Assembly: GCF_030028105.1 (NCBI RefSeq)
Contig: NC_092377.1
Span: 99,578,865-99,642,864, forward strand
DNA length: 64,000 nucleotides
Reading direction: 5' to 3'
DNA from: Mobula birostris
Taxonomy: Eukaryota
This document shows positions 1-64,000 of the stretch, piece by piece. How positions within the stretch are numbered: position 1 is the first letter of the stretch; the number at the start of each line of letters is the position of its first letter. Under the pieces are notes generated by a model. It was not told where the DNA came from and did no database searches. It saw only the letters and a list, made by a program, of their open reading frames with translations. Made by a program: the position numbers and the translations under genes.

Positions 1-1614
1 AGGCCGAGACCCTTCGTCAGGACAAACTGAAGGAAGAGTGAGTAAGGGATTTGAAAGTTGGAGGGGGAGGGGGAGATCCAAAATGATAGGAGAAGACAGG
101 AGGGTGAGGGATAGAGCCAAGAGCTGGACAGGTGATAGGCAAAAGGGGATATGAGAGGATCATGGGACAGGAGGTCCGGGAAGAAAGACGGAGGAGGGAC
201 CCAGAGGATGGGCAAGAGGTATATTCAGAGGGACAGAGGGAGAAAAAGGAGAGTGAGAGAAAGAATGTGTGCATAAAAATAAGTAACAGATGGGGTACAA
301 GGGGGAGGTGGGGCCTTAGCGGAAGTTAGAGAAGTCGATATTCATGCCATCAGGTTGGAGGCTACCCAGACGGAATATAAGGTGTTGTTCCTCCAACCTG
401 AGTGTGGCTTCATCTTTACAGTAGAGGAGGCCGTGGATAGACATGTCAGAATGGGAATGGGATGTGGAATTAAAATGTGTGGCCACTGGGAGATCCTGCT
501 TTCTCTGGCGGACAGAGTGTAGATGTTCAGCAAAGCAGTCTCCCAGTCTGCGTCGAGTCTCGCCAATATATAAAAGGCCACATCGGGAGCACCGGACGCA
601 GTATATCACCCCAGTCGACTCACAGGTGAAGTGTTGCCTCACCTGGAAGGACTGTTTGGGGCCCTGAATGGTGGTAAGGGAGGAAGTGTAAGGGCATGTG
701 TAGCACTTGTTCCGCTTACACGGATAAGTGCCAGGAGGGAGATGGGGGGGGACGAATGGACAAGGGAGTTGCATAGGGAGCGATCCCTGCAGAATGCAGA
801 GAGAGGGGGGGAGGGAAAGATGTGTTTAGTGGTGGGATCCCGTTGGAGGTGGCGGAAGTTACGGAGAATAATATGTTGGACCCGGAGGCTGGTGGGGTGG
901 TAGGTGAGGACCAGGGGAACCCCATTCCTAGTGGGGTGGTGGGAGGATGGAGTGAGAGCAGAGGTACGTGAAATGGGGGAGATGCGTTTAAGAGCAGAGT
1001 TGATAGTGGAGGAAGGGAAGCCCCTTTCATTAAAAAAGGAAGACATCTCTCTCGTCCTAGAATGAAAAGCCTCATCCTGAGAGCAGCCACACTCAGGTTG
1101 GAGGAACAACACCTTGTATTCCATCTGGGTAGCCTCCAACCTGATGGCATGAACATCAACTTCTCTAACTTCCGCTAAGGCCCCACCTCCCCCTCGTACC
1201 CCATCTGTTACTTATTTTTATGCACACATTCTTTCTCTCACTCTCCTTTTTCTCCCTCTGTCCCTCTGAATATACCTCTTGCCCATCCTCTGGGTCCCCC
1301 CCCCCACCTCCTTGTCTTTCTTCCCGGACCTCCTGTCCCATGATCCTCTCGTATCCCCTTTTGCCTATCACCTGTCCAGCTCTTGGCTCTATCCCTCACC
1401 CTCCTGTCTTCTCCTATCATTTTGGATCTCCCCCTCCCCCTCCAACTTTCAAATCCCTTACTCACTCTTCCTTCAGTTAGTCCTGTCGAAGGGTCTCGGC
1501 CTGAAACGTCGACTGCACCTCTTCCTACAGATGCTGCCTGGCCTGCTGCGTTCACCAGCAACTTTGATGTGTGTTACTTGAATTTCCAGCATCTGCAGAA
1601 TTCCTGTTGTTTGA
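1..1614. mobile_element. Penelope-like element (PLE) 3' portion with inverted terminal copy; GIY-YIG endonuclease ORF at 316-774 (-)
   Basis: The minus ORF contains VIYCVRCSRCGLLYIGETRRRLGDCFAEHL...VATHFN...EQHLIFRLGSLQPDGMN (PLE GIY-YIG). 1086-1500 is an inverted copy of about 1-410. The left end lies outside the window. Confidence 0.88.
1482..1513 (+). ncRNA. Hammerhead-ribozyme-like motif in PLE tail (core mutated to CUGUCGA)
   Basis: cctgtcgaagggtctcggcctgaaacgtcgac. The inverted partner at 1-22 reads cctgacga. Minimal hammerheads are an established PLE feature. Confidence 0.55.
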
Positions 1615-3000
1615 GTGATACAGAGAAATTTGTTTAGCCAAAGAGTAGTGAATTTGTGGAATTTGATACCACAAGCAGCTGTGGAGGCCAGCTCGTAGGA
1701 TGTATTTAAAGCTGAGATCGATAGGTTCTTGATTGGCCATTGAATCAAAGGTTATGGATTGAAGGCCAAGAAGTGGGGCTGAGGAGGGAGGAAACAAAGG
1801 ATCAGCCATGATTAAATGGCGGAGTAGACAAGAAGGGGCAAATGGCCTAATTCTGCCCTTGTGTCTCATGGTCTAACATGTCACACAGAAGGATATGTGG
1901 AGAAAGCTGTAGAGGTAGACATATTTACAATATGTAAAATACATCTGGACAGGTACATGGATAGGAAAGATCTGGAGTGCAGTGATCCAAATGAATGCAA
2001 TTGGGTATAGTTGAGTTTGGCAGCTTGGTCAGCATGGATGAGTTGGGCCAAACCGCTTAAAAACAGGAAAAAAGGGAGAGTCTTTGTCAGCTTCAAGCTT
2101 GCTCGATGACTCAATAAGAGAGAAACAATGGAGTCAATCATGGGCTCCAGGCTGTCAGGCCTCTAGGCCACACTCTCTGTTCCAAACCTCATCGAACTTC
2201 CTCACAGACACCAAAGTGCCCGATCACTCAATTGGCCCAAAAACACACCACCAAAATGTAAATCACAGGTTCCAATCACATACGGCTTCGTAGTAGAATC
2301 ATATTTGAAAATGGTAGTAAAGGAAGTAGTTTTGTGAACTGTCAGTCAGATCTCAGTGAAGCCTACTGACTCAGATGGTGTTGGATACGTGGAATGACAC
2401 AATAATATTCAAACAATATTTGGAATAGTACATAGAAGTACAGAGATGGGTTTGGGGGCCAAATGTAGGCCAATGGGACTGCCTAGATGGATATCTTGAT
2501 CAGCATAAATAGGATGGGTGCAATGGCCACCACCCCCCCCAGCACTACTATAACTACACATGCACATTGATCTGTTGTCCCTCTCTCTCCAAATTGAGTA
2601 CATCAATTAAACTGACCTCCGCATGCATTCTTTTATTTAATTGATATGTAGTTCTACAGACACAAGTACAAAGGATCTTGGCAGTTCTCATCTAGGATTC
2701 ACTAAAGGTTAACATGCAGCTTGAGTGGTTGGTAAGGAAGGCAAATGAAATGTTAGAATTCATTTCAAGAGGAGTAGAATATAAAAGCAAAGATGCAATG
2801 CCAAGACTTTTTTAGGCATTGGTCAGACGGTACTTGAAGAAATGTGTGAGCAGTTTTGGGCTACGTATCTAAAAAAGGGTACGCTGGCATAGCCTCAGAA
2901 CAGAGGAACATCCATTTAGAACAGAGGTGAGAAAGAATTTCTTCAGCTAGAGGGTGGTGAATCTGTGGAATTCAATGCCACAGGTGCCTGTGGAGGCCAA
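1615..3000 (+). mobile_element. Patchwork of degenerate CR1 LINE 3' fragments
   Basis: Remnants of FSQRVVNLWN...AVEA coding sequence and CR1 3' UTRs at about 1615-1880, 1881-2055, 2400-2530 and 2660-3000. Confidence 0.7.
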
Positions 3001-5034
3001 GTCCAGACCGCAATGTCTTTCTCTTCAGTGAGTACAGCTGAGAACTATATATTGCAGTCCATATCCTCTGGCCCACAGACAGGTTAGCCCTTTGATCCCT
3101 AATGCTGGGTGTGTACAAGCCTGTGTGCTCACTGCACAGTGTGGAGAGTTTTATAGGTCTCTGTCCTTACGGTGAAGGACAATGTTGGAAAGTTCATTGT
3201 CCGAGTGGAACATTGCTGACTGTTTCTGGACAATGCAGTGTGGTGTGTTTTCATTGATTCCTGTCAGTTCTCTATTGGGATGTAGAGGTCACACGGTGCA
3301 GTATCAGTTACCTGTCACTGTAAAAACCAAGTGTGTCCCACTGGTACACTTCTGTGGGCTTCCAAGTATTTGTGGGACATAAATAAAATGAGAAAATCAC
3401 CAAATGGAGAGAGGTAGTGAGTCCCAGATGGGAACCACACTCAGCAGAACACAAGACAACAGGAGCAGGAGTCACCCACCTGGCCCCTCACCCCTGCCCC
3501 ACCATGCAGTGTGAACCTGGCTGATCTGTCCCAGGCCTCACCTCCTCTTCTGTGCCAGTGCCACATTACCCTCTCATCTGTGATCTTTATATAATGTATC
3601 TCCTTCCTCATTAAATCTGTCCAGTGATTCAGCCTCCACACCCTCCAGGATAAAGAATTCCAAATATTCCCCATCTTCCATGAGATGTTCCTGCACATCA
3701 GCTTTAAATAACTACTCCCTGACCTTGTAACTCTGGAAACATCCCACCATCTCTCCTGTCAGCACTCCCAAGGACCTTGTGTAATTTAAGGAAGGTTTCC
3801 CCTCAATTTTCTAAACCCCAAAGAGCTTGTATCTGATTTCTTGATGTGACCTCAGCAACTCCCTGTACATCTATATCAATACTTCCCTATTTCTAATCTC
3901 CAACCACTTCCCCCCCCCATTTTAAAGACCAATGTACCATTTTCCTCTCACTTCCCAAGATTAAATTTCACCTACCATTCCTCTGCCTGATGGACCAGCT
4001 GAAGAATATCATGTTGTGTCTAACACAATCCTCCTCACTCTCTACCCCTCTGCAGATTTTCATGTCACCTGTAAACTTGCTGATCACATCACCTACTTTT
4101 AGTAGTAATCTCCACCACAACCCTCTGCCTCCCATAAACCAAGCTGATTTTAGATCCAGTTTGCCACCTCACCTTGTACCTCATGGGCATGAGCAGTTTG
4201 GACCAGACTCCCATACCTGAAAAGTTGAAGTCATCACCAAAATCTATGTAAACAATACCTCCCTCATTATCAAACTTATTTTCCACTTCTCAACATTTAG
4301 TGTGTGGGCTCCCAGAGTCAGTGAACACCACAGCAGAACCATCAAGTCTAGAATAAACAGCTGGTCCAGTGTGGCGAGTATTGGCCTGTAGTGAAAGCCT
4401 ATCAGTGAAACCTGACATCCTCCGGGGGAGGAGATCTACCGTCCTTCCTGGCCTCAGTGTGACTCCCGACGCACAGCAGTATCACTGACCCTTCTCTGCC
4501 CTCTGAAATGGGTTAGAAAGTCACTCTAGAACGTCTAGGGATTTGGGGATATTGGTGTCCCTGCTGGCGAATCCCTCACGCCGGTAAAGAATAAAACCAT
4601 TCCAGGAATGTCTGGCACAGAGTGAGGCCGTTCAGCCGTTCAGCCCGCACAGGACAATACCGTCTGTTCAGACCCATCCCTTCCGTCGGCTCACAGCCTT
4701 GTACGTTCAAACTTATAAATAACTCAATCAGATCTGAGATCTGCAGCCTCTGTTGCAAGAAAAGCAATGATTCTCAACGTCAGCTTCTTCCACTTCCACC
4801 TCCACCAGAGTTACCGGGCCCTAGGCGAGTTGTGATTGGCTGCGGCTAGGCACGATGACTGGCCCCTTAATATGTCCAAACAAAATATTAGATGAAGGTA
4901 ATAATTTTCATGCTAACCATTGACAACACTTGCTTTCCCAAATCCTTCCTTAGCATAGGATGGGAGCACTGCCAATTTAATCCAAACTGCGACCCGGTTC
5001 CACTTATTTTTGGGACTGAAACCGACAAAAAAAA

Positions 5035-5393
5035 ATGCTTGTTCTGGCGAAAGCTCCCAAGAAGGGGCCAAGAAAGCCGCGTTCAAGGGCAGCAAGAAGC
5101 GCAAGAGAGCGAAGAGGGAGACTAATGGTATCTATATCTACAAAGCGATGAAGCAGGTTCACCCCAGCACAGGCATTTCCTCCAAGGCCGTGTGCATCAT
5201 GAGCTCTACCGTTTACGATATTTCTGACCGCATCGCAGGCGAAGCTTCCCGCCTAGCCCGTTACAACAAGCCGTCGACCATCATTTCTCGGGAGATCCAG
5301 ACTGCCGTGCGCCTGTTGCTGCCCGGGGAGCTGGCCAAGCACGCCGTGTCGGAAGGGACGAAGGCGGTGACCAAGTACACCAGCTCCAAGTGA
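5035..5393 (+). pseudogene. H2B: Histone H2B, frameshifted and diverged (probable pseudogene)
   Basis: ATG at 5035 reads [12 protein letters not shown] missing base in the G-run at about 5064-5067 then shifts it out of the H2B frame (..[51 protein letters not shown]). Many substitutions fall at normally invariant sites, and the stem-loop is degenerate. Confidence 0.85.
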
Positions 5394-5422
5394 AGCTCCA
5401 CAGAGTGCTGACGAAACACAAC

Positions 5423-5438
5423 GGCTCTTTTAACGGCC
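5423..5438 (+). terminator. Degenerate histone 3' stem-loop (H2B)
   Basis: GGCTCT-TTTA-ACGGCC versus consensus GGCTCT-TTTM-AGAGCC; purine-rich gaaagaa about 16 nt downstream. Confidence 0.75.
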
Positions 5439-6304
5439 ACTCAATGTCTTGCTGAAAGAATTGCTCCAATATTTCAACAGTGAAATATAACAAATCATTT
5501 ATTGGAATCTTCAGTTTGGAAATCATTGTAATTTATGTTGTTGACAGCTTCCGGTCCATCTGTCCGGTTCAATCCCGGGATCGCTCTCCCTACCCATTGG
5601 CCGAACACCGACACTTGAACCTTTTCTCGATCAGCTTGGTTCGATTTCAGACATTCACGCACAAATTTACACAAAGAGCTTATTCTTGAGAGGGAGAATT
5701 TTGCTGTTGCGGGTTAATTGACGTTAGAGTGGTTTATTACCCGCAGTTCGGTGTTTGGTAACTGTCCTGAACCCTGTTCTGAATCAGCTGAGATTCGCAA
5801 TAGATTTACGGTCCTTTCACAAAACAACTTCACATCGCAGTCTCGACCCTGACCGCTGTTTCCGAGCCGTCCATAAGCTGATGCGTTTTAAATAATTTAA
5901 AAAAAGGCTGTCATGTTCTATGAATCAGCATTTATTCCGATCCGTAATTCAATGAGTATCTCGAAGCAGAGAACTAACTTTCGGGGCTCTGCGGATGTGG
6001 TCTATGTATTATTTCAGTTTTTAAAAAAATATTTGCACGGTTCGCCCACTTTTGCACATTGGTTGTTTGTTGGTCTTTGTGGTTTTCCATGGATTCTATT
6101 GTGTTTCTTTATTTTGTGGGTGTCTGCAAGAAGCGAACTTCAAGGTTGTATATGCTGTATAGAATTTGATAATAAATTTACTTTGAACATTAAACTTAAT
6201 AAACACTGTCAATATTATAAATGGATCAGGGTCATGTGACGGCTCCTATTCACACAGCTGTAATTATTTGCTTTCGGACTGTTCTATAGATTTATTTTCC
6301 TCTT

Positions 6305-6395
6305 GGCGGACTTTTCAAATTTCAGGATTTTCGGTTAGTTTTGGCGCTTGTCCTGTTGCCGCCCGTTCGCTGGTGATTGAGCTCTCTGATTGGCC
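6305..6395 (-). promoter_or_regulatory. CCAAT plus TTTGAA/CCGCC module 3' of H2A (shared with the H4 3' spacer)
   Basis: ccaatcagagagc ... cctgaaatttgaaaagtccgcc on minus; the second block is 21/22 identical to 54345-54366. Confidence 0.5.
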
Positions 6396-6663
6396 TTTTT
6401 CACTCGCCAATCAGATTATTACCGCCAACCAACCGCCGCCCTGTATTCACGCCGGAAGCGGCGCTAACGGTTCAAAAAAATCCTAAACTTTAGGTAAAAT
6501 GAGGCAATCTGTTAAAGTGGGCAAATAAATAGGTTTTATTTATTTCAGAGGAAGAGATGCGCTTTAGACTGAATTCAAAACGCTTGTCTACGACAGACAC
6601 TTTGAACGGAAATGCCCCGGACTCACCCAGTCGGTGCTCAGCCCTTCCACAGACAATCTGAGT

Positions 6664-6679
6664 GGCTCTGAAAAGAGCC
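6664..6679 (-). terminator. Histone 3' stem-loop (H2A copy 1)
   Basis: Perfect consensus GGCTCTTTTCAGAGCC 32 nt after the stop, followed by a ggaagggctg HDE-like element. Confidence 0.95.
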
Positions 6680-6710
6680 TTTGGGTTTTTAAATTGTCGC
6701 TTTTATCTCT

Positions 6711-7331
<621 letters not shown>

Positions 7332-7860
7332 CTATATTTATTATCAATGTATACTACATACAGCCTGAAGATTCATCTCCTTAGGATGAGCCACCAAACA
7401 AAGAAACATGATGGAACTCATTAAAAAAGATTGTCAAACACCCAATGTGCAAAAATGAACAAATCGTGCAAATTATAGAAAGTAAACAAATAATATTCAG
7501 AACTAAAGTTCATGAAAGTGAGTTCACAGTCACGAAGCCAGTCACAGCCGATACAGGATCCTGTTAGTTACAGGCCACAGCCTTGGTTCTGCACGGGAAT
7601 GAATAAACCTCACTGAGCAGCAAGCTGAACACCTTCCTGACCCCCAGCCCCAACACCCTGACATTTTCAATTTGGCCTGGTGCTTCAATCAACCAAACAC
7701 CAGCTTATTCCTGGCTCTCAGACCGGAGCCCTGCCGTCTCAGTTCAACACCAAACCACATCAAATAAAAAATAAAATTAAACAACAGACCAAAAGAAAGC
7801 AATTAGAAACCTCTCTGTGAACGTGGACTCCCTGCATGGTCAGTCACTGAATCCTGGTTA

Positions 7861-8138
7861 CCGTCGAGGAGAATATGAATTCTCTGTGAAGATAGGAGAA
7901 GATGGCGGCGCGACGCAGCTTGCGCGGCCTCTCCGGTGAATGATATCTGTAATCTGTCAAGTAGGGTGCTGTGCACAATCCTGATTTAATGGAGACAGAC
8001 GTGACAGAACGGAGGAACATCTGGAGAAACTTCTGAAATGCCTTTTTCGCTGCCGCTGTTACTATGTGATGCAGAATCTGCGGCGGGGAAGGCCCCGAAT
8101 CCTCGGCTTTGCTTGTTGCTCAGCGGCCGGGATGGGAT
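7861..8138 (+). mobile_element. Short insertion resembling a LINE/SINE 5' end (AAGATGGCGGCG)
   Basis: Absent from the matching position of the right arm (about 35750); CpG-rich; family not identified. Confidence 0.45.
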
Positions 8139-8706
8139 GTCCACAGAGACTGTGATGTGAATAATTCTACCATAACTGCCTCGGGGAATGTGTCCCTCTT
8201 TGTGAAAACGCAACACATCATGGAAGATTCACTTCACAGTCTGTGGTGGAAGCACAGAAACAGCAATATGAGAGTTAATTTATTCTGATGTAGGTTCAGG
8301 GCACCTAGGAAACAATATAGTGGAGTAACCAAGAGGCATTCCCTTCATGTCTAGAACACGAACAACAGAAAGCTTACAAAAATCCCATGCAACCTCATCC
8401 ACTGTCAATGGAAAAGTTCAATGGTATAAGTGTTTGAAGATGGAGACAAACTAATGGGGAAGAAGTGGAAGTTCCGTGTTAGTGCAGGAACACGGGAATT
8501 TTGCCTGCCCCCTTTTCAAGGATACATTCATGCCCGCTGTCCATGGAGAGGGAGCGCACGGTCGCAAAGGGTAAAGTGGGGGACTTCCGGGAGTGGTGCC
8601 CCCCCCCCGGGTATTGACTGTTTTAACCATAACAGTAGTAACCATGTCTGAGTATACTTACTGCCTTGTAAATATTGAATGTCTGTATCTTGTGTAGATA
8701 TGATGT

Positions 8707-10365
8707 TGTTACATACCTCAAGGAGATCTGTGATTTTTTTTTGTGAGAATGATGTAATGGTCTTTTGGAGATCACCTGATGTAATTTTCCTGCCATTGTG
8801 AGGTCACGTGAGGACATGTTCACCATGGGTATATAGGGGAAGACCTCAGATAATGCAGTGATATGTAGTGATTCTGTATCGGCCCTTGCAAGCATTAAGG
8901 CGGGTATAGCTAGAGGTCACCAGGATCTGCTTTATGAAATCCTGTTTGCAAATTCAAGACTGGCTAGACAAGGCAAAAATATCGCATTCATGTGGGTTCC
9001 AGCACATTCAGGTATTATGGGAAATGAGACTGCAGATAAGCTGGCAAAAGCAGCAACTAAAAAAGGATCTGTAGATGTCAATATTAAACTATCAAAATCA
9101 GAGGGGAAGAGCATAGTGTGGAGAAGGATAAATCAACAGTGGCAGCAGCATTGGGATAGAGCAATAAAAGGAAGACATTTACATTCAATTCAGAACAGAG
9201 TAGATATGGGAAGAAGTAGGGGAGTAAAGCGGAAGGAGCAAGTAATTATAAGTAGACTGAGAATTGGGCACAGCAACCTTAATGGCACTCTTGCTGTCAT
9301 AAATAAGCATCCAACAGGTTTTTGCAATCTCTGTCAGGAAACTGAAACAGTAGAGCATATCCTTATTTCATGCCAGAAATTTGCACAGGAAAGGCAACAA
9401 ATGTTACAACAATTACGCAAAATAGGACTGGTAGAGAACAGTGTTAAAAGTTTATTGGAACGTGGGGAGGGTGATCAGGGGAGGAAATGGTTGTTTAGTT
9501 ATTTAAGGGCGACGGGACTGGAAAGACGGCTTTAAAGTGAATGGAAAATGAAGGACAATAAATCCTGAAGGTGGCAGTAATGCAACAATGTGGATGCCAA
9601 CTGCTGTAAAAACTCAAAGAAGAAGAAGAAGAATGCAGTTAGTTTTTAGTTTTTAGTTTTCCAGCTAGAACATTAGTCTGTCTCCGTTTCTGTTGCATAT
9701 TTGTTTTTATGACGCGGCTTCATTTTTAAAATGGAGTGTTACGTTCTGTTGTAAGGTACAATAGTGCTGGACTGGCAATTTTTGCTAGATGTGTTGATGT
9801 ACCTTTTGCCAGTAGTATGGGAGAGTGAAGACTTTATCGAAGTACAGGACCTGAAGGAATAAGAGAAGTTGGTATCGTTCGGCAGTTTAATAAAGGATCA
9901 ACCTTACTGAGTATTCGTTGAAGAAGTAGCGACCTGCATTGAAGATAACTCTTGCCAAAAGAGTAAGGAAGTTCATGTGGAATTTGCTCTCTAGAAACTA
10001 AAGTCAGTTGTTTTAAGCCGTTTATTTCCTGCATCGTGACTCCTTTGGACAAAACCAACAGGAAAGTCTCATCTATGAAGAAATCCTTCTCCAGAGAAGT
10101 CTCTCCCAATTGAATGTATAATTCTGATGGACTTTTGAATTTACCATCTTAAGAACTGTGTTTGACTTTACCACTTTAAAAATACTTTGCCCTTTTACGC
10201 TTTAAGAACCAGTACCGAGTGACAATTGGTTAAACGGCCGCACAGCGGTTAACTTCCGGTTAAGGTTTTCGTTTGTTTTTTTTTGTTTATCCGTGTTTAA
10301 TAAATGTTTGGTTGTTTTTATATAACCTGTCTCCATTGTTATTCATTGTTGCCGGTTAAGTAACA
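8707..10365 (+). mobile_element. Solo LTR (TGTTAC...GTAACA) interrupted by a LINE
   Basis: TG..CA inverted termini; 4-bp TSD ATGT at 8703-8706 and 10366-10369; AATAAA near the 3' end. Confidence 0.8.
8860..9631 (+). mobile_element. I/Nimb-clade LINE, 5'-truncated (RNase H plus C-terminal zinc knuckle; ORF 8858-9535)
   Basis: SDSVSAL...WVPAHSGIMGNETADKLAK (RNase H); RLRIGH..C..C..ETVEHILISC; (GAA)n tail; TSD AATGCAGT at 8852-8859 and 9632-9639. Confidence 0.85.
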
Positions 10366-10576
10366 ATGTAAATAAACTTTTATAGTTTTGTAAAAAAAAC
10401 ACTAGAATTTCACAAGGACAGCTAATTGTCATCAACATAATCCTGAAACAGAAATATTGAAGCAGATGTAGAAAAGTATTTTCGAAATATTCAGACAAAT
10501 CTTTCAAGCAAATGGTGTGTGGCATCTAATAGAGTCAGTGGGTTTTCAGTTTGTTTTGTCAGCACCCTGTGGAAAT

Positions 10577-10804
10577 GCACTTGGAGCTGGTGTACATGAC
10601 CACTGCCTTTGTCCCTTCCGACATGGCGTGACTGGACAACTTCCCAAGCAGCATTAGCCACATGGCAGTTTGGATCTCCCAGGAGCTGATGGTGAACTGT
10701 TTCTTGTAATGGGCCAGGCAGGAAGCCTCACCTGTGATGTGCGTGAAAATCTCATACACGAATGTGTTCATGATGCACACGGCCTTGGAGGGGATGCTGG
10801 TGTC
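10577..10804 (-). pseudogene. H2B: 5'-truncated histone H2B relic fused to a CR1 fragment
   Basis: [75 protein letters not shown]; heavy CpG decay. Confidence 0.88.
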
Positions 10805-11930
10805 TCCAGAGTCTCAACATCCTTCCTATAATGGTGGGACCAAAACTGTATGCAAAACTTCAAATGCAGTCTATCTAGAGTTTTATAAACCGCAACATAA
10901 CTTGCTGACTATTGAACTCAGTGCCTCGAATAATAAAGGTATGCTTTCTTAACCATCCTATGATCCTGTGCAGCTACTTTCATGGAGCTATGAACTTGGA
11001 GCCCAAGATCTCTCTGCTCATCAACACTGTTCAAGGTCTTGCCTTTCACAGTATATTTTTGACCTACCAAGGTGTAACACTTCACATGTGGCCGGGTTAA
11101 ACTCCATCTGCTATTTTTCTGCCATATCTGTAACTGATCTATATCCCACTGTGTTCTTGCCCATCTTCTACACCATCCACAACAACACAAATCTTTACAT
11201 CATCTACAAAATTCCTAACCCAGCCATCTATATTTTCATCTAGGTCATTTATATACATCACAAACATCAGAGGTCCCAAAACAGATCCTTGTGGAATACC
11301 AGTAATGACAGACCTCCAGTAGAATAAGTCCCTTCAATCACTACCATCTGTCTCTACGAATCATCCAGTTGTAAATCCAAATTCACCATGAATCCCATTC
11401 ATGTTAATCTTCTGGATGACTAACCTTGTCAAACACCTTACTAAACCCATGTAGACAACAGATCTCCTGTGCCTTCATCAATCACCCTCATCACCTCATC
11501 AAAAACTCAATCAAGTTAGTAAGACACTACTTGCCCACATAAAGCCATGCTGGCTCTCCATAATTAGGCCATGATTTTCCAAATGCTCATAAATCCTATT
11601 CCAAAGAATTCTCTCCAATATCTTTCCTACCACTGACATGAGACTCACCGGTCTATAATTTCCAGGTTTATTCATGGTTCCCTTCTTGAATAATGGGACA
11701 ACTTTAGGCACTTGCCAGTCCTTCAGGATATCACCAGCGGCTAGAGAGGACATAAAGATATTGGTCAAGGCTTTAGTAATCTCTTCTCTTGCCTCCCTCA
11801 ATAATCTGGGGTATACCCGATCAGGCCATGGGGACTTATCCAGCTTAATGCTCTTTACTTTTACTTTACTTTGAAATGTGCTAGCATATCAATACACTTG
11901 CCATTGATCTCCCTATGCCCACGTCCTTCT
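10805..11930 (-). mobile_element. Degenerate CR1 RT fragment
   Basis: VVPLFKKG..KPGNYRPVSLMSVVGKILERIL..SQHGF and downstream CR1 RT motifs. Confidence 0.85.
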
Positions 11931-12442
11931 CTTGGTGCTGCACTATGTTCTATGTAACAGCCAACACTGTGCTGTAAGTACACAGAACTTCACAACAGTT
12001 GGCACCATACAATAAGGGCATAGTCCTTAACAACAGCTGACGCCATGCAGTCAGGGCACAGACCTTTAAAATGGATGACACCACACAGTGAGAGCACAGA
12101 CTGTTACCACAACCGGAACTCTACAGAAAGGGCACAGACCTTTACAACAGCCTGTACCATCCAGTAAGGGCACAGACTGTGACAACTGTCTTTGCTGTAA
12201 TGTAAGGGCACAACTTGTTTCAACAGCTGGTACCATAAAGTAAGAGCACTGATCATTACAACAGCAGCTACTGTACAATGAGGGCACAGGCTATTACGAC
12301 AGTCGGTTCCACACAGTAAGAGCACAGACCATTCGAACAGATGGTATCATTCAGGCAGAGCACTGACCATTACAACAGTTTAGTACTGGCTGTAAGTACA
12401 CACACCTTAACCACAGATGGCATCATACAGAAAAGGGACATG

Positions 12443-14310
12443 CAGTGCCTACAAAAAGTATGCAGCCCCTTGGAAGTTTTCATGTTTTATTGTTTTACAA
12501 CATTGAATCACAATGGATTTAATTTGGCTTTTTTGACACTGGGCAATAGAAAAAGGCTCTTGTGTCAAAGCGAAAACAAATTTCTACAAATTGGTCTAAA
12601 TTTATTACAATTATTAAACACAATAAAATTGACTGCATAAGTATTCACTCCTTTTAGATTAGATTAGATTCAACTTTATTGTCATTGTGCCGAGTACAGA
12701 CACAAAGCCAATGAAATGCAGTTAGCATCTAACCAGAATTGCAGAGAATAGTGTTATTTACAAAATAACTGTGAATAAAAAGTAAGTGCTACAGCACACA
12801 AATATAGAAGTACTGAGACAGTACAATATGGGTGCAATGCTGCTTAGTGCTGTGATGTGAGGTTCAGCAGGGTCACAGCCTCAGGGAAAAAGCTGTTCCT
12901 GTGCCTGCTGGTACGGGAGTGGAGGCTCCTGTAGCACCTACCAGAAGGGAGGAGAGTAAAAAGTCCATGGTTAGGGTGTGATGCATCCTTGATAATGCTT
13001 TTCGCCCTGTCCAGGCAGCATTTATGGTAGATGTTCTCAATGGTGGGCAATTGGGTGCCGATAATCCACTGGACAGTTTTCACCACACACTGGAGAACTT
13101 CGCAGTCCGATACGAGACAATTGCCATACCACACTGAGATGCAGTTGGTGAGTATGCTCTCAATGGTATGGTGGTAAAAGTCCGTCAGTATCCTGGGACA
13201 GAGATGGGCTTTCTTGATGCTCAGCAGGAAATAAAGGTGCCATTGTGCCTCTTTGATCAGGATGGAGGAGTTCAGAGACCAGGTGAGAGCCTCGAAAATG
13301 TGGACACCAAGGAATTTGAAGCTTGATACATGCTCCACTACAGCTCCATTGATGTAGATGGGGATGTGGGTGTGGCTCCTAACATGCCTGAAGTCCACAA
13401 TGATCTTCTTGATCTTCTGGGTGTTAAAGGCTGGGTTGTTGTCGGCACACCACGCGGCCAGGTGCTGGACCTCATCCCTGTAGGCTATGTCGTCATCCCC
13501 TCTGATCAGTCCAACCACCGTGGTGTCGTCTGTGAACTTGATTATGGAGTTAGAACCATGTACAGGAACGCAGTCATAGGTGAAAAGGGAGTGCAGAAGA
13601 GGGCTCAGCACACAGCCATGAGGCACACCGGTGTTCAGGGTGAGAGTGAATGAGGAGAGGTTGTCTAACTTTACTGATTGGGGTCTGTTAGTCAGAAAAT
13701 CCAAGGTCCAATTGCAGAGGGATGAGCTGATACCAAGCTGGCGGTTTGGCGATCAGCTTGGCGGGGATCACAGTATTGAATGCCGAACCAAGTCAATGAA
13801 CAGCATTCTGACGTAAGAGTTGGGGCTGTCCAGGTTGGGTCCCTGAGCAGGGTAAATGTATGGAAGACAGCTGATCCAGATGGAATACCTGGCTGTGTGC
13901 TCAGAGCCTGTGCAGGGCAGTTGGCCGGGGTCTTCACGGACATCTTTAATCTGTCCCTGGCCCAGGCAGTTGTCCCCACAAGCATCAAGATCACCACCAT
14001 TGTGCCAGTGCCGAAGCATTCCACTGCCACGGGCCTGAATGACTTCCGCCCAGTTGCACTCACCCCCATCATTGCAAAGTGCTTTGAGGGACTGGTTCTA
14101 TCACATCTGAAATCCTATCTGTCCAGTACCCTGGACCCCCATCAATTTGCCCATTGCACCAGCAGGTCAACAGAGGACGCCATCTCCATGCCACTTCACT
14201 CTGCCCTGGGTGGCGCAAACATCGGAGGAACATCGGTAATATGACACACTAAATCATTACTGGTACAGCCAATTAGTGTTAGAATTCACATGATTAGTTA
14301 AATGGAGATT
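12443..14310 (+). mobile_element. Tc1-like DNA transposon end fragment (12443-12655 and 14238-14310) split by a LINE
   Basis: Starts CAGTGCC..AAAAGTA..CA.CCCCTTG, typical of Tc1 TIRs, with an internal repeat of the aagtattcac motif. Confidence 0.65.
12656..14207 (-). mobile_element. Rex1/Babar-like LINE, 5'-truncated, with 5' inversion (13840-14207 on +)
   Basis: RT ORF 12844-13704 ([13 protein letters not shown]...[12 protein letters not shown]); (AATCT)n tail; upstream RT segment [17 protein letters not shown] on the opposite strand. Confidence 0.85.
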
Positions 14311-14772
14311 TATTTTTGGAGATTTGTGTACTTTTAAAACAGACAGTGCCATACTGTAAGGGCATGGAGCATTACAACAACCAACTCCTTATAGTAAGGG
14401 CAGAAATGTTACAACAGTCAGCACTGATCTGTAACAGCAAAGACTGTTACAACGCTTGTTTTATATAGCAAAGACACATATTGTTACAACAGCTGGTACC
14501 ATACAGTAAGGGCACACACTGTGACAACAGCCGCCAATGTACAATAAGGGCTCAGACCGTTACAACAGCTGGTACTGTACAGTAAGGGCACAGAACATTA
14601 CCACAGACTGAACAGTACGGTAAGGACACTGACTGTTACAACAGCTGGAACCATAGAGTAAGGGCACTGACCATTACAACAGCCAGTACCAATCTGTAAG
14701 AACATAGACCTTTACCATAGGTAGCACTATACAGAAAAGGGACATTCCTTTACAATAGACAGTGCTATACAG

Positions 14773-15960
14773 CAATGGTCCCCAGGTACCGGGCCGCAGA
14801 GCATGCGCTACCGGGCCGCGAGGAAACGATATGATTTGGCGATAGGAGTCAGCTGCACCTTTCCTCATTCCCTGTCACGTCCGCTGTTGAGCAATTACGC
14901 ATACGAGGTCATTACCCGCACGTCATCCATTTCAGCGCGGGAAGGAGATCAACTCCTCGAGCTTGCAAATGACGGCGGGCTGAACAGTATGTTTGACATA
15001 ACATCTCTGCCGGTATTCTGGATCGAAGTCAAGGCTGAATATCCTGAGATAGCCACGGAAGCACTGAAAACGTTGCTTCCATTTCCAACGTATCTCTGCA
15101 ATGAATGCAACGAAAACTAAATTGCGGAATAGACTGGACATAAGGAACCCCCTTCGAGTATCGCTGTCTCCCATCACCCCTCGATAGGACCATCTTGTTG
15201 CAGGGAAACAAGCCCAGGGCTTCCACTGTTTCAGCGATATTGGTGTGTTGCAATGATTTTATATGTTCATACGGGGAAAATATGTGCTGTGTGTTTAATA
15301 TCCAAACGTTACTTAAAATGTTATGATGCTATTGACTTATATAACTATATAACGATTACAGCATGGAAACAGGCTATCGCTGCCCTTCTAGTCCGTGCCG
15401 AACGCTACTCTCACCTAGTCCTGCCGACCTGCACTCAGCCCATAACCCTCCATTCCTTTCCTGTCCATATACCTATCCAATTTTTCTTTAAATGATAATA
15501 TCGAACCCGCCTCTACCACTTCTACTGGAAGTTCGTTCAGCATTTACTTCAAGCTCCCCTGTCTTCCCCTGATAATTGACTTATCACTATATTCATGCGA
15601 GGAAAATATGCACTGTGTGTTTAATATTAAATTCGTTAGATAAACCCTTTTAGAAACGAAATTGAGTGTATTAGCTAATTATCATCTGTATTCCGGTCGT
15701 GATTAACTCCCCCGCCCCGAAAAGAATCGCCAGAAACGATTTGTGGGGGGAAAATTTGTACACGCGTGCGCACTGGTGCCCGCGCAAGGCTTCATGGTCA
15801 TTGTAGTCTTTGTGGTAAACCCAGCGTATTTGACTGCTACTCTTGTCCGTTGGCAACCCTACCCCCCCCCCACCCCTCTCCGGCCCCCCGGTCGGCCGGT
15901 CCGCAAGAATATTGTCAATATGAAACCGGTCAGCAGTGCGAAAAAGGTTGGGGACTCCTG
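14773..15960 (+). mobile_element. Non-autonomous hAT-Charlie DNA transposon
   Basis: TIRs CAATGGTCCCCA / TGGGGACTCCTG; perfect 8-bp TSD CTATACAG (14765-14772, 15961-15968); internal remnant of the hAT dimerisation domain, SLPVFWIEVKAEYPEIATEALKTLLPFPTYLC. Confidence 0.92.
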
Positions 15961-16287
15961 CTATACAGTAAAGGCAAAGACTGTTACAACAGCTGGTAAC
16001 TATTTCACCAGCCGGTACAGTACAGCGAAGGCACAGACTGTTACAACTACCAGTACCATTTTGAAAGGGCACAGACTGTTACAACATCCAGTACCATAAA
16101 GTAATGGTATAGGAAGTTACAACAGCTATCGCCGTACAATAAGGAGAAAGACCTTTACAACAGATAACCTGAAATAAAAAAGTAAAATGCTGGAAAAACT
16201 CACAGCTCAGTCTGCTCTACCCATTTCCAACATTTTCTGGTTTTATTTTTGTCGCACAGATACGTGGACACCATCAGTACTGGACCA

Positions 16288-16512
16288 GTGGAACATACTT
16301 GGTTTTTACACGGAGACAGATAACTGACACTGCAGTATATGACCTGAACATCCCTATAGTGAACTGAAAGGAATCAATGAAAATGCACCACACTGCACTG
16401 TCCAGAAACAGTCAGCAGGGCTTTACAACACCAAGTCCTTCACTACCAGGACACAGAAATATAAAACTCTCCACACTGGTCAGTAAGCACACAGACCTGT
16501 ACACACCCAGCT
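16288..16512 (-). repeat. Third, more diverged copy of the segment at about 3100-3350 (+) and 44760-45005 (-)
   Basis: Shared blocks acttggtttttaca, aggaatcaatgaaaa, cacactgca.tgtcc.gaaacagtcagca and tataaaactctccacact. Confidence 0.8.
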
Positions 16513-16879
16513 TTGTACTCCACCATTAAACACCATTAAACCCAGCACTTCAATGACAGAGAAAAATACAACACTGATACTGGACTGGGATTCATGGAGC
16601 TGATCAGATAAGAGCAAAGAAACAACATTTCCTGGTGGGAGAGTCGAGAACAGGGGAAATGGGCTGAAAGTTAGAGTCAGGCTGTGGAAAAGAGACGTCT
16701 GGAAGCATTTTTCCATGTTCAATGAGGTCAGTCCAGTGGGCAAAGCAGATGTGGGCCTGACATGGGAGGTTGGCAGGGGACCTTGAACCTAGTTTCATGC
16801 ACTGGTGAAGCAGATGGAATTAGAGCTGATCAGCAGGAGAGTGTGTGAGAGTGATGCAGTCACAGAGACACAACCTTTC

Positions 16880-17890
16880 AGAGGAGGGCAGCAGCCACAG
16901 TAGACAGGTCTGTGGCACAGTGATTGGCTTCAATATACAACAGGAGAGGGTGGAGACAAGGAGAGCTGTAGTGATTGGAGATTCCATAGTGAGGGGGATG
17001 GACAGGAGATCCTGTGGCTGTGAACGAGACTCTAGTATGGAGTGTTATCTCCGGGGTGTCGGGGTGAAGGATGATTCCAGTGGGTTACAGAGGAATCTGT
17101 AGGGGGAGGGTGAACTGATAGAGGTTGTTGTACACATTCACACTGGGACAAAATGGATGAGGGCCTGCAGAGTGAATGTAGGGAATGAGGCAGAAAGTTA
17201 AAGGATTAAAAGTGGGAGCTCAAGGTGATCGATGGATTATGAGCTGGTGGGGTAGGAACAGGAGGACTGTGTAGATGACGTTGTGACCAAGAGATTGGTG
17301 CAGGAGGGAACAGTTCAGGTTCTGGGACCATTAAGATCTCTTCTGGGGCAGAGGTTTCCTGTACAAGAGGGATGGGTTGCATATGAACTGGAGAGAGACC
17401 AATATCTGAGTGGGGAGATATGCTAACGCTATTTGGGAGGGTTTAAGTCAGTCTAGCAGTGGGGTAGGATACAATGCAGTAGTGTGGCAGATGAGGAGAT
17501 TGAGGCCAATAGAAATTTTAAAGTGAGCAAGATGAGCAGATAAGACAGATGGGCAAGGCAGGGAGTGAGGAAGGTCTGATAGAGTGAAGTGCAATAATTC
17601 TAATACAAGAAGCCTGACAAGTCAGGCAGATGAACTCAGGGCACGGATTTGTACATGAGACCGAGATATTCATTACAGAACACGTTTAAGGAAGGGACAG
17701 GACTGGCAGCTCAATGTTCCAGGGTACAGAAGCTACAGGCAGGTTGGAGAAGGAGGTAAGAGAGGAGGGGGAGTTGTGTTTTTAAAAGGGGAGAACATCA
17801 CGATGGTACTTAGAGAGGATATTCCTGTGGGATTGTCCAGTGAGACTCTATGGGAGGAACTTAGACATGAGATGGGAATGATCGCATTGA
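16880..17890 (+). mobile_element. Degenerate CR1 ORF1 (esterase-like) and start of ORF2
   Basis: RAVVIGDSIVRGMDR, LYKRDGLHMN and APE N-terminal remnants with stops. Confidence 0.8.
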
Positions 17891-18712
17891 GTACCATCTG
17901 CTTTCTGAACCATTTGATGCAGAATCACAATGTCATCATCAGATTTCCTTCCACTGTCTCTATGTCATCAGGAGACTTGGGCATCATCATTAAACACTGA
18001 ACAACTGTGGCCAAATACAAGTCCCAGGAGTATTCCAAAAGTAACCTCCTTCCAGTCTGAAATTGATCCATTTATTCCAGCCACAAAGAAAACACCGGTT
18101 TGTCATTCTCAAATGAGAAAGCCTAATCACCTCCTGCTGAAGTTGAATGGCATTGCTGGCTCTGAGTTTTCCACCATCAAATGCCGGGGGGGGGGGGGGG
18201 GGTCAGAATAATCAGAAAGTCTGCAGAAACAGCCATGTAAGTACAATGTGTTCTTAGTAAGTCTGTGGGACAGGCCCAGAATGTGAGGCTATACGAACGA
18301 AGAGAGACAGACTGAGCCAAGTCACATGTTTTTCTACCTCCTGTAAAAATGCTATTCCCCTTTTCTCAGTTCCTTTGCCTCCTCCACATCTGTTCCTGGA
18401 ATGCGGCTTTCATTTTTGGAGGTATCAGAGGTGCCTCCTTCTTCAAAGAACGGGGCTTCTCTCCCTCCACTATTGACACCAAGGGATGGAAACAAAGCCT
18501 TTAAAAAATTACAATGTCGCAATTATGAATTTTTTTTAGATTTGGCTGTTGGAGGACAAGTATTTTCTCAGCTAGAGGTAATAAAGGAGAACCTTACAAA
18601 TCGATATTTTTTTGGGGACTGCGTTGTTATCAAGTTGTCTCTGATTCCTCACTTGACTACAAAGTGTTGTCAAGGGACTGCATGCTTATGGCCCAGCGGC
18701 AGCGGTTGATGC

Positions 18713-20017
18713 TGTCATGGTCTGGTCCGTGAAGTCTGTATTCCAGTTCATGGCCTGGTCTATCGGCCCTTGCTCCAGGTTTTCCTGTCTACCCTGTTTC
18801 TGTTCTTGTTGAGTTCTAATTGAGGCAGCTGATGCTGGTTGGGGCTGGCTGCATAAATACCTTCAGAGACCAGGGCATGGCTGCTGGATTGTTCTCGTCC
18901 TTACTCTTTGTATCCCTTCCCCTGCCTTCTGTTTCCTCGCCTGAAGCCCTGCCTTGTCTTGCCGGTAACTCTCGCCTCACCTGAAGTTCTGTCTCGCCTT
19001 GCTTTGCCAGAAACCCTGCCTTGTCTTGCCGGTAACTCTCGTCTTGCCTGAAGTTCTGTCTTGCCTTGCTTTGCCTGAAGCCTTGCCTTGCCTTGCTGTC
19101 TTGTCCTGGAGCCACCCTGTACCTAGCTCCCTTCCTGTCCCTTGCTTCCGCCCAGGTAAGCCAGGCCATCTTGCCGTTACCTGGGGTTGGTTCTGTCCCT
19201 TCCTGTCCCTTGCCTCCGTCGGGTGAGCCAGGCTGCCTTGCCATTACCTGCAGTTGGTTCTGTCCCTTCCTGTCCATTTGCCTCCGTCGGGTGGTGATCC
19301 ACACCCTGCCCAGGTGATCCGTGCCCTGTCCAGGTGATCCACGCCCTGCCTAGGAGGAGCCAAGCCTCACCTCAGATCTCCAGCCTCCTGCCTCCTGCCA
19401 AGCCTCACCTCAAGTTTCCTGCCTCCTGCCAAGCCTTGCCTCAAGACTCCTGCCTCCAGCCTCGCCTTGCCTCAAGTCTCCTGCCTCCAGCCTCCAGCCT
19501 CGCCTTGCCTCATCTCCTGCCTCCAGCCTCACCTCACCTCAAGTCTGCTGCCTCCAGCCTCCAGCCTCCAGCCTCTAGCCTTGCCTCGCCTCAAGTCTCA
19601 AGCCTCCAGCCTCCTGCCAAGCCTCACCTTGTCTCTTGCCTGGCCTCGAGCCTGAAGACTCTGGCCTCCTGCCTAGCCTCAAGCCTGAAGACTCCAGCCT
19701 CCTGCCTCCTGCCAAGCCTTACCTCTAATCTCTAGCCTCAAGCCTGAAGACTCCAGCCTCATCCTGTCTGCCTGCCAAGCCTCGTCCTTGCCTAGTTCTG
19801 GGGTCCAAGCCAGAGGCAAGACCCAGGTACTGGGTCCTTGTCCAGTCTCTGGCTCGGAGTCCAAGCCCGGGCTCCTAGCTCTCTTGTTCAGTCCTGTTCC
19901 AGGTTCCTGGTTTTCCTGTCCATGTCCTTGCCATTGCCCTGTATCCTAGTCCTATCCCTAGTACCTCAGTGTCTGTGTCTTACACTTGGGTCCGTTCCCA
20001 GCCTCCACCTTATGACA
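18713..20017 (+). mobile_element. LTR-like element (TGTCA...TGACA) with internal C/T-rich tandem repeats
   Basis: Inverted termini TGTCAT/ATGACA; near-perfect 5-bp TSD GATGC/GGTGC; 5' end matches 51712 onward. Confidence 0.75.
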
Positions 20018-20857
20018 GGTGCAGTATGGACAAGACAAGGGAGATCATTTGTCAATGGATTAAACACACAGAAATAACTAACACACACTGCTGTTTGGAA
20101 ATGATTAGTGTTGGAATACTACTAGTGAGTGGCCTGATAATGGTCGAAGGCTCTATTGAAGGTTGCATGTACTACGAACAGATTTATGAAGAACTGGGGC
20201 GAGATGGTGTAAAGGAAATGAGGCTGATGTATGTTGATATTTGTGGGTGACTAATGATAGTGTGGAGAAAAAATGGGAGTGCTAGAACAACAGTGGGAAG
20301 TCATGTTTCTTTTTCAGTCCTGCTTCAGGGGAAAAAAAGACTTACAGTTTGAGTACAATTTTATTGTGAATGTAATGGTATTGTTGGTAGGGACATGAGT
20401 CAGAAACAAGATTATGGATTATCAAGTGCCCCAGTTAACTCAATCCCAGTGGCTTTGGAGCTCTAAGATTTTCCATATATACCTTGCTCCATGTCGTGAA
20501 TGATGACAATGGATACCTCAACCATTAAAATGCCAACTGCTGATAGTGCTTTGTTGTGTGATGAGGTTCAGATCTACGAAGGGAATAAATTTGGTTTTTG
20601 TGATCTAAAAGGAGAATACTGGGTTTGTCTAGAGGATTTAATTAAGAATGGGTTAACAGGTTGTGGGTTTGTAACTTATGATTATTCTCTATCTATTTTG
20701 CCTGTCAATAACAGGACATTTCTGAAATTTGTTTGGTGGATGAACCTTATTACATTGCTACTTCAAGCATAATTGACATGAAGGGATCTTTAAGCTGCAA
20801 TTCACAAAACAAGAGAAAATCTGCAGATGCTGGAAATCTGAGCAACACACACAAAAT

Positions 20858-21331
20858 ACGTGCATTGGTATTCTCTGTCTTCCTGTACGCATGTGAGACA
20901 TCGACCCTCACAGCAGAGCGACAGAGGAAGACACAGGCATTGGAAATGAGATGCTATTGCAACATCTTGGGCATCTCATACTTGGACCACATCTCAAATG
21001 AGCAGGTCCGCAAGACCATCCAGCACCACACTGGCCCCTATGAAGATCTTCTCACAATGGTGAAGAAAAGAAAGCTGAGATGGTATGGCCAGGTAACAAG
21101 ATCCAGTGGCCTTGCAAAGACCGTTCTACAAGGAACTGTGGAGGGGAAAAGAAGGAGAGGTAGAGAAAAAGATGGATGGACAACATTAAAGAATGGACAG
21201 GGAAAACAATTGCAGTGACCCAGGCTCTGCCACACAACCGCGACAGATGGAACAGACTGGTGCAAAGCTTGTCATGATGGCGCCCTGACGACTCCACCAG
21301 GAGTTAAGGGCACAAGGAAGGAAGGAAGGAT
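20858..21331 (+). mobile_element. RTE-clade LINE 3' fragment inserted in a PLE tail (PLE about 20803-21545, minus)
   Basis: FLYACET..LEMRCY..KRKLRWYGQVTR..LQGTVEGKRRRGR; (AAGG)n tail; TSD ACACAAAAT at 20849-20857 and 21332-21340. Confidence 0.88.
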
Positions 21332-21699
21332 ACACAAAATGCTGGAGGAACTCAGTAGGCCAGGCAGCATCTGTAGGAAAAAGTACAGTTGACGTTTTGA
21401 GCTGAAACTCTTCAGCAGGACTGGAGAAAAAAAGCTGAGGAGTAGATTTGAAGGTGGGGGGAGGGAAGAGAGAAACACCAGGTGATAGGTGAAACTTGGA
21501 GGGGGAGCAATGAAGCAAAGAGCTAGGAAGTTGGTTGGTGAAATCAACACTTTGAATACTGTTGAGGGGATGACATGCAAGTGGGGAGCCACCGTGACTG
21601 GATCTCTCACACTAAGACTGGTGATGTGGCTCAGAATACAAGAGAAGGGAGGTGAACAGGACTGCAGTAGTGACAGAAGATGCTATAGTTAAATAATAG

Positions 21700-22250
21700 A
21701 TCGATGGCTTTGTAGCGAAGTTTGCAGTTGATACAAAGATGGTGGGAGGGGGCAGTTAGTGTTGAGGAAGCAGAGAGACTACAGAATGACAGATTAGGAG
21801 AATGGGCAAAGGAGTGGCAGATAGAATACAGTGTTGGGAAGTGTATGATCACGCACTTTGGTAAAAGAAATAAAAGCATAGATTATGTTCTAAATAATGA
21901 AAAAGTTCAAAAACCTGAGGTGCAAAGGGTCTTGAGAGTTCTTGTGCCGGGTTCTCTGAAGGTTAGTTTGTAGGTTGAGTCAGTGGTGAGGAAGGGAAAT
22001 GGCATGTTAGCATTCATTTGAAGAGAACTAGAATATAAAAGAAAGGATGTAATGTTGAGGCTTTATAAGGCACTGGTGAGGCCTCACTTGTAGTATTGTG
22101 AGCAGTCTGGGGCTCCTTATCTAAGAACAGATGTGCTGACATTGGAAAAGGTTCAAAGGAGGTCCACAAAAATCATTCCAGGATTGAAAGGCTTATCATA
22201 TGAGGAGCATTTGATGGTGCTGGGTCTGTACTCATGGCAATTCAGAATTC
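21700..22250 (+). mobile_element. Degenerate CR1 RT fragment
   Basis: DRLGEWAKEWQIEYSVGKC..HFG; LYKALVRPHL.. Confidence 0.8.
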
Positions 22251-22734
22251 CACAGTGAGCCCATCATCCTTCTCAGTCTGCAGAAAGTCATGCAGTAAAT
22301 TCAAGGGAAATTTCTTCACCCACAGAGTGGTGACAAGTTCTAACCTGTCATCACGGGGAGAGCGAGAGGTGAACAGCAGGGATGGATGTGAAAGGACGGA
22401 TGTGGAGCAGAAACACAGGCAGGGACCAGTTGGGCTGAGTGGCCTCTCTACTGTATATCGGGCTTGTGACAGAGACAGGAAGCACCAGGGACACAGGATT
22501 TGAAATGGAACTGATTTATTTGTCACAGATCCACAATATTAAACGCCAGTCTAATTTAAAGCCAACAACAGAAGAACAATTCCTTCCGATGCTCAGTGAT
22601 TAGTGGTCTGTCATGGCTGTGATGAGCAGCCACAATTATCTGCAGAATCTGACATTAACAGTCCCTTGTGAACTTGTAACTGGATTCAGTTGATTCAGTC
22701 ACCATGATGGTTAAAAATTAACACAAATAAATAC

Positions 22735-24135
22735 AAACATGTCTGCAGATACTGGAAATCCAAAACAACACACACAGCATGCTGGAACTCAGCAGGTCAG
22801 ACAGCATCTGTGGAAATGAATAAACAGTTCATGTTTCAGGCCGAGACCCTCCTCAGGACCGAGAAAAAAGGGGGAAGATGCCAGAATGAAAAGGTAGGAA
22901 GAAGAGAAGGACGCTAGCTGGAAGGTGATAGGTGAAGCCAGGTGGGTGGGAAAGGTAAAGGGCTGGTGAAGAATCTGATAGGAGAGAAGAGTGGACCATA
23001 GGAGAGGGAAAGAGGAGGGGAGCCAGCAGGAAGTGTTAGGCAGGTGAAAAGAGGTAAAAGGCCAGAGTAGGAAATAGAGAAAAAGGGAAGAAAGAGGGGA
23101 GGGGGAGGGAACAAAATGTTTCTATTGGATCGAGTAATCAGCATTCATGCCATCAGGTTGGAGGCTATTCAGATGGAATATAAATTGTTGCTCCTCCACC
23201 CTGAGGGTGGCCTTATCTTGGCAAAAGAGAAGGCTACAGACCGACATGTCGGAATGGGAATTAAAATGTTCAGCCACTGGGAAGTTGTGCTTTTGGCTGA
23301 TGGAGTGGAGGTGCTCAACAAAGCGGTCACTCGATTTATGACAGGCCTCACCAATGCAGAGGAGGCTGCGTCAGGAGGATTGGACACAGTAGACAACCCC
23401 AGCAGATTCACAGGTGAAGTGTTGCCTCACCTGGAAGGACTGTTTGAGGACCTGAATTGAGGTGAGGGAGGAGGTGAATGGACAGGTGTAGCACCTTGGA
23501 CATTTGCAGTGATGAGTGCCGGGAGGGACGAATAGACAAGAGAATCACAGAGTCAGTGATTCCTGTGGAAAGAGGGGGTGAAGTAAAGGTATGTTTAGTG
23601 GTAGGATCCCTTTGGAGATGGGGCTGAAATTGCTGAGGATGATGTGCTGGATGGTTAGGTTCGTGGGGTGGTAGGTAAGGGCAGGAGGAACTCTATCACT
23701 GTTAAGGCGGTGGGAAGATGGGTTGAATGCAGAAGTTTGGGTAATGGAGAAAGTGCGAGAAAGGCCGTATCAGGAGCATCGGACACAATAAATGACCCCA
23801 GCAGATTCACAGGTAAACTGTTGCTTCATCTGGAAAGTCTGTTTTGGAGCCTCAATTGAAATGAGGGAGGAGGTGACTGGGCAGGTGTAGCACTTTGGGC
23901 ACTTGCAGTGATAAGTTTCAGGAGGGAGATTAGTGGGGAGGGACGAATAGACAAGGGAATCACAGAGTGAGTGAACCCTGTGGAAGGCAGAGTGGGGAAA
24001 GTAAAGATATGCTTAGTGTTAGGATTTCTTTGGAGATGGCTGAAGTTTCAGAGGATAATGTGGTGGATTGGTAGCACTGCGGGGTGGTAGGGAAGGACAA
24101 GAGGAACTGTTAAGGCAGTGAACATGGATGTTTGG
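22735..24135 (-). mobile_element. Degenerate PLE with internal tandem duplication (about 23365-23740 and 23760-24120)
   Basis: Homologous to 1-1080; hammerhead-like remnant at about 22830-22860. Confidence 0.75.
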
Positions 24136-24139
24136 GAAA

Positions 24140-25795
24140 TTGAACAACTTTATTTCTTACATCCTTCCCATACATGAAGAATAAAAACTTTTACTGTTAC
24201 ATCTCCATCTAAATGTACAAAGTGCAATCATTGTAATTTATAATAAATAGAACAGTCAATGTAATATAGAGTACACTCAAGTCAGCATGAGTTCATCAGT
24301 CTGGTGGCCTGGTGGAAGAAGTTGTCCCGGAGCCTGTTGGTCCTGGCTTTTATGCTGTAGTACCACTTCCCGGATGATAGCAGCTGGAATAGATTGTGGT
24401 TGGGATGGCTTGGGCTCCCAATGATCCTACGGGCCCTATTTTACACACCTGTCCTTGTAAATGTCCTGAATCATGGGAAGTTCACAACTACAGATGTGCT
24501 GGGCCATCCACACCACTCTCTGCAGACTCCTGCGATTAAGGGAGGTACAGTTCCCATTACCAGGCAGTGATGCAGCCAGTCAGGATGATCTCAATTGTGC
24601 CCCTGTAGAAAGTTCTTTGGTTTTGGGGGCCCATACCAAACTTCCTCAACCGTCTAAGGTGAAAGAGGTGCTATTGTGCCTATTTTGCCACACAGCTGGT
24701 GTGTACAGACCACGTGAGGTCCTCAGTGATGTGGATGCTAAGGAACTTGAAGCTTTTTACCCTCTCAGCCCCAGATCCATTGATGTCAATATGGGCTAGC
24801 CTGTCTCCATTCCTCTTGCAATCCACAACCAGCTCCTTTGTTGCAACATTGAGGGAGAGGTTGTTTTCTTGACACCACTGTGTCAGAGAGATGACGTCCT
24901 TGTAGGCCACCTTGTTATTGTTTGAAATAAGGTCAATCAATGTAGTGTCATCAGCAAATTTAATTAACAGATTGGAGCTGTGGTACAGTCATGGGTATAC
25001 AGGGAGTAAAGGAGGGGACTCAGTCCGCTGTCCTGAGGGGCTCCTGTACTAAGAGTCAGAGGGGTGGAGGTGAGGGAGCTCAATCTTACAACCTGCTGGC
25101 GATCTGACAGGAAGCCCAGGATCCAGCTGCACAAGGCAGGGTCAAGGCTAAGGTCTCTGAGCTTCTTGTCGAGCCTGGATGGAACTGTGGTGTTGAATGC
25201 TGAACTGTAGTCCAAGAACAGCATTCTCACGTTAGCATCCTTCTTCTCCAGATGTCTAAGGACAGTATGTAGAGCAGCGGCTATTGCATCATCTATCGAT
25301 CAGTTGTGTCAGTAGGTGAATTGTAGGGGGTCCAGTGTGGGTGGTAGCAAGCTGCAGATGTAGTCCTTGACCAGCCTCTCAAAGTATTTGCTTATTATTG
25401 AGGTGAGTGTGACAGGAGGCCAGTCGTTCAGGCATTTTACCTTGGTCTTTTTTAGTACAGGGACAATGGTGGATGATTTGAAGCAGTAGGGCACTTCACA
25501 CTGGGGAGAGGGAAAGACTAAAAATGTCTGTAAACACACCTGCTAGTTGTGCTGCGCACATCCTGAGTACTCGCCCTGGGATGCCGTCCGGTCCCGCAGC
25601 CTTGTGACTGTCCAGTCATTGGAAACACCTGTGTACCGCAGCCTCAGAGATGACCAGGTTGCAGGTTGTAGCGGTGGCTTTCCTCAGAAGCTCAGAGTTA
25701 GTGACAACGAACCGAGCGTAAGAGTGATTAACCTCATCTAGGAAAGAGGCTGCGATGTTGGTAGCACCACAACATTTGGCTTTGAAGTCTGCATG
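24140..25795 (-). mobile_element. Rex1/Babar-like LINE fragment
   Basis: RMLFLDYSSAFNT..TGAPQ..LSPLLYSLYTHDC; same subfamily as 45645-51600. Confidence 0.85.
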
Positions 25796-26091
25796 GAGGA
25801 GAAGGGAGTGCTGGCAGTATCATTAGTGACGAGAGAGAAACCCAGTTCTTTGAAGAAGGAGGATATCTCTGAAATCATCAAAATAAAAGCCACATTCTGG
25901 GGACAGGTGCAGTGGAGACAAAGGAACTGAGGAAAGGGAAGAGCATTTTTACAGAAGATAGAGTGGGAAGAGATCGAGTCAAGATAACCATGTGAAGCGA
26001 TAGATTTGTAAAATATGTAGGTTCCAGTTTGTCCCCAAAGATGGAAACAGAGAGAATAAGAAAGGGGAGAGCGGTGTCAAATAAATATAGC

Positions 26092-26420
26092 TTATTTGAA
26101 CTTCTTCCCTGATGTGAAGTTGCTGGTTGGTTGATTGAGAAAATCTCTTTGCTCACTCAGAATGTAATGGTGGTCTCTACTTAGTATGAACTCATTCAAT
26201 CCACACAAGGTGGGATAACCAAATGAATACCTTCCTACACTTGAAATAAATGAAGAAACTCTTCCCAGTGTGAACTCTCTGGTCTTTCTGCACATTGGAT
26301 GCTTGGATGAATCCCTTTCCAGAGTATGTGAATGGCCTCTCCTATCTACAGCTAGGATGGCCTAGTGAATCCCTTCCAAACTGAGAGCCAATGAATAAAC
26401 CCTACTTGCTATCAACTCTC
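26092..26420 (-). pseudogene. Decayed C2H2 zinc-finger array exon
   Basis: Minus strand reads ERPFTYS-GKGFIQASNVQKDQRVHTGKSFFIYFKCRKVFIWLSHLVWIE*VHTK*RP: HTGERPF-type linkers, with Cys/His losses and stops. Confidence 0.7.
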
Positions 26421-26836
26421 TGGGAATTTACCAGCTCAGACCATGGACATGTACATATATTCAGGTTCACCTTGCTACGATTGGTGTGCTGCCTTCTCAA
26501 GGATCTCCTCCTCCATGGTCAGGAATTGGTGGCATTCAGGTGCTGGTGAACAGAGACACAGCAGAACTGACAAGCTATTGTGTTTGAGATTCCCATACAC
26601 AAATCCCTTGCTTTTTATACACTGTAAGATGTTTGTAAATGACATCAGTGGGTAAAGGACAACATTTTAGCTGAGATAATTTTAGTCTCTATGGTGACCT
26701 CTGGTATCACTATTGCAGTGAGACTCAACACAATTTGAAGGAACAACACTTTATCTTCTAACTGGACACAGTTCAGGCATCCAGACACAACATCAAATTC
26801 TTTGCCTTTCTGTCTGTATCAGACTGGATCATTTCT

Positions 26837-27321
26837 TGTCAGGACGCTGGAGAAATTGCAGACCCAGTATTGTGCACACAGGTGATATTAATTGAGTAAC
26901 AAATCCCAAGGTGCAAACAAAGTCAGCGTCAAAGTTCAGGCAGAGATCAAAACATACAGAGGAATCTAAAAACCAGAATTGGGAAACAGGCAGAGTCAAT
27001 ATTCAGACAGACAGAATATAGATATGAATGCTGGAAAGGCTCAGGAAAATTCATTGGCACAATCTGGCAACAAACAGGTGAAAACACAGGACTGAAATAC
27101 ACTGAGCATTAAACAGTGGCAGATGATAGGTGAAGCACAATGAGACACAGGTGGCAGCAATACAGGTAATAGTAAGAAACAGGTGAGGGAGGGAGTACTC
27201 AGTAACACAGGGGCCAGAGTAGAGCAGGAGCAGGGACAGGAGCACATGGCAATACAAAACCACAGACTGACAGCTAGGGGGAAACACACAAAAAGACAGA
27301 GTTCAACTGCAGGTACTGACA
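26837..27321 (-). mobile_element. Intact solo LTR-like element (485 bp)
   Basis: TGTCA...TGACA termini; perfect 5-bp TSD TTTCT; strand assigned by similarity to the 3' end of the 18713 element. Confidence 0.85.
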
Positions 27322-27674
27322 TTTCTGCCCTTCATCATCATGTGACTTGGCTCAGTCTGTCTCTCTCCATTAGTATAGCTTCACATTCTGGGTCTGTCCC
27401 ACAGACGTACTAATAGCACGTTATATTTACACAGCTGTTTCTGGAGATTTTCTGATTATTGTGACCATCCTGATATTTGGCAGTGGTAAGCTCAGAGCCA
27501 GCAATGCCATTCAACTTCAGGAGTAGGTGATTAGGCTTTCTTATTTGATGATGCCAACCTGGTGTTTTGTGTGTGGTTCAAATCAGTGGGTCAATTTCAG
27601 ACTGGAAGGAGGTAACTTTTGGAGTATCCCTGGGATTGGGTCTTACTCTTGACCTCAGTTTTTCACTGTTTTGA

Positions 27675-29075
27675 GAGCTGATGTTGAAGCAGATCAGCTC
27701 CTGTCTGAGTGGTGACTTGCATCCACTCCAATCTATGTACCGAAACAACAGGTCTACAGCAGATGCTATCTCGTTGGGTCTTCACAAAATCCTGGAGCAT
27801 CTGGACAGCAAAGATGCATACATCAGGATGCTCTTTATTGATTACAGCTCAACATTTAACACCATCAGCTCCTCAAAGCTAATCAGTAGACTGCAAGACC
27901 TGGGCTTAATACCCCTTGTGCAATTAGATCCTGGATTTCCTCATCTGTAAACCCTCGTAAGTCCAGATTGGTAAAAACACCTTCTCCACAATCTCCATCA
28001 GCACAGGAGCACAGGGATGTGTACTTACCCCCTGCTCTACTCGCTTTACACCTATTACTGTGTGGTTAAGTACAGCTCCAACACCATATACAAGTTTGCT
28101 GATGGCACCACTGTTGTGGGCTGTACCAAAAGTAGTGATGAATCAACAGGAGGGAAATTGAAGATTTGGCTGAGTGGTGTGATAACAATAATCCCTCACT
28201 CAATGTCAATACGACTAAGGAATTGATTGTAGACTTCAGGAGAGGAAAACCAGAGGTTCATGAACCAATAATTTTTGAAGCATCAGAGGTGGAGAGGTTT
28301 AGTAATTGTAAATTCCTAGGTGTCATAATATCAGAAGGACTGTCTTGGACCTATCATATAAATATAATTGTGAACCAAGCACTCTACTTCCTCAGGAGTC
28401 TGTGGAGATTCAACATGTCATCAAAAACCTTGGCAAACTTCCTGAGATGTGTGGTGGAAAGTGTGCTGACTGGCTGCATTGTGGCCTGCTGCATTAAATG
28501 CTTTTAAGTGGAAAATCCTACAAAAGGTAATGGATTTGGCCCAGTACATTATGGGTAATACCCTCTCAATGATAGAACACACCTACATGAAACGTTGCTG
28601 TAGGAAAGCAGTATCTATCATCAAAGACCCACACCACCCAGGTCATTCTGATTTCTCGCTGGTGCCATCAAGCAGAAGGTACAGGGACCTCAGGACTTGC
28701 ACCACCAGGTTCACCAACAGTTACTCCCCCTCAACCATCAGGCTCTTGAACAAAATGATATAACTACGCTCATTGAAGGACTCTTTTATCTTGTTATTTC
28801 ATTTTCATAATTTATTGCTATTTATTTATATCTGCATTTGTACAGTTTGTTGTCTCTTGATCCTGTTTACAGATACTGTTCTATAGATTTGCTAAGTATG
28901 CCCACAGAAAAAGAATCTCAGGGTTGTATGTGGTGAATCAACAGGACGGAAATTGAAAATTTGGCTGAGTGGTGTAATAACAACAACCCCTCACTCAATG
29001 TCAATAAGACTAAGGAATTGATTGTAGACTTCAGGAGAGGAAAACCAGACATCCATGAGCCAATAATTTTTCTGT
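27675..29075 (+). mobile_element. Rex1/Babar-like LINE fragment with a partial re-duplication at about 28935-29072
   Basis: HLDSKDAYIRMLFIDYSSTFNTI..KFADGTTVVG..LNVNTTKELIVDFR; 28935-29072 repeats about 28138-28275. Confidence 0.85.
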
Positions 29076-29673
29076 ATTCTCATAATGTTACTTCGACTAC
29101 TTTGACACTGATGTCTAAGTTTCATATATATAGTCTCACAGGACAATCCCACAGGAATATCCTCTCTAAGTACTATTGTGATGTTCTCCCCAGTCAAAAA
29201 CACAACTCCTGCTCCTCTCTTACCTCCTTCTCCATCCTGCCTGTGGCTCTGTACCCTGGAACATTGAGATGCCAGTCCTGCCCCTTCCTTAAACGTGTTC
29301 TGTAATGAATATCTCGGTCTCATGTACAAATCCGTGCCCTGAGTTCATCTGCCTGACTTGTCAGGCTTCTTGTGTTAGAATTATTGCACTTCACTCTATC
29401 AGACTTTCCTCACTCCTTGTCTTGCCCGTCTGTCTTATCTGCTCATCTTGCTCACTTTAAAATTTCTATTGGCCTCAACCTCCTCATCTGCCTCACTACC
29501 GCATTGTATCCCACCCCACTGCTTGACTGATTTAAACCCTCCCAAATAGTCTTAGCGCATCTCCCCACCAGGATATTGATCTCCCTCCAATTCATGTGCA
29601 ACCCATCCCTCTTGTACAGGTCACCTCTGCCCCACGAGACATCCTAATGTTTCCAGAACCTGAACCGTTCCCT

Positions 29674-31930
29674 GTTGCACCAGCTTCTGCGTCACAACGT
29701 AGATGTTGGTCAGGCCCAGCCCATAAAACAACACCCCTATCGCATGAATATAGAAAAATGTAAACTGGCTGAACAAGAAGTTGAGTATATGTTAGAAAAT
29801 GGTATTATTAGGCCTTCAACTTCAGATTGGACTCACCTTGTGTTATGGTACCTAAACCAGATGGTCGTATGTGGTTTTGCACTGACTATAGAAAGATGAA
29901 TGTTGTAACGAAAACAGATGCTTATCCCATCCCTCGGGTGGATGATTGCATAGATATAGTTGGAAAAGCTAAGTTTCTGACAAAGATCGATCTGTTCGGC
30001 GACCCAGATGAGACCCGAACCCACAATCCCCCTGTTGGTGTATTGGTGTGTTCCATTGATGGATAGAGGTAGAGAAATTTCTGCATTTGTGACACTTTCT
30101 GGGTTGTATGAATACAATGTTTTGCCGTTTGGAATGACGAGTGCTCCAGGAACGTCCCGGAGAATGAACAATTCTGTAATTCAAGGGTTAGGACACACAG
30201 ATGCCTATATTGATGATTTAGTCACAGGAAATGACATGTGGGAAGCTCATACCTCTGCAGTAGAAAAGCTGTTTGCCAAGCTTTCCAAGGCCAACCTTAC
30301 AGTTAATCTAGCTAAGAATGAATTTGGCCATGCCACTGTGACCTATCTTGGCTATGTTGTGGGTCAAGGTAAGATGGCTCCTGTTCAGGCAATATCTGAG
30401 GTTTCCATTCCAACTGGTAAAAAGGCTCTCAGTAGATTTCTGGGAACGGTCGGATATTATCGTAAGTTCTGTAAGAACTTTGCTGATATTGCTCCCCCTT
30501 TAACTAATCTCCTGAAGAAGGGTGAACAGTTTGTTTGGATAGAACCTTGTCAGGAGGCACTTGATCAATTAAAAGCCATTTTATGTCACCAACCTGTGCT
30601 CAGGGCACCTGACTTTACAAAGCCGTTCTCTATAGCTGTGGATGCCAGTGATGAAGCTGCAGGAGCAGTATTATTACAAAGGGGTGATGATGATGTTGAA
30701 CATCCTGTGGCTTGCTTCTCAAGGAAATTTAATGAGCATCAAAGAAATTATTCCACCATAGAGAAAGAGTTGTTGTCCCTCATCTTGGCTTTGCAGCATT
30801 TTGATGTTTATATCTGCCCAGCTCAGAAACCACTTGTGGTTTATACAGATCATAATCCATTAGTGTTTTTGACTAAGGTAAAGGACAAAAACAGAAGGTT
30901 GTTAAACTGGAGTCTGATTTTGCAAGAATATGATCTTATGATAACTCATATTAAAGGCAAAGATAATATAATTACTGATTGCCTTTCCGGATGTTAAGCC
31001 TGCAATGTATTGTTTATAGTGGGATAGAATCTGGTATTTGTATACGCTTCTGCAATATGTTATATGGTAATTGCAAATGTATTGTTTTATATATTGTAGT
31101 TCGCAGTTAAAATTTTGTTCATGCAGATCAAGATTTTCCTTTTTGGGGGGAAGTGTTATGAACCCACAGGTTTCATTTACTGTGGACTGTCACTTTAAGA
31201 GCACCTAAATGAGGCGGGGCTATGATATTAGTCACAGGCTGCTGCGAACTTAAACTCATACACAGAGAGCGACCTTCAGTCGAGAGAGAGAGACCGGGGA
31301 AGCCAGTAGCTTCAGCTTGCCACAGCTGGGGCTTGGCACTCTCTTATTCCCACAAGGATGGGTTAAAGATTGGCACGGGGTGCATAACAAATGTGTGACT
31401 GTCACTTCGTACAATCTATAGGAGTGGATTTTTTGGGGTATCTTGTGGGACCACTTTTGTAGCCCTTGCCTGGGTATGTTGTGTGGTAACCACTGGAAGA
31501 CGATATTCCCGTGACAGGTCACTTCCGGTGATAATTCATATGTGGATTTGGAACGACATGACGGACAAGATCTACGGCGACTGTTATCTCATTTTGCCAT
31601 CGTGCAATCTGTGGAATACTTCATACTTGCCTTTTCTCTATGTTTCACCTTGGATTACAAATATCTCTCTCCTATCATTCATCTCATGGATTACTGAACT
31701 TTCCTACTGTACCATCTCAAGACTCTAAGCCTTGTTCCCCCAAGCTCAGTGGTTTGGGAGCTATATTTCCACACATATATACACATAACACTGTTAACTT
31801 TTGTTTATCTTGGTTAAGTTACTATATTATAAGTAGTTACTCATAAAGATAGTTGTTTTAACATCAAAACCAGACTCAGTGTAAAATCTCTAGCTGCTGG
31901 TTTGATTCTAAAATGTTACAGTTTGTAACA
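29674..31930 (+). mobile_element. Ty3/Gypsy LTR retrotransposon 3' half: RT-RNase H (ORF 30008-30997), PPT and 3' LTR 31154-31930
   Basis: PIKQHPYR, CTDYRKMN..DAYPIPRVDD, PFGM, AYIDDLV, VDASD, YSTIEKELL, VYTDHNPL; polypurine tract GGGGGGAAG followed by TGTTA...TAACA. Confidence 0.92.
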
Positions 31931-32259
31931 GTCCTTACAGTATGGTATGAGCTGTTTTAACCATCAGTGCAGTTACGGTGCAGTGTTGGCTCTTACAGTA
32001 CAGTACAGCACAGGAACAGGCACTTCAGCCCACAATGTTGTGCCAGACTATTAAATTAGTAATCAAATGGACAACTAAACTAATCTCTTCTGTCTACACA
32101 ATTTTCATATCCTTTCATTTTCAATACATCCATCTAAATATCTAAACATTTCTTAAAAGTCTCTGATTTTTCTTCCTCTATCACCACCCCAGGCAGTGTT
32201 TTTCATGCCCCATCACTCTTTGTGTAATAAACTATCCCCTCACTTCTCCTTTGCAATTG

Positions 32260-33146
32260 ACACAGTATATGACCCCAACAGACTCACAGCTGAAGTGTTA
32301 CTTCACCTGGAAAGCCTGTTTGGGGCCTTAAATGATAGTGTGGGAGGAAGTGTAGGGTAGGTTTGGCACTTGTTCTGCTTGCAAGGACAAGTACCAGGAG
32401 GGACATCAGTGGGAAGGGACAAATGGGTAAGAGAATTGCATGTGGAGTGATCCTTGTGGAAAGTGGGGTGGGAAAGATGTGCCAGGTGGAGGGATCCCAT
32501 TGGAGATGGTGGAGGTTAGGGAGAATTATATACTGGATGCAGAGCCTCTGAAGGCACGAGGGTAGGTGAGGACAAGAGGAACCTGATCCTGGTGGGGTGG
32601 CAGGTGGATGGGGTGAGGGCAGTGTTGAATGTGGAGGAAGGAAAGCTCCTTTCTTTCAAGAAGGACATCTCCTTCATTCTGGAATGAAATGAAAAGCCTC
32701 ATCTTGAGTGCAGATGCGACAGAGATGAAGGAATTGAGAGTAGGGAATGGCATTTGTTTTTACAAGTGACAGGATTGGAAGAGGTATAGTCCAGGTAGCT
32801 CTGAGAATCTGTAGGTTTAGAAAAGATAATGGTAGATAAGCCATCTCCATAGATAGAGACAGAGAGATCGAGAAAGGAGAAGGAGATTTTGGAAATGGAC
32901 CAGGTAAACTTGAGGCCAGGGTAGCAGTTGGAGGCAAAGTTGAAAAGTTGATGAAGTTGATAGGCTCGGCATGGGTGCAGGAAGCAGCACCAATGCAGTC
33001 ATCGATGTAGCATCAGTAAAGCTGGGCAGTGATACCAGTGTAGCCAACAAAAAGGCAGGCATAGCTGGGACCCATGTGAGTGCCCATGGCTACACCTTCT
33101 GTTTGAAGGAGGTGGGAGAAGCCAGGAGAGAAATTATTTAGAGTCC
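32260..33146 (-). mobile_element. Degenerate PLE RT/linker fragment
   Basis: Homology to 600-1080 plus upstream PLE RT remnants (AMGTHMGPSYACLFVG, YIDD). Confidence 0.75.
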
Positions 33147-34019
33147 GATGTCAGTGGTAGGGGAGATACTGGAGAGGATTCTTTGGAATAGGATTTATGA
33201 GCATTTGAAAAATCATGGCCTAATTATGGAGAGCCAGCACGGCTTTGTGTGGGCAAGTACTGTCTTGCTTACTTGATTGAGTTTTTTGATGAGGTGATGA
33301 GGACGATTGATGAAGGTACAGTAGATCTGTTGTCTACATGGAGTTTAGTAAGGTGTTTGAAAAGGTTGCTCATGAAAAAACATCCAGAAGATAAAGATGT
33401 ATGGGATCCATGGTGAATTGGCCATTTGGATTCAGAATTGGCTTTTCCGTAGAAGATAGAGGGTAGTGATCGAAGGGACTTATTCCAGTTGGAGGTCTGT
33501 TATTACTGGTGTTCACAGGGATCTGGACTGGGACCTCTAATGTTTTATGATATATATAAATTACCTAGATGAAAATATAGATGGGCGGGTTAGTAAGTTT
33601 GTAGATGATGCAAAGATTGGTGGTGTTGTGGATAGTGTAGAAGACTGGCAAAGAATACAGTGGGATATAGATCAGTAGCAGATAATGGCAGATGGAGATT
33701 AACCCGGATAAATGTGAAGTGTTACACCTTCGTAGGTCAAATATAAAGAGACACTGCACTGTTAAAGGTAAGACCCTCAAAAGTGTCGATGAGCAGGGGG
33801 ATCTTGGGCTCCAAGTTCATAGCTCCATGAAAGTGGCTACACAGGTCAATAAGGTGGTTAAAAAGGCATATGACATGCTCAAATTTATTAGTCGAGGCAC
33901 TGAGTTCAAAGGTCAGGAAGTTATATTGCAGCTTTATAAAACTCTAGTTAGACAACATTGAGAGTATTGCATACAGTTTTGGTCACACCATTATAGGAAG
34001 GATGTCGATACTCTGGAGA
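33147..34019 (+). mobile_element. Degenerate CR1 RT fragment (paralog of 10805-11640)
   Basis: CR1 RT motifs; same junction to the H2B relic as in the left arm. Confidence 0.85.
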
Positions 34020-34246
34020 AACACCTGCATCTCCTCCAAGGCCATGAGCATCATGAACTCATTCATGAACGATATTTGTGAGTGCATCACAGGTGAGGCT
34101 TCCTGCCCGGCCCATTACAAGAAACGGTCAACCAGCAGCTCCTAGGAGATCCAAACTGCCATGTGGCTACCGCTGCTTGAGAAGCTGTCCAATCTCACCA
34201 TGTTGGAAGGGACAAAGGCAGTGACCGAGTACACCAGCTCAAAGTG
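34020..34246 (+). pseudogene. H2B: 5'-truncated histone H2B relic (paralog of 10577-10804)
   Basis: [73 protein letters not shown], with an in-frame stop. Confidence 0.88.
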
Positions 34247-34652
34247 TATTTCCACAGGATCCTGATAAAACAAACTGAAGACCCAATGGCTCTATTACAC
34301 ACACACTGTCCATGGAAGAGTTGTCTTAATATTTTGAGAATACTTTTCTACAACACTTCAATATTTCTTTTTCGGGAGATAATAGTCATCAGGATCATGT
34401 TGATGACAATTAGCTGTCCCCCTGCCCGGTGACATTCCTGTGAGCCTGCACACTGAAGTAACATGGAGCATACCCTTCTCCTGCACTGTTAGTTTGTCTT
34501 CATCTTCAAATACTTGTCCCACTGAACTCTCCATTGACAGAGGAAGACTTTGAACAGGATTTTTGTATGCTTTCTGTTTTTCATGTTCTAGTTATGAAGG
34601 GAATGCCTCTTGGTTACTTCACTATACTGTTTCCAAGGTGCCCTGAATCTAC

Positions 34653-34685
34653 TGTGACCGGGTCCTAAATTACCCCTATGAACTG

Positions 34686-34742
<57 letters not shown>

Positions 34743-35599
34743 TAACTGTTGGACTGTCACTTTAAGGAATGAGAAAGAACTGATAACTTTTGGATTTCTG
34801 CTGAGTTTTGAGAAAGCGAGCACCAAGCAGCTTGTAAGTTGCTGTGGTGACTGAGAGTGGCGTTATTTGATGGACAATCAATGTTATAGTTTCTCTGGAA
34901 GTTGCTTATACTTCCCAAGGACATTTGCCTGCTTGTACATTTCTTAGACAGACAAAGGAAGGAGGGGTTATTTGGATGATAGTTGGTACTCAGTACGGTG
35001 AGATAAATAGAAGGTCAGATGATATAGACCTCAGACACATGTTTTTGGACACTGAGTGGGCTTTGTTTTGCCCTCAGAAAAAGTGGGTTTTTGGAGGATC
35101 GATCAGGCAGAACAATCAGTCACTCCTGCAGTGCGAAAAGGGATTGACTGGTGGGGAGTTGTCCATGTGTCCACCCTTGCCTGGGTTGATAGCTCCACCA
35201 TAGAAAACCGGTCCCCTTTGTTGTGGTCACAGTTGGTGGACTTTTAAAGGATTTCAGAGGACAACGAGAAGATTGACGGAGTCAGCTCAACTGAAGACTC
35301 AAATCTCTCCCTCTCTCCATCACTACTCAACTCAACACCACGAACTGCACTGAACTTTACTCATCTTCGTAAGACTGTATCTTTTTACCCGTAGACTTGA
35401 AGAAGCTTGATTTTCATATATTTCCACACTTACTGATATACTTACTTATATATGATCATTGGTAACCTGTTTGATTTATCTACATTTATATTACTGTATT
35501 GCATAGTTACTAATAAATATTATTAGTTAATAGCAATACTGGACTCCAAAGTGTTTTCCATCTCTACTGGTTCTTTAACCCGTTACGGGGTATGTGACA
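34653..35599 (+). mobile_element. Solo LTR (947 bp)
   Basis: TG...CA termini; 4-bp TSD CTAC; empty site in the left arm at about 8290. Confidence 0.88.
34690..34739. repeat. (GA)n microsatellite
   Basis: About 25 perfect GA units. Confidence 0.97.
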
Positions 35600-35884
35600 C
35601 TACATTAGAATAAATTAACTCTCATATCGCTGTTTCTGTGCCTTCACCACAGAGTGTGAAGTGACCCTCCCATGATGTGATGTGTTTTCACAAAGAAGGA
35701 CACATTCCCAGAGGCAGTTATGGTAGAATTAATTCACATTCTCTGTGGACAATAACCAGGATTAAGTGATTGACCATGCAGGGAGTCCACGTTCACAGAG
35801 AGGTTTCTGATTGCTTTCTTTTAATCTAATGTTTAATTTTTTTTCTTTGACGGGCTTTGGTGCCAGACTGAGGCGGCTGAGTGT

Positions 35885-36250
35885 TTGAAACATAAGATTA
35901 TTAAGGGATTGGACACGCTAGAGGCAGGAAACATGTTCCCGATGTTGGGGGAGTCCAGAACCAGAGGCCACAGTTTAATAATAAGGGGTAGGCCATTTAG
36001 AACGGAGTTGAGGAAAAACTTCTTCACCCAGAGAGTTGTGGACCTGTGGAATGCTCTGCCTCAGAAGGCAGTAGAGGCCAATTCTCTGGGTGCTTTCAAG
36101 AAAGAGTTAGATAGAGCTCTTAAAGATAGCAGAGTCAAGGGATATGGGGAGAAAGCAGGAACGGGGTACTGATTGTGGATGATCAGCCATGATCACAGTG
36201 AATAGCAGTGCAGGCTCGAAGGGCCCACTCCTGCACATATTGTCTATTGA
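35885..36250 (+). mobile_element. CR1 3' end fragment
   Basis: SRTRGHSL..FRTELRKNFFTQRVVDLWNALPQ plus 3' UTR; absent from the left arm. Confidence 0.88.
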
Positions 36251-36728
36251 GTCAGTGCCCAAGAATATCAAAGCAGCAGGGCCCGGATCCAAGAGCCAGG
36301 AATGAGTATTAGGCCAGATTGAAAGTGTCAGTCTGTCAGGGTTGGAGTGAGGGAGTTATTCAGCTTGCTGCTCAGTGGGGGTTTGTTCATCCCTGTGCTG
36401 AACTGAGGCTGTGGCCTGTAACTAACAGGCTCCTGGACCAGCTTTGTGACTTTAGTTCTGAGTATTATTTACTTATTACTTTTTGCATGATTTGTTCTTT
36501 TTTGCACATTGGGTGTTTGACAATCTTTTTTCATGAGTTCTGTTGGGTTTCTTTGTTTTGTAACTGCTTCTAAGGAGATGAAAATCGAAGCTCTATATAG
36601 TACACATAGTTTGATAATAAATAAACTTTGAAGTTTCTTCAAATTTCATGTCCTTTTGGGGAGTGACAGTTATTTTTCGCGCTTCTTTTGCTGCCGTCTG
36701 ATCATTGGAGAATCAGACAGCTCTCTGA

Positions 36729-37253
<525 letters not shown>

Positions 37254-37283
37254 AGAGATAAAGCGACAATTTAAAAACCCAAA

Positions 37284-37299
37284 GGCTCTTTTCAGAGCC
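37284..37299 (+). terminator. Histone 3' stem-loop (H2A copy 2)
   Basis: GGCTCTTTTCAGAGCC. Confidence 0.95.
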
Positions 37300-38052
37300 A
37301 CTCAGATTGTCTGTGGAAGGGCTGAGCACCGACTGCGGTGAGTCCGGGGCATTTTCGTTCAAAGTGTCTGTCGTAGACAAGGGCTTAAACTCTCAATCTA
37401 AAGCGCATTTTCTCCCCCGAAAAGAAAACAGTATTTATCTGCGCACTTTACCGGGCTTTACCAATTTTACTGCGCATTTGGCCGAAAATGAAGGTCGCCC
37501 CGCTTCCTGGTTAATGCAGAGCGATGCTTGATTGGCGGTAAATCGCCTAACTTAATTTGCGAGTGTAAACGCCCAATCAGAGAGCGGCCTTGTTCACCGA
37601 AAACAGTGAAATTTGAGAAGTCCTCCAAGAGTAAAATAATTTTATAGAACAGTCCAAAAGTAAGTAACTATAGGTGTGTGCGAATAGGAGCCGTCGCATG
37701 ACCCTGGTCCATTTATACTATAAACAATGTAAATTTATTATCAAAATACTTACACCACACACAGCCTTGAATTTCATCCTGTAGGCACCCACAAAGTAAA
37801 CAATAGAATCTATGGAAAAGCTACACACAACAAAGACCGACAAACAAGAGGACAAATTGTGCAAACAAAAATAATAATATAAAACATGACCCGCAGAATC
37901 CCCGAAAATAAGTTCTCCGATGCGAGAGATATGCATATTGAATGACCGATCAGTACAAATGCTGATTCATAGAACATGACAGGTTTTTATTAAGTTATGG
38001 ACGGTTCTCAAACTGCGGTCGGGGCCGAGAATGTAATGTGAAGTTGTTTTGT

Positions 38053-38876
38053 AAAAGGTCTTTTCACACTAACAGTCGGCAAGATGTACTTTATGAAGTC
38101 CTTCAGTTAGTTACAAGAATTGCAAATCAGGGAGGTCAGGTAAAATTTCTATGGGTTCCAGCACATGTAGGGGTGAAGGGGAATGAGAGGGTGGATGAGT
38201 TGGCAAAGAGGGCGTTAAAGAAAGAAAATGTGGAAATGCACATTAGTATCAGTAAAGCAGAGGTTAAGTGTGTAATCTGGGAAAAAGTCAACCGAATGCG
38301 CAAGAAAGATGGGACAGGGAGGGAAAAGGGAGGCATTTATATCAAATACAAAAGAGTGTTGCAGTTACTAGAGTCGGTAATGGAAACAGAAGAGAGGAAA
38401 TTGTGTGGACTAGGTTAAGGCTGGGGCATTGTGCATTAAACAAAACATTGAAAATGATAGGGAAACACCAGACAGGATTGTGTGAGGAATGTCAGGAAGA
38501 GGAGTCAGAACATGTAGTTTTGTGTTGCAGGAAGTATGGGATACAGAGAGAGATGATGAGAAATAAATTAAGGGAGTTGGGGATGCAGGAATTCACATTA
38601 AAAGGGTTGCTGGGCATGGGTGAGAGAGCACAAGTCCGGGTATTTTTAGCGTTTTTAAGGGGTACAGGGGTTTTTTATAGAATATGACGAATAAACAGGA
38701 ATAGGATACTAGGATGGTCAAAGATGGGAAGGTGAAGTGTAGGTTTGTGTGTGTGTGTGTGTGTTTGGGTGAAGGGATTTAGAATGTATGTCCAGTGCAC
38801 ATTCTGGAGCAGAGGGTGGCGGTAATGCACCATTAAGCTGGATGCCAACCGCCGTAAAACAAGATACAGACAGACA
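38053..38876 (+). mobile_element. I/Nimb-clade LINE 3' fragment (RNase H)
   Basis: WVPAHVGVKGNERVDELAK; TRLRLGH; 3' end like that of 8860-9631; TSD GTTTTGT at 38046-38052 and 38877-38883; empty site in the left arm at about 5820. Confidence 0.88.
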
Positions 38877-39974
38877 GTTTTGTGAAAGGACCATGAGCCT
38901 ATTCTGGATCTCAAGTAGAATCAATAAGATTCATGACAATTACAAAGCACCTATTTAACCATCTTAACGGCAATTAAACCGCATCAGCAACAACAAAAAT
39001 CTGCCTCAGAAGAATAAACTCTTTGAGAAAAGTTGTGTGTGCATGTCTGAAGATCGAACCAAGCTGATGTAGGAAAGCTTAAATGGGCGGGGAGAACCAA
39101 TCACAACTCGCCCGGAGCCCGGTAACTCTGGCAGGGCGGTGGAGGCGGAAGTGGAAGAAGCTGACATTGAGAATCATTGCTTTTCTTGCAGCAGAGGAGG
39201 CTGCAGATCTCAGATCTGATCGAGTTATCTGTACCCGGAGTGTGAAACTGCTCAAATGCTGATCGACACATGGGAATTCTGAGCGTACAAAACTGTGAGC
39301 CGACGGAAGGGATGGGTCTGAACAGACGGTATTGTCCTGTGCCGGCTGAACAGCCTCACTCTCTGCCAGACATTCCTGGAATGGTTTTATTCTTTACCGG
39401 CGTGAGGGATTCGCCAGCAGGGACACCAATATCCCCAAATCCCTGGACGTTCTTGAGTGACTTTCTAGCCCATTTCAGAGGGCAGAGAAAGGTCGGCGAC
39501 ACTGTAGCGTGTCGGGAGTCACACAGAGGCCGCGGGAAGGACTGCAGATTTCCTCCCCTGGACAGAAAGGCTTTCACCACAGGCCAGTACACGCCACACT
39601 GGACCAGCTGTTTATTCCAGACTGAGTGCTCTGGTGTGGTGCCCACTGATTCTGGGAGCTCACACACTAAATGCTGTGTAGTGGAAATGAGTATGTTAAT
39701 GAGGGCAATGTTGTTTACGTGGACCCCAGTGAGGAGTTTAACGTTTGAGGCATCGGAGTTGTCAGGATGCTGAAGCAGAGACCCAATCGCAGACCAAGTA
39801 CTGTGCGCACTGTGATATTTACTGAGTAGCAAATCCAGGGGGGCAACAAAGTCGGCGTCAAAGTTCAGGCAGAGATCAAAACACTCAGAGAAATCCAAAA
39901 ACCAGAATCGGGAAACAGGCAGAGTTGCTATTCGACAAACAGAGTCAATACTCAGACAGAGTACAGATATGAAT

Positions 39975-42900
39975 AGAAACATAGAAAATAGGTGCAGGAG
40001 TAGGCCATTCGGCCCTTCGAGCCTGCACCGCCATTTATTATGATCATGGCTGATCATCCAACTCAGAACCCCGCCCCAGCCTTCCCTCCAAACCCCCTGA
40101 CCCCCGTAGCCACAAGGGCCATATCTAACTCCCTCTTAAATATAGCCAATGAACTGGCCTCAACTGCTTCCTGTGGCAGAGAATTCCACAGATTCACCAC
40201 TCTCTGTGAGAAGAAGTTTTTCCTAATCTCGGTCCTAAAAGGCTTCCCCTCTATCCTCAAACTGTGGCCTCTCGTTCTGGACTTCCCCAACATCGGGAAC
40301 AATCTTCCTGCATCTAGCCTGTCCAATCCCTTTAGGATCTTATACGTTTCAATCAGATCCCCCCTCAATCTTCTAAATTCCAACGAGTACAAGCCCAGTT
40401 CATCCAGTCTTTCTTCATATGAAAGTCCTGCCATCCCAGGAATCAATCTGGTGAACCTTCTTTGTACTCCCTCTATGGCAAGGATGTCTTTCCTCAGATT
40501 AGGGGACCAAAACTGCACACAATACTCCAGGTGTGGTCTCACCAAGGCCTTGTACAACTGCAGTAGTACCTCCCTGCTCCTGTACTCAAATCCTCTCGCT
40601 ATAAATGCCAGCATACCATTCGCCTTTTTCACCGCCTGCTGTACCTGCATGCCCACTTTCAATGACTGGTGTATAATGACACCCAGGTCTCGTTGCACCT
40701 CCCCTTTTCCTAATCGGCTACCATTCAGATAATAATCTGTTTTCCTATTTTTGCCACCAAAGTGGATAACTTCACATTTATCCACATTAAATTGCATCTG
40801 CCATGAATTTGCCCACTCACCCAACCTATCCAAGTCACCCTGCATCCTCTTAGCATCCTCCTCACAGCTAACACTGCCACCCAGCTTAGTGTCATCCGCA
40901 AACTTGGAGATGCTGCATTTAATTCCCTCATCCAAGTCATTAATATATATTGTAAACAGCTGAGGTCCCAGCACTGAGCCTTGCGATACCCCACTAGTCA
41001 CCGCCTGCCATTCTGAAAAGGTCCCGTTTATTCCCACTCTTTGCTTCCTGTCTGCTAACCAATTCTCCACCCACACCAATACCTTACCCCCAATACCGTG
41101 TGCTTTAAGTTTGCACACTAATCTCCTGTGTGGGACCTTGTCAAAAGCCTTTTGAAAATCCAAATATACCACATCCACTGGTTCTCCCCTATCCACTCTA
41201 CTAGTTACATCCTCAAAAAATTCTATGAGATTTGTCAGACATGATTTTCCTTTCACAAATCCATGCTGACTTTGTCCGATCATTACACCGCTTTCCAAAT
41301 GTGCTGTTATCACATCCTTGATAACTGACTCCAGCAGTTTCCCCATCACCGACGTTAGGCTAACCGGTCTATAATTCCCCGGTTTCTCTCTCCCTCCTTT
41401 TTTAAAAAGTGGAGTTATATTAGCCACCCTCCAATCCTCAGGAACTAGTCCAGAATCTAACGAGTTTTGAAAAATTATCACCAATGCATCCACTCTTTCT
41501 TGGGCTACTTCCTTAAGCACTCTAGGATGCAGACCATCTGGCCCTGGGGATTTATCTGCCTTCAATCCCTTCAATTTACCTAACACCACTTCCCTACTAA
41601 CATGTATTTCGCTCAGTTCCTCCATCTCACTGGACCCTCTGTCCCCTACTATTTCTGGAAGATTATTTATGTCCTCCTTAGTGAAGACAGAACCAAAGTA
41701 ATTATTCAATTGGTCTGCCATGTCCTTGCTCCCCATAATCAATTCACCTGTTTCTGTCTGCAGGGGACCTACATTTGTCTTTACCAGTCTTTTCCTTTTC
41801 ACATATCTATAAAAGCTTTTACAGTCCGTTTTTATGTTCCCTGCCAGTTTTCTCTCATAATCTTTTTTCCCCTTCCTAATTAAGCCCTTTGTCCTCCTCT
41901 GCTGAATTCTGAATTTCTCCCAGTCCTCAGGTGAGCCACTTTCTCTGGCTAATTTGTATGCTTCTTCTTTGGAATTGATACTATCCCTAATTTCTCTTGT
42001 CAGCCACGGGTGCACTACCTTCCTTGATTTATTCTTTTGCCAAACTGGGATGAACAATTGTTGTAGTTCATCCATGCAACCTTTAGATGCTTGCCATTGA
42101 ATATTCACCGTCAATCCTTTAAGTGTCATTTGCCAGTCTATCTTAGCTAATTCACGTCTCATACCTTCAAAGTTACCCCTCTTTAAGTTCAGAACCTTTG
42201 TTTCTGAATTAACTATGTCACTCTCCATCTTAATGAAGAATTCCACCATATTATGGTCACTCTTACCCAAGGGGCCTCTCACGACAAGATTGCTAATTAA
42301 CCCTTCCTCATTGCTCAAAACCCAGTCCAGAATAGCCTGCTGTCTAGTTGGTTCCTTGACATGTTGGTTCAAAAAACCATTCCGCATACATTCCAAGAAA
42401 TCCTCTTCCTCAGCACCTTTACCAATTTGGTTCACCCAATCTACATGTAGATTGAAGTCACCCATTATAACTGCTGTTCCTTTATTGCACACATTTCTAA
42501 TTTCCTGTTTAATACCATCTCCGACCTCACTACTACTGTTAGGTGGCCTGTACACAACTCCCACCAGCGTCTTCTGCCCCTTAGTGTTACGCAGCTCTAC
42601 CCATATCGATTCCACATCTTCCCGGCTTATGTCCTTCCTTTCTATTGCGTTAATCTCTTCTTTAACTAGCAACGCCACCCCACCTCCCCTTCCTTCATGT
42701 CTATCCCTCCTGAATATTGAATATCCCTGAACGTTGAGCTCCCATCCCTGGTCACCCTGGAGCCATGTCTCTGTGATCCCAACTATATCATAATCATTAA
42801 TAACAATCTGCACTTTCAATTCATCCACCTTATTACGAATGCTCCTTGCATTGACACACAAAGCCTTCAGGCGCTCTTTTACAACTGTCTTAGCCCTTAT

Positions 42901-43505
42901 ACAATTATGCTGAAAAGTGGCCCTTTTTAATGCTTGCCCTGGATTTGTCGGCCTGCCACTTTTACTTTTCTCCTTAGTACTTTTTGCTTCTACCCTCACT
43001 TTACACCCCTCTGTCTCTCTGCACTGGTTCCCATCCCCCTGTTGTGAACTAACCTCCTCACGCCTAGCCTCTTTAATTTGATTCCCACCCCCCAACCATT
43101 CTAGTTTAAAGTCACCTCAGTAGCCCCCGCTAATCTCCCTGCCAGGATATTGGTCCCCCTAGGATTCAAGTGTAACCCGTCCTTTTGGTACAGGTCACGC
43201 CTGCGCCAAAAGAGGTCCCAATGATCCAAAAACTTGAATCCCTGCCCCCTGCTCCAATCCCTCAGCCACGCATTTATCCTCCACCTCATCGCATTCCTAC
43301 TCTCACTGTCGCGTGGCACAGGCAGTAATCCCGAGATTACTACCTTTGCGGTCCTTTTTCTCGACTCCCTTCCTAGCTCCCTATATTCTCCTTTCAGGAC
43401 CTCATCCCTTTTCCTACCTATGTCATTGGTACCTATATGTACCACTACTTCTGGCTCCTCACCATCCCACTTCAGGATATCTCGGACACGATCAGAAATA
43501 TCAGA
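39975..43505 (-). mobile_element. Young CR1 LINE, 5'-truncated within ORF1
   Basis: ORF1 esterase tail (HIGTND..DGLHLN) at 43101-43445, full ORF2, and (TTCTATGT)-type 3' tail. Confidence 0.93.
40063..43095 (-). CDS. CR1 ORF2: APE endonuclease plus reverse transcriptase, uninterrupted 1010-codon frame
   Basis: NARSI, GITETW, GVVYRPP, MGDFN, SDHN (APE); PGPDG, YRPVSLTS, YLDFQKAFD, QGSVLGP, KFADDTK (RT). The true start codon is uncertain. Confidence 0.9.
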   Translation of the reverse strand: MGGGNQIKEARREEVSSQQGDGNQCRETEGCKVRVEAKSTKEKSKSGRPTNPGQALKRATFQHNCIRAKTVVKERLKALCVNARSIRNKVDELKVQIVINDYDIVGITETWLQGDQGWELNVQGYSIFRRDRHEGRGGGVALLVKEEINAIERKDISREDVESIWVELRNTKGQKTLVGVVYRPPNSSSEVGDGIKQEIRNVCNKGTAVIMGDFNLHVDWVNQIGKGAEEEDFLECMRNGFLNQHVKEPTRQQAILDWVLSNEEGLISNLVVRGPLGKSDHNMVEFFIKMESDIVNSETKVLNLKRGNFEGMRRELAKIDWQMTLKGLTVNIQWQASKGCMDELQQLFIPVWQKNKSRKVVHPWLTREIRDSINSKEEAYKLARESGSPEDWEKFRIQQRRTKGLIRKGKKDYERKLAGNIKTDCKSFYRYVKRKRLVKTNVGPLQTETGELIMGSKDMADQLNNYFGSVFTKEDINNLPEIVGDRGSSEMEELSEIHVSREVVLGKLKGLKADKSPGPDGLHPRVLKEVAQERVDALVIIFQNSLDSGLVPEDWRVANITPLFKKGGREKPGNYRPVSLTSVMGKLLESVIKDVITAHLESGVMIGQSQHGFVKGKSCLTNLIEFFEDVTSRVDRGEPVDVVYLDFQKAFDKVPHRRLVCKLKAHGIGGKVLVWVENWLADRKQRVGINGTFSEWQAVTSGVSQGSVLGPQLFTIYINDLDEGIKCSISKFADDTKLGGSVSCEEDAKRMQGDLDRLGEWANSWQMQFNVDKCEVIHFGGKNRKTDYYLNGSRLGKGEVQRDLGVIIHQSLKVGMQVQQAVKKANGMLAFIARGFEYRSREVLLQLYKALVRPHLEYCVQFWSPNLRKDILAIEGVQRRFTRLIPGMAGLSYEERLDELGLYSLEFRRLRGDLIETYKILKGLDRLDAGRLFPMLGKSRTRGHSLRIEGKPFRTEIRKNFFSQRVVNLWNSLPQEAVEASSLAIFKRELDMALVATGVRGFGGKAGAGF

Positions 43506-45276
43506 AATACTGGAAAAGCTCAGGAAAATTCACTGGCACAATCTGGCAACAAACAGGTGAGAACACAGGACTGAAATACACTGAGCAATAGAGAGGCAGA
43601 TGATAGTTGGAGCACAATGAGACAGAAGTGGCAGCAAAACAGGTAGTGATGACAAACAGGTGAGGGGTGGAGTACTCAGTAATACAGGGGCCGGAGTGAG
43701 GACAGGAGCACATGGGGCATGAAAACAGACAAGAGCACATGGCAATACAAAACCACAGACTGACGGCTAGGGGGATGACACACAAAAAGACAAAGTTCAA
43801 CTGGGGGTACTGACAGGAGTCTGGTCCAAACTGTTCGAGCCCATAAGATACGAGGTGAGGTGGCAAACTGGAACTAAAATCAGCTTGGTTTATGGGAGGC
43901 CGAGGATGGTGGTGGAGAGTTGTTCTTCTCACTAGAAGGCTGTGACCAGTGGTGTATCACACGGATTGGTGCTAGGATCCTTTATGTTTGTGGCAGACAG
44001 CAACAACTTGGATGTTAAAGTAGGTGGTGTGATCAGCAAGTTTACAAGTGACACAAATATCTGTGGAGGTGTAAAGAGTGAGGAAGCCTGATTTAGACAC
44101 AACATGATATTCATCAGCTGGTCCGTCAGGCAGAGGAATGGGAGGTGGAATTCAATCTTGACAAGTGAGAGGGAAATGGTACATTGATCTAAGTCACAGG
44201 GGGTGGAGATCAGAAATAGGGAAGTACTGATATGGTTGTACAGGGAGTTGTTGAAGTCACAGCGAGGAAACAGATACAAGTTCTTTGGGATTTGGAAAAG
44301 TGAGGGATGACCTTCCTGAATCACACAAGGTCCTTAGGAGTGCTGACAGGAGAGATGTTGGGATGTTTCCACAGTAACAAGGTCAGAGAGCTATTTAAAG
44401 CGGATGTTCAAAAACATCTCACGGAGGGTGGGGGATGTTTGGAATTCGTTATCCCAGAGGGTGTGGAGGCCGAATCACTGGAGGGATTTAATGAGAATGG
44501 AGACACACTTTGGAAAGATCAGGAAGTTTGAGTGATGTGGAACTGGAGAGGAGGTGAGGCCAGGGACACATCAGCCAGGTTCACACTGCATGTTGGGGCA
44601 GGGATGAGGGGCTAGGAGGGTGACTCCTGCTCCTGTTGTCTTGTGTTCTGCTGATTTGTGGTTCCCATCTGGGACTCACTACCTCTTTCCATTTGGTGAT
44701 TATTTCCAGCATTTTCTCATTTTATTGATGTCCCACAAATACTTGGAAGCCCACAGAAGTGTACCAGTGGGACACACTTGGTTTTTACAGTGACAGGTAA
44801 CTGATACTGCACTGTGTGACCTCTACATCCGAATAGAGAACTGACAGGAATCAATGAAAACACGCCACACTGCATTGTCCGGAAACAGTCAGCAATGTTC
44901 CACTCGGACAATGAACTTTCCAACATTGTCCTTCACCATAAGGACAGAGACCTATAAAACTCTCCACACTGTGCAGTGAGCACACAGGCCTAAACACACC
45001 CAGCATTAAGGATCAAAGTGTTAACCTGTCTGTGGGCTAGAGGGTGTGGACTGAATTGTACTCATTAAAGAGAAAGGCATTGTCCTCTGGACTTAGCCAC
45101 CACAGGCAGCTGTATAAATGAATTTCACAGATTCACCACCCTCAAGCTGCAGAAATTCTTTGTCATCTCTGTTCTAAATGGATGTTCCTCTGTTCTGAGG
45201 CTGTGCCAGTGTAAACTTTCTTAGACAAGGAGCCCAAAGCTGCTCACTTTATTTCAAGTACAGTCTGACTAATGTC

Positions 45277-45550
45277 ATAGAAACATAGAAAACCTACAAC
45301 ACAATACAGGTCCTTTGGCCCACAAAGCTGTGCCGAACATGTCCTTATCTTAGACATTACCTAGGGTTACCCATAGCCCTGTATTTTTCTAATCTCTATG
45401 GACCTGTCCAGGAGTCTCTTAAAAGACCCTATCATATCTGCCTCCACCACCGCCGCTGGCAGCCCATTCCACGCACTCGCCACTCTCTGCGTACAAAACT
45501 TAGCCCTGACATCTCCTCTGTACCTGCTTACAAGCACCTTAAAACTCTCA
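45277..45550 (-). mobile_element. Short CR1 3' fragment
   Basis: Same subfamily tail as at 56486 (tagaaacatagaaaacctaca..). Confidence 0.8.
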
Positions 45551-47571
45551 CTGAGTATTTCAGCATTGAAACAGGCCATTCAGCCCATCCTATCTCTGCT
45601 GGCCAAGATGTCGATCCAGGCAGTCCCATTTGCCTGCATTTGAAATGACTTTATTGCTTATATCCTTCATATACATGAGGAGTAAAGATCTTTACATTAC
45701 GTCTCTGTCTAATGTGCAATTTATAGTAAATTATAAATATGATGTACAACAGGACAGTCAATATAACATGGAAATACAGTAGCATCAGCATGAATTAATC
45801 AGTCTGACGGCCTGGTGGAAGAAGATGACCCAGAGCCTGTTGGTCCTGGTTTTTATGCTGCGGTACTGTTTCCCGGATGGTAGCAGCAAGAACAGTTTGT
45901 GGTTGGGCTGACTTGGATCTCCAATAATCCTTTGGGCCCTTTTTACACACCTGTCCTTGTAAATGTCCTGAAGAGTGGGAAGTTCACATCTACAGATGCT
46001 CTGGGCTGACCACACCACTCTCTGCAGAGTCCTGTGATTCAGGGAACTACAGTTCCCATACCAGGCAGTGATGCAGCCAGTCAGGATGCTCTCAGTTGTA
46101 CCCCTGTAGAAAGTTCTTAGAATTTGGGGGCCCGTACCAAAGTTCTCAACCGTCTGATGTGAATGAGACTTTGTTGTGCCTTTTTCACCACACAGCCAGT
46201 ATGTACAGACCATGTGAGATCCTCAGTGATGTGGATGCCAAGGAACTTAAAGCTGTTCACCCTCTCAACCCGAGATCCATTGATGTCAATAGGAGCTAGC
46301 CTGTCTCCATGCCTCCTGTCGTCCACAACCAACTTCTTTGTTTTTGCGACATTGAGGGAGAGGTTGTTTTCTTGACACCACTATGTCAGGGTGATGACTT
46401 CTTCCCTGTAGTCTGCCTCACTATTATTTGAAATTAGGCCAATCAGTGTAGTGTTGTCAGCAAATTTAATTTGCAGATTGCAGCTGAGAGTGGCAATACA
46501 GTCATGGGTATACAGAGAGTAAAGGAGGGAGCTTACGACACAGCCCTGAGGGGCACCTGTGTTGAGAGTCAGAGGGTTGGAGGTGAGGGAGCCCATTCTT
46601 ACCACCTGCTGGCGATCTGACAGGAAGTCCAGGATCCAGCTACAAGGCAGGGTGAAGGCCGAGGTCTCTGAGCTTCTTGTTCATTTCATTTTCATTTTTA
46701 AATCTTTTTATTAATTATTATTGAAAATCGACAACAAAAATACATTAAAATAATCAAGTCAATATATCAATATGTATAATAAGAGTCAAACTATTAACCA
46801 AGCTAAACAATATACCAATAAAAATAATTTTTAAAAAATGTTAAAGCTCTTTTTTTTTGGAAAAAAGAAAGAAGGAAAAAAGAACCCCTACTAACTAAAA
46901 AAAAAAAACATTTGGAGCATAAACCCGGAGCTATACGCCATACAAGCTTCTATTAAAAAAAGACATCAATCCGCCAACCAAATCCATTTACCCAAGAATC
47001 AGAAGGGGACCATCTTAATGAACTCAAATCAAATGATAGTAGCAGGCAAAAGAGCCCCACCTTTTCTCGATGACAAATCGAGGATCAAAAGTTCGACTTC
47101 TGATTTTCTCAAAACTAAGACACAGCATCACCCGAGAGAATCATTGTATCAAAGTGGGAGCAGAAGCATCTTTCCACTTTAATAAAATAGCCCTTCTAGC
47201 CAATAATGTAACAAATGCAATTACATGTTGGTCTGATATAGAAATACCATGAATATATTGAGGAATTGTACCAAACAAAAATATCAATTTATTAGGTTGT
47301 AAATTAATTTTTAAAGCTTTAGAAATTGTAGAAAAAATAGATTTCCAAAACTGTTTCAATTCAGAACACGACCAAAACATATGTGTCAATGTAGCTATCT
47401 CAATTTTTCATCTATCACACTGACTATTAACATTAGGAAATATTTTAGACAGTCTCTCCTTTGTCAAATAATAACAATGTACAATTTTAAATTGAATTTA
47501 AGAATGACTGGTGCAAATCGAAGAAGAGTTAACCAACTTCAAAATTCGCAACCAATCCTCTGTTATCAAGG

Positions 47572-50202
47572 AACACACGTCAAAATTGCTGGTGAACGCA
47601 GCAGGCCAGGCAGCATCCCTAGGAAGAGGTACAGTCGACGTTTTGGGCCAAGACTCGGGTCGACTGTACCTCTTCCTAGAGATGCTGCCTGGTCTGCTGC
47701 GTTCACCAGCAACTTTGATTTGTGTTAGTCATAGTCACAGTCATGCTTTATTGATCCTGGGGGAAATTGGTTTTCATTACAGTTGCACCATAAATAATTA
47801 AATAGTAATAATAAAACCATAAATAGTTAAATAGTAATATGTAAATTATGCCAGGAAATAAGTCCAGGACCAGCCTATTGGCTCGGAGTGTCTGACTGTC
47901 CAAGGGAGGAGTTGTAAAGTTTGATGGCCACAGGCAGGAATGACTTCCTATGACGTTCTGTGTTGCATCTCGGTGGAATGAGTCTCTGGCTGAATGTACT
48001 CCTGTGCCCAACCAGTACATTATGTGGTGGATGGGAGACATTGTCCAAGATCACATGCAACTTGGACAGCATCCTCTTTTCAGACACCACCGTCAGAGAG
48101 TCAAGTTCCATCCCCACAACATCACTGGCCTTACGAATGAGTTTGTTGATTCTGTTGGTGTCTGCTACTCTCAGCCTGCTGCCCCAGCACACAACAGCAA
48201 ACATGATAGCACTGGCCGCCACAGACTCATAGAACATCCTCAGCATCGTCTGACAGTTGTTAAAGGACCTCAGTCTCCTCAGGAAATAGAGACGGCTCAG
48301 ACCCTTCTTGTAAACAGCCTCAGTGTTCTTTGACCAGTCCAGTTTATTGTCAGTTCAAATCCCCAGGTATTTGTAATCCTCCACCATGTCCACACTGATC
48401 CCTGGATGGAAACAGGGGTCGCCAGTACCTTAGCTCTCCTCAGGTCTACCACCAGCTCCTTAGTCTTTTTCACATTAAGCTGCAGATAATTCTGCTCACA
48501 CCATGTGACAAAGTTTCCTACTGTAGCCCTGTACTCAGCCTCATCTCCCTTGCTGATGCATCCAACTATGGCAGAGTCATCAGAAAACTTCTGAAGTTGA
48601 CAAGACTCTGTGCAGTAGTTGAAGTCCGAGGTGTAAATGGTGAAGAGAAAGGGAGACAAGACAGTCCCCTGTGGAGCCCCAGTGCTGCTGATCACTCTGT
48701 CGGACACACAGTGTTGCAAGCACACGTACTGTGGTCTGCCAGTCAGGTAATCAAGAATCCATGACACCAGGAAAGCATCCCCCTTCATCGCTGTCAGCTT
48801 CTCCCCCAGCAGAGCAGGGCAGATGGCGTTGAACGCACTGGAGAAGTCAAAAAACGTGACCCTCACAGTGCTCGCTGGCTTGTCCAAGTGGGCGTAGACA
48901 CGGTTCAGCAGGTAGACGATGGCATCCTCAACTCCTTGTCGGGGCTGATAGTCAGACTGGAGGGGATCTAAGTGTGGCCTGACCATAGGCCGGAGCAGCT
49001 CCAGAACAAGTCTCTCCAGGGTCTTCATGATGTGAGAGGTCAATGCCACCAGTCTGTAGTCATTGAGGCCGCTGGGACACGGCGTCTTCGGCACAGGGTC
49101 GAGGCAGGATGTCTTCCACAGCACAGGAACCCTCCGGAGCCTCAGGCTCAGGTTAAAGACATGGCAAAGTACTCCACGTAGCTGAGGGGCACAGGTTTTG
49201 AGCACCCTGGTACCGACACCATCCGGTCCTGCAGCCTTGCTTGGGTTGAGACATTTCAGCTGTCTTCTCACCTGTTCAGCTGTGAAGCCCACCGTGGTGG
49301 TTTCATGTGGGGAAGGGGTGTAGGCATGAGAGCAGGGTGGGGGACTGTGAGGAGGGATAGGAGGGGAGAGTGGAATATATGTTGGTTGGGGGCTGACAAC
49401 AGATGACTCATGTGGGGGATGGGCAGGGGCCACAATGTCAAATCTGTTAAAGAACAGGTTAAGTTCGTTGGCCCTGTCCACACTGCCTTCAGCTCCTCTG
49501 TTGTTAGTTTGCTGGAACCCAGTGATGGTCCTCATCCCCCTCCAGACCTCTCTCATGTTGTTCTGCTGGAGTTTCCACTCAAGCTTCCTCCTGTACCTGT
49601 TTTTAGCCTCCCTGATCCTGGCTTTCAGGTCCCTCTGTAATGCCCTCAGCTCCTCCCTATTTCCATCTCTAAACGCCCTCTTTTTAGCGTTCAGGATGTC
49701 CTTAATGTCCTTTGTTACCCATGGCAGTCCACACAGAAGTTGATGTAATCAGTGATGCACTCTGTGAGCCCATCAATATCCTCTCCATGTGGCTCACAGA
49801 GTGCCTGCCAGTCTGTCACCTCAAAACAACCCTGGAGCACCTCATAAGCCTCCACCGGCCATTTCCTCACTGTCCTCGAAGTTGCAGGTTTACTCTTCAC
49901 CAGAGGCACGTAGCAGGGTTTTAGATGCACCAGGTTGTGATCTGGCCTTCCCAAAGGGGGGAGGGGAGAGCAGCTGTATGCATCCTTCATGTTAGCGTAC
50001 ATCAAATCCAGAGTCCTCTCCCCTCTGGTTGTACAGCTCACATACTGCGTGAAGTTGGGCAGTGTTCTAGCCATGGTAACGTGGTTGAAGTCACCCGACA
50101 TGGTAATGAGGGCACTCGGGTGCTGGGTTTGTAATCTGGCTATGACGATATAAATTGGTGTTGCTTGAATTTCCAGCATCTGCAGAATTCCTCCTGTTTG
50201 TG
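47572..50202. mobile_element. Fold-back mini-PLE (47572-47726 and about 50157-50202) split by a LINE
   Basis: Palindromic PLE tail; 14-bp TSD CTCTGTTATCAAGG at 47558-47571 and 50203-50216. Confidence 0.85.
47727..50156 (-). mobile_element. Rex1/L2-group LINE with partial endonuclease and RT (ORF 48297-49556)
   Basis: GDFNH, DHNLVHL, KAAGPDG, FFDFSSAFN, GAPQGTVLSPFLF, KFSDD; (ATGACT)n tail. Confidence 0.88.
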
Positions 50203-51711
50203 CTCTGTTATCAAGGTCATGTTAAGCTCTCTTTCCCAATCTTGCTTAATCTTAAATAGAGGATAATTATCCTGTTGTAATAGTAAATTATAAATTTTCC
50301 CAATAAAACCTTTCACTAAAGGGTTCATTTTTAAGATAATGTCTAACAGGTCAGAATCTTGTATATATGGAAAATTACTTAAATATTCTTGTAAAAAATG
50401 TCTGACCTGAAGATATTGCAAAAAGTGTGAGTGTGAGAGAGAGTATTTAGTTACTAATTTCTCAAAGGACATCAATCAGCCTTCTTGAATCAAATCCATA
50501 AACGAATAAATTCCTTTATTCCTCCAAAGAGAAAAGGCAGGATCACTAAGTGAAGGTTTAAATAAATAGTTTTGATAAATTAAACTAAGAAGGTTAAATT
50601 TTTTAAGATTAAAAAACTTATGAAACTGGTACCAAATTCGTAATGACTGCTTAATCATAGGAATTATATTTAAAATAGAAATTTTGGCTAGTTGTACAGG
50701 TGAAGAAGCTCCTAATAACGAACTTAAGTAAAATATTTTTTCACAGCTTTCAATTCCAAATCAACACATGGTGGTCATTCATTTTTATAGGTCCAATATA
50801 ACCAAGGACACACATAGTGTATATTAACCACCCAATAATACATTCTTAAATTAGGCAAAGCAAGACTTCCATCCTTTTTTAATTTTTGTAAATGACATTT
50901 TCCAATTCTTGATCTTTTATTATTCCAAACAAAAGATGAAATGAGCTTCTTGTCAAGCCTGGAGGGAATTACGGTGTTGGATGCTGAACTGTAGTCCAAG
51001 AACAGCATTCTCACATAAGCATCCTTCTTCTCCAGATGCATAAGGATGGTGTGTAGAGCTGAGTCCATTGCGTCATCTGTCGATTGATAGGCAAAATGTA
51101 GATGGTCCATTGTGGGTGGTAGCGTGCTGCAGATGTAGTCCTTGACCAGCCTCTCAAAGCATTTGCTTATTATTGAGGTGAGTGTGACCGGACGCCAGTC
51201 ATTCAGACATGTTACACTGGTCGTTTTAGGGACTGAAACAATAGCAGGAAGGCACTCTACACTGCGAGGGGGAGAGATTAAAAATGTCTGTAAACACACC
51301 TGCCAGTTGTGCCACGCACATCCTGAGTACCCACCGTGGGATGCCGTCCGATGCCGTAGCCTTATGACTGTCCACTCGTTGGAAACACCTGCATACTTCA
51401 TCCTTAGAGATGACCAAGCTGCAGATCGCATCAACTGTAGGTCTCCTCAGGGGCTCAGTGTTGGAAGCATCGAATGGAGGGGAGAAAAGATTTAGCTCAT
51501 CTGGGAGAGAGGCAGCAATGCTGGAACTCCACTTCATTTAGCTATGAAGTCTGCGATGGTGTGTAGACCTTGCCATAAGCTGCATATATTGTTGGTGGAA
51601 AGTTGTGTCTGGATCATGTCCCAAACCCATCTGTTTACTCCTATCTACTTTTCCAAATATCATTTGGATGTTGTGATTGTGACTGCCTCAACCATTTCCT
51701 CTGGCAGCTTG

Positions 51712-52965
51712 CGTCATGGTCTGGTCCATGAAGTCTGCATTCCAGTTCACGGTCCGGTCCGTGGACTCAGGACTCCGGGTCTTCCAGCTGTCCCTTGTTT
51801 AAGTTAATCATAGGCACCTAATTCCCATCTTTGGGCTTGCAATATAAGTAGCCTTGGGACTGAGTGTGGGCTGCTGGTTTGTCTTGTCAGTCCCCCTTGG
51901 AGCAACCTGCTGATGAAACCATTTGTGATCTCTAGGCCTGGTTGGAGGACCACTGCTTCATGAAGCCTTGTTGCCATTTGTTGGAGTAGTCTTTGCGATA
52001 TGGATTCGGCTGTTTCCTGGGCCAGCTGAGTGGCTGCCAGCCACTCTGAGCTAGGTAGGGATCTGGCTGTTTCTGTAATCAGATGAGGTTGCTGGCTGAA
52101 CTGAGACTTGGAGCTACCCTGGGGCAGAGATGGAACTGTCTGTTGTTCTTTGGTGTTCGTCTCTTCTTGTCCTCGCCTCCATGGGCTAAGTCAGGCGGTC
52201 TTGCTGTTGCCCTGCGGGGGGTCATGTCTTGTCTTATCTTGTCCTCGCCTACGTGGGGTACATCAGGCCGTCTTGCTGTTGCCCTGTGGGGAGACCTGTC
52301 TTGTCATGTCCTTGCCTCTGTTGGGTAAATCCAGCCGTTCTGCTGTTACCTGACGGAGAGACCTGTCCCACCTTGGTGTGGAGATGAAGTTGAGTCCTGG
52401 CTTGTCATAGGGTAAGTCCCAGCTCTATGTCTATGTTCTGTTCTGTCTCATGTTAGTAATATGTTAAAGCTGAGTCCTGGCTTGTCGAAGGATAAGTCCT
52501 GGCTCTATGTTGATGTTCAGTTCCCAGTCTGTCTCTCAGCTCCAGCCTCCGAGTTATCAGCCTCCGCATTTCAAGACGAAGATCCCGCAGCCAAGCTCGA
52601 AGACCCCAAGCCTCGAAGATCCCTCAGCCAAGACCCAAGATCCCAAGCCTCGAGGATCCCAAGCCAAGCTCAAGACCCAAGACCCCAAGCCTCGAGGATC
52701 CCAAGCCAAGCTCAAGACCCAAGACCCCAAGCCAAGCTCAAGACCCAAGACCCCAAGCCTCGAGGATCCCAAGCCAAGCTCAAGACCCAAGACCCCAAGC
52801 CTCGAGGATCCCAAGCCAAGCTCAAGACCCAAGACCCCAGGCCTTGAGGATCCTAAGCCAAGCTCAAGCCCCAAGACCCCAAGCCTCAGGGATCCCAAAC
52901 CAAGCTCAAGACCCAAGACCCCAAGCTTCGACGATCCCAAGCCAAGCTCAAGACCCAAGACCATG
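51712..52965 (+). mobile_element. LTR-like element related to 18713-20017, 3'-truncated
   Basis: Shared 5' end gtcatggtctggtcc.tgaagtctg.attccagttca; no closing TGACA seen. Confidence 0.65.
52580..52962 (+). repeat. 42-bp tandem repeat (about 9 units)
   Basis: Unit CAAGACCCAAGACCCCAAGCCTCGAGGATCCCAAGCCAAGCT. Confidence 0.92.
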
Positions 52966-53633
52966 GTCGAGCGGTTGGCAACCATACCGTAGGTTGTATA
53001 CAGATATATACAGCACAGAAATAGGCCCTTTGGTCCAACTCATCCATGTCGACCAAGCTGCACCCAATTGCCTTCAATTAGGCTGTTTCACTCCAAATCT
53101 TTCCCCTCCATGTACCTGCTCAGACATATTTTAAATATTGTGAATATACCTACCTCTACAGCTTCTTCCACATATCCTTCTGTGGGAAATGTTGTCCCTC
53201 AGGTCCCTTAAAATCTCTGTCCTCTCACAATATCTATGCCCTTTACACTTAAACGTTCCTCTATTTTGGGTGGGGGGGGTAAGACAGATAGTCCACCTTA
53301 TTAATATCTTTCATGATTATATAAACCTGTACAAAGTCTTTATACTCCAGGGAAAAGTCCCAGTCTGTTTATAACTCAAGCCCTCTCCATATAACTCCAG
53401 CCCCAGGGATATCCTTGTGAATATTTTCTACTCCCTTTCCAGCTTAAATAACTTATTTCCTGTGGCTCTGTGACTAAAACTGCACATAGACCACAAGAAG
53501 TCTCAGGAATATTTTGTGCAGAGTAGCACACCGTCCGTCACTGCCTCCACCCCTCTCCGCACTGCCCGTCACTCTGTCTCCTCCCTCTCCCTCCCTCTCT
53601 CTCTACGTTTCTCGGACAGGTCGGGGCGCTGTG

Positions 53634-53640
53634 TATAAAA
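53634..53640 (+). promoter_or_regulatory. H4 TATA box
   Basis: TATAAAA 55 nt upstream of the ATG, preceded by a caggtc H4-type element. Confidence 0.8.
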
Positions 53641-53685
53641 GGTGACACCAGCACACAGTTTGTTACTGAACAACGACTGGAGTGA

Positions 53686-54006
<321 letters not shown>

Positions 54007-54038
54007 GGAACTCTTCGTTCTTCCAAACACAAAACAAA

Positions 54039-54054
54039 GGCTCTTCTAAGAGCC
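54039..54054 (+). terminator. Histone 3' stem-loop (H4)
   Basis: GGCTCT-TCTA-AGAGCC, followed by a ggagagagcag HDE-like element. Confidence 0.93.
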
Positions 54055-55046
54055 GCCCACCGCCTCACGGAGAGAGCAGTGACCGGGGAGAGCAGGTCCC
54101 ATACCATTAACTCTTTGCTATGCGATTAAATTTAAAACACAGGGACGAAATTGTCAGGTGATTACTGATAATTACACCACGGGATTAAAATCACTCCAAA
54201 CAGAATGAACGGTATCGGGTCATGAAGAGCGCCGATGTTAGATTAAGTGTTCGGTGATTAATATCCAATCTCTTATGGTGAGCGCAATAACCCAATCAGA
54301 GAGCGGCAAGAGAAGCACCGGAAGTACCTCTGTTCCCAGTATGACCTGAAATTTGAAAAGCCCGCCGAAAAGGTTATTTATTGAACCCTAGTCTACAAAA
54401 ATAAGCATTGACCCATTAATTAGCTCAAGATTTATTTTACAGTAACAGCCTAAGTATTATTTAGCTCAGCAGTTTGAATGTTTCTGGTCATTTAGTTGAC
54501 GTCTGGTCAAACGCCGATCCGGTTTATATTCGCGGTCGGCTGGTGTATAAACGTCACTGGTCTCTCTCAAACTGCGGTCTCAGGCGAGTTTGCAACGTGA
54601 AAAAGAAGTTGTTCTCTGAAAGAACGGGAATTCCAGTGTCTGCAGACTGATGTGTCCCCGTGAACCACTTATGGGCTCGACTAGAAATGGGACTCGAAGG
54701 CTACGTTTATTAAAGCTCATTCCCCGTAACAGTAACAACCACAAAACCCTGGAAACCTTCCCCAAAAACAACCTGCTGTTCACGGCAGGGGTCTGGGGAC
54801 AGAGACCCTGACGGCGAGGGAGAAGTTTATCTCTGGTGTTCGCACTGCCGTTAACCCAACGGCACAGAACTGCTGATTCTCAGTGTTGGTGGGTCCGGCC
54901 GTGTTGGAGTCTGTAACAAACCGGGATGAATCATTGAACAATATTACACAAAACACCCACAGGGGAGGATCAGAGGAAATTGGCGTGTCGTAAACACAAA
55001 AGGTGAATGAATAGGAAATGACAGCCCTTTCCACTGCTGAGTTAGT

Positions 55047-55062
55047 GGCTCTTAAAAGAGCC
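55047..55062 (-). terminator. Histone 3' stem-loop (H3)
   Basis: GGCTCTTTTAAGAGCC on minus, followed by ggaaagggctg. Confidence 0.93.
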
Positions 55063-55091
55063 TTTTGTTGTGCTTGGTGCCGAGGCCGGAT

Positions 55092-55508
<417 letters not shown>

Positions 55509-56338
55509 TCAACGGTCCGAGTACAGTCGCGAATACCGGGATTAGAATGTCGGCGCCTACTCGGGGACCGGCTTTTAATTGCTGATGAAAAGCTGCCTTT
55601 TCCCCTCTGGTTGTATATTAGATACCATTACAGGGCCCAGGCGTTGCGATTGGCTACGTTTTCTTCATCAATTTGACGTTGGCCGGTGGGTGGGAGGTCT
55701 GGTGGGGGCGCTGGGGAATATTACCAAATACGGAAACTAGTGACTGGGGTCAGAATTCAGCCAATCAGACTGCAGTGAGTGCGGTTCAATTTCAAAATCG
55801 CCCGCCAATTTCAAGAGCTACTGGATTTCTCACAATAAATAGAATCATTTATTATTAAATCTCACCTCTATTTAAATAATCGATTAGCTCAATCTGAAAA
55901 TGTGTATATTTACTGAACAGCTTCTTGAGGTGAGTGAATTCAGTACTGCCAGAAGCGGGAAGGACAGGCAGAGAGGATTGAGATTGGTTTTAATTGCCTG
56001 CACTTACTGAATGATTGTGAGAGTGGGAGAAACAGAACCGCAAAAGGTCTTCAGAGGGATCACAGAAATCTACACTGAACTGAAATGCTGCTCAATATGT
56101 CTACAAAAACATTCATTAAAAACAAATAATTCAATTCTTTATTCGTTCCCGCTACGAACTGCTGCTCAATGGGAACCGATAGCTGCTGTCTCCTTTTGTC
56201 CTGGCCAGCCCGAGCGAGAGAGATGCAGAGAGAGAAGTAGAGAGACAGTGTCAGCATCATAGAGCCTCTCATCTTTCAGCTCCCTCCCAACTTTACTACA
56301 ACCGCCAGTTTCCCAGCTCTTTCCTGGGAGATGTGGGT

Positions 56339-56486
56339 GGCTCTTAGAAGAGCTGTTGGTTTCAGGTCTTTACAAGTTGCAATTTTTATTTACTTTTTGG
56401 GCCGATATATTGGCGTTCACAGATTCTGCCTTCGACTTGGGTTTTCCAAGCTCCTTGGCCACCTTCGGCTTCGGGGTTACGATCTT
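56339..56486 (-). pseudogene. H1: Linker histone H1 C-terminal relic with stem-loop, cut off by a CR1 insertion
   Basis: Minus strand reads KIVTPKPKVAKELGKPKSKAESV..SA then (frameshift) KK*; stem-loop AGCTCTTCTAAGAGCC at 56339-56354; HDE GGAAAGAGCTG. Confidence 0.7.
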
Positions 56487-57841
56487 AGAAACATAGAAAA
56501 CCTACAGCACAATACAGGCCTTTCGGCCTACCAAGTGTGTGCCACACATGTCCTTCCTTACCTTAGAAACACCTAAGCTTACCCGTAGCCCTCTATTTTG
56601 CTAAGGTCCGTGTACCTATCCAGGAGTCTCTTAAAAAACCTATTGTTTCCGCCTCCACCACCGTTGCCGGCAGCCCATTCCACGCACTCACCAATCTCTA
56701 TGTAAAAAAACTTACCCTTGACATCTCCTCTGTACCTACTTACAAGCACCTTAAAACTGTGCCCTCTCGTGCTAGCTTTTTCAACCCGGGGAAAAAGCCT
56801 CTGACTATCCACAAGATTAATGCCTCTTATCATCTTATACACCTCTACCAGGTCACATCTCATCCTCCGTTGCTCCGAGGAGAAAAGGCCGAGTTCATTC
56901 AACCTATTCTCATAAGGCATGTTCCCCAATCCAGGCAACATTCTTGTAGATCTCCTCTGCACCCTTTCTATAGTTTCCACATCCTTCCTGTAGTGAGGCG
57001 ACCAGAACGGAGCACAGTACTCCAAGTGGGGTCTGACCAGGGTCCTATATAGCTGCAACATTACCTCTTGGCTCCTAAATTCAATCCCATGGTTGATGAA
57101 GGCCAATGCACCGTATGCCTTCTTAACCACAGGGTCAACCTGCACAGCAGCGTTGAGTGTCCTATGGACTCGGACCCCAAGATCCCTCTGATCCTCCACA
57201 CTGCCAAGAGTCTTACCATTAATACTATATTCTGCCATCATATTTGACCTACCAAAATGAACCACCTCACACTTATCTGGGTTGAATTTCATCTGCCACT
57301 TCTCAGCCCAGGTCTGCATCCTATCAATATCCCACTGTAACCTCTGACACCCCTCCACACTATCCACAACACCCCCAACCTTTGTGTCATCAGCAAATTT
57401 ACTAACCCATCCCTCTACTTCCTCATCCAGGTCATTTATAAAAATCACGAAGAGTAGGGGTCCCAGAACAGATCCTTGAGGCACACCACTGGTCACTGGC
57501 CTCCATGCAGAATATGACCCATCTACAACCACTCTTTGCCTTCTGTGAGCAAGCCAGTTCTGGATCCACAAAGCAATGTCCCCTTGGATCCCATGCCTCC
57601 TTACTTTCTCAATAAGCCTTGCATGGTTTACCTTATCAAATGCCTTGCTAAAATCCATATACACTATATATATGGCTCTACCTTCATCAATGTGCATAGT
57701 CATCCTCAAAAAATTCAATCAGGCTCATAAGGCACGATCTGCCTTTGACAAAGCCATGCTGACTATTCCTAATCATAAGCAACACACATAAAAGTTGCTG
57801 GTGAACGCAGCAGGCAGGCAGCATCTCTAGGAAGAGGTACA

Positions 57842-57873
57842 GTCGATGTTTCGGGCTGAGACCCTTCGTCAGG
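57842..57873 (-). ncRNA. Hammerhead-like motif in PLE tail
   Basis: cctgacgaagggtctcagcccgaaacatcgac: CUGAnGA..stem..GAAA. Confidence 0.6.
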
Positions 57874-59286
57874 ACTAACTGAAAGAAGAGCTAGTAAGAG
57901 ATTTGAAAGTGGGAGGGGGAGGGGGAGATGTGAAATGATAGGAGAAGACAGGAGGGGAGGGATGGAGCCAAGAGCTGGACAGGTGACTGGCAAAAGGGAT
58001 ATGAGAGGATCATGGGACAGGAGGCCCAGGGAGAAAGAAAAGAGGCAAGGGGGGAAACCCAGAGGATGGGCTAGTGGCATAGTCAGAGGGACCGAGGGAG
58101 AAAAAGGAGAAAGAGAGAAAAAGAATATGTGTATATAAATAAATAACGGATGGGGTACGGGGGGAGGTGGGGCATTAGTGGAAGTTTGAGAAGTCAATGT
58201 TCATGCCATCAGGTGGAGGCTGCCCAGATGGAATATAAGGTGTCGTTCCTCCAGCCTGAGTGTAGCTTCATCTTTACAGTAGAGGAGGATGGACATATCA
58301 GAATGGAAATGGGACGTGGAATTAAAATGTGTGGCCACTGGGAGATCCTGCTTTCTCTGGCGGACAGAGCGTAGGTGTTCAGCAAAACGATCTCCCAGTC
58401 TGCGTCGGGTCTCGCCAATATATAGAAGGCCGCATCGGGAGAACCGGATGCAGTATATCACCCCAACCGACTCACAGGTGAAGTGTCACCTCACCTGGAA
58501 GGACTGTCTGGGGCCCTGAATGGTAGCGAGGGGGGAAGTGTAAGGGCATGTGTAGCCCTTGTTCCGCTTACAAGGATAAGTGCCAGGAGGGAGATCAGTG
58601 GGGAGGGATGGGGGGAACGAATGGACAAGGGAGTCGAGTAACGAGCGATCCCTGCAGAAAGCAGAGAGAGGAGGGAGGGAAAGATGTGCTTTAGTGGTGG
58701 GATCCCGTTGGAGGTGGTGGAATTTACGGAGAATTATATGTTGGACCCAGAGGCTGGTGGGGTGGTAGGTGAGGACAAGGGGAACCCTATTCCTATTGGG
58801 GTGGCGGGAGGATGGAGTGAGAGCAGATGTGCATGAAATGGGGGAGATGCGTTTGACAGCAGAGTTGATGGTGGAGGAAGGGAAGCCCCTTTCTTTAAAA
58901 AAGGAGGACATCTCCTTCATCCTGGAATGAAAACCCTCATCCTGAGAGCGGATGCGGTGGAGACGGAGGAATTGCGAGAAGAAGATCTCACTCCATCCTC
59001 CCGCCACCCCACTAGGAATAGTTATTTATTTATATACACATATTCTTTTTCTCTCTCTCCTTTTTCTCCCTCTGTCCCTCTCAGTATACCCCTTGCCCAT
59101 CCTCTGTGCTTCCTCCCCTCCCCCTTTTCTTTCTCTCTAGGCCACCTGTCCCAAGATCCTCTCATATCCCTTTTGCCAATCAACTGTCCAGCTCTTGACT
59201 CCATCCCTCCCCCTCCTGTCTGTCCTATCATTTTTGATCTCCCCCTCCCCCTTTCAAATCTCTTACTAGCTCTTCTTTCAGTTAGT

Positions 59287-59318
59287 CCTGATGAAGGGAC
59301 TCGGCCCGAAACATCGAC
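59287..59318 (+). ncRNA. Hammerhead-like motif in PLE tail
   Basis: cctgatgaagggactcggcccgaaacatcgac. Confidence 0.6.
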
Positions 59319-59492
59319 TGTACCTCTTCCTAGAGATGCTACCTGGCCTGCTACGTTCACCAGCAACTTTTATGTGTGTTGCTTGAAATTCCAGCATCTG
59401 CAGATTTCCTCGTGTTTGCGTATTCCTAATCATATTTTGCTTCTCCAAATGTTCATAAATCCTCCCTCTCAGGATCTTCTCCATCAACTTAC

Positions 59493-59892
59493 TGTTATGT
59501 ACCCCATAACTGGGTTGCCAAACCAGCAGAAATGGATCACTCAGTTGGAGTCTGGATTACTAGATCTAAGAAAGTTTTATTTAAGAAACAAGCAACACAG
59601 TAATCGAAAGGATAATAAATGCAACAGTTCAGCAATGATAAACACACATGTGCACAGAATTAAGATAACAGGATCAATCAGGCTCTATCGTCGTCTAGGG
59701 GTAAATGACCAGTTTTTAAAGTGACGCAAAGTTCAGTTCAGCTCACGGTAATTCCTGCCGTGGGAGAGGGAGAGAGAGAGAGTGCGAAATGAATATTCAA
59801 AACTCAGATTCCCAAACAGACCTTCGATATTGCTCACAAGCAGCTTTCGGGCGAGCCCTTTGTAGTGTCTTCTGAGGTCACCGACTGTGACC
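59493..59892 (-). mobile_element. Truncated LTR related to 34653-35599
   Basis: Minus end ..ctggtt..gttatggggtacataaca resembles the 3' end of the 34653 LTR; the other end is deleted. Confidence 0.7.
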
Positions 59893-61039
59893 CCTCATCT
59901 TTTCCCCCCGTATTGTCTTTTTAGTTATCTTCTGTTGCCCCTTAAAAGTCTCCCAATCCTCTGGCTTCCCGCTCATCCTTGCTATGTTATACTTCCTCTC
60001 TTTTATTTTTATACTGTCCTTGACTTCCCTTGTCATCCACAGTCGCCCCTTATTCCCCTTAGAATTTTTCTTCCTCTTTGGAATGAACTGATCCTGCACC
60101 TTCTGTATTATTCCCAGAAATACCTGCCATTGTTGTTCCACTGTCATCCCTGCTAGGGTATCTTTCCTGCAAACTTTGGCCAGCTCCTCCCTCATGGGTC
60201 CATAGTCCCCTTTGTTCAACTGTAATACTGACACTTTTGATTTTCCCTTCTCCCTCTCAAATTGTAGATTAAAACTTATCATATTATGGTCACTACCTCC
60301 TAATGGCTCCTTCACCTCAAGTTCCCTTATCAAATCTGGTTCATTGCACAACACTAAATCTAGAATTGCATTCTCCCTGGTAGGCTCTAATACAAGCTTC
60401 TCTAAGAATCCATCTCTGAGGCACTCCACAAACTCCCTTTCTTGGGGTCCAGTACTAACCTGATTTTCCCAGTCTACCTGCATGTTGAAATCCCCCTTAA
60501 CAACCATAGAATTACCTTTGCAACATGCCAATTTTAACTCTTGATTTAACTTGCACCCTATATCCAGGCTACTGTTTGGGGGCCTGTAGACAACTCCCTT
60601 CAGGGTCTTTTTGCCCTTACAGTCTCTCAGTTCTATCCATACTGACTCTACATCTCCTGATTCTATGTCCCCCCTTGCAAGTGACTGAATTTCATTCCTC
60701 ACCAACAGAGCCACCCCACCCCCCCCTCTGCCAACCTGTCTGTCCTTCCGATAGGATGTATTTCCCTGAATATTAATTTCCCAGCACTGGTCCTCTTGCA
60801 GCCATATCTCTGTTATTCCCACAACATCATACTTGCCAATTTCCAACTGAGCCTCAAGCTCATCCACTTTATTTCTTATAATCGGTGTATTCATATATAA
60901 TACTTTTAATCCTCTTAAAATAATACTCTAACTCCCCTCACCTTTCACGTCGATTCCTAATGCACTTGGCCATACTCTCCGATCCCTTCCTGAGCTTTCT
61001 GCCCCTTTAATTCTGTTGTCTTTCTTTAACACCCCTCGG

Positions 61040-61360
61040 TTACTGCACCAATGTAGAGGAGGCTGCATTAATTGCACCGGATATAATAGACAACCCTAGT
61101 AGATTCATGGGTGAAGTGTTGCCTTCCCTGGAAGGATTGTTTTGTGTTCTAAATGGAGATGAGAGAGGAGGTAAATGGGCAGGTATACCATTTATGCCGC
61201 TTGTAGGGATAAATGCCGGGAGGGAGATTAGTGGGGAGGGACGAATAGACAAGGGAATCACAGAGGAAGTGATCCCCGTGGAAAGCAGAAGGTGGTGGGG
61301 AAGTAAAGATGCATTTACTAGGAGCATCCCTCTTGGAAATGGTGAAAGTTGCAGAGAATG
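61040..61360 (-). mobile_element. Degenerate PLE fragment
   Basis: LPPGIYPYKRHKWYTCPFTSSL, homologous to the PLE linker. Confidence 0.7.
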
Positions 61361-61439
61361 ATATAGTTTTAAACACAGTTCATTTATTTCCAGTGATAAC
61401 CGCTTAAATCCAAACAACAATCTACAAACACATAGAAAA

Positions 61440-63052
61440 TTCAGATGATTTCTATCTTAAACATTTCTATTATAAAATCTCTTTTATCCTCCTATATATG
61501 GAAAAATAAACGTTCTCATTTAAATAAAGTTCATCTTCAAAAACCTAAAAAGTCTGGAGGTTTAGCCTTACCTAAGTTTAGGTTTTATTACTGGGCAGTT
61601 AATATATGATGTCTTACATTTTGGCTATATTATATTAATCATGTAGACTGTCCGGTATGGGTTTCTTTAGAAGCTAACTCTATTAATAAATTTTCTATTA
61701 TTTCTCTTCTGGATCCTCACTTCCTTTATTTGCAAGTAAACTAACTGATAATTTAACAGTTAAACATACTCTGAGGATCTGGATACAATTTAGAAAACAG
61801 TTTGGTTTATTGAGATTTTCCCTTTCTAGTCCCATTTATTCTAATATTTTAAACCCGCCATGACTGATTTAGTTTTTAAAGAATGGAACAGGTTGGGTAT
61901 TAAATGTTTTTGGGATCTGTTTGTTGGATGACATCTTTTCTCATTTGAGCAATTGTCAGCTCAGTATAACTTACCTAAAACTCACTTTTTTAGATATCTA
62001 CAAATCAGAGACTTTCTATGATCTCAATTATGCACATTTCCTATAAGCTCAGACAAGAATTTACTAGACGTAATTTTTAATTTGACATCTTTTCATAATG
62101 GTTCAATATCTAATATTTATGGCATGTTATTGGAGATGAGGAATGTTCCTTTAGACAAAATTAAGAACCTCTGGGAACAAGATTTACAGACATCAATATC
62201 TGAGGAAACTTGGAATGAAATTTTTAAACTGGTTAATACTTCATTGCTATGTGCTCGCTATTCCCTCATACAATTTAAGGTGGTATATAGAGTCCATATG
62301 ACTAAAGATAAGCTATCTTGTTTTTATTCAGATATATCTCCCTACTGTGACAGATGTAATAATGGAGAAGCTTCATTAATTCTTATGTTTTGGACTTCTT
62401 CGTGTCTGGAAAAATATTGGAAGGAAGTTTTTCAAACTTTTACTTTACTTTTCAAAGTCAATTTTAAGCCTAATCCTCTGACGGCTGTATTCGGTATTGT
62501 TGCAGGGCAAGATATCAAGCTGAAGACATCTGATTTACATATTTTGGCCTTTAGCTCTCTTATAGCTAGGAGGGTGCTTTTGTTTAAATGGAAAGATGTT
62601 TTTCCTCCTACTCATGCTCAATAGTTATGTGACGTTATGTCATGCTTAGATTTAGAGAAGATTCATTGTTCAATTTTTGAATCTTGTCAAGACTTTCAAA
62701 CATTGTGGGGACCTTTTCTGAATTATTTTCAAAACTTTCAAAACCCTCAATTCGTTGTTTAAATTCAGATGATGGCTATTATTAATTTTTAATTATACGA
62801 GAAGGTATTTTACCTTTTTTCTCCTTAATAAACAGCTTCAGTCTTGGTAGGGGTTAGACTCTTATTTTGTAATAAATTAGTATATTTCAATATAACTATT
62901 GACTAACTTACATGAATACAGGGTAATGAGATTGTTATTATGAATAGAAATAATGTAATTGGTAGTTTTTTAAATTTTTTTGACCTTTTATATATACTTT
63001 CTTGTACTCTGTATTCTTCTATGTAGAAACTAATAAAAATATTGAAAAGAAA
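61440..63052 (+). mobile_element. L1-clade LINE 3' portion, degenerate
   Basis: GGLALPKFRFYYWAVNI, KIKNLWEQDL, IQFKVVYR, CDRC..MFW; AT-rich 3' UTR, AATAAA and A-rich tail. Confidence 0.85.
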
Positions 63053-63167
63053 CATTTCCCAATTCTCACAGAGGATTCCTATCTTATCTTGAATTATTAA
63101 ATTATTATCTTGAATTTTGAAACATCATACAACATTTGCAAATTACAGACATTTCTAAAGCACAAAA

Positions 63168-63420
63168 CACAAAATAATCTGCAGATGCTGGGGTCAAAGC
63201 AACACTCACAACATGCTGGAGGAACTCAGCAGGTTGGGCAGCATCCATGGAAAAGATTGGTTGATGTTTCCGGCCGGAACCCTTCATCAGGACTGTAGAG
63301 AGAAGGGGCAGCCCTTCCCTCTACAGTCCTGATGAAGGGTTCTGGCCCAAAACATCGACCGATCTTTTCCACGGATGCTGCCCGACCTGCTGAGTTCCTC
63401 CAGCGTGTTGTGAGCGTTGC
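63168..63420. mobile_element. 253-bp fold-back mini-PLE with two divergent hammerhead-like motifs (63260-63291 -, 63328-63359 +)
   Basis: Near-perfect palindrome centred at about 63310; 14-bp TSD TCTAAAGCACAAAA at 63154-63167 and 63421-63434. Confidence 0.88.
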
Positions 63421-64000
63421 TCTAAAGCACAAAATATTTCCAAAGCATAAAGCACTTAAACAAGGATAAGGCATTAAGGATTTCTGAAAACAAAGGTACA
63501 ATTCCTATATAAACTAAAAAGACATATCAATCAGTTCCTGACAAATTAATCTTCTGCCACAGAAACCAAAGCTAGAGGAATGGCTTCTCATTCACTCTGT
63601 TTCTTCCATGATTCATGATGTTCCTTACCACATTCCTAATATGCCTGAACTGCTCTCTCCATTTATACCCCTTTTCTCCCAGTTGGGTGACTTCACATAT
63701 ATATGATATTTCCCCAGATATCCTTTCAACACAAATAGTATAAAAGCAGTTGGAGACATAGATCTCAGCTTAATATTCACAGTTCACAATTAATGATGTA
63801 AAGCTAATATAAAACTTCCAACTGTAAACATATCAGTTATTAATTTACTAAATGATATCTGTCTGTTCTGCAAGCTTCCTTGAACTAAGCAACTTAGGAG
63901 TCAGCCTGTCTGAATCAACCCAAATTAAATAACACATTATCTTATACTCTACTCTTGAGCAATAATATAGCATGTGTAGTGACCAAGCATCTGCTTTTCA

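Follow-up and report, generated by a model that had tools for sequence, protein, structure and literature searches.

Two intact H2A genes lie in opposite orientation within 64,000 nucleotides of the genome of the ray Mobula birostris (the window), together with other histone genes, histone remnants and retroposon debris. The locus raises the questions of whether the inverted matches around these genes are the arms of one old duplication or only scattered transposon copies, and what has kept the two H2A genes nearly identical. A literature search, with subscription papers mostly outside its coverage, turned up no publication that deals with this locus or with inverted duplications of histone genes in rays.

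An inverted duplication with a spacer

A self-comparison with BLASTN (positions 1-22000 against 22001-64000) yielded 34 minus-strand matches, with a best colinear chain of 18 members. In its first three members, the Penelope-like copy at 1-1615 is matched to the one at 57777-59421, and these members were left out. The remaining 15 blocks are strictly colinear and inverted, running from 1875 (left) and 53193 (right) inward to 18479 and 25817, and take in non-repeat histone flanks beyond dispersed repeats. At least nine such blocks had been noted beforehand between 1881-18328 and 27339-53187; the chain contains more and extends one block further inward. A decayed inverted duplication, and not a set of scattered transposon matches, is supported by these data, with a total extent of 51 kb within the window (Table 1). 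Inverted self-homology was not found in the spacer, and no tRNA genes were found in positions 1-53600. The aligned length is approximately 6.9 kb per arm (6880 columns), which corresponds to 41% of the 16.6 kb left span (6880/16605) and 25% of the 27.4 kb right span (6880/27377). Outside the four islands described below, 819 of 5463 columns differ (15%), giving an arm identity of about 85%, and mismatch outside the H2A island alone amounts to 13.4% (843/6289). Ampliconic palindromes have arms of more than 10 kb with over 99% identity, values that the 13.4% mismatch and the aligned length of this locus do not reach. What the original prediction described as a decayed palindrome of more than 50 kb is real as an inverted duplication, but it contains a spacer and is not a near-perfect palindrome.

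The idiosyncratic junctions noted beforehand as common to both arms were confirmed in each of them. They comprise a CR1-H2B fusion (10416-11646 on the left, 33141-34419 on the right) and internal CR1 deletions relative to younger CR1 copies. Private insertions with empty sites in the other arm had also been noted, and three right-arm insertions were found to have target-site duplications and empty left sites. The insertion at 39760-43815 is itself split by a long CR1-like LINE, with an RT open reading frame at 40063-42465. At about 7882-8137, a left-arm insertion shows a degenerate target duplication. Common junctions combined with the empty sites of later insertions again identify an inverted segmental duplication. 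All H2B copies are lost or decayed. The copy matching the pseudogene at 5035-5393 is deleted from the right arm, and an Rfam search of this pseudogene gave no stem-loop that reached the gathering score. The paired histone content inside the window consists only of H2A and H2B remnants.

Table 1. Coordinates of the features in the window.
Feature	Position	Strand	Remarks
Penelope-like element (1-1615) and CR1 3' end (1616-1874)	1..1874		cut the outermost block of the left arm
Left arm of inverted duplication	1875..18479		15 colinear minus-strand blocks
Island 2, left	3119..3480		partner 44615-44989; 9/362 columns differ
Island 3, left	4490..4696		partner 39293-39491; 6/199 columns differ; adjoins promoter-like CCAAT region
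H2B pseudogene	5035..5393	+	ATG out of frame with body; many replacements
Island 1, left	6586..7177		H2A with 125 nt 3' flank and 77 nt 5' flank
H2A, left copy	6711..7100	-	intact, replication-dependent, 129 aa; stem-loop 6639-6684, RF00032 above gathering score
H2B 3' remnant joined to CR1 fragment, left copy	10552..11646	-
Island 4, left	17500..17765		partner 29214-29478; 9/265 columns differ; within dead CR1-like fragment
Spacer	18480..25816		7337 bp (7.3 kb); no inverted self-match
Right arm of inverted duplication	25817..53193		colinear minus-strand blocks; enlarged by private insertions
CR1 fragment joined to H2B 3' remnant, right copy	33141..34272	+	same junction as left copy
Right-only solo-LTR-like insertion	34653..35599		4-bp target duplication (CTAC); empty left site
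Island 1, right	36787..37378		pairs with 6586..7177
H2A, right copy	36864..37253	+	intact, protein identical to left; stem-loop 37279-37324
Right-only LINE-like 3' fragment	38059..38876	+	13-bp target duplication, 1 mismatch; empty left site
Right-only insertion, TG...CA ends	39760..43815		5-bp target duplication (GGAGT); empty left site
Right-only nested retroposon stack	45643..51619		5977 bp versus 3-bp gap on left
H4 open reading frame, intact	53695..54006	+	no left partner in window; stem-loop 54034-54079, below gathering score
H3	55092..55502	-	part of 3' half is N; span fits full-length gene; stem-loop 55022-55067
Lys/Pro-rich 3' end of histone gene	56389..56487	-	cut by CR1; weak stem-loop 56314-56359

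The H2A pair

Both H2A copies possess an intronless open reading frame and a 3' stem-loop that exceeds the RF00032 gathering score, as replication-dependent histone genes do. They differ at 1 of 390 bases, and this difference, at codon 69, is synonymous. Island 1, which contains them, has sharp edges; it takes in 77 identical nt ahead of the ATG and a further 125 nt beyond the stop codon, and shows 2 mismatches in 591 columns plus two 1-nt indels. This near-identical island, absent from the original prediction, is the most informative feature of the locus. At non-CpG sites, 1 of 518 positions in island 1 differs versus 706 of 5185 in the background outside the four islands. Low methylation is not the cause of the H2A island, because the equally CpG-rich 3' flank of H2A (CpG o/e ~1.0) differs at 122 of 647 columns.

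A real duplication whose H2A identity results from purifying selection (acting on the protein, on codon choice, on the promoter and on the 3' processing signals) and rate variation, without conversion, would agree with the strong constraint on histone genes and with the rough coincidence of island 1 with the H2A gene and its signals. Jumbled vertebrate clusters are also described as usually explained by birth-and-death evolution with purifying selection (PMC13525598). However, just 1 of approximately 102 synonymous sites differs, against an expectation of about 14 (P=7e-6, or P=2e-4 at four-fold sites). The H2A codon bias is moderate, with C32, G27, T12 and A6 at four-fold sites. The H2A tails are 4-6 residues away from the closest listed ray proteins, yet identical between the arms; residues S123 and A128 are present in both copies and absent from the three closest ray proteins among the matches listed, which are representatives of 90% clusters, compared at the protein level only, and need not be orthologues. 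One island furthermore sits inside a dead CR1, and selection without conversion is considered improbable.

Islands of low divergence outside H2A

Islands 2-4 diverge by 2.5-3.4% versus the 15% background, so that four sharp low-divergence islands interrupt the arms. A third copy of island 2 at 16215-16514 is only 77% alike, and constraint alone therefore does not hold island 2 at 97%. Islands 2 and 3 resemble an exon and a promoter, and selection could act on both; a promoter-like element is located near 4840 on the left and 39100 on the right. Island 4 differs at 9 of 265 columns versus 33/222 and 15/106 on its two sides. Its disabling changes are common to both arms and, among four aligned copies, only these two have them. 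The island edges were picked after inspection, which inflates Fisher values; the permutation test alone corrects for this, assuming a uniform rate, and with H2A removed it gave 3 perfect runs of at least 80 columns versus 0.002 expected and 8 runs of at least 50 columns versus 0.30 expected (5000 permutations).

These islands also bear on two other explanations. Histone genes that exist in many copies collapse easily, and the HIST2 inverted repeat is described as absent from the first human reference (PMC9526256), which would fit an assembly or polishing artefact that merged similar H2A reads into one consensus. Such an artefact is very improbable here, as 2 substitutions and 2 indels still separate the copies within island 1 and polishing does not yield islands of 2.5-3.4% in unique DNA that is 15% diverged. 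Alternatively, a wider genomic pool of H2A copies might homogenise both genes, making the inverted arrangement irrelevant. Large histone clusters are reported from rays (10.1101/2025.06.08.657570), and among ray H2A protein clusters the two nearest comprise 10 and 27 members. This source of identity appears unlikely, given that island 1 takes in both flanks, no histone gene falls within the other three islands and the disabling changes of island 4 are confined to two of the four aligned copies.

Sharp tracts of excess identity between paralogues, neutral sites included, are the pattern by which non-allelic gene conversion is recognised, and the two arms show such tracts. The H2A pair of this old, decayed inverted histone duplication has probably been kept near-identical by repeated short-tract conversion from arm to arm, a reading based on one genome window. 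Part of the histone cluster would have undergone a local inverted duplication long ago, and the arms would then have decayed to about 85% identity while gaining private retroposon insertions. Selection on H2A may have slowed divergence and kept a stretch of homology in which conversion stays frequent, with the rest of the arms mostly escaping it. The three non-coding islands could represent older single conversion events. The arms themselves, rather than any third copy, would have acted as donor and acceptor, although other genomic H2A copies could serve as donors. An age estimate from the rate of 7e-10 per generation given for the epaulette shark (PMC10587355) came to approximately 1e8 generations per arm and was rejected as not credible.

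Outer edges of the duplication

The outermost right-arm match had been noted to end about 500 bp before H4; its end, at 53193, precedes the start of H4 by 501 bp. A mirror H4/H3/H1 set had been predicted left of position 1. On the right, the H4 open reading frame and H3 are present, and "H1" is reduced to a 3' remnant. This 99-bp Lys/Pro-rich remnant has no Pfam match and is presumably derived from H1. Neither a motif search nor an examination of 22 downstream frames, 21 of them on the minus strand, out of 74 listed revealed a globular linker-histone domain. Stem-loop scores were 33.5 for H3, 23.6 for H4 and 26.8 for the H1-like remnant versus the RF00032 gathering score of 34.

At position 1875, the 3' end of another CR1 interrupts an old CR1 fragment common to both arms partway along its length, and the right copy of this fragment runs on to about 53500. 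For this reason the edge resembles a later insertion and not a duplication breakpoint, and some leftward extension is therefore favoured. On this sequence evidence, we lean slightly towards a duplication that would extend left of position 1 to a mirror H4. The low alignable fractions of the arms, the deletion of H2B from the right arm and the truncation of the H1-like gene speak against an intact left H4/H3/H1 set. The Penelope-like copies at 1-1615 and 57777-59421 match over their full length with 88% identity, and the second contains a GIY-YIG domain at 58201-58485. Since they are in direct orientation and have different targets, they are independent insertions. These features, together with different inversion points, ruled out a mirror pair that would have implied deletion of a left H4/H3/H1 set. 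It is tentatively suggested that this very old duplication might have decayed throughout, its working genes excepted. Each surviving histone gene (H2A and, should the left arm extend further, H4 and H3) would then form a mirror pair locked by conversion, with 30-60 kb of retroposon debris in between, a generalisation that we regard as rather doubtful. On this view, the 0.6-kb H2A islands, being identical, might in addition permit repeated inversion of the 30-kb interior.

Comparison with known systems

Inverted histone repeats and short conversion tracts are a mechanism already known from mammals. Gene conversion among mouse H2A/H2B genes was reportedly described by Liu, Liu and Marzluff in 1987. 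An inverted histone duplication occurs in chicken; in both cases, linked histone genes of a vertebrate are subject to conversion or inverted duplication on a local scale. The mammalian HIST2 locus (H2AC18/H2AC19) likewise consists of replication-dependent histone genes with a large inverted repeat among them, described with a duplicated H2A pair under one protein accession and with H2B pseudogenes in primates (PMC9526256, PMC5100578). In contrast to HIST2, the ray arms have diverged by about 15% and can be aligned over only about 7 kb each, identity is restricted to short islands and the window lacks an H3 or H4 pair; the features tested gave no sign of common descent.

For non-allelic conversion between diverged duplicates in human gene families, a mean tract of 250 bp and an "escape with divergence" are reported (10.1101/135152). 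The ray islands, 200-590 bp in length, are compatible with this mean, and both systems share tracts of a few hundred bases and conversion that fades with divergence. The ray locus differs in that its background comes from colinear flanks with dated insertions and in that a dead LINE contains one of the tracts. Sex-chromosome palindromes similarly have inverted arms around a spacer and likely arm-to-arm copying, but are described as more than 99% identical across more than 10 kb (10.1101/800185), versus about 85% here. The Saccharomyces flip/flop repeat is likewise old and inverted, and functional genes lie in its homogenised sequence; however, its whole 4-kb repeat is homogenised and its re-inversion is reported as demonstrated (PMC9731477), whereas inversion at the ray locus is hypothetical.

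According to a 2026 review, concerted evolution "lacks evidence" where the histone loci of a genome are jumbled; cartilaginous fishes go unmentioned in the main text of that review, although its supplementary species table may list some (PMC13525598). Existing ray genomes allow a direct test of conversion at this locus, which provides a probable case of concerted evolution with an internal control: colinear flanks that differ by 15% and drifted, dead H2B copies accompany a live H2A pair that differs by 0.3%.

An inverted duplication around the histone genes

Comparison of the window with itself revealed a long inverted duplication. Alignment of the first 22 kb to the remainder of the window gave 34 minus-strand matches, 18 of which made up the best colinear chain; exclusion of three Penelope-like pairings left 15 blocks, strictly ordered from L1875/R53193 to L18479/R25817 (window coordinates in the left and right arms). 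These blocks contain 6,880 aligned columns within arm spans of 16.6 kb (left) and 27.4 kb (right), and the larger part of either arm is now unalignable to its partner. No inverted self-match was found in the 7,337-bp spacer. Without the H2A island, substitutions were counted in 843 of 6,289 columns (K2P 0.149). The inverted duplication is a real feature, and the original prediction of paired arms instead of scattered matches holds; "palindrome" describes their orientation but is a loose term for arms of about 85%, not >99%, identity.

Both arms share the identical CR1-H2B junction, at which a CR1 fragment meets a decayed H2B remnant, as well as internal CR1 deletions recognized by reference to younger CR1 copies, as had been proposed. 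Private insertions with empty sites in the opposite arm were likewise recovered, three on the right and one on the left. The right-arm insertions are flanked by target-site duplications of 5, 4 and 13 bp, and the left arm has one empty site for each; the left-arm insertion displays the reverse pattern with a degenerate target-site duplication. These insertions therefore postdate the duplication. Other repeats are listed in the table. The two Penelope-like copies match end to end (85-88% identity), and their direct orientation and different targets rule them out as part of the inverted chain.

Coordinates of features in the window
Feature	Position	Remarks
H2A genes	6711..7100 (-); 36864..37253 (+)	intact
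Island 1 (H2A)	L6586-7177; R36787-37378
Island 2	L3119-3480
Island 3	L4490-4696
Island 4	L17500-17765	within broken CR1
CR1-H2B fusion	L10416-11646; R33141-34419
H2B pseudogene	5035-5393	left arm; frameshift near start; right-arm counterpart deleted
H4		right of last inverted match; intact ORF
H3		right of last inverted match; partly reads N
99-bp Lys/Pro-rich gene end		right of last inverted match; weak stem-loop
Three-copy element	3060-3500 (-); 44595-45048 (+); 16215-16514 (+)	not repeat-looking; possible short exon (AG...GT), conserved downstream part
CCAAT/CGGAAG region	4720-4860; 39097-39210	promoter-like
Gypsy-like retrotransposon fragment	29701-31950	interrupts right copy of shared CR1 piece; RT + RNase H ORF at 30008-30997
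Solo-LTR-like element	26836-27321; 39760-43815	two copies, 82-85% identity, private to right arm
LTR-like elements	18700-20020; 51720-52990	GC-rich internal tandem repeats
38-bp minisatellite	11981-12441; 14334-14763; 16003-16164	left-arm patches separated by insertions; weak inverted trace at 31914-32011 (right arm)
C2H2 zinc-finger-like remnant	26240-26420 (-)	decayed, judged by eye; no match in motif search
Penelope-like elements	1-1615; 57777-59421	each with inverted terminal part; second has GIY-YIG and sits inside CR1 (14-bp target duplication)

Histone genes and the left edge

The H2A stem-loop scores above the Rfam gathering score in each arm. Among the 120 relatives listed, full coverage and top identity (95-97%) belonged to Mobula hypostoma, Hemitrygon akajei and Mobula birostris, which makes a myliobatiform ray the likely host. 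The 99-bp remnant, which we take to be H1, had no Pfam match. Histone genes lie tail to tail at 5035-7100 (H2B-H2A) and 53695-55502 (H4-H3); H2A-H2B pairs are usually head-to-head.

At the outer limit of the homology, both arms contain an old CR1 fragment that has the same deletions in each. The right copy runs on to about 53500, and the left copy is truncated at 1875 by the 3' terminus of a second CR1; this second CR1 is in turn interrupted by a Penelope-like element that runs out of the window. The left edge looks like an insertion rather than the original breakpoint, and the local evidence leans in favour of an extension beyond it. The predicted mirror H4 has slightly better than an even chance of being recognisable there; an intact mirror H4/H3/H1 set is much less probable: the arms are mostly unalignable, one of them no longer has its H2B, and the putative H1 survives as a fragment.

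Low-divergence islands and probable gene conversion

Island 1, which extends from 125 nt beyond the H2A stop to 77 nt ahead of the start, has two mismatches over its 591 columns, plus a pair of 1-nt indels, against 14-19% divergence on both sides. The coding sequences differ at one of 390 bases, a synonymous change (one per ~102 synonymous sites, P=7e-6 under the flank rate). The 3' flank equals the island in CpG content yet shows the highest divergence, and the island still stands out from the background at non-CpG sites, so methylation is not the cause of H2A identity. With island edges picked after inspection of the alignment, 9 of 362 (island 2), 6 of 199 (island 3) and 9 of 265 columns (island 4) differ, compared with 819 of 5,463 outside the four islands. 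Excluding H2A, three perfect runs of at least 80 columns were observed versus 0.002 expected (5,000 permutations). A third copy of island 2 in the window is only 77% alike.

Duplication, decay, later insertions and islands are directly observed; comparison of the arms suggests that short-tract non-allelic gene conversion between them probably produced the islands. Selection alone is a very unlikely explanation of H2A identity. Islands 2 and 3 resemble an exon and a promoter and may be under selection; island 4 lies where selection is unlikely. The three-copy element and the CCAAT/CGGAAG region may belong to a decayed or non-coding transcription unit. H2A copies beyond the window could have served as conversion donors in place of the opposite arm, a source we regard as just as improbable as selection alone, and an artefact is less probable still. 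Under arm-to-arm conversion, selection on H2A would keep the two copies similar enough for repeated conversion at that site, and the remainder of the arms would mostly have escaped, leaving three older tracts. Human tract-size estimates and an escape model agree with these islands (10.1101/135152).

Comparison with known histone loci

Inverted histone repeats are a known kind, of which this locus is a further member. An inverted histone duplication is reported from chicken, and conversion among linked mouse histone genes has reportedly been published. Large histone clusters are reported for the red stingray, and the main text of that study does not mention inverted repeats (10.1101/2025.06.08.657570). 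A 2026 review maintains that there is no evidence of concerted evolution where histone loci are jumbled (PMC13525598). What makes the present locus valuable is less its palindromic form than the internal control that it offers for conversion acting on a histone gene in a vertebrate. Among known cases the nearest is HIST2 of mammals, where a large inverted repeat includes the H2AC18/H2AC19 pair; primates also have two H2B pseudogenes there (PMC9526256, PMC5100578).
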